From Haliotis rubra (lineage: Eukaryota), in the NCBI RefSeq assembly GCF_003918875.1, contig NW_025766002.1:4154001-4218000 (forward strand): a DNA stretch of 64,000 bases, written 5' to 3'. The notes under the pieces are model-generated. The model saw only the letters and a program-made list of their open reading frames with translations, made no database searches and was not told where the DNA came from. Shown one piece after another: positions 1 through 64,000 of this stretch (the first letter of the stretch is position 1; each line of letters opens with the position of its first letter). The position numbers and the translations under genes were made by a program.

Positions 1-1452
1 ACTCGGTTCATTTCTAAAACCTCTATCTTTGGCCTCTTTCAGCTGTGGACAACATTGGTCTACGAATGCTCCATATATCCATTTCATGTAGTAGCACTGT
101 TTAATAGACATTGGTAAGCATAGTCTTCTTCTTTCATTCTTTAATAAACTATTTTGTTAGCATTGATGTGTTTACATATTATATAGCCATTGAAGGAAGA
201 ACTTTTAAGGTATAACATAAATGTCAAAGTTGGCACAAGGCATTGGGCATTCAGAAACTTTGGAAAGGTCTAAATACAGTTCCAATTAAGGATAATGTTT
301 TGTATTCAATCAATGACTGCTCTGTTCCACAATTGATAATGCGATTTCCTTCATGAAATTGGATCCATCTGTTGATGAAACAAATATGAAACGATATGTA
401 TGCTTGCAAAATGAGTGTATAATATGTTCAAGATGGAAGAACGGAACATATATCAATTATGACTGCATATGTGTACATTATATTACATGTGCACATTTGT
501 TTTATAGTTCTATGGACAGAACGAAGAATAAACGATTGCCATTGCAAGTATCAAAATTGAAGCATTTTGACCTTTATGTTTTATGTTCGTGTTATTTGCT
601 TACTATGTGAATAACCATATGTTGTAAATCAACCCTGTTTCTAGAACACTTTATAAGTTCCCCTATTTCTGTTTCTACTCATTCGAACTACAGCCTTATA
701 GATGGCGACGTACATTATTGACTCTTAAAACGACACCTTTTCAGAAGTCCATGAATGATGAATTAGCTTGGTCTTTGAGTTTCTCTAATATAGTTGCAAA
801 TATTTACGTCTGCAGTGTTTGTCCCTAACTATAAGAGAATCCACCGTAATAAACGCACACCGTGCATTTATGTTAAGCTTCCAAATGGCCAATAATGCCA
901 GTACGATTCAAAGAACATATGTGTCTGTCCAATCACTTGTTCCATTAAATATAGCATTGTATGCTCTTCAGATGACATTAGTGGGCTTCCGTGAGTAAGT
1001 GCTTGGTCTGTATCTTATTTCAAACAATAGGCGCTGTATTATGTAGTGTGGACGGAGCGTGGTTGGCTTATAATCTTACACATGGTCGGCTTATGTGAGT
1101 CGACAGTGTTTTCATTACAGATCGTCCTTCACTGTTCCGCGAGGCAATTAACTTGAACACATTATTTTCGCTTGTCGTTACAAATATGATCAGGAGTAAC
1201 CGGACGAATGTACACTTAGTAATAGTTGTAAATGTCGTAAATAAGTACTGCATGTATGCGTCGATGTTGTGTTCATTATGTGATGAAGAGGTGTGTGAGA
1301 TTTATTCATTTTAGCAGTTTTCCAAAGATCACTGGGACAGTAAACTATGATTAGATTTTATATAGATGACCCATGTAGGAGTTCGATCAAGTGACTTCCT
1401 TCCAAATCCTGAAAGGATGCGAAGGTTGCAAACTGTATAAGTTTGATTATGT

Positions 1453-1559
1453 CGAATCCCCACATGTGTACAATGTGTGAAGCCCATTTCTGGTGTCCCC
1501 CGCCGTGATGTTGCTGGAATATTGCTAAAAGCGGCGTAAAACCAAACTCAGTCAGTCAG
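1453..1559 (+). mobile_element. SINE family 1 (tRNA-Asp-like head), 5'-truncated
   Basis: Family body and (CAGT)n tail; TSD TGATTATGT. Confidence 0.8.
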
Positions 1560-2559
1560 TGATTATGTAAAAATAAGATACATCACCAATGAGTCCAATC
1601 AATGTTACTCGAATCGAAACTGTTATCTGGAATAAGATCAGGTGCAATCACTTGATAAAATTAGATATCTAACAACAATGGTCTTAAAAAGTATCCATAA
1701 TCATAACATCCTTTCCCTGGTTCTCTCGGGTTAATTCTGCAGGCTTTATTTTTATCCTGTCGATATTTCTCTTCCAAAGACATGTTTGGTGTAGCTTTGT
1801 TGTATACAAATTTAAGACAAGGCATCTGCTAATGAGGAAATTGTGCCCATATCAATTAACCTCAGTATACGCAGACATATCGTTATAATCTCCTTTCAGT
1901 GAAAGGCACAGCTAAACTTGTAATCACCACAGGTTCATTAGCAACTTTAATTGCAAATCGCGACCATGTCGACGTCTCGTGCTAAATGACAGTCTGGCAC
2001 ATTTACTGACTGCAATATTTCTAAAGGACTTTTCTCATCTAATGATGTTCATGTGAACATATTTGCTCTGGCCCAAGTTCGACAGATACTGCGATGGAGC
2101 AATTGAGCATACACAAGTTCAAGTATCTCTTTTTAAATAAACCATCGCTATCGCTAAAACATTTCATTGATTGTCTTTCTCGCTTACATAAAAGTGTCTT
2201 TTCTGTCATGCACATCATTATATATTTCTCTTCGATAATCACTGACGTGTCCGTGGTCTGATAGATAAAGTGGGAGGTGGGCGGTTCAATCCACGACAAG
2301 GACATGTCATAAGACGTTAACGATTCGGCATGTCGTGGGTAAAACAAGGAGCAGTCCGCTCAGGGCTGAAATACTGTGTCTGAAGGGGTGTCCATGTTAA
2401 CTCCGGTATGGCGCTATAAAACCTGTAGTGGTCTTAGAATTTAACAAGTCGACATGAACGCCCCCCCACACACGTACGCAAGCACGACGCCTTACCTCGA
2501 TATCAACTAAGCGAGCCCACCGTAGTACATAATAATTACATTATATATTTTACATATTA

Positions 2560-3370
2560 TAGACTGTGCTATAAGTGCGATAAATTACAGATTTAACTTA
2601 CAAATGCATTACAGATACAAGATATGAATATAGTTAATTTTCGTATGATCGAAAATCGCTTGTCTGAAAGCGTTCCTAATAACAATTGCAGCTTGTTACA
2701 ATTTGGATTTACATAGTAAAATTTATTAAAATAACTCTCTCTTAGTTTTATGAAATGCGGGCATACAAGTAAGTAATGGTATTCGTCCCCGACTAGTTGT
2801 AAATTACACAACCTGCAGGTACGACATTTATAATTTATTTTAGACCATCGACCAGTCGCCACAGGTAGGGAATGATTACTGGTACTTGTAAGGATTTTTA
2901 AAAGCGGGATTTGTAATTTACAAGGTAGATCCATATACCGTTATTCGCCCCCCAAAAAAGTTTCAGGACATTGAACCTTTATGGGAATTTGTCTGATCGG
3001 CATACCATCTCTGAATAAACTGACCAGACAAAGGCTGAAATACTGTAGAGATAAGCCATTGTAGGTCGTACATATGATAATAATTAAACACGAATGACAA
3101 ACCACATTTGTCTAATATACATTTTAACATTAGCAAGCCATGGTGAAGCATGCATATTATTTTCTAGCATTTGTGATAACACATTGTGAATTATAACATT
3201 ATATTTTGATATACATAAGTAGCAAGTTTAAACCAATGTGAAATTATTCGCTTTTTAATATATACAGAAATAGGAAGTCGTCCCACCTCCACGAGTGTGG
3301 GATCACAATAAATAAGATTAGAGATTGGAAAAAGAATGTTGATATGGCGATTTGAAACATAAGGGCGACG
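2560..3370 (-). mobile_element. Degenerate non-LTR retrotransposon ORF2 3' fragment (RTE-X/CR1-like)
   Basis: Minus-strand frames give EVGRLPI..IKKRIISHWFKL and SNHSLPVATGRW..CRLCNLQLVGDEYHYLLVCPHFIKLR (LINE C-terminal Cys/His motif), with frameshifts. Confidence 0.75.
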
Positions 3371-3387
3371 TATCTCCACGTGTAGAT

Positions 3388-3551
3388 GGGCCGTGGGGTA
3401 ACCTAGTGGTTAAACCGTTTGCTCGTCACGCCGAAGACCCGGGATCGATTCCCCATACGGGTACAATGTGTGAAGCCCATTTCTGGTGTCCCCCGTCGTG
3501 ATATTGCTGGAATATTGCTAAAAGCGGCGTAAAACCCATCTCACTCACTCA
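3388..3551 (+). mobile_element. SINE family 1
   Basis: Full length; 14-bp TSD CTCCACGTGTAGAT. Confidence 0.88.
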
Positions 3552-3599
3552 CTCCACGTGTAGATCTGATTCCACTACAATTACAATTACATGTACAGT

Positions 3600-3745
3600 G
3601 ACACAAGAAACTTTTTAACATGTGTTATATTTGGGATTACTCTTTCTCAGTAAAGTACAGATTCTAGTAGTTTTGTTGGTTCAGTCCGATCCGGGATTCG
3701 AACCCACACCCTCAGAATCAAGCACATAATCACCAGCACACACAA
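3600..3745 (-). mobile_element. SINE family 4, partial
   Basis: Homologous to 53900-54100. Confidence 0.6.
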
Positions 3746-4941
3746 GGTTTTGCAACAACAAAAAAGAAAGAAAGAATGCAAGGACAGTTAAAATTTATAA
3801 AAACCCTGAAATACTCAAAGTTGCCATTACCACGAGATGACGAATGCTGCTAAATAGCAATACTACTCAGCTGTCGACGACCACATTAATCTTGCACTTC
3901 CTTTATAATGGCTAATAGCTACATAATGGTACAGTTTCTGAAGTTGGGACTGTTGACATGAATCAAACATTGTTTTCCAAAGAGCTTAATGGTTGCAACA
4001 GTGTTTAATAGTTTCCAGTGTTCACAGCAAACATACTTACATATAGTACTCAGTATTAAGGCATCCTACTACAGCCTCAGGGCATATTGCTCACTAGGGG
4101 AGTTAGTAAAGACGCATTGGGGATCAAAACAGATTAGGCCTTAAATGGCCCCGCAAACTACGGTAATTATCGATCACTTTCATCTTCTTCGAGAGGACAA
4201 AAGCACCAACAAAGTATGCATTACTGGTATGCATGCGGAGTGAACGATGCGTGACCTCCTTGACCATGTGGCCAGAGCGCTGTAGTGAGGAAAAAGGGGA
4301 TAACGTCGCGTTCATGTTGTTGGTCTTTTGTCACTAATATAAAGATGTGCATGCATGTGCATGTGGCTGTTTGTACTCTAAACGGATAGTGTATATTGAC
4401 AATCATTACTCCGTCACAGATATGACGTCAGCTGGGTCATGTCAAACCTACATTGTATTTGTATCGCAAATCTTCCCCGGGGTATTCCGGTTGAGCATTG
4501 GTCCTCCGGTTGAGTATTTGACCTCGATAACCTACGCTAAGGGACCGGGTTGTCAGACTCACTGACTTGGTTGGTACATGTCACGCTAGTTGAGTAGATC
4601 TTTGCTCATTGTGTTAGTCACTTGACTGTCCGTCGAGACTAGATTATTTACAGATCACCTTAATGCAGTTTGAGTATTCTGAGTGCTGCTTTAAGCAACA
4701 AAAAAAGCAATCAATGTCCGTTCCAATGAAGATTGGCCAAGGGACATTAACATGTTTTGCTGGTCTGTCATGATAATATAAGAAAGCACAGTTAAAGAAC
4801 AAGTTCTTTATGAAGGTATTAAACATACTATCGCGCTACTAAAACATTCCAATAGGTGTCCTTAATGAGCAAACATCGTGAAACATGCACCAAATTTGGA
4901 GATTGGGATTCTGAAAGGGTATGGTTTCTAGCCAGTCCCCA

Positions 4942-5178
4942 TCGTGACATATTTCTATAAAATTATTTACATTAATTCATAACGTCCGTAGTATTTTCAT
5001 AATATCATTGAGTGGAATGCTGTGGCATCGTAACTGACATGTATACTCATGCCAATAATGATTATTGGCATGAGTATACATGTCAGTTACGATGCCACAG
5101 CATTCCACTCAATGATATTATGAAATTACTACGGACGTTATGAATTAATGTAAATAATTTTATAGAAATATGTCACGA
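4942..5178. repeat. 237-bp near-perfect palindrome
   Basis: 118-bp arms around a 1-nt centre at 5060; one mismatch seen. Confidence 0.92.
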
Positions 5179-6129
5179 AGATACGATTATTTAAATATGT
5201 TTTCATTATGAACTACTGTATTGTATTTGCTAGCTCGGCGTTACACTTCTGACCCCACACCCTATCAAGAGTTACGTCAGGGACGTGCACGTATGTTTCT
5301 ACACTTCTCATTTACCTACATGTCGCTTCACTGCACGAAGTTTAATTTTTGTTGGTTCATTATACAACATTTTAGATTTATCAAAAGAGAACAGTAATCA
5401 ATCAAAACATATTTAAATCAAGTTTTACTAAAGTTGCATCAAATGTTCTACCGATCAGTAATGTTGGGGTACAAATATGTCATCGCATAGAGTGTATCCT
5501 CCAAGAACATGTAGTTTCACCCTGGAAAAGGAACTACTCACCAGATACGTCAGTAATGTGTATATCCGTGGCGCTGCCATACGTTGGTCTGAGTTCTGGA
5601 AAGGTAGGTGGTTCACATCGTAATTGGACAACAGGTTAAGACGATTGAGTTAATCTGTTAATATCCACACATCATGCATCAACCATGACGTTTACTCCCT
5701 CCGCTGGCGGTGGTCAACACTAGGTTTCCTGAACACTCTAATCCTTCGGGGAAACACCACTCCGCTCTAAACGATTGGCCTGCGACCGTTTGCACCCAGC
5801 TCCAGCACTGGTATGTCGTGTTCCAGGTAGATAAGTCCCACCTGAGCGGGGAAGGCTGATCGAGGGCATTGATCGCTGGACAGAGAATAATTAAGGTGTC
5901 TGTTCTAGTGTGGTACTGGATTGGCAGGGAATCTGTTTGAGAGACAGTCTTTCCGTTGAATTAGATCGAACCTCAGTAATGCCATGTAATATGTACATGT
6001 GTATATGTGTAGATATATGCAGTCAGTCGGGACGGCGTTACACTACATCGCCATAACGTACAATTTGAAACACAGGGTACATAATGGCTTCAGTGAGTTA
6101 GGACTAAACAAATTTTAGAAATTGTTCAA

Positions 6130-6275
6130 GTGAATGAGTTGGACTTTACGCAGCATTCCACAGTATTTCAGCAATGTCACTGCGGGAGACAATGGAGGAA
6201 AATGGGCATTGTACCCATGTGGGGATCGAAACCGGTCCTTCGGAGTGATTAGCGAACCAGTAGGTGACACTACCG
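6130..6275 (-). mobile_element. SINE family 1, degenerate
   Basis: Reverse-complement match to the family body. Confidence 0.6.
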
Positions 6276-8814
6276 TCCATTGCTACATTTAACCATAACA
6301 CAGAGCGGACTAATGGGTCCGTTTTCGGCAATTGTGTTGCTAAAATATATCAGTTGAGATATCAATTACCTGTGCGTACTAATTCCACATCGATACAAAT
6401 ACGAGAATGAACCACTAAACTATGAAACTTTAGAATTTATTAAATGTCTGCTTTTTCTTCCCATGACTGAATAATAATTAGAACATGTCCGAACTAAACA
6501 CTTTTCACTTTTAAAAGGTTATTTTACACGTTACAGATGTTCGTCTTTGAGGCGATCGCTACGACATCCCAAAGTCAATATCTTTCTTGCACATCTGTTT
6601 ATGACATTTATTGCATATATCATCCCAGTACATATTTACGATACTATATACTGTCCGACTACGGACCACAAAATCGAGTGTCCACTTTACTGGAGCTCCA
6701 ACTTAAACGTCATGTCATTGCATGTATGGGTGGACTTGCAGTCTAATATCAAGAACACTCGTCCTGAGACGGTCAATTAATTCCAAATATGCTTCCACTA
6801 CTTACTAATCGTTTCAAATTAAATAAATATATTCAAATTTTAAACAGTGTCCATACGTTAACAGTATTGAAGAGGGATTGCTTCACATGATAATGAGGAG
6901 ATGCTGCCATCTTGTCTCCGAAGCAAAGGACATAGCGCGGAAGTTAAAGGGCTTCGACACAGTCGCCCGTGATTGCGGAATCTCTAGTTGTTATGGTACT
7001 GTTATATGGCAATAGAAAGGTTTCCCAATTTATGTGTACTATGGAAACATTCTGACGAAAAATTATGCAATATTCTAACAGCGTTGGTGCAAGGTTAACA
7101 TCCTTTGATTACTTTCAGATGGTCCAGAATAGTCTTCTTGCTTTGTTCACTCAACTCAGTTCAGCGATATGGTTTCTGTATAAATCATGCATTAGACATA
7201 GGGCAGTCGTAACAGTAACATTTAACGCGTCATGACATGTACTAGGGAGGAGGCCGTGGAATATAGATGTAATAATCTGCCATCAAAAGAACAATCAGCT
7301 CTACAATATGACCACGAAATATACGACAGTTCCAGAACCTAAACCAAACACCTCAACGCAAGCAGTTCGGTACCCGTCGGCCATGCGAATCCCCAATGCA
7401 CGTTGGTAAGAGGTAATTCTTGCTAAATCCAAAACCATACTTTAAGAAATCGTGTCCAAACAGCCAATCACTGTCCAAACAGCCAATCAAGTTACTGTTC
7501 ACGTTTCTGGCCAGGTGATCATCTCCATGCTCCTCGAGCACGTGTTTTACCACCGGTTAACAAATCGAAACATTCAAGCCACACGCCAATAGTGTTTTTA
7601 CCGTGGAAACTAAGTGGAAGATCGGCGGTCGTGTGCGCCTACATCCAAGGCCACACTCTATGTTGGCCGAAATAGGCTTCTTTAGCCAGAGGAACCCCTT
7701 AAAGTGCCATTAGGAGATTGACGCGGAGAATGGTGCTGTGTGTAAACGAATGTTTGACCAATTGCGGAGAGAAGAACCACGACTGATCAGGCTTTCTCAA
7801 ACGTTCATTTGTTGACAAAACACCCTTGTCTTTCTTGGTCGTTTGCACCGACAACGTTTCATTGTTTGACATGTTTTAACAGTTCTCATTTTTTGCATCC
7901 ACCCATTACCATCACTCGATACCTCTTTGTGTTTCCGTAATCATCACTTTTTGGAGAGCACTGCGTACAGTTATTACAGCAACAAATGCGTCAATGTTAC
8001 AGTCAGATGCGTTAGAGGTTCAACTAAATACCTCATTACATAAAGGATACGTCAGCGATACGGTTAAATGAAACATTAGAATGTCACGAAAATGATAATG
8101 CTCCAGATCCCATACCACAGATCGAGTAATTACGGTTGTGTGGGATTCTTGAGTATCGATCAATCAGTGATACAGATCTCCCCAGAGATTTCACTTGCTA
8201 CAACACAAATGGTGAAATATAACACACGGTGATTACTTGCATGTGTGTTTACATTGCAACCCATATAACGTAACCTAATATTTGTAGTACACATGTATTC
8301 TATACCTCTGGCACTGTGTCCACAGGGTGGTATCTCGTGCAAGTCCTTAATGACATAGAAACCGTTATGTAATATACAGAATAGGAACAATTTACATTAT
8401 ATTACTAAGAATAGCTTAACCGGTTCTACGGTATAGTTAGATGAGATTTTTGCCGCAGTTCTTTTTGAACGGCACAGTGATGGTTTTCTAAGAACGTAGG
8501 GTGACACATTACTGTTACTGCAGAACACAGAAGTTCAAAGTTCCTAAGAACGGTTTTCTGTGACATTATGTTTGTAGAAAGAAACACTTCTCTCAAAAAT
8601 ATGACAAGACGTTGAAAATCTTAACGAAACAATTCTTTGTGAATGTACGATCTCATGTTTCACTCAATGAGTAGGACTCAACAGTGCTCTGTGAATGCTC
8701 GACAGTGTAACAGTTCAACCCATCGGTCTTCTGGCACTTCATCCCCGAGTGTTGTCTTCCGTCGCCAATCCTGAACTTCCATCTGTGAATAAAACGTACG
8801 CTCTTGGACAAAAG

Positions 8815-9168
8815 ACCGCCTCCGTGGTGTAGTGGTTAGAGCGTCCGCCCGGAGAGCGGAAGGTCGCGGGTTCGATCCCCGACCGCGTCATACCAAAAGA
8901 CGTTAAAATATGGTACTTGTTGGTCCCTGTCTGGCGCTCGGCATTAATGGGTACAACAGGGACTGGTCGGCTCAGAGTCAGTATAATGTGTCTGAGTGGG
9001 GTATTCATGTTTCACTGCGGCATGGTATCTCAGTGGACTAGCACTATAAAACCAGCTTAAGTCTGGGCTAGTACAAGCAGCCGCACATACACATACACAC
9101 GCATGCACGTCGTCATATGAGCGAAATATTCTCAAGCACGACGTTAAATCCAATTTCACCTCACCTCA
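8815..9168 (+). mobile_element. tRNA-derived SINE, family 3 (Meta/MESC-like central domain)
   Basis: A/B boxes, GTCAGTATAATGTG...CAGTGGACTAGCACTATA core, (TCACC)n tail, 15-bp TSD GCTCTTGGACAAAAG (8800-8814, 9169-9183). Confidence 0.85.
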
Positions 9169-9887
9169 GCTCTTGGACAAAAGGATGGTTCTATCACCTT
9201 ATAGAAAAACGAAACATTTTTTAGTATATTTTTAGTGAGACGAAACTTGAACTGTTTATATTCTATCGTTGTTGTGATGACATCCTCGTTTGGCTTACTT
9301 GGACTGTGCGACACTAGGTAGAATAGTCGTCAATCGGTTTGTTTGTAGGAATAGCACACGAACGACACTAACAAAGAGCACAAAACCTTACAAATGATGG
9401 ACTGTACAGACTGGTTCCGTATGCAATTATATTTTCCCTGGGGACTGGAACATGAGGGTTGAATGGAAACAAATAAATCTGTTAATGCAAACGCGGAATA
9501 CTCTGGCCTTGTGCACGTTTTCCGTTGACAAACACGTCGCTTCCAATTCCTCAAGGGATCGTGAATGTTTGTTTGGCAATTTTCTCCAAGCTATTCTAAC
9601 CTTGCCATGTGTATGGTGTTCTATTTATAAACTCTACACACAATATCCAATCGAGAGTTGTTTTGGTTGTGTTATGAGGACGTTAAGCTGTAAACATCGT
9701 TTAAACCCAATACAGAAAGATAATTCATGTATAATAACTCCTTTATTAATTTTAACCTATCTGCATGCTACTTCCGCACCTTCACCGTGTTATGATTATG
9801 GCAATGACACCAGGCGCATTTATCCTGATATATGGTGGGAAGAATATTGTCTCTTTCAGTGAGTGAAGGTAAAATTATAGAAAACAA

Positions 9888-10054
9888 GGGTCGGTGGGGT
9901 AGCTAGTGCTTAAAATGTTCGCTCGTCACACCGAAGACCCGGGTTCGATTCCCTACATGGGTACATTGTGTGAAACCCATTTCTGGTGTCCCCCGCCGTT
10001 GTATTGCTTTAATATTGATAAAACCTTTGTAAAATCTCACTCGCTCACTCACTC
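9888..10054 (+). mobile_element. SINE family 1
   Basis: TSD TAGAAAACAA. Confidence 0.85.
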
Positions 10055-12024
10055 TAGAAAACAACCATACCCTAAATGTCATATTTTCACACCACCCTCA
10101 GATATATTCCTGTCAAATGAATGAGTCTGTCAAGGGAGTCTGGACGTAACAATCAAGTGATTGATATCATGAGCATCGATCTACGTAATTGTGATACGAA
10201 GACATGTATCAAACGAGTCAGCTATTCTGATAACGTGAGTCTCCTTTACAACAAGCGTTGGTTTCCGAACATCAGTTGCAAACCCGATCTTCACGTGTGT
10301 AAACAATTCAGTGATGAACAGATCGATACCGTCAATGAGCTGATGATGAATAATGATTAACCTCATTCAAGTAGTTTGGATAATCAGTCCGTTTGCCACT
10401 ACACTAAGTTGTAACTTGCGTAAGTAAACGAGATTTCTCGTCGCCACTGATGCTAAAATACAAACGAATATATGTTATAAGCGTTTAATTAGACTCAAAG
10501 AGAAATCCTCGATGCACGTGTACAGGGACGACATGTCAAAGAAGATGTCCACCCCTTCGATATTGTCCACTTGTGTGTATGCTTGCTGGGGTGTACTTCT
10601 GTGGTGATTCAAGAAGTATGTGAATTTTTAGGAACACCAGGTGTCATCACGTAATTTGGTGTACCAGTTCCACAGCAACTTTGTGGATAATCGTTTAGTG
10701 TTGACGTTTTCTATATTACATGGCTGAGATATTGCCGAGAAGGTTTAAGCATTCGCTTAGTCTTGGTGAAAGCGTTGGCTTGTCATGCCGAAGACCCGTG
10801 GACAATTCCCCTGACGGTTCCCTATTCCGGCGTACGCCGATGCTTTGGTGGCATGTTGCTAACAATCCAATTCACTCATACCATTATGGCAATATTTCTG
10901 TCTGCAATGTTAGTTTGTCTGAGTTTTTCTAATTGCTTCTCAGAACCACGAGACTCACCATTATCGCTTCGTTTTGTGAATGGTATGGTATGGTATTTGG
11001 GTTTAAGGGCAACTTGGACCTTTAAAGGTCTATTTGCGCCCAATACATCAAGTGACCTTAAACAAGAACAAAGAGAGTAAAGCAAATGAGATGGTTAACC
11101 AATCTACTTCATGAAATAGTTTACATTGTAAAACCCCAAGTAATTTCTGAAAAGTAAGAACTCGTTCAATATAAAGGCAGATCAGAAAAAGAGAAAACAT
11201 TAAAATGGTTTAAAAGTTTATATAGATCTATGTGTTTATCAAATTTTATAATGTATCAAATTTTCCGGTGCAGACACGAAGTTTTATATTGCGCACTGAA
11301 TTGAACCATAAAATATGTTTGGGCCTAAAAGTGTACTCTGAGAAAATGAGCTCAAGTACTGCACTTCATTGTGGCCTGGGCATTCAATTAAATAATGTTT
11401 CACTGTCTCGGGAGAATTTCCGTCACAATGTGTACATACAGAAGATACTTCTTTAACAGTGACACTGTGGTAAGCATTTAAACCACAGTGTCCAAGACGA
11501 AGTCTATTGATTATGACTTTCTTCGCGTTTCTTATGTCGACGAATTGTCCGATTTAATTTCACAGAAGGGCAAACTGAGTATATGTGTTGGCCAGCAGTC
11601 CCAAAGCATCCCACAACTGTTGCCAGCTTGAGGCATTATGACATCTTCAATATTTTATTTCCCCAAACTGAGGTTCGGACCATATTATGATCCATACTCT
11701 GTTCTCGTGTGTTTCACTTAAGTGGGGCAGGTAAGGAAACAGTCTGAACGGCTGGGCAAAAACTGGAGTGAACCAATACATTATTCACGTTATTGTTAAC
11801 GAAACACTGCAAACTGGAGGTCGGAAACGCAACTTTGATACCCGTATCGAATACATCACTATCAAATACAGTATCTACTCCAGTAATAGGCCAGCACGTA
11901 GAACATGACCATGTGTACAGGCACCAGAGCTGTGTTGTGTGGAAAGTCACGAACGTATTCATCTATGTCTCTCTACTGAACCCTGATTTTACCATCCTTA
12001 GCAACGTTAACGGCCTACATTATG

Positions 12025-12378
12025 GACCACCCCCGTGGTGTAGTGGTTAGAGCGTCCGCCCGGAGAGCGGAAGGTCGCGGGTTCAATCCCTGACCGCGTC
12101 ATACCAAAAGACGTTAAAATATGGTACTTGTTGGTTCCTGCATGGCGCACGGCATTAATAGGTACAACAAGGACTGGTCGGCTCGGAGTCAGTATAATGT
12201 GTCTGAGAGGGGTATTCATGCTTCACTGCGGCATGGTATCTCAGTGAGCTAACACTATACAACCAGCTTAAGTCTGGGCTAGTACAAGCAGCCACACATA
12301 CACACGCATGCACGTCGTCATATGAGCGAAATATTCTCAAGCACGACGTTAAACCCAATTTCACCTCACCTCACCTCA
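12025..12378 (+). mobile_element. tRNA-derived SINE, family 3
   Basis: Near-identical to 8815-9168; imperfect TSD CCTRCATTATG. Confidence 0.85.
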
Positions 12379-13184
12379 CCTGCATTATGATCTTTTCTTT
12401 TGGCTAGCGCTCTTCTTGTAGGACAGTTACTAATCACAGGACAACTGAAGGTCTTCATGTATAATTACATGACTGTCTCATAATATTGCTGATGCGTTAA
12501 TGGACTTAACACACGGCGTTATACCTTAACTATGTATAGTTTCTTTGTGAACTCGTTTCCTTATTAAAGTGCAAACTTGACGTTCTTTTAGAATTTGTCT
12601 GTAGATGTATTAAGTAACCTTGTATATTAATTGATGTTGCATTGTGTGGAGAAAATTTCCAATTTGACGTCTTTCGTCCACCTGTTCTACTCAGAAAACA
12701 CATAAAAATACACGTGAGCGACACGTGTATGATGGGAGCTTCACTGATGCTGCCAGATCAAGGATTATTTCCAAGGACGCCGTTTTGTGACTATAAGCAC
12801 ATTTTGTGTCGACTGCTGTCTCTTTGTTTCATCATGTTTTACTTTATTGTTTTAATGAGTGATGCACCTGGGGCTGTGTTTGATTATGTCCGTTTTAGCG
12901 TTGCAAGTGTACAGTGCTGACGGTTCAAGTGTCATCTAAGTACTTGTCATTGATCAAGGAGTGGCCGTAAAGTACAACTGAGCAAATACTTACCGAAGAC
13001 CACTTAGTTTAAGTTGTCAGCTGTTCTATATTGGCTTGCTTTCTGGTACATGTATTTCTGAATTTATGATGATTAAATCCATTTTCAGCAGAACTTGTAT
13101 GTTCATTATACGTACGTGTAAAGCAGATTCTTACTTACGTGTAACTGTTCACAGTTTTGTTCAACAACGATTTATAGTATGCAG

Positions 13185-13401
13185 TGAGTGAGTGAGTTTA
13201 GTTTTACGCCACTCAGCAATATTCCAGCCATGTGGTGGCGATCTGTAAATAATCGAGTCTGGACTAGACAATCCAGTGATCAACAGCATGAGCATCGATC
13301 TGCGCAATTGGGATACGATGACATGTGTCAACCATGTCAGTGAGCTTGACCACCCGATCCCGTTAGTCGCCTCTTACAACAAGCATGGGTTACCGGAGAT
13401 C
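13185..13401 (-). mobile_element. SINE family 2 (~240 bp; shares its 3' tail with family 1)
   Basis: CCCATGCTTGTCGTAAGAGGCGACTAA core on the minus strand; TSD TATAGTATG. Confidence 0.8.
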
Positions 13402-13534
13402 TATAGTATGTAAGCTATAGTTATCCCAAAATGAACTATAAGAAACACGTCATAAGTTATATATGCCAGTGTGCTAAATATTGACAAAAAAATCAAAGCA
13501 TGGGCATTAATACGCACTACGTAATTCTATCAAT

Positions 13535-13695
13535 TGTGAGTGAGTTACGTTTTACGTCGCTTTAGCACTACAAGCACTACATGGCGGAAGACACCAGAAA
13601 TGGGCTTTACACATTGTGTTTATGTCGGGAATGGAACCCGGGTCTTCGGCGTGCCGAGCGAGCGCTTTAACCTCTAGGCTACCTCACCGCCCCCG
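13535..13695 (-). mobile_element. SINE family 1
   Basis: Reverse-complement match, diverged. Confidence 0.75.
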
Positions 13696-14890
13696 TAAAG
13701 GTTGCACGTGCAGCGATGGTATAGCAGGTTAGTAGTTCTTTCCCAGTGGATGCTCAGATGTACGTTTTAATGACGAGCAATTGCAAGACTTGGTGCCTGG
13801 CGGCATTCAGTTTCGACATATTCCCAATTCAAAAAACAACAAACGTTGAGATTTGACCTTATTTTGCTGCAACAAGCACTCGATCACTCTCCTATTCCTT
13901 TCCCTCTCATAATATCTACGTACAGAAATATGTAAAGATGTGTAATGAGCTCAAACGTTTTAAACGGTTGCGTTTGCGGAGTACACTAGTGAACGAACAC
14001 GTGATAACATTGTTCAATCAAAACTACTGCATTCATATTGAATGTTTGAACAACATCAACAATCTCAACATCTTCTTTGCATTTCTTTCTTGTTGTATAA
14101 AGAGTGTATTATGTAATTTTATCAATACAATGATCAACATAGAATCAGTGGACACAGATGTCTCTTGATTGCAGGAAAGGATATAATTGTGTTTGTTTAC
14201 TCTAACACTATTGCAGTAATGTAACGATGGCCGCAATTGTCCAGCTGCTAAGACCACACTGTTGAATGAGCCCAAAGTGGTCAAATATTTTTATTATCGA
14301 TCTGTGAAACGCAGAGTTAAACATCGATAGTTCATGTATGAACTGTGTCTGTCCGAAACAATAGTATATATTGTATTTAGTAGAATGAAGAACAGGTGGT
14401 CGAATATTTTTTATATCGATCTTTTACAAGCAACCAAACGCTGACAACTGTACACAGGAAGTGATTCTGTGTGCAGCTTTTTATAGATCAATTCAGCGAG
14501 TACATAACTGGCGACAAAGTAAAACCTTGATATATTTAATCGAAGGTGCATGAAGAGATAAGTTTTGTTTAGTGTGCGAAACCAACCTGTGATACCTTGT
14601 AGAAAGACAACAGAATGCAGGTGCTTGTTATTTTATTTCACAAATTATTTTGATCTAGAGTATGATGATAACAGGTTGACTTAGGTACACGTCAATCCAT
14701 TTTACATAACAACTGCTCTGTAATTCTCTACATATAGTTCTTTGAATTCTGCTTGTGAGAGAGACATGTCTTGATGGAACTTAAGTTTCAAAGCGGATTC
14801 CTCCCGGTCGTACCTCACATCTGGTTTGATTTCAGGTATAGATATAGAGTAGTGTATACAGGTGTACATTGCTTCCTCCAAACAATATAA

Positions 14891-15529
14891 GTTGTTCACT
14901 GGTCACGAGGGGGACATGGGTTGATGTACCCTCGATGTTTGTTTATGGTCATAACATAAACAAACATCGAGGGTACATCAACCCATGGGCCCCGAGGGAC
15001 CAGTGAACAACGTATTTATCTTACCGAACACCTTAATGTTAATTTTGAATTGTTTGAAGCACGGGTACAAATCTTTTTGTAGCCATCGCTAGATTTTGCT
15101 GACAAGAAAAACAGATTTAGAGTTATCTCCCTTCCATCGATTTGCATTCGCAAAACATCGGTAATTTCCGTACATCATACGTGATTCAATGTTATTCGAG
15201 ATAAAGAATTACTACCACGAAGTACCAAATGAGTTGACATTGCCAGCGGGGTACATTGAAATGTTACTCGCTTGTAAGCGGGGTACATTGAAAATAATAG
15301 AAGAGCGCTCAGCCAATCAAAAAACGACATTTATGACTGACTGACTGAGTTTTAGTTTTACGCCGCTTTTAGCAATATTCCAGCAATATCACGGCGGGGG
15401 ACACCAGAAATGGGCTTAACACATTGTGCCCATGTGGGGAATCGAACCCGAGTCTTCGGCGTGACGAGCCAACGCTTTAACCACTAGGCTACCCCACCGC
15501 CCCGCGACATTTATGTGTGAGGTAAGATA

Positions 15530-15530
<1 letters not shown>
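14891..15530 (+). mobile_element. Non-autonomous hairpin-headed DNA element (Crypton-like architecture)
   Basis: 5' hairpin 14891-15011, short inverted pair TTATCTTACC (15016) / GGTAAGATAA (~15521), CCAATCA near the 3' end, followed by a (TA/TG)n tract. Confidence 0.55.
15336..15503 (-). mobile_element. SINE family 1 nested in a hairpin element
   Basis: TSD CGACATTTATG (15325-15335, 15505-15515). Confidence 0.88.

Positions 15531-15582
<52 letters not shown>
15529..15582. repeat. (TA)n(TG)n microsatellite
   Basis: Read directly from the sequence. Confidence 0.9.
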
Positions 15583-15585
<3 letters not shown>

Positions 15586-16339
15586 AATACCTCACGTTTA
15601 ATATCAGCCTTACGAGTGCACAGCACAGTTATAGTATAAATATGTAAGAAGATATAAATAGGTATCAGTATAAAGTAATATAAACCAGTATGTAATTGTT
15701 TTCAATATATGTTCAATATGTAAGGTAATACTAAAGTAGCTGAAGGTGTCAGTGTCAAGCTACCAGTGTGTATCGATGTACTGCTGTATATGTTGAACAT
15801 ATATTGAAAATAACCTAATACAAACCACTATGAATAGTTTACACAAAAGCAATCCGAGAATGTTCAGTTTAGGATGAAACACTGATCCTTGGTTTGGTTG
15901 GTTTTATTACAGCGCTTCGTCCTCTTAAGATTAAACGAAGTGTCATAAAATACCCAATATTGTCAATCTGGTGCAAAAACAGTAGGAGTCCTTCATCTTT
16001 CGAATCTGTTGGTCGCGATATTGGGAAACAGCGCCCATATCTTATTATCATTACAAACAGAAAGATACATACGGTTTCAAAACACATAATACGTATTCAT
16101 ATGCGTCTAATGACATGCTGAAGCATCAAGCGACGTGGTATCTTTAACAAATTCCTTTACTAAGAATTGTCTTAAATGAGCAGACCTTGGTGAAGAAAGC
16201 ATGATAAAACAGCTCCATTGTATGTAATTCAATTAAATTTGCATGATGTGTCCTTGCGATTAAATGTTTGAGAGGGTTTGTTTTGATGTTGTTGTTTGTG
16301 TAATCATGATGGTATATTGCTGTGTGGGTGTGTGTGGTG

Positions 16340-16472
16340 TGTGGTGGTGTGTAGCCCAGTGGTTAAAGCGTTCGCTCGTCATGCTGAAGACCCGGGTTTG
16401 ATCCCCCTTTGGGTACAATGTGTGAAGCCCATTGCTGGTGATAAGAGCGGTGTAAAACCAAACTCACTCACT
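16340..16472 (+). mobile_element. SINE family 1, internally deleted
   Basis: Head and tail match the family. Confidence 0.7.
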
Positions 16473-16741
16473 GTATATTGCTCTACATAAATTCTGTCAG
16501 ACAGGTTGCTCTCATTTTTGAATAGGATAGGTTACTGGCCCCGGGATCATGATCTCAATCGTGTCTCAATGATAGAAAGACACTTAAATTATCTTGACTA
16601 TGTTGAAAGGAACTGAGGTCGGTCCCTTTATCTAAAGTAGTTCAACAATGCGATTCTCATGCAAAGTAAAACATATGTGTTGGGATAAGGACACAGTTAG
16701 TTCACATGGGGATGCCTGCTGCCTCTTGTCCAACTGCTCCT

Positions 16742-16925
16742 ATCCGTGAAGGTACGGGTTGGAACCTGTCTTTAGAAATCGCCTAACGTGATGCGGTGGT
16801 TGACCTATTTGCGTAGAATGATGCTAGTGCCTCAAATAACTGGATTTTTTGGTCCAGACTCGATTATTTATAGACCGCCGTCATACAGCTGGAATGTTGC
16901 CGAGTGCTTCATTAAACAACATAAG
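16742..16925 (+). mobile_element. SINE family 2, degenerate
   Basis: GGTCCAGACTCGATTATTTATAGACCGCCG motif. Confidence 0.6.
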
Positions 16926-17374
16926 GACAAATCTAACTGTTCCATTCTCACATTCGACAAAGGTATTATCAGCCAGAAAATCCATACACTGACATATTCT
17001 AACATATTTTCGACAAAGGTTTACTTGTTTTTCGCTTGAAATTCTTTCCGGTAATGGAGAAATATGTATCATCTGTTGATTAAAGTAGAGTTTTCAAAGT
17101 AGACATATTATTCAATTTCCATACAGAACAGACTGGAGTTTCTTTTCCGACTTATCCCATGTTGTTCCTTAAGTACGATTTCTCTATCAATTTGCATAAT
17201 GTCCTGTGGTTGCGTCAGTTAGTTCTTCCTCAAAATAGCCAGCGAATTCCCGAATAAAATCATATTCAATAGTTTCAGATTATGCAACGTAAACGTAGTG
17301 TTTCTTGTTCGAACGCCTTATCAGTGTTCAACATTTTGTAAACTAATAGTATCACTTCATGATTTTCCGGTATT

Positions 17375-17560
17375 TTGGTTGGTCGGTTGTTTAACGCCTC
17401 ACCTCAGCAATATTCCAGCCATATGGCGGCGGTCTGTAAATAATCGAGTCTGGACCAGGCAATCCAGTGATCAACACCATGTGCATCGATCTACGCAATT
17501 GGGATACGATGACACATGTCAACCATGTCAGCGAGCCTGACCCCCGAAGTCGCCTCTTGC
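17375..17560 (-). mobile_element. SINE family 2
   Basis: Reverse-complement match. Confidence 0.75.
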
Positions 17561-17838
17561 GAGATATTTTTTCAGGATAATAGCAATTATTCGTTATGAC
17601 ATTTGTATTTCTGCTACAAATTTAATGTTCAAGATGACATTGAACTCATTATGTCCTACTACATACTCATATCATGGATATATCTAGGACATCTACCTTT
17701 CCCAGCCTGTTTTCTTTCAAGCTGAACTTTACAGGTGATATCAACAGCTGATGTGGGACACGCCTCCAATGCTAATGAAGCGCACCATAAATGTATATTT
17801 TACATTGAGTTGATTTTGTTGATTTGTTGTTGAACGCC

Positions 17839-17951
17839 GTACGTATCTTCACGGGCATGGCTCTGACAACTGGAGGTACGTATCTTCACGGGTATGGCTC
17901 TGACAACTGGAGGTACGTATCTTCACGGGTATGGCTCTGACAACTGGAGGT
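17839..17951. repeat. Minisatellite, 3 x 37 bp
   Basis: Unit GTACGTATCTTCACGGGYATGGCTCTGACAACTGGAG at 17839, 17876 and 17913. Confidence 0.92.
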
Positions 17952-18066
17952 GTTGACATTATGCGACACTAAATCAACAGCACAACAGCTGTTAAACACT
18001 TCTTCACTTCATGGTTTCATCATTAGTGCAATCATTTGTTGTTACATTTGTAATTCTAATAAAATA

Positions 18067-18252
18067 GGGGCGGTGGGGTAGCCTAGTGGTTAAAGCGTTG
18101 GCTCGTCACGCCGAAGACCCAGGTTCGAATCCCCACATGGGTACAATGTGTGAAGCCCATTTCTGGTATCCCCCGCCGTGATGTTGCTGGAATATTGCTA
18201 AAAGCGGCGTAAAACCAAACTCACTCACTCACCCACTCACTCACTCACTCAC
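18067..18252 (+). mobile_element. SINE family 1
   Basis: Full length with (CACT)n tail; an empty-site paralog lies at 20351-20456. Confidence 0.88.
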
Positions 18253-18374
18253 TAGTTGTAACGCTCAAATGCATTTAACTGATAAGCATCAGGTTTTACT
18301 ATATACGAGTCATAATTATGTCTAGACATAACCGCATGTACTTCTCAACTCTTTTTCTTTGATTATACGTTCCA

Positions 18375-18479
18375 GGACCTAGATTTTCGAAGCTCCCCTA
18401 GTGTTAAGATGGTCGTAAGTGCCATACACTAACATTTACGACTATCTTAGCTCTAAGAGAGCCTCGAAAATCTAGGTCC
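18375..18479. mobile_element. MITE, PIF/Harbinger-like
   Basis: TIR GACCTAGATTTTCGA, flanked by CAG on both sides. Confidence 0.6.
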
Positions 18480-18559
18480 AGGGTTTTACAGATGGTGTAA
18501 GCAGATGTGATTGGAGACTTAACAAACAGTCTTTAAGTGCATGTTATATGGTCTCGTGC

Positions 18560-18750
18560 AGACCGGGTTACCAAGGGTGTTCAGTAACCCATGCTTGTCG
18601 AAAGAGGCGACTAAGTGGTCAGGCTCGCCGAATTGGTTGACGCATGTCATCTTACCCGAATTGCGTAAAACGATGCTCATGATGTTGATCACTGTATCGT
18701 CTGGTCCAGACTTGACTATTTAAAGATCGCCGCCATATAGCTGGAATAAT
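18560..18750 (+). mobile_element. SINE family 2, diverged
   Basis: Match to the family core. Confidence 0.7.
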
Positions 18751-18927
18751 AAATATATGTTATAATCATGAAACTTGCCATGAATGCAAGATTAATATGA
18801 TAATGGCACTGACAACTGCAGGGGTGTACGTTATGTCTTTCTTAACAACATCGGTTAATAATTATATTATATTATGTTTTTTTCGGAATGCGGTAATATG
18901 TTGTTACGTTTGTAGTTCTAATTAGGA

Positions 18928-19402
18928 GATAAACATCATGTGTTGGCCAATTTCCGGGTGTTATTGAGTATTTGAAGCACGAAAATTCATTTGGAACCGA
19001 CGGCATTAGCAGGAGATTTCAAATGAAACATTCCCGTGCTTCAAATACTCAATAACACTCGGAAATTGGCCAACACATGATGTCTATCGACATTGTAAAC
19101 ACAAAGTAACCAAAAGGTCCACACACGTTTTTGTGTCTGCCCTCATTGACATCGATTACGGGTACAGCAGTGAAATGTCATCAGCAGGCCGTTTTCGGCT
19201 GTTTCCAATGGTAGCATCTGAAACTGCTCACTTGTGACGTCATTCCGACATTACGTCACAATATGATTTGAATGACGTCACAACTGCTGACGACGTAACA
19301 ATACACAGCGAATGGTCTTGCAATTTCCGGGAATCGAATACCATTCGATCATGTTTTTTCAACCAATCAGATCAAAGAACACAGTGACTTTTTGTTTACA
19401 AT
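18928..19402 (+). mobile_element. Non-autonomous hairpin-headed DNA element (Crypton-like architecture), second family
   Basis: 54-bp inverted arms 18928-18981 / 19035-19088, short inverted pair ATTGTAAACA / TGTTTACAAT, CCAATCAG near the 3' end. Confidence 0.55.
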
Positions 19403-21014
19403 AAACTATTAATCAACAGTTGTGACAATAGCGTGACGTCAATAATGATGTGAGGTTCTATAGTTTTACGATAATTATCAGGTCCAAACAGCATGGATCG
19501 ATGATCATGAGGTAATTGAGTGTATTGTCTCGTCCAGAATATATTATCTTAAGTCGTCGTATAGCGGGACTCTAGTTTATTTGGACATTAACAAGAAGCA
19601 TACAACTCATACAACATAGTTCGTCTTTTTACGGTCGTTTGAGATATAATAGAACAAGCTTCTAATACATGTTACATTGAGATGATCGGCCACAATGACG
19701 TTTCGTATATCGTACGATTTCACATAAAGATATTAACTATCGATGAGATATTTGTTGACTCTTCCGCCAAGCTAAACTATACACGGGGATAGATTGATCT
19801 ATACATATCAATTGGACAATAATAGACATCACGTGTTCAGTGATTGAAGTCTGAAGGACATCGCCGGTGACTGCTCTTAAGAACTCAATATTTCACTGAT
19901 GGAATCGGTGGCAACTATGGCGATGTTAGGTCGCTGACCACATGCCCGTGCATGGAAGCAGTCCCACTAACAAAGGATCATTTGCTATTGACCATATCCA
20001 AAAATACACCCTGTGTTTCATTACGTGATAACAATCGTACATATGCTGCGTCATCTTGTGTGTTTCGACTGATTCCTATTCATGCTGAGTACATTAGTGC
20101 ATTAATAGCGATCGTACATTGGTTTAACAAGTGATGGTCACAGGTACTTGAAATAAAGAAGCCCCGTCAATACATTTCCTGAAAACATAAAATCTAAATG
20201 TGCTTCTTGTACACCCAGTCTAAAAGTATTACGACCAGACTTGGACAATCACATCTTGTGTTGTATTCGTAAAGATATATGGGCCATGCATTGTATATAT
20301 ATTTAGTGTTTCATGCCAGTACAGAAGCAACCAAGGCATAGCTTCAAAGAATTTGTTGTTACATTTGTAATTCTAATAAAATAGTTATAACTCCCAAATG
20401 CATTTAACTGATAAGCATCAGGTTTTACAATATACAAGTCATAATTATGTCTAGACCAAGCAACCAAGGCATAGCTTCAAAGAATTTAATGGTATGATTT
20501 AAGACACCAACAACAAAACCAGAGAGCCGATCGTGATCATTCATCTGTGTTAGTTCTACCTGAAGCACTCTATAGATGTGAATCCAGCCTTGAGAAGCTT
20601 GACAAACTCAACTGTACTTTGATGACAAAAACTACGATCTTAATCAAAGTAAATGTGCGATTGGAACGCGATTGCTAAGGAGCAAATAACAAACATGCTT
20701 GTTAAGACGTCACTAAAATCATTTTAAGAAATGAACGCAAGTATTCTTTCTTTAACTCTCATGATCAGGTATGTATTCCCGCTTCTTAACGTCAGCAAAT
20801 CAGCAATCCGTTGTAATCAGAATTTTCAGAAATTGAAAAAGCACAGAAACATTGTGGTTCTCTTTTAATCTGCCGCATTCACTGGAGATAATTGCTCCAA
20901 ACATTCCAATCGTCTCTATTCGCCTACAAAACCAAATTTCAATATTCAAATTTGCAAATCAATGTATTTCAACGAGAGGTAGATGCGCTAGATGGTACAT
21001 CTCATTTAGCAATA

Positions 21015-21170
21015 GGGCTTTTGGGTAGCCTAGTGGTTACAGCGTTCGCTCGTCACACATAAGACCCGGGGTCGATTCCCAGCATGGGTACAATGTGTGA
21101 AGCCCATTTCTGATGTCTCCCGATATTGCTGGAATGTTGCTAAAGCGGCGTAAAACTATACTCACTCACT
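21015..21170 (+). mobile_element. SINE family 1
   Basis: TSD CTCATTTAGCA. Confidence 0.8.
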
Positions 21171-21941
21171 CATTTAGCATTAGCCCGGCAGCCCCAGGGC
21201 AGGGAACGCGCATTGCAATCATGCTGGTCCTTCAGCATAACAAAATAACTTTTTTAACTGAAACAGCACGTTCCACAACGTTGGTACTTACGTTGATATC
21301 GATTCCAAAGGTCTAATATCGTAGAAATAACAAAACAGTTTCTACACCAAGCATGAGGTCATAAAATATTGAAAGCGTGCTTTCATATACATTGATCATT
21401 ATGATTTTGATTAGAATCTTCAAAACAAGCATATTGAAATAAGCTCATGCATAGAATATAACATTTCCAACTTCAATTACATGTGGGAATTCATGCACAG
21501 AGACATGTGAAGATCATGGTTTCAGCACAATGATGATGAATATATATTATCTCTACTTGTCAAATTGAGTTTCAATACAAATGAAAGATATTTGCATAAT
21601 TGGGTCTCTTGTTAGGTTTATTTTATGTGGAAACGCGGCCAACGTTCGGAATAAATAATTCAGTTTTTAATCATTTAGAAGGATCTGACAAAGAGGAATG
21701 ATAATGTGTTTACTTGACTACTTAGAGATTTGTGGCAAATAACGAAACAAAAAGCTAGCACTCAATAAGAACACGCAGTGGATGCAAATATATGTTGTAA
21801 GCATCCAACATAAACATTTACATAAAAGAAACTGCATTGTATAATCATTGTCCAACTGTCAAAATAGAACTATGAATTAATCGTGTGTCTCTCTCTGTGC
21901 AGGACGCCTAATTTGCTCATGCGGCTTAAAGCTGCCCACGT

Positions 21942-23632
21942 TCATTGTTCCTTCCTGTCAGTTGTGCCAGGAACCTGAAATCTAAACACAACAAGGTCTG
22001 AGTTATCCGTAAAATACTCCTACAAAGTCAGTACCATGAATAAGTTCTACTTTCAAGCTTCACACATGAAAGCAATTGTTTGCTTCTTATTGACCTCTTG
22101 TCGTTCCCAAAACGCTTAAATAGGGATTTGACCATGTGTCAATGACACAAACATGAATCTAAATAATTTGGCACATTATTTATATAAAAATCGGGAATAT
22201 ACACCATTTAGATATGATATCATTTGGGAATCAAGTTGTATGATTGTATATGGGTTGAGAAAAATTATTATGAATTTTGTGCAAGCACGCCAATTTCTTT
22301 GAGAGGTTTTTCACGATGTGCATTGTGAATATGGACGGGGCAAATTTAGAAATGTACATTGAAACGTAATAGCGTGTTGCTGTACATTTCAGTAATAAAA
22401 AACAGACTGAAAGTTGATCTGTTGTTTTATACTCAATGAAACGCTTTTTTGACATGCGCCGTCTGTCACGCCCGACCGAAACCGTGTAATATTCATGTTG
22501 GAAGTTGGAGCAAGACAGAACATTGTGGCAGGGGCTCTTAACGTCGTAATCAACGTAACTACAGGAAAATACACAATGCCATTTAGAAAGTGGTCCAATG
22601 GAACACATGTTATATTTGGGATTACACAGTAAAGTACAGATTCTAGTACTTTGTTGGGTTGAGTGGCATTTGGGATTCGAAGTTCGAACCCACATCGTCA
22701 GAGTCACACAAGTCAGCCGTCTCACCCACCCAGCTACCGCAGCTTCCACTACTGATAAAAAGCCGTTACAACATATGCCACTAAAAACAAGACAGAAAAC
22801 ATCTTGACGCCACACAGGTTCAAATTTCTTTTAGAAACTAGTGCCAATCTATCACAGGCTTNNNNNNNNNNNNNNNNNNNNNNNNNNNNNNNNNNNNNNN
22901 NNNNNNNNNNNNNNNNNNNNNNNNNNNNNNNNNNNNNNNNNNNNNNNNNNNNNNNNNNNNNNNNNNNNNNNNNNNNNNNNNNNNNNNNNNNNNNNNNNNN
23001 NNNNNNNNNNNNNNNNNNNNNNNNNNNNNNNNNNNNNNNNNNNNNNNNNNNNNNNNNNNNNNNNNNNNNNNNNNNNNNNNNNNNNNNNNNNNNNNNNNNN
23101 NNNNNNNNNNNNNNNNNNNNNNNNNNNNNNNNNNNNNNNNNNNNNNNNNNNNNNNNNNNNNNNNNNNNNNNNTCCAGCTCGGCTCAGCTGCTCAAAGGCG
23201 CTTTGTTATATCGCGTCTTGATATAACTTTGACAGTTCAGAATTAACCTAGAATCCCTAGAATTAACCTTAAACTTTTTAATCAACCTTCGGATGTTTTT
23301 TAAATAATGTGAATTGAAAGAAGCACCCTCAAGACCAAATAGCTCACCTTTTCATACATAAGGACAGATGTTGTGGATATGTTCCGTCCATATCTCCTCA
23401 GCCAACACTTTGAAAGTTGTCTTGAATACATGAAGTGAGTGCAGGAGGCTAACCCAGAGCAACGGCGGCTGCAACTTAATACAGCTCTGAACTCCCTAGG
23501 TGAACCATCTGAAGGTTGATCCCCCGAAGTATCCTGCCGAAATATTGTTACTCGAGGCATTGAACATTTTAACGTTAGGAACAGGATGCACCAAACCAAT
23601 GCATATCCGCGAAGTGACACTGTTGATGACAT
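21942..23632 (-). CDS. Secreted PAN/apple-domain protein; exon 1 confident, 3' end uncertain
   Basis: Exon 23632-23348 encodes MSSTVSLRGYALVWCILFLTLKC (signal peptide) then CSRRCSGLASCTHFMYSRQLSKCWL (PAN/apple Cys pattern), with donor AAG|GTGAGC. Candidate terminal exon 21974-21942 (VPGTTDRKEQ*) follows a TTTCAG acceptor. An assembly gap lies within the intron. Confidence 0.6.
22560..22750 (-). mobile_element. SINE family 4
   Basis: Homologous to 53900-54100. Confidence 0.65.
22862..23172. other. Assembly gap
   Basis: Run of N. Confidence 1.
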
Positions 23633-24419
23633 GGCTATGGCGTCCTTGATGCCAAGAACATGTGAGCACTCTGTAGAAAGGACTGATACCAAATCTCGAT
23701 CGATTTCTTCCAACTCGCGTACAAGGAAAATCATTATCACAAGAAAATAAACATAACCTATAGTGCTGAAACTGTGTAAACCCATTATAGTCATAATAGG
23801 GGAATTGTATTTCAATATAATCAGTTGTATGAAATAAATAGATTTTCTTTGTGAACAGAGTAATTGTTGCTGCAATTTTGATATATGATTTGCAATGAAT
23901 TTCATACTGCATCCGCTAATCAATAATGCACAAGTAAACTGTAGGACTGGAGAAAGTATTCACTTGATAATTTGATTTGAAATTTGGCTCTTTTGAGACG
24001 TCATCTGCAAGTCATTGTTGTAAGATTCTACTATATGGTGTGTGTTTATATCGCAAATCCCGTATGAAATACACCATTATCGAATAACCTTTTCACTGTT
24101 TGTGTAACGCTTAGCCACCATCATACATTGCTGTATATTTCGTGTGCTCGGTTGTTTACAGTTATGTCTGTCGTTATGACGGTATTTATTGTGCTGTCAC
24201 GGTCCAAACATCAATGGCAACCCTCACTGAATCCTTTGTTTTGACTTTGATCACCTGTTCTCCTCATTGATAACCTTTTAAATTGTTTGATCATGGATCG
24301 ACACCAAATGTTTATTTGAATGTACGTGCTCCTGAGACCCTCGGTAACAATACATCATTGGTGAATATGACGGATGATGTATCTAAACACTGTTTGCTTC
24401 CATTGTGCTTGCTAATTCA

Positions 24420-24705
24420 TTGGGGTTTTACAACAATACGCAAACGTAACTGTGTTTCATATTAAATAAAGTTTTAACAAGATTATTCTGAAATTAAATA
24501 TTGCATATGTTCAATACATACAGCTTTTCGACGTTAAGGTTGTGATTCACAATTTGCACGTTCATGGTTGTGCATCCGTTTGGGTTTTACAACAATGCTT
24601 CTTATAAAATTGAGTAAAATCTTTTACTTCTTAAATTAAATAGTGCGATACATGTTCAATACATACAGTCCTCGACGTTAAGATCGTGATTCACAATTTG
24701 CACAT
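24420..24705 (+). repeat. Diverged ~160-bp tandem duplication
   Basis: GGGTTTTACAACAAT...ATGTTCAATACATACAG...GTGATTCACAATTTGCAC occurs twice. Confidence 0.7.
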
Positions 24706-25079
24706 GCATATTTCTCCACTGTGCACAATTTGGATGTGTGCGTTCGGGGGTGTGTTTGGAGCATGATGTTCACGCACGTGGTTTTGAATGTGAACAGCTC
24801 ACAAGCTCAAGAACGCATATAACGCTTACACAGTGCCAGGGTTAGCTGAAAACTTTGCTGAAACATCTACCTTTGGAAAACGATTTTAATGTTCATCGAA
24901 ACACAATGTCATCCCTTTGGACGCTTTTTTTACAGCAGGGCAAAACTCATCACTTGCAATAATACCAGCTCGGGCGATTAATACGCTCGCGCAAGATAGT
25001 GGTAGAACTGTGTGCTAAAGAATGAGGAAACACAACATCCCACCCCTGGGATGCTTATATGCGTCACTGCATATCTTGG

Positions 25080-25460
25080 TGAAGACAGCAACTGAAGATC
25101 AGAAGACATTACCGAGACACTATACTGCTCACAGACGAGGGCAGGTTTGATCTTGACACATCTGGTGGTAGTGATAAGGTTTACGGGCATCTGTTTTGCA
25201 ACGATGATTATTAACGGCAGATCCTCAACCTCACCAGCACAGATTCGGCTGGAATGAGATGGATACCCTCTACGACAAGATCAGAACTATCCGGTTTCGC
25301 TCTCTCAGTTGGGACAATCTTTGGTTGGCATGTGGAACAACACACACACACATCCTGTTTACAATCATCTCGTGTTACAAATGCACCGCCGTTGCACTGC
25401 CTGTCTCTATGCAAATGGTGGTTACATACAATAGTGACATTGTTGTTTGAGTAGTTATAG
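25080..25460 (+). mobile_element. Highly degenerate Tc1-like transposase 3' remnant
   Basis: MHRRCTACLYANGGYIQ* at ~25381-25434 matches the Tc1 C-terminal SMRRRC.A.I.A.GG.T.Y pattern. Confidence 0.45.
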
Positions 25461-28400
25461 ACTAACAACTAGTCTCTGAAATGAACATATTTCACAATAG
25501 AAAAAATAATAAAATATAATGAAAAGGAGCCATGAGAATTTCCTCATTTTCAGAAACTCTGGAAATCTAGACTTGCCACATATTCTAGACTTTCTTAGAT
25601 ATATTTGGCTTTCTTAGATATATTTGTTTCAGGGTCTGTATGACAGACTCTTTAAGGGGAATGGATGTCCAAATAGAAAAACAAGAACAAATCAATCCTT
25701 AGCTATAGCGTTATGTCCTGCCTTGAGCCATACTTTTGATACTTTATAGATTACACATTTTGCTAACGCTTGGTCGAAATAAGTATTTGTATTGTATATC
25801 TCAATATTATTGTCTGGCGTCTGGTGACATGTAAAACGTATTTCAAGGAAGTAACGTATTTCTAAAGCAATCCATTAATATTTAACGTCAGTGGCAGAGA
25901 AGAACCAGTATCGATTATCTGCCGAAACATATTCCTTTAGAAAGCAAGACGAAAGCGGTGAATGACATCAGGACAATGTTCCATTACTGTTTATAAATTG
26001 TATATGTAACTAATAATTCAGTCAGGGGCAAGTAAAATTGAAATTGATATTATGACCAAAGAATTATGCCGTGATGATCACCGTTTGGTATTATTTTAGT
26101 TACAAGATAACAATTGCGTGAGAATACGCTTCAGATCATAGCCGCCAGTTTAGGTAAACGGCAAAATAACGAAAAGTATGGAATCCTAGAATGGATTCTA
26201 GGATTACACAATGTCCTTTCTAGGATTCTATAGAAAAGAGCGTTGAAACGCCTAAGATGGTATTTTCCTTTTAAAACATTTTTTTCTCCGGTGACAGCAT
26301 ACATGTATAAGATATTGAATCAATTATTAAGGGTGACTGTATTTTTGTATGACAATTAAATATTTGCACTATATTTTGTTATGTTAATTTGCCAAGACAA
26401 ATCGGTCTAAATATATTTAAAGTACCTACATCTTTTATTGTGATTGCATCTACTACCTTCAGGCACGCTATCATAAGATTAATGTATAATCCAAATTGCA
26501 CAGAAATTCATTACGAGGTTTTAATATCGCATTTCTTCCAACCGAGACTTTGGCGAAGTAGACACAGGTTAACGGGAAGACATTGCTCTTGTCTAAGTTG
26601 ACAAACATTAGTCGCGATTTCTATTTATCGCTTCCTTATTTCCCCATCTAGAAACAAATAAATCGACATTGTAGAAGTCTCTCGGTACATAATGTAGAGA
26701 GACATGTATTCCTGGCAATGTACAGTAACCAAATAATCCTATAGCATCTTTGGCGTAAATCGATTTGCCTTGAAATACGTTCCTAGACCGAGTAAGAAAT
26801 CATGAAATGATGTAGTGTGCATATTTGATGTGTATTACGTTAATAAACATCAATAACGATTGATTCTGTTGTATTTGACAGTGGTATAATGTCATAACTT
26901 TACTCATTAAAACCAAGTCGCGCGCTCAGTTGTCGAACATCACACAGGAGAATAAAATCCTGTGAATCGTTGAAGGGTGTATTAAGGATATTTGATGTGT
27001 ATAACGTTGATAACAACAACAGCGATTGGACAGAGATGCAACAACTTTAACGGTTATGTTTTAGACATTTGAAGAACAAGACGGTGGCGCCACCAGTAAC
27101 AAGAGTTATCGGGAGATGGCATGTGCACTTATTCTGGTGCAATTAAAAAAAGTGCCATGTTGCTTATACTCGTATGTTGGTCAATGCCAAAGGATACCTT
27201 CCGTTCAGTGAAGCAAACTTTAATGGCGTAGATTTCAAATTCATCAAATCACCATTAGACTGATCTGTGCACATTAGAAACATTCAATGGTTTTACAGTT
27301 ATGATCCAGAAATGAGCACTTCCCTTATATGCAATATATCCAGATAGTCCTCATGGAAAATACAAATTATCAAAGGGCAGCAGTTCATCACTAGACTGAC
27401 CAGTATAGCACGTTTCATCCAAATGTATGTAACTGTTTAAGAGTTCTTCTTTCACTTTCAGTTACTTCCAACCTGTCAGGAAGAAAAAGAATTCAAAATT
27501 TCAAATTCCAAAGTAAAAGGCACCAGTTCATGGAAATACCAATCCGCATAGCAAGTTCCAACAAGAAATATTGCATTGTTTTCAATAAAATTATCAAATC
27601 ACCATTAGATTTCTGCTCCAGAAAAGCAACCGAACTATCTGTAACTGTCAACTTCAACATTATATATCAATATCTAACTATCTAGTAAACATTGACAGCA
27701 ATTTGTCATCACCGTCGATGCTGCATATATCCCAACAATCAGGGAATTCATGCTTCTCCCTTGTCCTGTATGAACATATGTCGCACCAGTAGAAAGATGC
27801 ACTTTAGTTTTCTAATTTGCATGTCCTTAGAGTAGTGGTTTTAGTTAAATAATAAAATGTATATCTAACACATATGTGTTGAGCTTAAAAACATATGTGG
27901 TAACTTTCTTCCCAACTTCCCATTCCTCTTCGATTCATCATGGCTGGAAATTGATGGATTCAAAAACTATTTTGCAAATGAATGGACTATTACTGCATTG
28001 AAATAACCTCATTTTAAGGTTTTGTCAAGGACACTTGGCCACAACCACTTGAAGTGTTTCGACTGATATTGCCGTGTTGATAAAGGGAATACACTGTTGA
28101 ATGTTATGTCTTTCGTGAAAAACACAATTTACGAAGTTAAGATCATGCCTTGGGCGTGTAGAGAAGCTATTATTAATCTTTATTCAAAGTTGATCTGTTC
28201 TTTATAATTCCATTCTTTTTCTGGTGATATGGCGCCATTACTAGCTTTGTGTACGTACAATAACGATAATGAAATACATTATTGTAATGCTTGTCTTTTG
28301 AAATGTTTACGTCCTTCCTTAATGAGAAATATATATTTGATTGGATTTCTTCGTTGACTGTAATGTACCGTCTCTGTCCTATGAATCAGATGATACAAAT

Positions 28401-28588
28401 GTAATGTTATTATCACTTACAAAAGCATTGGTTTAAGATTTTATAAGAATCTAGCACTTTGAAGACGCCTTACAACAGTTGGCAATTTCTCTGATACAAA
28501 GGACGATGCACAATTTGTCGGAGGGTCTGTTTTCATGGACTGGTGTGTATTAGTAGCAGACTGGAGTCCAGAAGATTGAGGCAGTAAG

Positions 28589-31500
28589 ATGTCTTTGCTA
28601 ACTGTATCCACACTGACAGTTTGTATCTTATTGTCAAATGCACATCTCTCGTTCGGGACAACTGCCAAAGTGTTTACCCCTTCTGAAAAAGTTTCCGTAG
28701 CGGGTCAACAATTTAATCTTGACTGTTTGAAGAAGTGTGCTTGGTCTGATAGTTGTCTGGCCACCATCATGTCGGCGGAGAACAGAACGTGCAGTCTCAT
28801 AACGATGTCCAGGTTGCAGAACATGAACAGCTCCGATGTCACGTACAGACAGGTGGGTCACGGTTTGTGTAGTTTTAAGTGAGAGAGTGAGATTTGCGCC
28901 ACTTTTAGCAATATTCCAGCAATATTACGACAGGGGACACCAGAACTGGGCTTCACACATTGTACCCATGTGGGGATTCGAACCCGGGTTTCAGCGTGAC
29001 GAGCCAACGCTTTACCCACGAACCTCCCCCACCGCCTCTTCATCGTTCTGGAACTAGTTCGACCTGTCACGCCTCGGGGATAATGGCAGATGGATAACTA
29101 TAGGTATGCTTCAGTCAGGCACTAGCGTGACGTTGCTTGTCGATTCAACGCACCATTTTGTACGTTTTGAGCCAATCAAGCAAGTTATAGACCGCCCATT
29201 TAATTGCCGTCTACAACTAACGACCCGACGTCAAGACCGATGGATTCGAACCACTCACCTCCCACACAGGTTGCAGCCAGCCCCAGCCCGTAGCCTGGAC
29301 ACAGAGGTGTATCTGCGAGGACTGTTTGACGACTCCCAGTCCGACCGCCAATTCTGACATTCGGACATCGACATCAGCGTATCTCGTGGAACAAAGAACG
29401 CTTGTCATGGGGAGCACGCAATTGGAGAAGATACGTCACGTTGCCTTCATCACCGAGATCTAGGCGCCGGATGAACGTTACAACAGGCCATGTATTCAAG
29501 AAGAGGGTCGTTATGGAAGTGGAGGCGTTATGATCTGGGTTGGAATAACTTCCTCAGCAAGGGCGACAGTGAGAGTACTTGAGGGGAACTTGAATGGTGT
29601 GATGCACGGAGACGAGATTTTGCAAATGGCCGCTTTACCGTTTTTAGCAACAGAACGGAGTGACGTTTCAACACGATAACGCAGAGTATTGTAATCAGAA
29701 CAATGTTTATGTGTCGCCTATGCCCGTAATTTCCCTAATTCGTCACAAACTGAACATATATGGGGCGAAATGGAGCAACGTTTACGACGTCATCCCAATA
29801 CTCCCACACAGCTGCCCAAACCGCCAAATCAGCCCTGGGATATAGAATGATCTTCACCAGGACTCTCATCGACGTTTTACTGGCCCCATAATGACGGAGG
29901 CGCCATGCCTGTATCAATGAAAAATGTGCATATTCCAGGTGCTCTCTGCTTATAGGTTGTATGTCATTTCCATACCACCCGTGAAGGCCCGGGTTAGAAC
30001 TGATCCGGGCTAGTAACCAATGCTTGTCGTAAGAGGCGACTAACGGAATCGGGTGATCAAGCTCGCTGACTTGGTGGACGGTTCCTCGGTTCCTAATTGC
30101 GCAGATCGATGCTCATGGTCCAGACTCGATTATTTATAGACCGCCGCCATATAGCTGGAATATTGCTGAGTGTGGCGTAAAACTAAATTCACTCATTCAC
30201 TCATTACCATACCTTGAAATATTTGTCATTTCTATGTTAATTCGTGGCAGTAAACGTTTAACTCTGGTTCTCTTCTCTTCTGATTCTGTGTCCAACATTG
30301 TTTTAAGACAAAAGTTCCACTTTTCAGACGTACCCTTCCCCGTGTAAAAATGGCGGCTACTGGTTAAATTCAACAATGGAGTATTGCGTTTGTTTTGGCA
30401 GCTTTGCTGGAAGGTACTGCCAGCGGTATTGGTATGGTGAGTATTGATGTTAATGCTTTATGTTTGCTTTTCATAAACAAAACGGATACCCAGAAGGAAT
30501 GGAGAAAGTAAATGAAGACTATAATACTAGTAAGTACCGGAGTTGGGATTCCCACCTCCACCGTTTCCATGTGGTTATATACCTGTAATATACAAAATAA
30601 TGACAAGTGGACACAATTGTCACGAGGAGAATTATTTTCGCAATAAAAGAATATCAAGGTAGTATTTTACGTCTTGAATCGTGAAACAAGGTCCAGAATT
30701 GTGCGCAATCGGCACTACTTTTGGCGCCAGTGTGTAGTCTCGATTGTACTGTCCAGTGACCCTCCATGGGAATTATGCAGTGGGCAGTGGCTTTCTGGCA
30801 GTCATAGTTATCCCGCCCCAAAATCTGTTGCCTAAACGGTGATGTTTGAATAGCGTTCATTATGATGCCCCCAGACACATCAAAAATGCTATTTGTGTTC
30901 CATTTCCTAAAGCGTGGTTTCTGATTATTCTATCTGGCGCTTATCATATGTGTATTCAGATGCCCTTTCTGTTCACATGTTGCATTAAGTAAAGTCAGAG
31001 TACATAAGTGTCAGTGGGTGAGTTTAGTTATAACGCTCCTTTTAGCAATATTCAAGCAATATCAAGACGGAGGACGCCAGCAATGGGCTGTATGCATTGT
31101 ACCCTTGTGTGGAATCGAACCCTGGTCTTAGGCGTGACAAGCGAACGCTTCAACCACTAAGCTACCGCCACGTTTTACTAAAGAAACAGGATTGATCACC
31201 CTGATACCCACGTGCACGGAGAAAATGGTTGACTTGAAATGTTTTAGATCTGTTGAGGCAGTGGGTTTTTTCCAAAACCATTGTATCATTGGCATTCCCT
31301 TTCTAAAGCTTATTGTTTTTCTGAACATAGCAGTTGTGTTTTATGATCCCATTTGCTTGTGATTTATATGCCAATGTGTGAATGTCTGTATGATTAACTG
31401 TTACAAAACATAACGTAACAGTCCACTTGTATAGCGCTAACACCATGCTCAATTCATGCTTTATGCGCACAGTTGGTAGAAGATACAGAGAAGATAAGCT

Positions 31501-32779
31501 TGTCTGAAGAGATACGTTTTAATGCTTGTTTTGAAGGTTGATAGTGATTCTGAAAGATTCTGTTACAGATGGTATGGTGTATGTACTTAATTTTATGATA
31601 AAAAAATTTGAACTGAACGTACATTTTGCACATCTTTACATTATTTCACTATAATGAAAAAAAAAGATAAATAAATATGAACTACAGTTTGTTCAGCTTA
31701 ACCTGATAAAGTGAATACTAATGCATTGCGTGACCGAGTCACAAGTGGTTGGGTCTATTATTGTGAAGGGGTGCACCTTTGTCAGTTGACTGTCAACATG
31801 TCCGAACAGCCGAGACAAGGTCGCCGTTTAACATCTCAGTATCGAGAAGTTGTGAGCAATGTCCTAATTTCTTTAAACAGAAGCTACAGATGGCTTAATG
31901 TTTCCGATTCGAGCTTTCAGGCAGCGAGCAGCAACATTGATAACATTCTCTGCTCCCCTAGTTAATGAAGTTAACTCGACCTGCCGTTTGTGTCATTTGA
32001 CCTCCCGGGTCATGCATATGTAGAGTAGCTCAGGTCAAGCTGAACAAGCTGTAATAGTCGTTCATCTTGAGGTTCTTCAGGATGTTTCCCCTAATACTGG
32101 ATGTCTCAATAACACCGTTTCATTATCAGATTGTAGCGAGGGATTCAGGACTGGAGCAACAGGCAAGGGTGTCTTCACTATTGAACCTGATTCCTCTTCC
32201 TCGCCTTTCCAAGTTTACTGTGATTTGCGGTTTGGAGGAAGAACCTACATTCAGAGGCAGGACTATGGCATCAACTTTAATAGGACTTGGCGAGACTATC
32301 GAGAAGGCTTTGGGAATGTCACAGGTGATCACTGGCTTGGTTTTGAGAAAATTAGAGCGATGAATGACAGGGCGATATGTCAGTTTGTAATTCGTCTCAC
32401 TTACAACCCGAGATGCTGCCCGACATATAGACAAGCTAACTTTAAACACTTCAAGCTAACTGATGAAGATGATGGATACAGATTGACATTTGACAGTCTA
32501 ACTGCAGGACAATCCAGTAAAAATCGGCTCACTGACATGTTAACAGAAGTGAAGGGTGCTAAATTCAGCACTTATGACAGAGACAATGATGATAATCCAA
32601 CCGGAAGCTGTTCACAAATTCACGGAGCTGGATGGTGGTTCAAGAACTGTACACGTTGCAACCCCAATGGCCGATTGAATCCAGATGCAGTCAATGTCAG
32701 TGCCGATCCTGAAGAAGTGTTCTGGGACGGAGATCCACGACGGGTTTCTGGGGTGCACACTGCGTTACAGTGCAAGTAA
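28589..32779 (+). CDS. Secreted fibrinogen-related protein: signal peptide + PAN/apple-like + EGF-like + fibrinogen C-terminal (FReD) domain, ~340 aa
   Basis: Exon 1 28589-28852: hydrophobic N-terminus, CLKKCAWSDSC...C, phase 0 donor. Exon 2 30328-30436: TYPSPCKNGG...CVCFGSFAGRYC, phase 0 to 1. Exon 3 32130-32779: DCSE...FQVYCD, FNRTWRDYREGFG, HWLGFEKI, FSTYDRDND, GWWFKNC. Total 1023 nt, in frame. AATAAA at 33078. Confidence 0.88.
28878..29036 (-). mobile_element. SINE family 1 in FReD intron 1
   Basis: Reverse-complement match. Confidence 0.8.
29070..29920 (+). mobile_element. Tc1/mariner transposase remnant in intron 1 of the FReD gene
   Basis: IGMLQSG, DRP...TTRRQDRWIR, RYGSGGVMIWVGIT, EGNLNG..DEIL, TFQHDNA and a RRRHACI-like C-terminus, spread across frameshifted frames. 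Confidence 0.75.
29976..30203 (+). mobile_element. SINE family 2 in FReD intron 1
   Basis: Near full length with (CACT/CATT)n tail. Confidence 0.82.
31010..31170 (-). mobile_element. SINE family 1, diverged, in FReD intron 2
   Basis: Reverse-complement match. Confidence 0.7.
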
Positions 32780-33170
32780 CACCTGAAGAATACCTCTTTC
32801 GGTCACGCATATGGGCGCAAATTCTTTTATCCTGGATTCTTTGTGATAAGGAGGTGTATTGGTTTGTTTTACAACATTTATCAGCGATGTGTTCAGTAGC
32901 TGGAGATAAGTCTACTGTTGTGTTTAGAGATTTAGGAATTATAATGGCAGATTTAACGCCTGTTCGACACACGCGTTTGAAACTAGAACAAACACCCCAT
33001 CCCCTCACCCCATTGACTTGCACCTGCTAATTTAATCTATCGTCTTTGTCAACATGTCTAAGTATACATACAATGGGAATAAAGGGTGAATTCGCAAAAG
33101 GGTGTGGTCTTTTCGTGAACTGGTTTCGTTCAGTAAGAAAGCGTGGAATTCAGTTAAACACTCAAAGAAC

Positions 33171-33440
33171 CAGGGCCCCGTTTCACAAAACTATCGTTGC
33201 GCTACGACTATCGTAGGTCAATGTTACAGTATAGGAGGTAGGAATGCTACGAGAAAAGTTACGAGATCTTAGACTTACGAGTGCTTTGCGAAACGGGGCC
33301 CTGACAAGGCTTTCGTAGCGTTACGACTGTCGTACCCCCTATACTTCAACAAAGACTTACGACAGTCGTAGCGCTACGACAGCTTCGTGAAACGAGATCT
33401 TTGTCAGATCGTTTAGCTGGTCATGACAGGGGCCCCTGAT
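33171..33440. mobile_element. MITE(s), PIF/Harbinger-like
   Basis: TIR GGCCCCGTTTC 33174-33300 flanked by CAG/CTG, followed by a second related hairpin 33310-33395. Confidence 0.6.
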
Positions 33441-33499
33441 ATAAATATTTGCTTGCTCATGAAGCTTCCCATATGTCTGGGAAATGTCCAATCATGGAA

Positions 33500-33735
33500 A
33501 CCCGTGAAGATCCGGTTAGCATATTGATCTTCTGTAACCCATGCTTGTCGTGAGAGGCGACTAACGGGATCGGGTGGTCAGGCTCGCTGATTTGGTTGAC
33601 ACATGTCATCGGTTCCCAATTACGTAGATCGATGCTGTTGATCACTGGATTGTCTGGTCCAGACTCGATTATTTACAGACCGCCGCCATATAGCTGGAAT
33701 ATTGCTGAGTGCGGCGTAAAACTCAACTTACTCAC
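33500..33735 (+). mobile_element. SINE family 2
   Basis: 13-bp TSD TCCAATCATGGAA. Confidence 0.87.
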
Positions 33736-34743
33736 TCCAATCATGGAATATCAACCACATACCCAACTGATATCATTCCGTCAATCCGGAACCCAACAAG
33801 TGGAGATTTGGATTTAGCGCAGCTTTAAACCATATTTCAGCAGTAATGTCACAGCGATAGTTTCATGACAACGGTTGTCTGAATGAACATTCACTTCCAA
33901 ACTCAACTTTACACATACCGGATAGGCATGAACTAGGGACTAGAATCATCCACATTCCATAAATTATACTCCAATTTTTAATCTTCAACTAGCCAGCCAC
34001 CAACGGAAAGCTGTGAAACTCCTAATCCTCTCAGAGACAAAAGAGACAAAATCAGGACACCCTACTCTGGTTCCGGATTAACCCTGAGCAAGCTTCAAAC
34101 TGTAATGAACAGTATTGCAGCAATAGCTTAAAACGTAACCCAACATACGTGTTCCACACGTCAGAATAACCATGTACAAAGGTCCCATTCCCACAATTGA
34201 CACAGGCCCGTGTATCATACCTAAGAGGGTGTGCCATGAATGACCAGTAAAACTACCCCCTATATTAAATCTCCCTCAAAATAATTTACTTGTGAATCTA
34301 ACGGGAACTAGGCAAGATTCGCAGGCAACAAAAGAATGCAGAAACGCGAGACACAAGACTAACAGAATGCTTGTTCTTCAAATAAGCACAATGAACTGAT
34401 ATAAACACCGACAATGACTGAGGGAGAGAAAGGCATTTGTTTGGGAAGATGGAAGTCTTCGGAGAATGCAGTTCTGAAGCAACAGAGTTTGAAACGCATC
34501 AAATCCTTGGCACAAAGTAAAGTAAATAATGAATCCGACTCGATTAAATTGTCTGATCGGAAACAAAGCGTCTGTACTTAATTAAGCTAGGTAAAATTAT
34601 TTATTTGTTTGAAACTTTGTGTGTGTTTGTTGCCCCACTCACCAATATTCTAGTTATATGGCGAGCGAGTTTCCCAAAGAAAATAAGAAAATGGAAGTTG
34701 CGTGTTACTATTGACGACACTTCAAGAATACAGATAAATATTA

Positions 34744-34912
34744 CTGACTGACTGACTGAGTTTAGTTTTACGCCGCTTTTAGCAATATTCCAGCAATATC
34801 ACAGCGGGGGACACCAGAAATGGGCTTAACACATTGTGCCCATGTGCGGAATCGAACCCGGGTCTTCGGCGTGACGAGCCAACGCTTTAACCACTAGGCT
34901 ACCCCACCGCCC
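34744..34912 (-). mobile_element. SINE family 1
   Basis: 13-bp TSD CAGATAAATATTA. Confidence 0.88.
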
Positions 34913-36167
34913 AGATAAATATTAACGTCAATATTCGTAGTTTATCTACTTATGTGATCGAAACTCGTCAAATGTTAAAACCGTACATCGCATTAACGTA
35001 TAAAAGGTAGCCTTTGTTTCTTTGACTAAATGTTAACAGCTTGGGAATCTGTGAATGCGAAGTTATCTCCCATAGACTAAAGCTTGGAATGCAGTACTGA
35101 GATGGACGCCACGAATCAATGTTTATCTTTCGATCGAAATCGAATGAAGCATCAGACTCGTGCAATTCAACTGATAAGTATCGATTGGATTGTCTTGAAT
35201 GTATATGTGTTACAGTCAGACTGTGTTATCAGTCATTTCGTGAAACAACTGAAACTTTCAGTCGATTCGGGGAATGACTGTTTTGGTAAATCAGTTCATG
35301 AAATGACTGAAATTTGGCCCTGTGAGTTACACTATCTGACTGAAATGGTTGTTCGTTGGTGATACTTCATATATGATTTTGTGTAGGTTTTTTGTTTTGT
35401 TTTTTGTTGTTGTTGTTTTTGTTTTGTTTGGACAAGGTAGTACCCGGATGTTCTCGTTCTGAGCATCAATCAAAAGGAGGGCGGGTATGGTCATATTGAT
35501 TGACGAATAAACCTGTGACTATCACAATGCATCCCTATACATTCAACCCGGGGAAAAAAACATGTTTGGTGTGCCAGAATCTGATTGAAGCGGTTACTGT
35601 GCGACACTGGGTTATCTCCCTTGAACCGCTTGGAGAATTCGCGGTTAATAAAGCCAGATTGCAATAACATAATGATAAACGAAACTCTTCGTTTGTTCTT
35701 ATGAATTAAATATTTAATGTGTGGAAATTCATTGTTCAAACTTGATAATTAGAGGGTATGGCAAATTTCAATGTCATTCATATAGTTTATCTGCCTATCT
35801 GGACAATATTTTACAATCTGTGTATTGATTACTACATACAATACTACATGAATTAAAATAATTACTTGTATCACCTGTAGTTTGAGGACTTTGATTTCTT
35901 ATCAACAAGATTCCATACATTTACGATAACAGCAGAGTAAGTCACTGCACAACATCGTTCACTGAAGGGAACAATCAAATATGGTTCTGTTGCTAAACAC
36001 GCGACATTAAGAAACGCTTCCAAATGCCGTGTGAGAACTACAGGACGTGTTCGAGCGATATAATTTAAGAAGCTATGAACGGCTTTCGCGAAGGTTGGCA
36101 TAGAACCCAGTTTATGAGTTTCAACTACACTTAGATTATTGGGTAGTGGTTTGATACTGGTATGTGT

Positions 36168-36333
36168 GGGGCGGTGGGGTAGCCTAGTGGTTAAAGCACT
36201 CGCTGGTCACGCCGAAGGCCCGGGTTCGATTCCCCACATGTGTACAATGTGTGACACTCATTTCTGGTGTCCTCCGCCGTGATATTGCTGGAATATTGCT
36301 ACAAGCGTAAAACTGAACTCACTCACTCACTCA
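36168..36333 (+). mobile_element. SINE family 1
   Basis: TSD ACTGGTATGTGTG. Confidence 0.85.
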
Positions 36334-36416
36334 CTGGTATGTGTGTGTGCGTGTCACCGTGTGTGAGAGATGGACACACACATACCACGAGACAGAGAGA
36401 AACAAGGGACAGTGAG

Positions 36417-36641
36417 NNNNNNNNNNNNNNNNNNNNNNNNNNNNNNNNNNNNNNNNNNNNNNNNNNNNNNNNNNNNNNNNNNNNNNNNNNNNNNNNNNNN
36501 NNNNNNNNNNNNNNNNNNNNNNNNNNNNNNNNNNNNNNNNNNNNNNNNNNNNNNNNNNNNNNNNNNNNNNNNNNNNNNNNNNNNNNNNNNNNNNNNNNNN
36601 NNNNNNNNNNNNNNNNNNNNNNNNNNNNNNNNNNNNNNNNN
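36417..36641. other. Assembly gap
   Basis: Run of N, flanked by (GA)-rich sequence. Confidence 1.
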
Positions 36642-37853
36642 TTTAAGAGAGACGCAGCTTCAGGGTGAGAGAGAGCGTTTGCCTTCATGTCAGTATTTGG
36701 AGTATATCTATATTCACAAGTTTTATATCAATCAAGTTCAAAATACACATTTAGAATGACAGCCATACAACAACCGATATTTGCATGACAGTTTCCCGAA
36801 TAATTGTTTGGTTGGATAATGTGATCACTGTCGACCACGACAATCCATGACGTCTAACAGGAAGAGTGAATGCCAAGGCAACAAATTCATATGGTTGGCT
36901 GAAAGGAAGTAAATTAACTACATTTCTGTCTGAATGTTATCTGACTTTGCACACCACGTGCCAGCTGTTGTAGAAATGATTGGACGAAGAATGTCATGTA
37001 CTAGAATGTTCCTCAGCATCCCCTTTCGGAAATGCCTCTGCTTTGGATTGGGAGTGCGTTTTGTTTCTGCTTATTTTAGTGACAGATAATATGAGACTGA
37101 TAGCCAAAATGCAACAGCAAAACAGTTCAATAACGACCAGTCGAGTATATCTGGGTCATCACCCCGTCCCTGACTGACTCTCGATGTGAGGGTACGCTTT
37201 CCACCCGACTGACAGTCCAGCAATAACGAAATTCAAGTACCGGTGTTACCCCAAAGGTGAAATTCTGTATTTTATTGTTGATGACAAATTCTGTGATGTT
37301 GTAGGTAATGGTTTGTATCTTGAAGAGATACTCGGGACTCTCAGGACTCACCGTGCTTGCTGTAGTTCAATGTACACGGATCAATGTCATGCATAGACAA
37401 GAAACAGAAGCCTTGAAATACGAACAAGAAACATAGAGATAATTATAAGAAAATCGACAGATACCCAAAACATAAGCGCACCACAAGTTCAAACTGGACA
37501 AATGTCAGCGAGTGCTCCTTGTCACCCCTAATCCTGTGTAAACACTGACTGGCTCGCTGAGGAAGATCATTTTTCCACCACGGGCCCTACAGTTCAGATT
37601 TATCACGGGACAGGGGCATGTAATATAACAAAGAAATAAAACGATTACCGTTTGTCTTACAAACATTGTAATTAAACAAAGCATGGGATAGTGTATCTAA
37701 AACAATGCTTACCTGGCTTAAATGTAGTCTAAATGCAGTACTGTACAAAGCTCTGCATTGGAAAAAAGAAAATAAATGAATTTCATTTCAGTGGTCATTA
37801 ATATTGTTCATTGTTGATTTTCAAAATCAGTCATATTATTCCATAGATTAAAA

Positions 37854-39190
37854 ATGGCTGTAGTTCTTCCTGGTGGACTTATGGAGATTGTCTTCTCCTT
37901 CGACACAACCGGTTCCATGAACGCCTGTCTGACCGAAATTAGAGGTCGACTCCAGGACATAATACAGCGACTCCAGGCTGACATCCCCGCCATCAGAATG
38001 GCCGTCTTCGCCCACGGTGACTACTGTACCAAATCATCATATGTCACAAAATGGATCGACTTCTCCACTGACGTCAAGAAACTCTGCGACTTCGTCATGA
38101 ACGTCAAAGGTACCGGGGGCACTGATGATGGCGGCGAGTGTTACGAGCTTGTTCTCAGACAGGTTGGGGAAAATTTGTCATGGACACCAGGATCCAACCG
38201 AGCCCTGGTCCTTGTCGGGGACGACAACCCCCATGAACCAAATTTCAGAGCTAATAAACGAAAGATAGACTGGAGAGAGGAGATTCGAACTCTCCACACA
38301 ATGGTAAGTAGATTTTTTCCCAATTGTTTCAAACATCATAATCGTATTCATATAGCACATGAAGAGTATTGTATGCCCGATATATTCACAAATCTTTATT
38401 TCCAGGGAATAAAGATTTACGGAGTCGAGTGTGATAACTGGGCTACGATATTCTACCGGACTATTTCCAAAGAGACAGAATGTCGACATCTTAAAATCGA
38501 AAACTTTACTGATATATTTGACTTCCTCATGGCCATCTGCGACAGGGAACATGGAGCAGAAATCTTTCATGTAAGTTGAACAAATTTCTCTTTTCTTTCA
38601 TATCTGCCGCTGTATCCTAATTTCAATAAAGGCCTCTATGGTTTGTAATTTCCCTTGGTTTGGCTCTAACAGCAATGTTTGGTTTATCTGTGCAGTAAGC
38701 ACAGAAATGGAAGTAATGTTTGCATCACTACGGGATGGAGTATCCTCCCCTCCCCTGCCAAAGACGAAGACGTCAGCTGGCGTTCCTGAGAAAGATGAGA
38801 CAGCACCAGTCTTAAAGACGACGACATCCATGCAAGGAGTCAAACAGGCCAGGAAGAATGCTACTGTTGCTGTCAAGGAAAAGTTGAAGGTTCCCCGTTT
38901 GAAGAAAACAGCATCCAGTCGAGGGGTCCAAAAGTCTAAACGTAGGTCAACCAGAACACCGAGAACCAAATCACTGAAGGTGAAGGGAAAATAACATTTT
39001 CAGTTGTTCGTATTTTGATGCTTGATTGAAAATTTGACTGTTTATATGATTTCTTTACATTTGTAATTCCAGAAATAAAATATATTGTGACCCTCTCCTG
39101 AGAAGAGAGGAAGGCTGTGAGAAAGACTTCTGCTTCAGAAACATGAACCGGTCACCTTGGTTCAGAGTTGCCTCCCCTAAAGTTCCCATA
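37854..39190 (+). pseudogene. vWA-GIY-YIG family copy A, probable pseudogene (vWA exons intact, 3' part broken)
   Basis: Exons 37854-38303 and 38406-38570 are intact vWA. Exon 3 (~38698-38979) lacks its VYEKEVR start and I found no in-frame acceptor nearby. Exon 4 at 39073 begins AAA TAA, carries indels and is cut at ~39190 by a LINE fragment. It could still yield a vWA-only product. Confidence 0.72.
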
Positions 39191-39550
39191 GTTGACATAG
39201 GTTAGAAATTGAAAAGACAAAATGTGTATCATTTCTTAATTATCTGTCCTGCCTTCATTGACTTAAGATGTAATTATCAGTTACTGCAATCCTATGTATT
39301 TCCCAACATATTAAATTTAAATCTTTGTTATGATTCCAAAAATGTAGATATTTCCTTGAATACTGCAAAATATGTGTCTCGTGCATTAGAAACAAGGAAA
39401 ATAATTTGTCACATTAAGATTATATATGCTGTGCATGCTTCCATTGTTATCTTTATATTTCATGTCTGTACCGATGAGGTGGTTTTTTTGTACACATAGG
39501 CCTATGGCCTCACAGTACTGGAATTAAAGATAAGATTTGATTTGATTTGA
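39190..39550 (+). mobile_element. LINE 3' end fragment inserted into exon 4 of copy A
   Basis: HFLIICPAFIDLR...AKYVSRALETRK, a GGCCTATGGCC hairpin and a (GATTT)n tail at 39534-39550. Confidence 0.65.
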
Positions 39551-40384
39551 CTTCCAAGTCCTATGATTATGCTTGAGTTGTCTCTGATAACGCTCCCATG
39601 CTTGCCATGTGTACAATTATGCAGCTGAAGGAGAAATATAAACACGGTATAGATTGTGCGCAAGAAGAAAATTACTTATTTCATGACACTAAATGAATCT
39701 GTAAGAATTCATCTCTATGTCCCTTGTCGGATGTTTCATGCAAACTTAAAGTTAAAGTTGACAGGGTTGGCTGCATGGCATTGTATCCCGATTTTGGCTC
39801 ATGCTGTCACTCACTAGTTTTATATGAAGGCTTTGAAGGTGAATTATTCATTACTGTGATTTTAAACATATATAATGCAGATATATGCACACTTAGACGT
39901 CTGTGAGGATATAGACATATACTGAGGCGAACAAATAAGGGAACAAATAATAGTACAAGTGTTCCTTTATCCTTTTCCAGGTTTCGCTGTAAGCTTTGTA
40001 TTGTGCACTGTTGGTGAAATTCTGATTATAAATAAAGGAACCATGCGATGAAGTGGTGTTCCCTTATTTGTTTCCTTCAGTATACTTGCGCATATCCACA
40101 TACACACAGGCTGATACACAAACACTGACAGACACTTTGGTCTACACATGTTAACTTCTTGCGTACATACACACATGCGCACAAACGACACACCAACCAA
40201 TTATCACACTGTGGTACACCCCCATGAATGTGGGCACTCTTGCCATCTGAATGGAAGTTCCAGACATACTGATGCATGCACATGCAATTGCACTAACATG
40301 CATTCGTAGTCCAGTGAATTGTTCGTCTGGCCAGAGAGTGGAAGGACTGTGGTTGGATAGTCACCGGTCATATACCCACATTCA

Positions 40385-40456
40385 AACACACGCGCACACT
40401 CACAGACACGCACACACACACACACACACGCACGCGCGCACGCACGCACGCACGCG
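40385..40456. repeat. (CA)n/(CACG)n microsatellite
   Basis: Read directly from the sequence. Confidence 0.85.
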
Positions 40457-40886
40457 TATCATGGAACGGTTTTTACACTTCACCTCACTGGTTCCCACAC
40501 TCAGTCTAAATTCATACCCAGACACACAAGCTACTACAAAAAGAGTGTTCTCGCTTTTACTTTCTTCCTTAAGCACGTTATTCATCACATATATTTTGCT
40601 ATGCATTCCTGGCAGTATTCAAGGGGAATTTGGTGTAATTATGTAAATACTTGTGTAAGGGTTGGCGGCATTGAAAACAATAACCTCACTTGATCTTTTG
40701 ATCTAAAGGGTTTCCACAGTGATATTACATCTGCATGTTGAAACAGTACGCGATGCTTGGCGCAAGTATCGGAAGGTTAAATCTGTGCACATTGTGCTTC
40801 ATGTAACAATGTTTAGTGAATACATAACATTGAGAAAGTATATTATCGTTGTTCCGACAATGCTTTAACCAACATTAGGAATATAA

Positions 40887-41918
40887 TCGACTGTACCTCA
40901 AACAATTATTTACTATCAGTGCGTTGTTACTGCACACGTTTTATTTATTAAACACACGTCTCAACAGGCCTGGCAATTCCTGGCAAGTGATCTCACCACA
41001 CAATCTGCTCTGAGGTAAATCACAATCTGAATATATTGCTTTTAAAAGTGTATATTTCCAACCATCTCCAGTCTAGCCATATTTTGATTCGCCCTGTTGA
41101 TCTGTAATATGATTGTGATAACTATCTCATAAATTAAAACAATTGAAGGGTGTGACAACCATTATTGGCATGAGTATATTTGGGAAATCATCAGTCATTG
41201 ATAGAAATAAAAATAACACATGTCATGTGACTAAAACATTCCAGCGCCTCACAGGCAGGTTGAGTTATCCGGGGTAATAATGTGCTGTCTGCGCTATGAG
41301 CATGCTGTCGGTGTGGATTTAGCGCAATATAAATGGACTGATGATTATTACGTTTGAATAAAAGAGACTAAACCCTTTCCACAGTCGTAAGAAATATCTG
41401 CTAAAAGCAGAGTCGATTGTACAATTGTGACTATGTCATGAGTATATATTGTTTCAGCAATATTACAGCTGTACGATGCTGTTTCTAAACAAATCGGGTC
41501 TGGACCAGACAATTGTCACCATGCGAAACGATGACAGAGCATGTATTTATGAATCACTATCAAATAGTAATGATACCTTTACTGAGGCCTTGAATGATGT
41601 AAACTTGATCAAACAACTTCTGAGCAAGAGTCCCATGACGCTCTTTGAAATCCTGATGAAAAGAGCACGCTCGACTGTACCTCAAACAATTATTTACTAT
41701 CAGTGCGTTGTTACTGCACACGTTTTATTTATTAAACACACGTCTCAACAGGCCTGGCAATTCCTGGCAAGTGATATCACCACACAATCTGCTCTGAGGT
41801 AAATCACAATCTGAATATATTGCTTTTAAAAGTGTATATTTCCAACCATCTCCAGTCTAGCCATATTTTGATTCGCCCTGTTGATCTGTAATATGATTGT
41901 GATAACTATCTCATAAAT
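40887..41918 (+). repeat. 248-bp direct repeat pair (40887-41134, 41671-41918)
   Basis: Near-identical (one substitution seen), 536-nt spacer. Confidence 0.9.
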
Positions 41919-41947
41919 GTACACATTCAACCTGAGACTATTTGTCC

Positions 41948-42086
41948 AAACGCAACCACAGATCAGGTCAGAACATGTCGATTGAGACAGCTAGGTCACC
42001 ACGTGAATTTATCAGAGGACTATAACTTGATATAAAAGGTGGGCGGCTAACCGTACAGGCTTGTAATAGTGAACCTGAAGGTAAAC
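41948..42086 (+). promoter_or_regulatory. Promoter and short 5' UTR exon of copy B
   Basis: Conserved block AACCACAGA-CAGGTC-GAACA at 41948-41975, TATAAAA at 42031, donor AAG|GTAAAC at 42080/42081; same arrangement as copies C and E. Confidence 0.55.
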
Positions 42087-42349
42087 TCAGTTATATACGT
42101 GATTTTAATTTGATATGTATCAATTGTTTTGAAGTTCTTCATAATCATTTTATACAAATCTATACGTACAAATATAGAAATATTCACATAATCAACCGGT
42201 TCCTATATATGCTCGATATGTTCGATCGCTATTTCAGTATGTGTATTTATCATCCTAATACAAATTTACTTGAAACCCACACGCTATTTTTTACTTATAT
42301 ATTCACAATCGAGAAATGCTCAGTTTTGTTCAAATGGTATTTACACAGT

Positions 42350-42545
42350 TCGTTTGTTGTTAATTACATTACTCAGCAACATTCCTGCCATATCACCGCA
42401 GACTGTAATTACTCTGGACTAGAGAATCCAGTGATCAAAATCATGATCATCGATCTACGCAATTGACCACCAAATCCCGTTAGTCCCTTCTTACGACATG
42501 CATGGGTCGCTACAGAAAATTGTAACCCTGAACTTCACAGTTGGG
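42350..42545 (-). mobile_element. SINE family 2, degenerate, in the 5' UTR intron of copy B
   Basis: Reverse-complement match. Confidence 0.6.
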
Positions 42546-42589
42546 TATTTACGCAGAGGCAATATCATTTATTACTTCACAGGGCAGAT

Positions 42590-44938
42590 ATGGCACTACT
42601 CCCTCCTGCTGGACTCCCGGAGATTGTCTTCTCCTTTGACACAACCGGATCTATGAGAAGCTGTCTGGCTGAAGTCCGAGGTCGACTCCAGGACATGATA
42701 CAGCGACTCCAGGCAGACATCCCCGCCATTAGAATTGCCGTCTTCGCACACGGTGACTACTGTACCTCATCCGTATACGTCACAAAGTGGATCGACTTCA
42801 CCACTGACGTCAAGGAACTCTGCGACTTCGTCATGAACGTCGAAGAAACAGAAGGCATCGGAGACGGTGGCGAGTGTTACGAGCTTGTTCTCAGACAAGT
42901 TGGGGAGGAGTTGTCATGGACACCAGGATCTAACCGTGTTCTTGTCGTTGTCGGGGATGATGAACCCCACGGTCCGAACTTCAGAGGCAATACACAAAAG
43001 ATAAACTGGAGAGAGGAGACAAAAACTCTTAAGAAAATGGTAAGCCCAATTCCTCTCAATTTCTTAACTGTGTACCCGTTGATGCTACAACTAAACACGT
43101 TGTGGTAAGTTCTTTAAGTGGCATTTTGAAGTTGGTGTTTTGAACGTGGAGAGTTCTATGGCTGTAAAACTTTATAGTTAATGCGAGCGACGTTTCTGTG
43201 TAGCTACTAACACCCTTGTCAACCATGCTTGCAGAAGTTGCATATCCATATAACTAACGCCGATACACTTGCTTGATATTATTTCTGCAAGTGTGGTTGA
43301 CAACGGTGTTACTAGCTAGACCGACACGTCGCTCATATTGCTAAGAAAGAAGTTTATATCTCTCATCGACGATGTGGTGAGTTGAAATCCTATTAATCTC
43401 TGTGTTGAGACTCTTGTCACTTGATCAACAGAAAAGAACAGGATACTGACTATTACTCTTAATGTGTAATCAATGTATTTTCAGGGAGTAAAAATCTATG
43501 GCGTTCAATGCAGTGACAGAGCTACAAGGTTCTATCAGACCATTTCCAAAGAGACAAGAGGCCGGCATCTTAAATTGGACAACTTTACGAACATCTTTGA
43601 CTTCCTCATGGCCATCTGCTACAGGGAGCATGGAGCAGACATCCTTCATGTAAGTTGAAATACCTGCTCTTACCTCTGTCACAAGCCTCTTCAAGACTTT
43701 CAAGTTTGCAGTTTGACTTCGCTTGGTTTAATCGACATATGCATAAGAACGTCTCACCTCATATCATTCTATTCTTCAAGCACACTACACAGTCCTCTGC
43801 TTATCAGTGAGATTCGTCCTTTCCTTTACCAGGTGTATGAGAAAGAAGTTCGAGCCCGTCGTGTTGATGGTGCCCTCAGCGAGGACATGGAAGGAATGTT
43901 TACATCCCTGCGTGATGGAAAGGTCTCCCCTCCTCCACGAAAAAAGACTATTACAATCGGTGCCGCAAAGAAAAAGGATCTCAGTGCTTCCACCTTAAAG
44001 AAAACAGCAACCAACAAAAGAGTCCTTAAGGCCAAACCTAAATCAATCAGAACGAAATCAGTAAAGGTAAAGTCTTCTATTATATATTTTAAATCGATGA
44101 CACTGTTTAGTTTGTAGTAGATATTCGACTATGGTAAATTGAGGCAGTCTCAAATGAAAACTTCATATTAACATTTATTTGGCTATTACAAGTTTAGGGG
44201 CGGTGGGGTAGCCTAGTGGTTAAAGCGTTGGCTCGTCACGCCGAAGACCCGGGTTCGAATCCCCACATGGGTACAATGTGTGAAGCCCATTTCTGGTGTC
44301 CCCCGCCGTGATATTGCTGGAATATTGCTAAAAGCGGCGTAAAACCAAACTCAGTCAGTCAGTATTACAAGTTTAGTGAAACACATGATGCAATTTCATT
44401 ATTTCAGAAACGAGCAAAAATTGTTGCACCTGTTTTGAGAAGAGAGGAAGTCTTTGACAACAACTTCAGCTTGAGAAACTTGGACTGGTCACATTGGATC
44501 AAGGTTATCTCCCCTAATATTCCACTCAAACTGGGTGTTCAATGGGAGAAAAGACGATGTACCAACTCTGGATTCAGGAAGAAGACGGTCTTCAAGCTCA
44601 GCAACAATAAACCAGCTCTCTACGAGGTTGGTGTTCAGAAAACCCCATACGGACGAAAGTTCGTAGTATTTAGCAAGTTCTGTCGCCATATTCCCGATAA
44701 TGTTAACTGGGAAACACGGCTATTCGGAAACAAAAATGTTAAAGTTCAGGTCAACAATGTTCTGTCTCAGAACTGCAGTGTTTATGTGCGGAGGGTGGTG
44801 TACAGAAGAGCATCAAGTCACCTTAAAACTGTAGCATTGCTAAAATCTTATGACTATGCATGGCGACGTCCAAGATCACGCTCTTGTGCCCGAAATGTGT
44901 ACAAGCAAACCTGCACAATCTCATCAAGCAAATTGTAA
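42590..44938 (+). CDS. vWA + basic linker + ET/HRT-like GIY-YIG domain protein, copy B (intact, ~459 aa, 4 coding exons)
   Basis: Exons 42590-43039, 43485-43649, 43833-44066, 44408-44938, all GT-AG and phase 0, 1380 nt in total. MIDAS motif FSFDTTGSM, plus AHGDYC, GECYELVL and VGDDEPH. C-terminal WSHW, PALYEVGV and LLKSYDYAW. No signal peptide. Exon structure matches copies C and E. Confidence 0.88.
43165..43355. mobile_element. Inverted pair of Penelope-like element ends with hammerhead-like motifs, intron 1 of copy B
   Basis: Imperfect inverted arms 43185-43236 / 43282-43334, each reading TTGACAA-stem-GA(A/C)ACGTCGCTC. Confidence 0.45.
44198..44362 (+). mobile_element. SINE family 1 in intron 3 of copy B (young)
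   Basis: Consensus-like; 14-bp TSD TATTACAAGTTTAG. Confidence 0.9.
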
Positions 44939-45727
44939 TTGTCTCTGAGCATGCATTGAAAATTTGACTTTCAAGTTTTCAGTTTGACTTCGCATGGTTT
45001 AATCGACATATGCATAAGAACGTGTCACCTCATATCATTCTACTCACCAATGGTTGACCTGTTTTCTGGTGTCACCCGTCGTGGTGTTGCTAGAATATTG
45101 CGGCCTAAACGTAAACCCACTGACTCACTCACTCTAAGGGTCAGTGTCGTAGCCACATTGTTTACACGTTCACTGGATTTAGCCGAAAACCGGACTGGCG
45201 GCCTCAAACAATATTCACTCAGTCACTCACTCGTCCTCGCTTATCGAGATAACATTTGTTATTAAAATGCATGAGTGATAAAGAGCGTGTCCGAGTCACT
45301 GTGAACTATTGTGCTAATTCTGTTGTTTATTTTTTTGTGTGTGATAATGAGCAGTGTGATGTGGTGATCAATAAAGGTATGTAATATGAAAATCTGAATA
45401 AACGTATGAACTAAAATGTGCATATTGCTGTTTTTCTTAATTGCAGACTCAAGAAAGAATATTTGGCTAATCATATAGTTGTTCTAATAACGACGTAAAT
45501 GCATTGTTTAATATCGCATAGCCATGGTGGTATTTTTGTTTAAAGATAACTTATACTGATGTACAGTCTGCCACAAAACTAAAACGTTCTGCAATATCAA
45601 CCAATAGCATATATACAACGTTTGCTTAAACCAGTCACATAATTGGACATTCGACTAATCATTCTTCATGTATCACATACTTATGAACACAAGACCATAA
45701 TTATTCTTTCTCTGGTTCATACAGGTA

Positions 45728-45981
45728 TATCCGTGAAGGTCCGGGTTAGAATTAATCTTCAGTAACCCATGCTTGTCCTAAGAGGCGACTAACGGGATCG
45801 GGTGGTCAGACTCGCTGACTTGGTTAACACACGTCATCGGTTCCCAGTTGTGTAGATCGATGCTCATGCTGTTGAACACTGGGTTGTCTGGTCCAGACTC
45901 GAATATTTACAGACCGCCGCCATATAACTTGAATATTGCTGAGTGCGGCGTTAAACTAAACTCACTCACTCACTCACTCAC
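45728..45981 (+). mobile_element. SINE family 2 abutting the left edge of the segmental duplication
   Basis: Full length, (CACT)n tail. Confidence 0.85.
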
Positions 45982-46699
45982 TAGCTGTTATTTCGATTCA
46001 CGCATGTGAATGAGCAATGCAAAGACCTTTGTGCTCATCAGGCAGAACTGCTTTTTCACCATAAAGACAACCAGCTTTCTTTCGAAATTCATTGCACCGC
46101 GATATATTTAAGATATAATTGATGTACGGTCTCATGAATCGAATACTTCAGAGAGAAACTGAACAATCCACTACTATTATTATTCATATGTTAAACGGAA
46201 GAATATTTTGTTTCTGACACATATCATGGAAATACATCTTCCGGCATTTCCATTTGGAAACGTTTTCAATCTCCTACAGTATTAATGCTCTTTGAGTATG
46301 CTTTATTTGTGAAAACCGACATATCCTTGTAAACGGACGATCTAACTATATCTCTAAAAGGTGAAAGTGCAATATCCATAAGCAAAATACACACCTGCCA
46401 TAGTGGTATATATTTCACTTTATGTACTCTTGTCCAGCAAACGTCTTCTTCTTCAGATTTTATTCTCGTTCCAAACTGAAACACAGAAACTAAATCTGTT
46501 ATCTAGTGTTGTGGAACTGTTCCATTGAAAAAGTTATATATTTTTTATATATCGTTTGATACCTCTTTTAAATCGTATGATATAGCATTGTAGCTATACC
46601 AACTTGTTGACGGGTATGGAGATACGGACGTTTCGTACACTTTCATGTGATCAAAAATGATCATTGTAATGTGTACACATTAAAGGAAATACATGTACA

Positions 46700-47448
46700 T
46701 AACTAAGTGCATCAAGTTCTGGCTTATTCTACTGCATATGCCAAACTATAGATACCCTGAAGCCTGCTACAGTATGTCGGTACAGCTGGATAGAGTGGGG
46801 AGGATAACCTGGGCTACTTATGTGGAGACACTGCTTGACCACCTAGGATTGAGCTACTCCTGGCTACAGCAGGGTGTAGGGGATGTGACCTACTTTCTAT
46901 CTCTTGTTAAACAGAGGCTTACTGACAACTTCTCTCAGCAATTCTCCAGTGATTTACAGGCAAGCAGCAGGCTCACACACTACAGAGTCCTCTAATTTTA
47001 GTTGGATCAGAAAAATAGTTAATGCTGATCAGAGGGAAAAAACTGAGAATAACCCTAACCCGCTTTAGATGCTCAAATCATAAGCTTGCAGTTGAAACTG
47101 GGAAATGGGCGAAAACTGAATAAAATGAAAGATACTGTATCTATTGTTTACAACAAGTGGGCAAAAAATCATTCAGGACTAAACACATTCTATATTTATT
47201 TGTCCTCACTAAGAAGAATTAAGAACTACATATTTGCCCTGGATGAACAATCGCCACTCAAGCACAGACAACTTCATCAAAGCAATGAATCTATATTCTC
47301 TTGAAAGTGCCAAATTTAAATTGTAGCTGCAAGCAAGTGCAGATCTTCCTACCTCAGCAAAGGATAGTTTATATCTGGGAAAATGCGTGCATGTGGTTGT
47401 GTATATATATGACTGTGTACTTCAAAGTATTTTACATGTAAGTGTTTC

Positions 47449-47508
<60 letters not shown>

Positions 47509-47635
47509 ATGTGTGTATGTGAGTGTTAGTGTGTGTAAATATATTTCTTTTCCCTTTGATATATTTTTGTGTGTTCTATATATGTGTGTGTAAAGGCATG
47601 TGTAAATGTATTATTTCCTCAGATATATTTATGTG

Positions 47636-47685
<50 letters not shown>

Positions 47686-47805
47686 AAATGTATTATCCCC
47701 TTCTGATATATTTATGCTTGTCTCATATATTTTTCACATATTTATGCATTAATGATGTAAAAGCCTTACACTTTAGGCTGGAGGCCTATCTACAGACAAA
47801 AAACA
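46700..47805 (+). mobile_element. Degenerate LINE 3' fragment (RTE-X/CR1-like) with microsatellite-rich 3' UTR
   Basis: KCIKFWL..RYPEACY..WATYV..LGLSYSWLQQGVGD..KQRLTD and RFRCSNHKLAVETGKW; (TG)n and (TA)n tracts. Confidence 0.75.
47450..47503. repeat. (TG)n microsatellite
   Basis: Read directly from the sequence. Confidence 0.9.
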
Positions 47806-48919
47806 CAGTAAAAATACACCGAAGTACAGGTTATGTATGAATTAATACGGATATTCTTGACATTCTTTTCCTTGTATTTAATTTTATCATGAAAACTGAT
47901 CAGGAGATACAACTGATCTTCTATATCGCATCTGCTCACAAGAGAATATACCATTACAACTGGTCAGTCCTGTTTTTCATGGGTGTGCGGAATTTGTTAA
48001 AGCAACTATTAAACGAAGTAAAAACAACCCACAGTTTTATTTTGTTTCTTTTGGAAAATGCTGTTAGCCTCTTGAAATGAAATCGTTTTGATTTGGTGGA
48101 AAATGGGTCTGGGAATGGCGAAATCTAAAGATGAAGAAACATGTCAAACCTAATTGTTTTTGGTTAAAACTCAGAGAAAACGTTTATTGTAATAATACAT
48201 TGAATTAAAATTGCCAGTATATTTGTGCAAGATAGAGCATTATGTTTGACCGCCTATCATATTTGGAAACATAGTGACACTCCTTCTGGGAAGTTTTATC
48301 TCAGCAACAATAGACAAATGATTAACCACAGAGAACACAGCTGTATGCATGTTCACACACTTTGGTAAATCATAATGGTTTCCATAATAAACAGCTGAAT
48401 GTAAGAACGTATTGATTAACGAAGATACGTTTGCCAAGGAAATATCTGCAATATTAATACATGTTTCACGAAGATTATGATTGATGTTCTGCCTGGCAAG
48501 TGAAGCATTCCGCGAAGCAATGATGTCACCTCAAAATGTACAAACTCTACCCATTGCGGCTATATACCGTTTACGATGAGAATATCTTCCGACAGACAGT
48601 GTAAGGAGACTGGATATAAGCAACGTATTTGAGAGAGCATGTTCATTGTTTCTGAACGCACGTTTCACATGTCGATTCTACATATGACACTTTCAACGAA
48701 TGAACATTTCCTGAGTCAAAGGTGTTTTAATAACTCCCCGACTACATTTTCATCTCCAACGGCTTAATCAGGTCGTTTCCCTTGTTTCAAAAGAGACGCA
48801 TAAATTAAAACGCATACACGCAAACAACGTCTGAGCCTCAAAACACAACCACAGAACAGGTCTGAACACGCCAACCGCAACAAGCCCCAGCCCGTTCCCA
48901 TTGATCGCCTCACAGCCAG

Positions 48920-48955
48920 TATAAAAGCTGGCCGGCTCGCTGAGTAAGATCAGTT
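48920..48955 (+). promoter_or_regulatory. Core promoter of copy C: TATA box + initiator
   Basis: TATAAAA at 48920 and TCAGTT Inr at 48950-48955 (~30 nt spacing), then a non-coding exon ending at donor CAG|GTAAAC (49082/49083). Confidence 0.7.
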
Positions 48956-49359
48956 TGCTCATATACACTACTGAAAGACTTAACCGCCTGTCAGTTACTC
49001 CTAACAGGAGCACTTATAAACTGCACCTAACTGCAGGGGAACAGAACAAGAACAAAATATTTGCCTTCACCATTCAAAACAGGTAAACTGAGGAACATAT
49101 TCACAGTGATAGTTTATATATACGTACAATTCTGCGTCTAGAAACATCAACAAAACGGCTTCAGATTATTCCATATTTATCTGCCTTCTTTGTAAGATAA
49201 AGGTCAGTAATTAAAATAGGTCTAATACACATTTTACAAAATCATATCAATGACAGAATTGTGAATGAATATTGATGCGCATTTCTTCATCACTTAATTG
49301 TCTTCTGTACGCATTAGGATTAATAACAGTGTTTTCAATTTTTTTTCAACAGATTCAGC

Positions 49360-51185
49360 ATGGCTTTGCTTCCTCCTGGTGGACTTCCAGAGATTGTCTT
49401 CTCCTTCGACACAACCGGCTCTATGAGCAGTTGTCTGGCCGAAGTCCGAGGGCGACTCCAGGACATGATACAGCGACTCCAGGCTGACATCCCCGCCATC
49501 AGAATGGCCGTCTTTGCACACGGTGACTACTGTGACAAACACAACTATGTCACAAAGTGGATAGACTTTTCCACTAACGTCAAGGAACTTTGTGACTTTG
49601 TCAACAACGTCAGTAGCACTGGAGGCGGAGACTCCGACGAATGTTACGAACTCGTTCTCAGACAAGTGGGTGAGGAGTTGTCATGGACCCCTGGATCCAA
49701 TCGTGCCCTCGTCATGATTGGCGACGCCAACCCCCATGAGCCAGACTACCCCGACAACAAACTCAGGATAGACTGGAGGGAAGAGATTCAAACCCTCAAT
49801 AAAATGGTAAGCTGAAGGTCAAATAGAAGTTTCAACACAACGAAATACACGCATTCAAATGCTCTACACAGTGCTGAAATGCATTTTGCGTCGTAATTGT
49901 CATATTGTGTATTTTATTCATCATGTCACATTTGTCAAATCCATCTAAATCATTTCCAGGGAGTGAAGATATATGGGGTAGAGCGTGGATCTGGCACCAT
50001 GGAATTCTACAAGAGAATGTCACAGGAGACAGGTGGACGCCATCTCCAACTTGACAGCTTCTCCAATGTCTTTGATTTCCTAATGGCCATCTGCTACAGG
50101 GAACATGGAGCAGACATGTTTGATGTAAGTTCGCCCTACGCTTATTTTGAACACAAAACCTAAATATTACTCATAATGGATTTAGTGAACTTTCCTCAAC
50201 ATAAATCATTCCCATGCTTTCCTGTTTTAACATTTGTACATGCCATTTCAGGTCTACGAGAAAGAGGTCCGAGGTCGTTGTGCTGAAGGCGCCCTCAGCA
50301 AGGACATGGAGAAAATGTTTACATCGCTACGCGATGGAGTAGCCTCCCTTCCATCGCCAAAGAAGATCACAACCGGTTGCAGTGGAAAAAATGTCACGAT
50401 CCCCACTCTGAAGAAAACTACATCCTTCTCAGGAATTAGAAAGGCCAAGCCTAAATCTATCAGGAGACCAGGAACAAAATCACTGAAGGTATGTTTTATA
50501 AATGTTTGTTTTCAAAATGGATAACATTATATATTCAAATGTTCAATTGTTTGGAAAATATTGATAACCGTCATATTTACCGATTTAAGTTATACCACTG
50601 TGGCATTACTCTTCTCAAACAAATCGATAATTTGTACATAATGTATTATTTCAGAAACCAACAAAGTTTGTGACTCCTCTTTTGAGAAGAGAGGAAGTCT
50701 TTGAGAACAACTTCAGCTTAAGAGACATGGACTGGTCAGCCTGGGTCAAGGTTATTTGCCCTTTTGTTCCTCTCAAACAGGATGCACAATGGGAAAAAAG
50801 ACGGGGTGCCAACCCTGGATTCAGGAGAAGAACTATCTTCAAGTCCCAGAACAATAAGCCAGCTCTCTACGAGATCAGTGTTCAGACCACCAGGTTTGGA
50901 CGTAGGTGTGTGGTATTCAGCAGGTTCTGCCACCACATTCTTGATAATGTTAACTGGGAAACACGACTCCTTGGAAACAAAATTGTCAGAGCTCAGGTGA
51001 ACAATGTTGTCTCTCAGAACTGCAGTGTCTATGTGCGGAGGGTGGTATATAGAAGAGCATCAGGTCACGTCAAAACAGCCGCAATGATGAAGTCCTATGA
51101 CTACGCTTGGAGGCGTCTAAGATCACGATCTACTGCTCGACATGTTTACAAACAAGGCAGCACAATTTCATCAGACAAAGTATAG
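49360..51185 (+). CDS. vWA + basic linker + ET/HRT-like GIY-YIG domain protein, copy C (intact, ~459 aa)
   Basis: Exons 49360-49806, 49960-50124, 50252-50488, 50655-51185 (1380 nt, GT-AG, phase 0). Motifs FDTTGSM, TGGGDSDECYELVL, IGDANPH; C-terminal PALYEISV and SYDYAW. Upstream non-coding exon ~48952-49082; AATAAA at 51609. Confidence 0.9.
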
Positions 51186-52527
51186 ACTTTTTCTGAACAT
51201 TGACTGATAATATCAGGTGTGTGCTGAAAGATACGCGGACATAGCTGTTTTTCCCGAGATGCCACGTATCAAACGGACGTTTCTTTCAATGTATAGAATG
51301 TATATGGAGAATGTACATATATGAAATCAGATGACATTCTTGATATTACTGGAATGAGATTTGTCATTGAAAGACAGCGATAACGAATCTCACATCATAC
51401 AACTTGCTTCATGCTTTATGTGAAGGAGAGGGCATGATGTTTCATTATAGTGCTTGAATGTGGATTAGTGTGTTCATCCGAATGAAAGAGACTGATGAAT
51501 GTGATCGATGTTGTACATATGTCACTGTTTGTGTTAAGGTGTATATACAACTCATTCGCTGACCTGCATTGTTTATATCTTTGGCAACATGTGCAATGTT
51601 AGTATAGGAATAAATAAAACAAACTTTTGAGAAATTAATACACATTATTTTCTTTGACAATGCATTTTACATGAGAGTGTTGTCGTAATCCGAGACATAA
51701 TACGTCTGATTGCGACTTAGACTTCACTCAAATCACAAACCAAATATCAACCCTCAACTTCCATATATGTTTTAGGACAAACATCACAACGAATAAATGG
51801 AACCTTCGTCTCTGTTGGCTACAACATAAGAGATCATTAGTGAGGGTTTAAAAAGTACCATCATCGCAACAGTGCATTTTGTTGTTTACAGAGTTCAAGG
51901 TCCGTATCCAAATATTTAGTAGCGGATTCATGGTTCATTCCATACTGTCATCTTTGGTCTGTCAGTACCGTGTCCAAGCTTTGACACAAATAGTAAACGT
52001 TTACAAACTTAGTTCATCCGATGTTAAAAGCTAAAAGAAACAGAACACACCAACACTTATACAAGTTATCCAGTTTCTAATATATATTATTGTATTAAAT
52101 TGTATTGGTATACATTGGGCTTCCTTTCTCCTACCTCAAGCTGATGCTCAGTTATATAACTTGAAAATGTAACTGTAATAACCAAATGGAGAAAAGTCTT
52201 AGATGATTTTATGATTAACAACAAGACGCTATTAATTCAGAGAACATTTGCCCAATATTTTGATTGTAGTTTCTATAAATTGTATTAACAATTAATGTAG
52301 TTAAACAGTAATAGCAAATGCCCACGAATATCGCCGTTATTGTTTTCTGTTAAAAGCATCACCGACATGCAATGTTACAGTGCAGACCGTGGAATATTCA
52401 GCAAGATATGTGGCCATCAGACAGAATTGCTCAGCGTAACAATCCGCGAAGTAAACACGTCACACATTCTTTGTTATATCGCTACACGACACTGCGACAA
52501 TCAATATAACGGACGTGTCACTAGACG

Positions 52528-52690
52528 CGAGTGTGTGAATATGTTTTTACACCGCCTTTAGCAATATTCCACCAATATCACCCTGGGGGACACCAGAAAC
52601 TGACTTCACACATTGTACCCATGTGGGGAATCGAACTCGGGTCTTTAGCGTGACGAACGGACTCTTTAACCAATAGGTTACCCCCACAGC
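52528..52690 (-). mobile_element. SINE family 1, diverged
   Basis: Reverse-complement match. Confidence 0.75.
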
Positions 52691-53304
52691 TCCTATCGTG
52701 ATTAACATTGTCATGACCACCAAAAGACAGTAATGATAATTATGTTCCAAACACAAATACATCGTTTATTTATTTTTACCCTTATTAAAACGTTTACGCA
52801 CAAGCAACAACTGCTTGCTAACCATGACAATCTTTCTTTCCAAACTCACTGAAATATATTTGAAATATCACTGATGGTCACTATTTCTGATCTAGCTGAT
52901 AAGCTGAGTATTATAAATATATGTCACTGAAACGAGAGAATATTGTGTGTCTGACATAATGTATATCATGGAAAGTTGGCTTTATTATATTGAATCATAT
53001 TACTTTGGTAGCATGGGACTTTCCATGGAAATGTTTTTGTTATACTTTCAATTGCTACCTACTGTGAATCGTTTGATAAGGCATTTTCTTTTAAGTTACT
53101 TTATCAGCATGTATCGAGTTACGGTGGTAACTAACACAGAAGCTTTCAATGTTATATGTAGACAGTTAAAAAAGGATACATGGAATTTCAGTGCAAATGA
53201 AAATAGATAATAGAATGGTATTTATAATTAACTTCTTTTCCCAGGGTACATATTGTGGAAGCTAGCAAAGATAGTACAAGTGATATTTCACTTTTCACAA
53301 GGAT

Positions 53305-53750
53305 ATACCTCATATGATAGCAATGTGATTTGCAAGGTTCAGGAAAAGCATGCTAAATATGCGGACCTCGCCAATGAAATGCCTCGATTGCATCCCAAGT
53401 ACACTGTCGTCAGACTCCCCATTGTTCTCGGTGCCCTTGGTTTGGTATCTTCTGATCTCTTGGCGCAGATCAGGAGAGTGCCCGAGTTCTCCACCGGGAG
53501 CACAGCCCTTCTGACATTCTGGGTAATGCAGAAGGTTGCAGTTTTGGGAAGTCTTCATATTCTCCGGAATGTTCTTGGTGGGTTCGACTAAGCAGCGTTT
53601 TCTGGGAGAAGTCCCATTTGCTGTCTGGGCTGCGTGTAGACGGGGCAAGGGCCCTGAACTGATGATGAGCCTTACCAGCCTGACTGTGCCAGGATCACCC
53701 AAACCCTCTCTGCTGCATTTTTCACGCTTCACTACTGGTATTTAAAAACA
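53305..53750 (+). mobile_element. 5'-truncated RLE-type (R4/Dong-like) non-LTR retrotransposon 3' end
   Basis: SYDSNV..KVQEKHAKYADLANE...LPIVLGALG...MQKVAVLGSLHILRNVLG*, the restriction-like endonuclease C-terminus pattern, followed by a short 3' UTR. Confidence 0.75.
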
Positions 53751-53899
53751 CCTGGTTCAAGGAATAACTTCAAAACGTATCCTGTCAGAGGGGGTGGGAT
53801 AAAAGTGAAAATTCATTACGCGGAAGGTAACATCAATTTATGCAAATGGTTTCCAAAAAGTACCGTCAGTCTGGTGAAACTGGAAAATACAACGAAACG

Positions 53900-54100
53900 G
53901 TATATATTTTGTGCAAAATAGTGTACAGTCTTGTAACTATGTTATATTTGCGGTTACACATTCTTAATAAAGTACAGATTCTAGTACTTTGGGGGATTGA
54001 GTCCCATACGGGATTCGAACCCACACCCTCAGAGTCAGGCACCTTAATCACCAGCACACATAGTCAGCCGCCTAATCCTCTCGGCCATCCCGGCTTCCAC
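53900..54100 (-). mobile_element. SINE family 4 (tRNA-Leu/Ser-like head)
   Basis: GGTTCGAATCCC B box on the minus strand; shares the AAAGTACAGATTCTAGTAC body with 3600-3745 and 22560-22750. Confidence 0.7.
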
Positions 54101-54124
54101 AAAGAATAACTTTGTCTGCTGGCT

Positions 54125-55097
54125 ACAATTTCTTAATTCCAGAAACCATCAAAGTTTGTGACACCTCTTCTGAGAACGAACATATTTGACCTCCTCATGG
54201 CCATCTGCTACAGGGAGCATGGAGCAGACATCCTTCATGTAAGTTGAAATAACCTCTTCTCCTGTCATAGTATTTTTCATATTTCCCCACATTAAACATT
54301 AAACAACATAAAGGAAACGAAACACGTTTATCGGGGATGTTTGTTTTTCTCTTCACCAGTTATACGAGAAAGAGGTTCGAGCCCGTTGTAGGGATGGTAC
54401 CCTCGGCTATGACATGGAAGGAATGTTTACATTCCTACGTGATAGAATAGCTTCCCCTGTTCAATCAACAACGACGACGACAACGATTACAAGCGGCGCC
54501 GCAGAGAAAACTGCGACGGCTTCTCCCTTAAACAAAATAACATCCATGCAGAAAGTCAGGAAACCAAAACCCAGATGCATCAGGAGGACAAGGACAAAAC
54601 CTTGATGGATAAATTTAGTTATTCTGTTATGGCTTGTCAAGACGTATGATCTAACAATTTCTTAATTCCAGAAACCATCAAAGTTTGTGACACCTCTTCT
54701 GAGAAGAGAGGAGGTCTTTGAAAACAACTTCAGCTGAAGAGACATGGACTGGTCATCCTGGGTTAAAGTTATCTCCCCTGACCTTCCTCTCAAACAGAAT
54801 GCACAATGGGAGAAAAGACGGGGTGTCAACCCTGGATTAAAGAGAAGGACAGTCTTCAAGTCCCAGAACAATAAGCCAACTCTCTACGAGATCAGTGTTC
54901 AGACGATCAAGTACGGGCGTAGGCGTGTGGTATTCAGCAAGTTCTGCCACCATATTCCCGATAATGTGAACTGGGAAACACAACTCCTTGGGAACAATGT
55001 TGTCAGAGCTCAGGTGAACAATGTTGTGTCTCAGAACTGCAGAGTGTTTGTGCGCAGGGTGGTATACAGAAGAGCATCAGCTCACGTCAAAACAGCT
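54125..55097 (+). pseudogene. vWA-GIY-YIG family copy D, 5'-truncated rearranged pseudogene
   Basis: No exon 1. Exon 2 remnant 54176-54238. Exon 3 runs 54360-54605 and ends in TGA with its donor lost. Exon 4 starts at 54672, has an in-frame TGA at 54735 and is truncated at ~55097 before the YDYAW motif. Confidence 0.85.
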
Positions 55098-55904
55098 AAT
55101 CAATTCTTAACCTATATTTCAAATGTAATCATTTAGTTTTTTTCAACCCAAAGAGTGAGTGGTTGAAATATGTAATAAATTATATAAAACATAATTTGAG
55201 CATTTTCTTTCGGTTATTGTCCACTAGATGAAGGAAATGAAGAGGTTCCTGTTTAGGCTTTATGTATTGGTCATCGTTAAGTTTAATTTATAATAAGTTC
55301 ATATTGCTGAAATATACTCACTGCGCACACGGAAGGAGATCTGGGTCGCGAAAAGGTAAACAAAGTAATATGAAATTCTGTATAGTATTAGCATATCTCT
55401 TAAATGCTGTTCAAAATATGGGATGTTTTGAGTAGCAGCTATATGTTCACGAAAATACAACACATAGACGGTTCTTGAACAAAGTGTTACGATGTCTGAA
55501 ATGGCACAGAATTTACGTCATCGAATTATTACAATGCATATTCACACAATCATGATCTTTTCTTGAAATACACACGTAGTTAATGATTTATATATTCAAA
55601 GGATCAGCTATGGTGTATTTCAGCCCTATGCAAACAAAATACATTCATCGTTGACCTGTGTGTCACAGAATCACAGAATATATTTTATCGGCTACTACTG
55701 GTCATGCAACTGATTTTCCGCGAAGCAATTTCGCCATCGCTATTTTTTAGAAACTCCTCAAATATGTCGTTCACTGAAACTGTATACATTAGTGTGAGGA
55801 GCACTGACATAAACTGTGCATTTGGGAGAGTATTTTCATCTGTTCTGAATGTGTTTCATGTGCCAAACGGAATATCACCCCATAATATCTTCCCGTCATT
55901 GGAA

Positions 55905-56122
55905 GCTCATCAATAACTTGTTTGTCGTAAGAGGCGGCTAACGGGCTCGGGAGGTCAGGTTCCCCAGACTTGGTTGACACATGTCATCGTTTTCCATTTG
56001 AGTAGATCGATGCTCTTGCTGTTTATCACTGGATTGTCTAGTCAAGATTCGATTATTTACAAACGGCCGCCATATAGCTGGAATATTGCTGAATGCGGCG
56101 TAAAACAACTCACTCACCCTCA
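55905..56122 (+). mobile_element. SINE family 2
   Basis: Match to the family core and tail. Confidence 0.75.
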
Positions 56123-58269
56123 CTTGTAAACAGAAATTTGGGTTGAAAAAGGTACACAGAAACACAGAAGCTAAATCAGTCGACTGACATACAGTGCACG
56201 TGAACGCCATTTGTATCTGCATGTATAAGCTGCATCTAATATTAGCAGATTCATAATCCACAAGAACTAAACTAAATATCTAATGCTACCCTTTGAAAAG
56301 GTATTAAGGCATTTACAGTGTTAGTGTATATACATGCATACAAATCTGTGTCCGATAACAGCCTCACAAACCTTTTTCAAAGAACGTGCATGCGCGCATT
56401 CATTTTGTAAAGGAAAGGTGGACAACTGAATTACGTTTACTTAAACTAACGTACAGCTATTTTCTATATTTAACACACATATAGTATTAATTTAGCTATG
56501 AATACATGAATGTGCCAACTGAATAATCCGGTATGTAGAAGTAACCTCAGCAGCGGAAATGCTTAGTAGTGCTACAAATCTTCGTATCCCTTTTACGTTT
56601 TTATTTACAAAAGTACATTTACAAATTAGAATTGTTGTAATTGGAAGTATATGCATATTTCCAGTACACCAGGTGTGTTCGTAATCAAGATCATATACGT
56701 AAAATATCATAAGGATTTACACTTTCATTGTAATCAAGTTATTATCAATGCGATGCAAACTGAATGCGAATTAAGTACACTGAGCTTAATTTCCTCCAAC
56801 CTTCAGCTGATGCGCAGTTTAACAATCATTAAACAATATATACCTTTATAATTATATACAGCTGACAATAACTTAAACCCATATGCATTTAATGGATTCT
56901 TCTACCTGATATGTGTTACCCTTGTTTAGTAAAACTGATTGCCTTGAAACAAGAACTTCACGATGGAGAAAGTATCTATTCTACAACCTCATTTATACGA
57001 GGTATTTACCACAACACGCTACTAATTCAGGCAATATTTGTTGTAGTTCGGTATTCCTAGCTTTGTCATTTAAAGTATTGACTTTGAAAAATAGCAACGA
57101 TATGTTATGTTTTAATGTTGACCACACAGCATTCAGCGAGAGGTGTGACGAGCCATCAGGCGAAACTGTTTGCCGAGCATATCCGCGAAGTATACACGTC
57201 ACACATTCTTTCTAAACTCGTTGCATTACACTGCGCTTCTCAATGAAACCGAGTCCTCAGATGACGTGCGAGGAGAAATAAACGTAAGCAATGTGTTTGC
57301 GAGATATTTTCTAAAGGTCATGAACGCTTTTCTTGTATTAAACGCCACCATGATATGAAGATACTTGGTATCACATTGTATAATTTAGAAAGACCACAAA
57401 AATAGTAATGCATAGACTTATGTTAAGAACAAAACAGAAAATACATTTTTGAAATGTTATTAATGCAAAAAACAATTTGATCAATGTAATATTATCAAAA
57501 CATCATCAAGGAACAACTATCAGCAATGTGTCATCTAGCTGCTATTTCGATTCACACATGTGAATGAGAAATGCAAAGACCTTTGTGCTCATCAGGCAGA
57601 ACTGCATATTCACCATGAAGACAACCAGGTTTCTTTCGAAATTCATTGCACCGCGATATTTAAAATATAATTGATGTACAGTCTGATGAATCGAATATTG
57701 TAGTTATCTATATACTTCAGAGAGAAACTGAACAATCCACTAATATTATTATTTATATGTTAAACGTAAGAATATTCTGACCCTTATCATGGAAACTACA
57801 TCTTCCGGCATTTCCATTTAGAAACGTTTTCAATCTCCTACAGTATTACTGCTCTTTGAATATACTTTATATGAGAAAACTGACATATCCTTGTAAACGG
57901 ACTATCTAACTATATCCCTAAAAGGTGAAAGTGGAATATCCATCAAGAAAAAAATACCCACCTTCCATAGTGGTATATATTTCACTTGTGTACTCTTATC
58001 CAGCAAACTTCTTCCTCTTCCGATTATATTCTCGTTCCAAACTGAAAAACAGAAAACTAAATCTGTTATCTAATGATATGTTGTGGAACTGTTCCATTGA
58101 AAATGTGTTTTATTTTTTTATATATCGCTTGATTCCTCTATTGAATCGTATGATATAGCATTGTAACTATACCAGCTTGTTAACTGGTAGATACGGACGT
58201 TTCGTACACTTTCATATGATCAGAAATGATCATTGTAATGTGTACACATTAAAGGAAATACATGTATAT

Positions 58270-58977
58270 GACTATAAGTGCATCAAGTTCTGGCTTATTC
58301 TCCTGCATATGCCAAACTATAGATACCCTAAAGCCTGCTACAGAGTGTCGGTACAGCTGGATAGAGTGGGGAGGATAACCTGGGCTACTTATGTGAGGAC
58401 ACTGCTTGACCACCTAGGATTGAGCTACTCCTGGCTACAGCAGGGTGTAGGGGATGTGACCTCTTAAACAGAGGCTTACTGACAACTTCTCTCAGCAATT
58501 CTCCAGGGATTTACAGGCAAGAAGCAAATTCAAACCCTACAGACTCCTCTAATTTTAGTTGGATCAGAAAAATAGTTAATACAGATCAGAGAGAAAAAAA
58601 CTGAGAATAGCCCTAACCCGCTTTAGATGCTCAAATCATAAGCTTGCAGTTGAAACTGGGAAATGGGCGAAAACTGAATAAAATGAAAGATACTGTATCT
58701 ATTGTTTACAGCAATTGGGACAAAAAATCATTCAGGATTAAACACATTTTATATTTATTTGCCCTTACTATGAAGAATTAAGAACTACATATTTTCCCTT
58801 AATGAACAATCGCCACTCAAGCACAGACAACTTCATCAAAGCAGTGAATCTATATTCTCTTGAAAGTGCCAAATATATTGTAACTGCAAGCAAAGGATAG
58901 TTTATATCTGGAAAAAATGCTTGCATTGTATGCGTGGTTGTGTATATGTATGACTCTGTACTTGAAAGTATTTGCAC

Positions 58978-59008
<31 letters not shown>

Positions 59009-59140
59009 CTGTCTGTGTGTATGTGAGTGTTAGAGTGTGTAATATTTCTTTTCCCTTTGATATATTTTTGTGTGTTCTATATATGTGTGTGTAAAGTCAT
59101 GTGTAAATGTATTATTTCCTCAGGATATAGTTATGTAGGT

Positions 59141-59211
<71 letters not shown>

Positions 59212-59335
59212 GGTGTAAATGTATTATCCCCTTATGATATACTTATGTCTGTTTCATATATTTTTCACATATTTATGCATTAATGATGTAAAAGCCTTGC
59301 ACTTTGGGTTGGAGGCCTATCTACAGAAATAAAAA
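58270..59335 (+). mobile_element. Duplicated copy of the LINE fragment at 46700-47805
   Basis: Same motifs; part of segmental duplication unit 2. Confidence 0.75.
59146..59208. repeat. (TA)n microsatellite
   Basis: Read directly from the sequence. Confidence 0.9.
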
Positions 59336-60399
59336 GTAGAAATACACCGCAGTTCAGATTATGTATGAATTAATACGGATATTCCTGATATTCTGATACA
59401 GCTGATCCTCTATATCGCATCTGCTCACAAGGGAATGTACCATGACAACTGGTCAGTCCTGTTTTTCATGGGTGTGCGGAATTTTTAAAGCAACTATTAA
59501 ACAAAGTGAAAAACAACCCACAGTTTTATTTTGTTTCCTTTGGAAAATGCTGTTAGCCTCTTGAAATGAAATCGTTTTTCATTTGGTGGAAAATGGGTCT
59601 GGGAATGGCGAAATCTAAAGATGAAGAAACACCTAATTGTTTTTGGTTAAAACTCAGAGAAAATATTTATTGTAATAATACACTGAATTTAAATTACCAC
59701 TATATTTGTGCACGATAGAGCATTATGTTTGACCGCCTATCATATTTGGAAACATAGTGACACTCCTGGGAAGTTTTATCTCAGCAACGATAGACAAATG
59801 ATTAACCACAGTGAACACAGTTGTATGCATATTCACACACTTTGGTAAATCATAATGGTTTCCATAATAAACAGCTGAATGTGGGAATGTATTGATTAAC
59901 GAAGATACGTTTGTCAAGGAAATATCTGCAATATTAATACATGTTTCACGAAGATTATGATTGATATTCTGCCTGGCAAGTGAAGCATTCCGCGAAGCAA
60001 TGATGTCATCTCAAAATGTACAAACTCTACCCATTGCGGCTATATACCGTTAACTATGAGAATATCTTCCGACAGGCAGTGTTAGGAGACTGGATATAAG
60101 CAACGTATTTGAGAGAGCATGTTCATTGTTTCTGAACGCACGTTTTACATGTCGATTCTACATATGACACTTTCAACGACTGAACATTTCCTAAGTCAAA
60201 GGTCTTATAATAACTCCCCGGCTACATTTTCATCTCTAACGGCTTAATCAGGTCGTTACCCTTGTTTCAAAAGAGACGAATAAATTGAAACGCATACACG
60301 CGAACAACGTCTGATCCTCAAAACACAACCACAGAACAGGTCTGAACACGCCAACCGCAACAAGCCCCAGCCAGTACCCATTGATCGCCTCACAGCCAG

Positions 60400-60435
60400 T
60401 ATAAAAGCTGGCCGGCTCGCTGAGTAAGATCAGTT
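60400..60435 (+). promoter_or_regulatory. Core promoter of copy E: TATA box + initiator
   Basis: TATAAAA at 60400, TCAGTT at 60430, donor at 60565/60566; same layout as copy C. Confidence 0.7.
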
Positions 60436-60841
60436 TGCTCATATACACTACAGTTGAAAGACTTAACCGCCTGTCAGTTACTCCTAATAGCAGCACTTAT
60501 AAACTGCACCTAACTGCAGGGGAACAGAACAAGAACAAAATATTTGCTTTCACCATTCAAAACAGGTAAACTGTGGAAGATATTCACAGTGATAGTTTAT
60601 ATATACGTACAATTCTGCGTATAGATACATCAACATAACGGCTTCAGATTATTCCATATTTATCTGCCTTCTTTGTAAGATAAAGGTCAGTAATTAAAAT
60701 AGGTCTAATACACATTTTCAAAAAATCATATCAATGACAGAATTGTGAAAGAATATTGATGCTCATTTCTTCATCATTTAAATGTCTTCTGTACGCACTA
60801 AGATTAATAACAGTGTTTTCATTTTTTTTAACAGATTCAAC

Positions 60842-62687
60842 ATGGCTTTGCTTCCTCCTGGTGGACTTCCAGAGATTGTCTTCTCCTTCGACACAACCGG
60901 CTCTATGAGCAGTTGTCTGGCCGAAGTCCGAGGTCGACTCCAGGACATGATACAGCGACTCCAGGCTGACATCCCCGCCATCAGAATGGCCGTCTTCGCA
61001 CACGGTGACTACTGTGACAAACACAACTATGTCACAAAGTGGATAGACTTTTCCACTAACGTCAAGGAACTTTGTGACTTTGTCAACAACGTCAGTAGCA
61101 CTGGAGGCGGAGACTCCGACGAATGTTACGAACTCGTTCTCAGACAAGTTGGGGAGGAGTTGTCATGGACCCCTGGATCCAATCGTGCCCTCGTCATGAT
61201 TGGCGACGCCAACCCCCATGAGCCAGACTACCCCGACAACAAACTCAGGATAGACTGGAGGGAAGAGATTCAAACCCTCAATACAATGGTGAGCCGAAGG
61301 TCTATATAGTCAAATAAAAGTTTCAACAAAACGAAATACACGCACTCAAATGATCAACACAATGTTGAAATGCATTTTGCCTCGTGATTGCAACTTAAAT
61401 ATTATACGCTACAATTTCATCATGTCACTTATATCAAATCCATCTTAATCATTTCCAGGGAGTGAAGATATATGGGGTAGAGCATGGATCTGGCACCATG
61501 GAATTCTACAAGAGAATGTCACAGGAGACAGGTGGACGCCATCTCCAACTTGACAGCTTCTCCAATGTCTTTGAATTCCTAATGGCCATCTGCTACAGGG
61601 AACATGGAGCAGACATGTTTGATGTAAGTTCGCCCTACGCTTATATTGAACACAAAACCTAAATATTACTCATAATGGATTTAGTGAACTTTCCTCAACA
61701 TAAATAATTCCCATGCTTTCCTGTTTTAACATTTGTACATGTCATTTCAGGTCTACGAGAAAGAGGTCCGAGGTCGTTGTGCTGAAGGCGCCCTTAGCAA
61801 GGACATGGAGAAAATGTTTACATCGCTACGCGATGGAGTAGCCTCCCTTCCATCGCCAAAGAAGATCACAACCGGTTGCAGTAAGAAAGATGTGACGATC
61901 CCCACTGTGAAGAAAACTACGTCCTTCTCAGGAATTAGAAAGGTCAAGCCTAAATCTATCAGGAGACCAGGAACAAAATCACTGAAGGTATGTTTTATAA
62001 ATGTTTGTTTTCAAAATGGATAACATTATATATTCAAATGTTCAATTGTTTGGAAAATATTGATAACGATCATATTTACCGATTTAAGTTATACCTCTGT
62101 GGCATTACTCTTCTCAAACAAATCGATAATTTGTACATAATGTATTATTTCAGAAACCAACAAAGTTTGTGACTCCTCTTTTGAGAAGAGAGGAAGTCTT
62201 TGAGAACAACTTCAGCTTAAGAGACATGGACTGGTCAGCCTGGGTCAAGGTTATTTCCCCTGTCGTTCCTCTCAAACAGGATGCACAATGGGAAAAAAGA
62301 CGGGGTGCCAACCCTGGATTCAGGAGAAGAACTATCTTCAAGTCCCAGAACAATAAGCCAGCTCTCTACGAGATCAGTGTTCAGACCACCAGGTTTGGAC
62401 GTAGGTGTGTGGTATTCAGCAGGTTCTGCCACCACATTCTTGATAATGTTAACTGGGAAACACGACTCCTTGGAAACAAAATTGTCAGAGCTCAGGTGAA
62501 CAATGTTGTGTCTCAGAACTGCAGTGTCTTTGTGCGGAGGGTGGTATATAGAAGAGCATCAGGTCACGTCAAAACAGCCGCAATGATGAAGTCCTATGAC
62601 TACGCTTGGAGGCGTCTGAGGAGGTCGCGATCTACTGCTCGACATGTTTACAAACAAGGCAGCACAATTTCATCGGACAAAGTATAG
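60842..62687 (+). CDS. vWA + basic linker + ET/HRT-like GIY-YIG domain protein, copy E (intact, ~460 aa; near-identical to copy C)
   Basis: Exons 60842-61288, 61459-61623, 61751-61987, 62154-62687 (1383 nt). Upstream non-coding exon ~60432-60565; AATAAA at 63059. Confidence 0.9.
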
Positions 62688-64000
62688 ACTTTTTCTGAAC
62701 ATTGACTGATAATATCAGGTGTTTGCGGACGATATGGAGACATAGCTGTTTTTTCCTATGGAGAATGTATATATATGCAATCAGATGACATTCTTGATAT
62801 TACTGGAATGAGATTTGTCATTGAAAGACAGCGATAACGAATCTCATACCATACAACTTGCTTCATGCTTTATGTGAATGAGAGGGCATGGTGTTTCATT
62901 ATAGTGCTTGAATGTGGATTAGTGTGTTCATCCGAATGAAAGAGACTGATGAATGTGACGTTGTACATATGTCACTGTTTGTGTTAAGGTGTATATACAA
63001 CTCATTCGCTGACCTGCATTGTTTATATCTTTGGCAACATGTGCAATGTTAGTATAGGAATAAATAAAACAAACTTTTGAGAAATTAATACACATTATTT
63101 TCTTTGACAATGCATTTTACATGAGTGTGTAGTCGTAATCCGAGACATAATAAGTCTAATTGCGACTTAGACTTCACTCAAATCACAAACCAAATATCAA
63201 CCCTCAACTTCCATATATGTTTTCGGATAAACATCACAACGAATAAATGGAACCTCCGTCTCCGTTGGTTACAACATAAGAGATCATTAGTGAGGGTTCA
63301 AAAAGTACCATCATCGCAACAGTGCATTTTGTTGTTTACAGAAATCATTGCTTCAGTCATTTTCATGAGTTCAAGGTCCGTATCCAAATATTTAGTAGCA
63401 TTCATGGCTCATTCTCTACTGTCATCTTTGGTCTGTCAGTACCGTGTCCAAGCTTTGACACAAATAGTACACGTTTACAAACTTAGCTGATCCGATGTTA
63501 AAAGCTAACAGAAACAGAACACACCAACACTTATACAAGTTATCCAGTTTCTAATATATTATTGTATTGAACAGCGACGAACTGGTGTACATTGGGCTTC
63601 CTTTCTCCTACCTTAAGCTGATGCTCAGTTATATAACTTGAAAATGTAACTGTAATAACCAAATGGAAAGAAAGTCTTAGATGATTTAATGATTAACAAC
63701 AAGATGCTATTAATTCAGAGAACATTTTCCCAATATTTTGATTGTAGTTTCTATAAATTGTATTAACAATTAATGTAGTTAAACAGTAATAGCAAATGCC
63801 CACGAATATCGCCGTTATTGTTTTCTGTTAAAAGCATCACCGACATGCAATGTTACAGTGCAGACCATGGAGTATTCAGCAAGATATGTGGCCATCAGAC
63901 TTTATTGCTCAGCGTAACAATCCGCGAAGTAAACACGTCATATATTCTTTCTTATCTCGCTTCACGACACGGCGACAATCAGTGTAACCTCCTCCCAGAC

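Follow-up and report, generated by a model that had tools for sequence, protein, structure and literature searches.

The window, a 64,000-nucleotide stretch of Haliotis rubra DNA, harbors a tandem array of five same-strand paralogs, of which three are intact (B, C, and E) and two are decayed (A and D). The intact genes are transcribed and encode soluble intracellular proteins of about 460 aa that consist of three parts, namely a vWA domain, a basic linker, and a C-terminal domain. According to structure prediction, this last domain adopts the GIY-YIG fold and is a homolog of the ET-type domain found in plant EFFECTOR OF TRANSCRIPTION proteins (PF19239). The proteins most likely act as non-cutting adaptors that bind nucleic acid and dock a partner via the MIDAS site, a proposal to which we would give even chances.

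A tandem array of intact and decayed copies

Blastn and tblastn searches with the copy C exons as query placed the five paralogs at 37854–62687 (Table 1). Copies C and E are the products of a segmental duplication, whose two arms were found by self-blastn and share 90.6% identity over 6.6 kb. A gene with a fibrinogen domain lies about 5 kb upstream of the array.

Table 1. Features of the array in the window (a dot indicates no strand).
Feature	Position	Strand	Basis
Copy A, span	37854–39190	+	
Copy A, coding exon 1, vWA with MIDAS DTTGS	37854–38303	+	tblastn, 76% identity to copy C exon 1; GT donor
Copy A, coding exon 2, end of vWA	38406–38570	+	AG acceptor and GT donor
Copy A, exon 3, basic linker, expanded, without the conserved YEKEVR start	38692–38979	+	tblastn, from residue 14 only
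Copy A, exon 4 remnant	39073–39190	+	tblastn and sequence read
Copy B, span	42590–44938	+	
Copy B, coding exon 1	42590–43039	+	gene model
Copy B, coding exon 2	43485–43649	+	gene model
Copy B, coding exon 3, helical extension and basic linker	43833–44066	+	gene model
Copy B, coding exon 4, ET-type GIY-YIG-like domain with stop	44408–44938	+	gene model; PF19239, 20.5 bits
Segmental duplication, first copy	45981–52510	.	self-blastn; partner 57535–63988
Copy C, 5' non-coding exon (start approximate)	49003–49082	+	loose ends of RNA contigs
Copy C, span	49360–51185	+	
Copy C, coding exon 1	49360–49806	+	VWA_4 and VWA matches; RNA joint 49806/49960
Copy C, coding exon 2	49960–50124	+	flanked by RNA joints
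Copy C, coding exon 3, conserved helices YEKEVR..LRD followed by the disordered basic linker	50252–50488	+	RNA joints
Copy C, coding exon 4, complete predicted ET-type GIY-YIG-fold domain with stop	50655–51185	+	AF2, fold matches
Copy D, span	54143–55115	+	
Copy D, chimeric exon, exon 4 start fused to exon 2 end	54143–54238	+	blastn/tblastn, sequence read
Copy D, exon 3	54360–54599	+	tblastn
Copy D, exon 4, truncated 3' end, pseudogene	54672–55115	+	tblastn, sequence read
Copy E, span	60842–62687	+	
Copy E, coding exon 1	60842–61288	+	tblastn, gene model
Copy E, coding exon 2	61459–61623	+	gene model
Copy E, coding exon 3	61751–61987	+	gene model
Copy E, coding exon 4 with stop	62154–62687	+	gene model; 98% identical to C

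Copies B, C, and E each run from an ATG through four coding exons and three GT..AG introns of phase 0 to a stop codon, and their proteins are 459, 459, and 460 aa long, respectively. RNA-derived contigs from four runs spanned the copy C joints 49806/49960, 50124/50252, and 50488/50655, all of them GT..AG. The loose ends of these contigs before 49348–49350 were placed at 49061–49077, with a GT after the exon end; coding exon 1 proper begins at about 49350, upstream of the ATG at 49360. The 5' non-coding exon of copy E ends near 60565. The initial annotation had proposed the shared four-coding-exon layout with B, C, and E intact and A and D broken, as well as splicing of the vWA exons to exon 4; the former is borne out by the gene models and the latter by the contigs.

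The copy B protein is 100% identical to the Haliotis rubra RefSeq protein of LOC124275379 (P0161), and thus the array genes are already annotated, merely as 'uncharacterized'. The spliced array protein is collinear from end to end with a 459-aa protein of H. asinina (94% identity). The dN/dS ratio between copies is about 0.2, and purifying selection was seen in all three parts of the protein (dN/dS 0.14–0.39).

In copy A, the first 13 codons of exon 3 are missing and a one-base shift in exon 4 makes phase 0 read K-stop; exon 4 stops after about 40 codons, and the remainder of the GIY-YIG-like domain is absent. For copy D, no exon 1 was found by blastn or tblastn with the copy C exons, and an in-frame stop codon at 54735–54737 interrupts exon 4. 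The coexistence of intact and decayed copies with a recent duplication confirmed the gene birth and decay previously suggested for the array.

The three parts of the intact proteins

The vWA part (residues 1–233) is acidic, with a pI of 4.9. Neither a signal peptide nor a membrane segment was found in the array protein by a hydropathy scan (highest 19-residue value, 0.77). Copy C exon 1 alone matched Pfam VWA_4 (30 bits; cut-off 27) and VWA (24 bits; cut-off 23.8), and Foldseek matched the vWA part to integrin beta I-like domains, TFIIH p44, and collagen VI with E of about 1e-8. The MIDAS residues are D17-T-T19-G-S21, T87, and D122, in which Thr replaces the first Ser of DxSxS; in 107 homologs, D17, T19, and S21 never vary, and conservation of T87 and D122 is 90% or higher.

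The nearest relatives of this part are vWA proteins of phages, giant viruses, and bacteria, with 40–48% identity over residues 11–230, which cover the whole vWA domain and its two-helix extension. They share the signature motifs FDTTGSM, GDYCD, TGGGD.PECYELVL, and GDxxPH. Examples are a hypothetical protein of 'Virus Rctr197k', vWA proteins of crAss-like phages, and proteins on IMG/VR contigs of 100–530 kb; the automatic name of these relatives is 'R811-like'. Where the array proteins have the basic linker and the GIY-YIG-like domain, the viral proteins end in a different domain of about 130 aa (phrog_26613, function not assigned), and no conserved neighbor gene was found for them. We conclude that the array vWA belongs to the VWA_4-like class that phages, giant viruses, and bacteria commonly carry.

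The linker (about 57 aa) has no acidic residues, a net charge of +15, and a pI of 11.8, and it is disordered, with an AF2 pLDDT below 50 at residues 234–290 of a homolog. The C-terminal domain (about 170 aa) has a net charge of +21 and a pI of 10.9, a high value that alone is no proof of nucleic-acid binding. Other family members also carry a K/R-rich stretch (20–28% K+R) directly before the domain.

The C-terminal domain was modeled by AF2 with a pLDDT of 95.5. In a PDB-wide VIA search (48,161 chains), ranks 1–6 and rank 8 were all GIY-YIG enzymes; the GIY-YIG matches were T4 EndoII (Z 7.2, 113 residues), Hpy188I, PD-T4-3, UvrC, I-TevI, the N-terminal domain of AtGRXS16, and Eco29kI. Foldseek of the domain against the PDB alone gave no significant match. 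Among 550,129 Swiss-Prot models, ranks 1 and 2 were ET3 (E 1.5e-4, TM 0.59 over query residues 1–164, N-terminal extension included) and ET2 (E 1.1e-3, TM 0.58), both with probability 1.00. Plant ET2-like proteins were among the matching AFDB clusters, and the PF19239 Atlas cluster was that of Streptophyta. Copy B matched PF19239 with 20.5 bits (E 4.4e-4), just under the gathering cut-off of 21.4 bits, and C and E gave no match; the relatives P0003 (26.2 bits) and P0164 (26.7 bits) were above the cut-off, and 34 of 150 family representatives matched (best E 1.3e-45).

The initial annotation had recognized these features from the sequence. All the motifs that it listed were found (DTTGS, TGGGD, GDxxPH, RRE, WSxW, PALYE, WETRL, VRR, and YDYAW), and the absence of a signal peptide, the intact MIDAS vWA of microbial or viral cytoplasmic type, and the ET-type GIY-YIG fold, the last by the AF2 model, the PDB and Swiss-Prot matches, and PF19239 in relatives, all held up.

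The abalone protein shares a domain with the ET proteins (Arabidopsis ET1/ET2/ET3 and HRT) but is no ET protein. The likeness extends to the N-terminal extension (RE...WSxW), which is conserved and packs onto the domain core in the AF2 model, and to the motif order RE, WSxW-like, (G/A)LYE, and YDYAW, the ET side of which is as given in the initial annotation. On the other hand, the domain is N-terminal in ET proteins and C-terminal in the abalone proteins, which have a vWA as partner module and lack the Cys/His ET repeats: none of these zinc-/DNA-binding repeats was found, and Pfam gave only vWA families besides PF19239. In this comparison, the Glu and Asn positions are non-conserved on the abalone-family side. 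Canonical GIY-YIG nucleases (T4 EndoII, the UvrC N-terminal domain, I-TevI, and Hpy188I) share the fold (Z 7.2–4.1) and the first Tyr, whereas sequence identity is only about 8%, and the abalone domain lacks both the Asn and the metal-binding Glu, has extra N- and C-terminal beta elements, and is accompanied by no nuclease partner domains.

We mapped the active-site residues, numbered as in the exon-4 peptide, solely from sequence alignment and alignment ranges; Y72 and R153 were placed by where the aligned ranges of I-TevI and UvrC end. The first Tyr of GIY is kept as Y72 in ALYE (Tyr in 86 of 107 homologs). The second (YIG) Tyr, whose strand register was taken from the alignment, is F88 in B, C, and E (Tyr in 53 and Phe in 47 of the 107). 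The placement of the catalytic Arg is ambiguous: MAFFT puts the UvrC-anchored Arg of the family member P0124 at N100, whereas helix geometry favors R104 instead, a residue that B, C, and E all have (Arg in 49 and Lys in 15 of 107 homologs). The equivalent of the metal-binding Glu is T141; residues 135–147 of B, C, and E include no acidic residue, and a conserved Glu at 140–141 is absent among the 107 vWA-fused homologs. The equivalent of the Asn is R153 (R 36, K 29, S 16, and N 8 in 107). The family-wide invariant set is R12, E13, W27, W30, E73, R128, the YDYAW motif, and R162. Loss of the metal-binding residue while purifying selection persists makes this a clear candidate for a pseudo-enzyme.

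Family spread and proposed function

There are at least 953 full-length homologs, in molluscs, one brachiopod, and one nemertean, and lineage-specific expansions occurred in several molluscs. The paralogs are old orthologous lineages common to four Haliotis species and older than the Haliotis radiation. Among 17 Haliotis paralogs, variability is concentrated in the MIDAS-face loops and the linker; because the paralogs differ chiefly there, their sequences suggest that different paralogs may have different partners.

In the proposed adaptor, binding of nucleic acid, most probably DNA, would fall to the basic linker together with the degenerate GIY-YIG domain and would entail no canonical cleavage, and the MIDAS face of the vWA would coordinate an acidic residue of a putative protein partner. 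The adaptor would thereby bring the partner to nucleic acid, or report a ligand there; the process that it serves may be chromatin function or repair, or else defense. By analogy, Ku70/80, TFIIH p44, and Ro60 may be compared, in which a cytoplasmic or nuclear vWA docking module is likewise combined with a nucleic-acid-binding part; they have no specific sequence relationship to the array proteins and have other second domains, so that the comparison is one of analogy only.

The tandem array with its decayed copies and recent duplication, the mollusc expansions, and the clustering of paralog differences at the MIDAS-face loops would also fit a sensor and effector of defense or genome conflict, as the initial annotation had read the array, in which the vWA would sense a pathogen or danger ligand and the ET-like domain would act on foreign or own nucleic acid in a birth-and-death array. 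The occurrence of this vWA type in phages and giant viruses and the neighboring fibrinogen-domain gene point in the same direction. We consider this unlikely, because every part of the protein has a dN/dS of about 0.2, the paralog lineages are older than the Haliotis radiation and have persisted as orthologs, and the would-be effector domain is without the catalytic Glu and Asn. It also counts against defense that neither the full-length homolog nor the exon-4 domain nor the viral vWA relatives matched any model in PADLOC-DB. Quite unlikely is the specific version of a lophotrochozoan immunity or genome-defense module, in which a MIDAS vWA sensor derived from a virus or a bacterium would be joined to an ET-type GIY-YIG domain turned nucleic-acid reader, and paralogs would recognize different viral or damage ligands via their MIDAS-face loops. 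If the defense reading were true, the proteins would be a new kind of invertebrate immune receptor.

Alternatively, the C-terminal domain could be an active nickase or nuclease with a non-canonical site (e.g. Y72 + E73 + R128), and the protein would then be a vWA-regulated DNA-processing enzyme like plant ET2. Y72 is widely kept, E73 and R128 are invariant, and R104 may stand in for the catalytic Arg; P0124 has repeats with intact E...N spacing and weak UvrC matches. In PMC6585611, which cites Ivanov 2008, the ET2 domain is reported to nick DNA and to complement UvrC nicking, and a relative could therefore keep a non-canonical activity. Against this, the helix at 135–147 has no acidic residue in B, C, and E, the 107 vWA-fused homologs have no conserved Glu at that position, and 81 of them carry R, K, or S instead of the Asn. 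Since E73 directly follows Y72 in the same beta strand, its side chain should face the opposite side, away from the Y72 face, as inferred from strand geometry. We regard an active enzyme as quite improbable.

It is very unlikely that the C-terminal domain no longer handles nucleic acid and serves as a protein- or small-ligand-binding module of a purely protein-scaffolding family: the charges of the domain and the adjoining linker, the K/R-rich regions before the domain in other members, and the action on DNA of homologs of known function argue otherwise, whereas the family-specific invariant residues, which differ from the nuclease set, and the conserved, packed N-terminal extension would be compatible with it. 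A non-functional array of pseudogenes or a gene-prediction artifact, to which the decay of two of five copies might point, has next to no probability, being refuted by spliced transcripts, three complete ORFs with canonical introns, and dN/dS of about 0.2, with homologs across phyla also against it.

Significance for the family

The initial annotation had called the system undescribed. This stood insofar as no characterized protein and no paper with the vWA-GIY-YIG-like architecture was found, but the genes are RefSeq models and one relative is listed with VWA and PF19239 in precomputed Pfam. ET genes are described as confined to plants (PMC6585611), whereas the vWA-fused family is animal (lophotrochozoan). 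The predicted ET-type GIY-YIG domain, which the literature treats as the hallmark of regulators specific to plants, is central to a large gene family of animals. Its vWA module is otherwise typical of phages and giant viruses, which raises a concrete question of horizontal origin. For hundreds of mollusc proteins now labeled 'uncharacterized', among them those of farmed abalone, oysters, scallops, and clams, these results offer a testable hypothesis at the level of domains.

Structure and transcription of the gene array

The ORF listing and blastn/tblastn searches with the exons of copy C revealed five same-strand copies (A–E), and the composition given in the initial annotation, with B, C, and E intact and A and D broken, was borne out. 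Each intact copy opens with an ATG and ends in a stop codon, is interrupted by three phase-0 GT..AG introns, and encodes a protein of 459 aa (B and C) or 460 aa (E) with an N-terminal vWA domain, a basic linker, and a C-terminal domain encoded by exon 4. Copies C and E are 98% identical and originated from a segmental duplication. Copy D lacks exon 1, carries a chimeric exon in which the first codons of exon 4 are joined to the end of exon 2, and has an in-frame stop and a truncated end. In copy A, exons 1 and 2 are kept and the vWA reading frame is intact; the conserved start of exon 3 is gone, and exon 4 is frame-shifted and stops after about 40 codons, destroying the C-terminal domain. If spliced like its paralogs, copy A would yield a vWA domain and linker without the GIY-YIG-like domain.

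Features in and around the array (nt positions in the window)
Feature	Position	Strand	Remark
Five-copy array	37854-62687	array strand	
Copy A	37854-38979	array strand	
Copy B, exons 1-4	42590-43039, 43485-43649, 43833-44066, 44408-44938	array strand	
Copy C, exons 1-4	49360-49806, 49960-50124, 50252-50488, 50655-51185	array strand	
Copy D, in-frame stop	54735-54737	array strand	
Copy E, exons 1-4	60842-61288, 61459-61623, 61751-61987, 62154-62687	array strand	
Splice joints in RNA contigs	49806|49960, 50124|50252, 50488|50655		all GT..AG
Segmental duplication	45981-52510 and 57535-63988		
Fibrinogen_C exon	32225-32779	+	Pfam E 8e-30
Retrotransposon-remnant-like ORF	2593-2934	-	
Retrotransposon-remnant-like ORF	46693-46995	+	
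Retrotransposon-remnant-like ORF	58177-58467	+	
SINE-like repeat	52520-52700		
Further SINE-like copies, examples	44195-44353, 15356-15495, 34766-34905		first in intron 3 of copy B
Peak of RNA contig depth	52434-52831		about 6,000-8,000
Rfam tRNA match	15434-15492		the only one
N run	22862-23172		311 bases
N run	36417-36641		225 bases

Logan contigs from four runs of one species, labelled 'RNA?' (a type guessed by the tool), were mapped over 49250-55200. All three splice joints were as predicted, confirming that the vWA exons are spliced to exon 4. Loose contig ends ahead of 49348-49350 matched 49061-49077, with a GT donor behind it, so that a 5' non-coding exon precedes the coding exons of these genes. 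The RNA contigs carried a 3-base insertion at 51118-51119, the same as in copy E; some therefore come from E or an allele, and expression is not assignable by copy. The spliced C protein was collinear with a 459-aa H. asinina protein (94% identity), and the copy B protein was identical to P0161, the NCBI 'uncharacterized protein LOC124275379 [Haliotis rubra]'. This identity makes H. rubra very probably the source of the window. The array genes are present in RefSeq as models, but none has a functional name.

Every part of the protein, including the C-terminal domain as a presumed pseudo-nuclease, is under purifying selection (Nei-Gojobori dN/dS for B vs C of 0.16 in the vWA domain, 0.24 in the linker, and 0.26 in the C-terminal domain; 0.22 overall for C vs E). 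Chance ORFs or a dead array are ruled out by this selection, the spliced transcripts, and the complete ORFs with canonical introns.

Three ORFs without a Pfam match resemble retrotransposon remnants (CxxC...HxxxxC tail and similar), two of them within the duplicated unit holding copies C and E. A SINE-like element (about 160 bp, tRNA-like arm) is interspersed in the window, with at least 14 copies besides that at 52520-52700, and accounts for both the peak of RNA contig depth and the Rfam tRNA match. About 5 kb upstream of the array lies an exon for a fibrinogen C-terminal globular domain; in molluscs, genes for fibrinogen-related proteins belong to the lectin-like immune repertoire.

A vWA domain with viral and bacterial relatives

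Exon 1 alone scored above the Pfam cut-offs for VWA_4 and VWA. The MIDAS motif is present, with its first Ser replaced by Thr; D17, T19, and S21 were invariant and T87 and D122 at least 90% conserved in 107 full-length homologs. For the H. asinina homolog, AF2 (mean pLDDT 82) models a vWA fold extended by two helices (200-231), a disordered stretch at 234-290, and an independent C-terminal domain. Foldseek matches of the vWA domain were integrin beta I-like domains, TFIIH p44, and collagen VI (E ~1e-8); phmmer gave no match to PDB sequences.

The closest non-animal relatives of the vWA domain were viral and bacterial, which supports its earlier assignment to a microbial/viral cytoplasmic type. 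Relatives are encoded in 150 IMG/VR stretches, of which the best, from contigs of 100-530 kb, share 40-48% identity over residues 11-230; the GenBank phages with a match include 'Virus Rctr197k' (45%), a Rhizobium phage, and several of crAss-like type. Language-model neighbours were cyanobacterial, phage, and giant-virus vWA clusters; among the structures closest to the top cluster, as opposed to the query, are giant-virus RING-vWA and ciliate alpha-kinase-vWA proteins. No signal peptide or membrane segment was found, and this, together with the viral/bacterial type of the domain, led us to reject a secreted shell-matrix vWA protein.

All three viral vWA proteins examined carry another C-terminal domain, phrog_26613, of unassigned function. 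They are 360-377 aa long, with vWA domains up to 48% identical to that of abalone, and are encoded on IMG/VR contigs of 180-325 kb (L001:3977-5062, L002:3983-5095, L016:3980-5113). The language-model neighbours of phrog_26613 (0.45-0.51) weakly hint at the beta-barrels that follow the vWA domain in Ku70/80 and Integrator subunits 6, 13, and 14. The viral vWA genes had no conserved neighbours beyond clade-specific synteny.

Fold and active site of the C-terminal domain

With exon 4 as the query, an exhaustive HMMER search returned at least 150 cluster representatives (65 at E <= 1e-10), in which the domain was nearly always at the C-terminus. PF19239 (Pfam GIY_YIG_domain) was matched by 34 of 150 representatives, with the best E value (1.3e-45) for a clam protein with six tandem domain copies, which also matched PF01541 and UvrC models weakly. 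The PF19239 cut-off is 21.4 bits; copy B fell just short of it at 20.5 bits, copies C and E had no score, and the relatives P0003 and P0164 exceeded it. The clam protein, P0124 of Mercenaria mercenaria (LOC123525290, 991 aa), has an N-terminal transposase-type helix-turn-helix ahead of its six tandem ET-type GIY-YIG domains, and at least its last repeat keeps the E...N spacing seen in active enzymes.

The AF2 model of the exon-4 domain, built from a 99-sequence alignment, had a pLDDT of 95.5 and a pTM of 0.90. In a Foldseek-independent search of 48,161 PDB chains, GIY-YIG enzymes took ranks 1-6 and 8: T4 EndoII (Z 7.2, 113 residues), Hpy188I, PD-T4-3, UvrC, I-TevI, the AtGRXS16 N-terminal domain, and Eco29kI. 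A Z of 7 alone is middling by the search tool's own calibration, and the argument for the fold is the unanimity of the top matches. In AlphaFold Swiss-Prot, Arabidopsis ET3 and ET2 were the best two (probability 1.00, TM 0.58-0.59, query 1-164), followed by UvrC domains. The first group of AFDB clusters comprised five entries named 'Uncharacterized' or 'VWFA domain-containing', which we take from their accessions to be mollusc proteins; later groups held further uncharacterised or 'GIY-YIG domain' entries and then plant ET2-like proteins. An Atlas cluster with 100% PF19239 was from Streptophyta. Foldseek against PDB with the domain model gave nothing at E <= 0.001 (Hpy188I and EndoII weak), and the profile of A2, our alignment of the domain, had no GIY-YIG match among PDB sequences. 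Only weak matches (best 0.65) came from the Atlas feature search with exon 4, and only marginal ones from NCBIfam. The model and structure searches establish the proposed GIY-YIG fold, and the likeness to ET/HRT proteins, noted in the initial annotation, is confirmed by the ET3/ET2 matches and the PF19239 relatives. Origin from a Penelope retroelement GIY-YIG domain was rejected, given the absence of a reverse transcriptase and the ET type of the best matches.

To map the active site, repeat 6 of the clam protein was anchored to T. maritima UvrC, its top PDB match, via GVY...VYxGKAKRLxxRLxxY, an alignment not significant alone, and carried through A2. Y72 and R153 were placed independently by the range ends of the PDB search (I-TevI 2-93 on model 68-156, UvrC 1-89 on 55-154). 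The map, derived from sequence alignment and alignment ranges, is hence provisional; residues were counted over 107 vWA-fused homologs. The GIY Tyr is kept as Y72 (Y in 86/107), and the YIG Tyr corresponds to F88 (Y in 53, F in 47). The helix 1 Arg is ambiguous: the alignment points to N100, helix position to R104. The helix 3 Glu falls on T141; residues 135-147 contain no acidic residue in B, C, and E, and the family has no conserved Glu. The Asn position is R153 (R 36, K 29, S 16, N 8 of 107). Other residues are family-specific and invariant or nearly so: R12, E13, W27, W30, E73, R128, Y148-D-Y-A-W152, and R162. Lacking the Glu and Asn and conserving this other set, the C-terminal domain most likely does not act as a canonical nuclease.

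Family spread and proposed function

A search with a full-length relative found 953 proteins at E <= 1e-5. The 120 matches listed all bear the name 'uncharacterized' or 'VWFA domain-containing', and among them are gastropod and bivalve proteins as well as proteins from a chiton, the brachiopod Lingula, and the nemertean Lineus. Short 'stand-alone domain' proteins were mostly unnamed ENA or Logan ORFs by taxonomy; they probably arose from calling exon-4 ORFs on eukaryotic contigs that lack annotation, and were not counted as a separate architecture.

In a quick-method tree of 80 sequences, the Haliotis array paralogs formed one clade (SH-aLRT 99), next to Gigantopelta (SH-aLRT 91 for that join), with a second, distant Haliotis lineage elsewhere. 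Lineage-specific duplications were seen in scallops, venerid clams, unionids, and Physella. Sub-clades of the array clade hold orthologs from H. asinina, H. rubra, H. cracherodii, and H. rufescens; most of these paralogs are therefore old lineages that have been kept, joined by a few recent gains (C/E) and losses (A, D).

Differences among 17 Haliotis paralogs were concentrated in the linker and in vWA residues 23-24, 59-62, 85-93, 123-133, and 158-168, most of which are loops around the MIDAS site by the secondary structure of the model. The vWA domain is acidic (pI 4.9, net -12), the linker strongly basic (pI 11.8, net +15, zero acidic residues), and the C-terminal domain basic (pI 10.9, net +21); K/R-rich stretches immediately ahead of the domain occur in other family members too. 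We infer that the linker and the degenerate GIY-YIG domain may bind nucleic acid without canonical cleavage, and that a protein partner may dock at the MIDAS face through one of its acidic residues. On this reading the protein would serve as an adaptor whose partner or ligand varies among the paralogs. A putative defence role is less likely. It is favoured by the gain and loss of copies in the array, by the variability of the MIDAS-face loops, by the viral type of the vWA domain, and by the neighbouring fibrinogen-domain gene; against it, PADLOC gave no match and the dN/dS is low.

With plant ET proteins the putative adaptor shares the GIY-YIG-type domain, but those have ET repeats, absent here, a reversed domain order, and no such vWA partner; the abalone protein is not itself an ET protein. 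Homology searches with A2 and with region 417-583 of protein P0015, made to reach plant ET sequences, returned self or near-self matches only, and a search for related loci with A2 gave no pattern of use. ET genes are described as exclusively plant in one report (PMC6585611), and a limited term search of the 2006 GIY-YIG superfamily survey (PMC1564403) found no ET/HRT or similar animal family. Literature searches by accessions, PF19239, and vWA with GIY-YIG found no description of the family or architecture. The label 'undescribed' needs qualifying with regard to databases: the genes have RefSeq models, and VWA and PF19239 are already recorded together in the precomputed Pfam matches of one relative. 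The family represents an uncharacterised, phylum-spanning architecture with a probable pseudo-nuclease, a finding that is surprising for GIY-YIG and ET specialists and of use to mollusc genomics.
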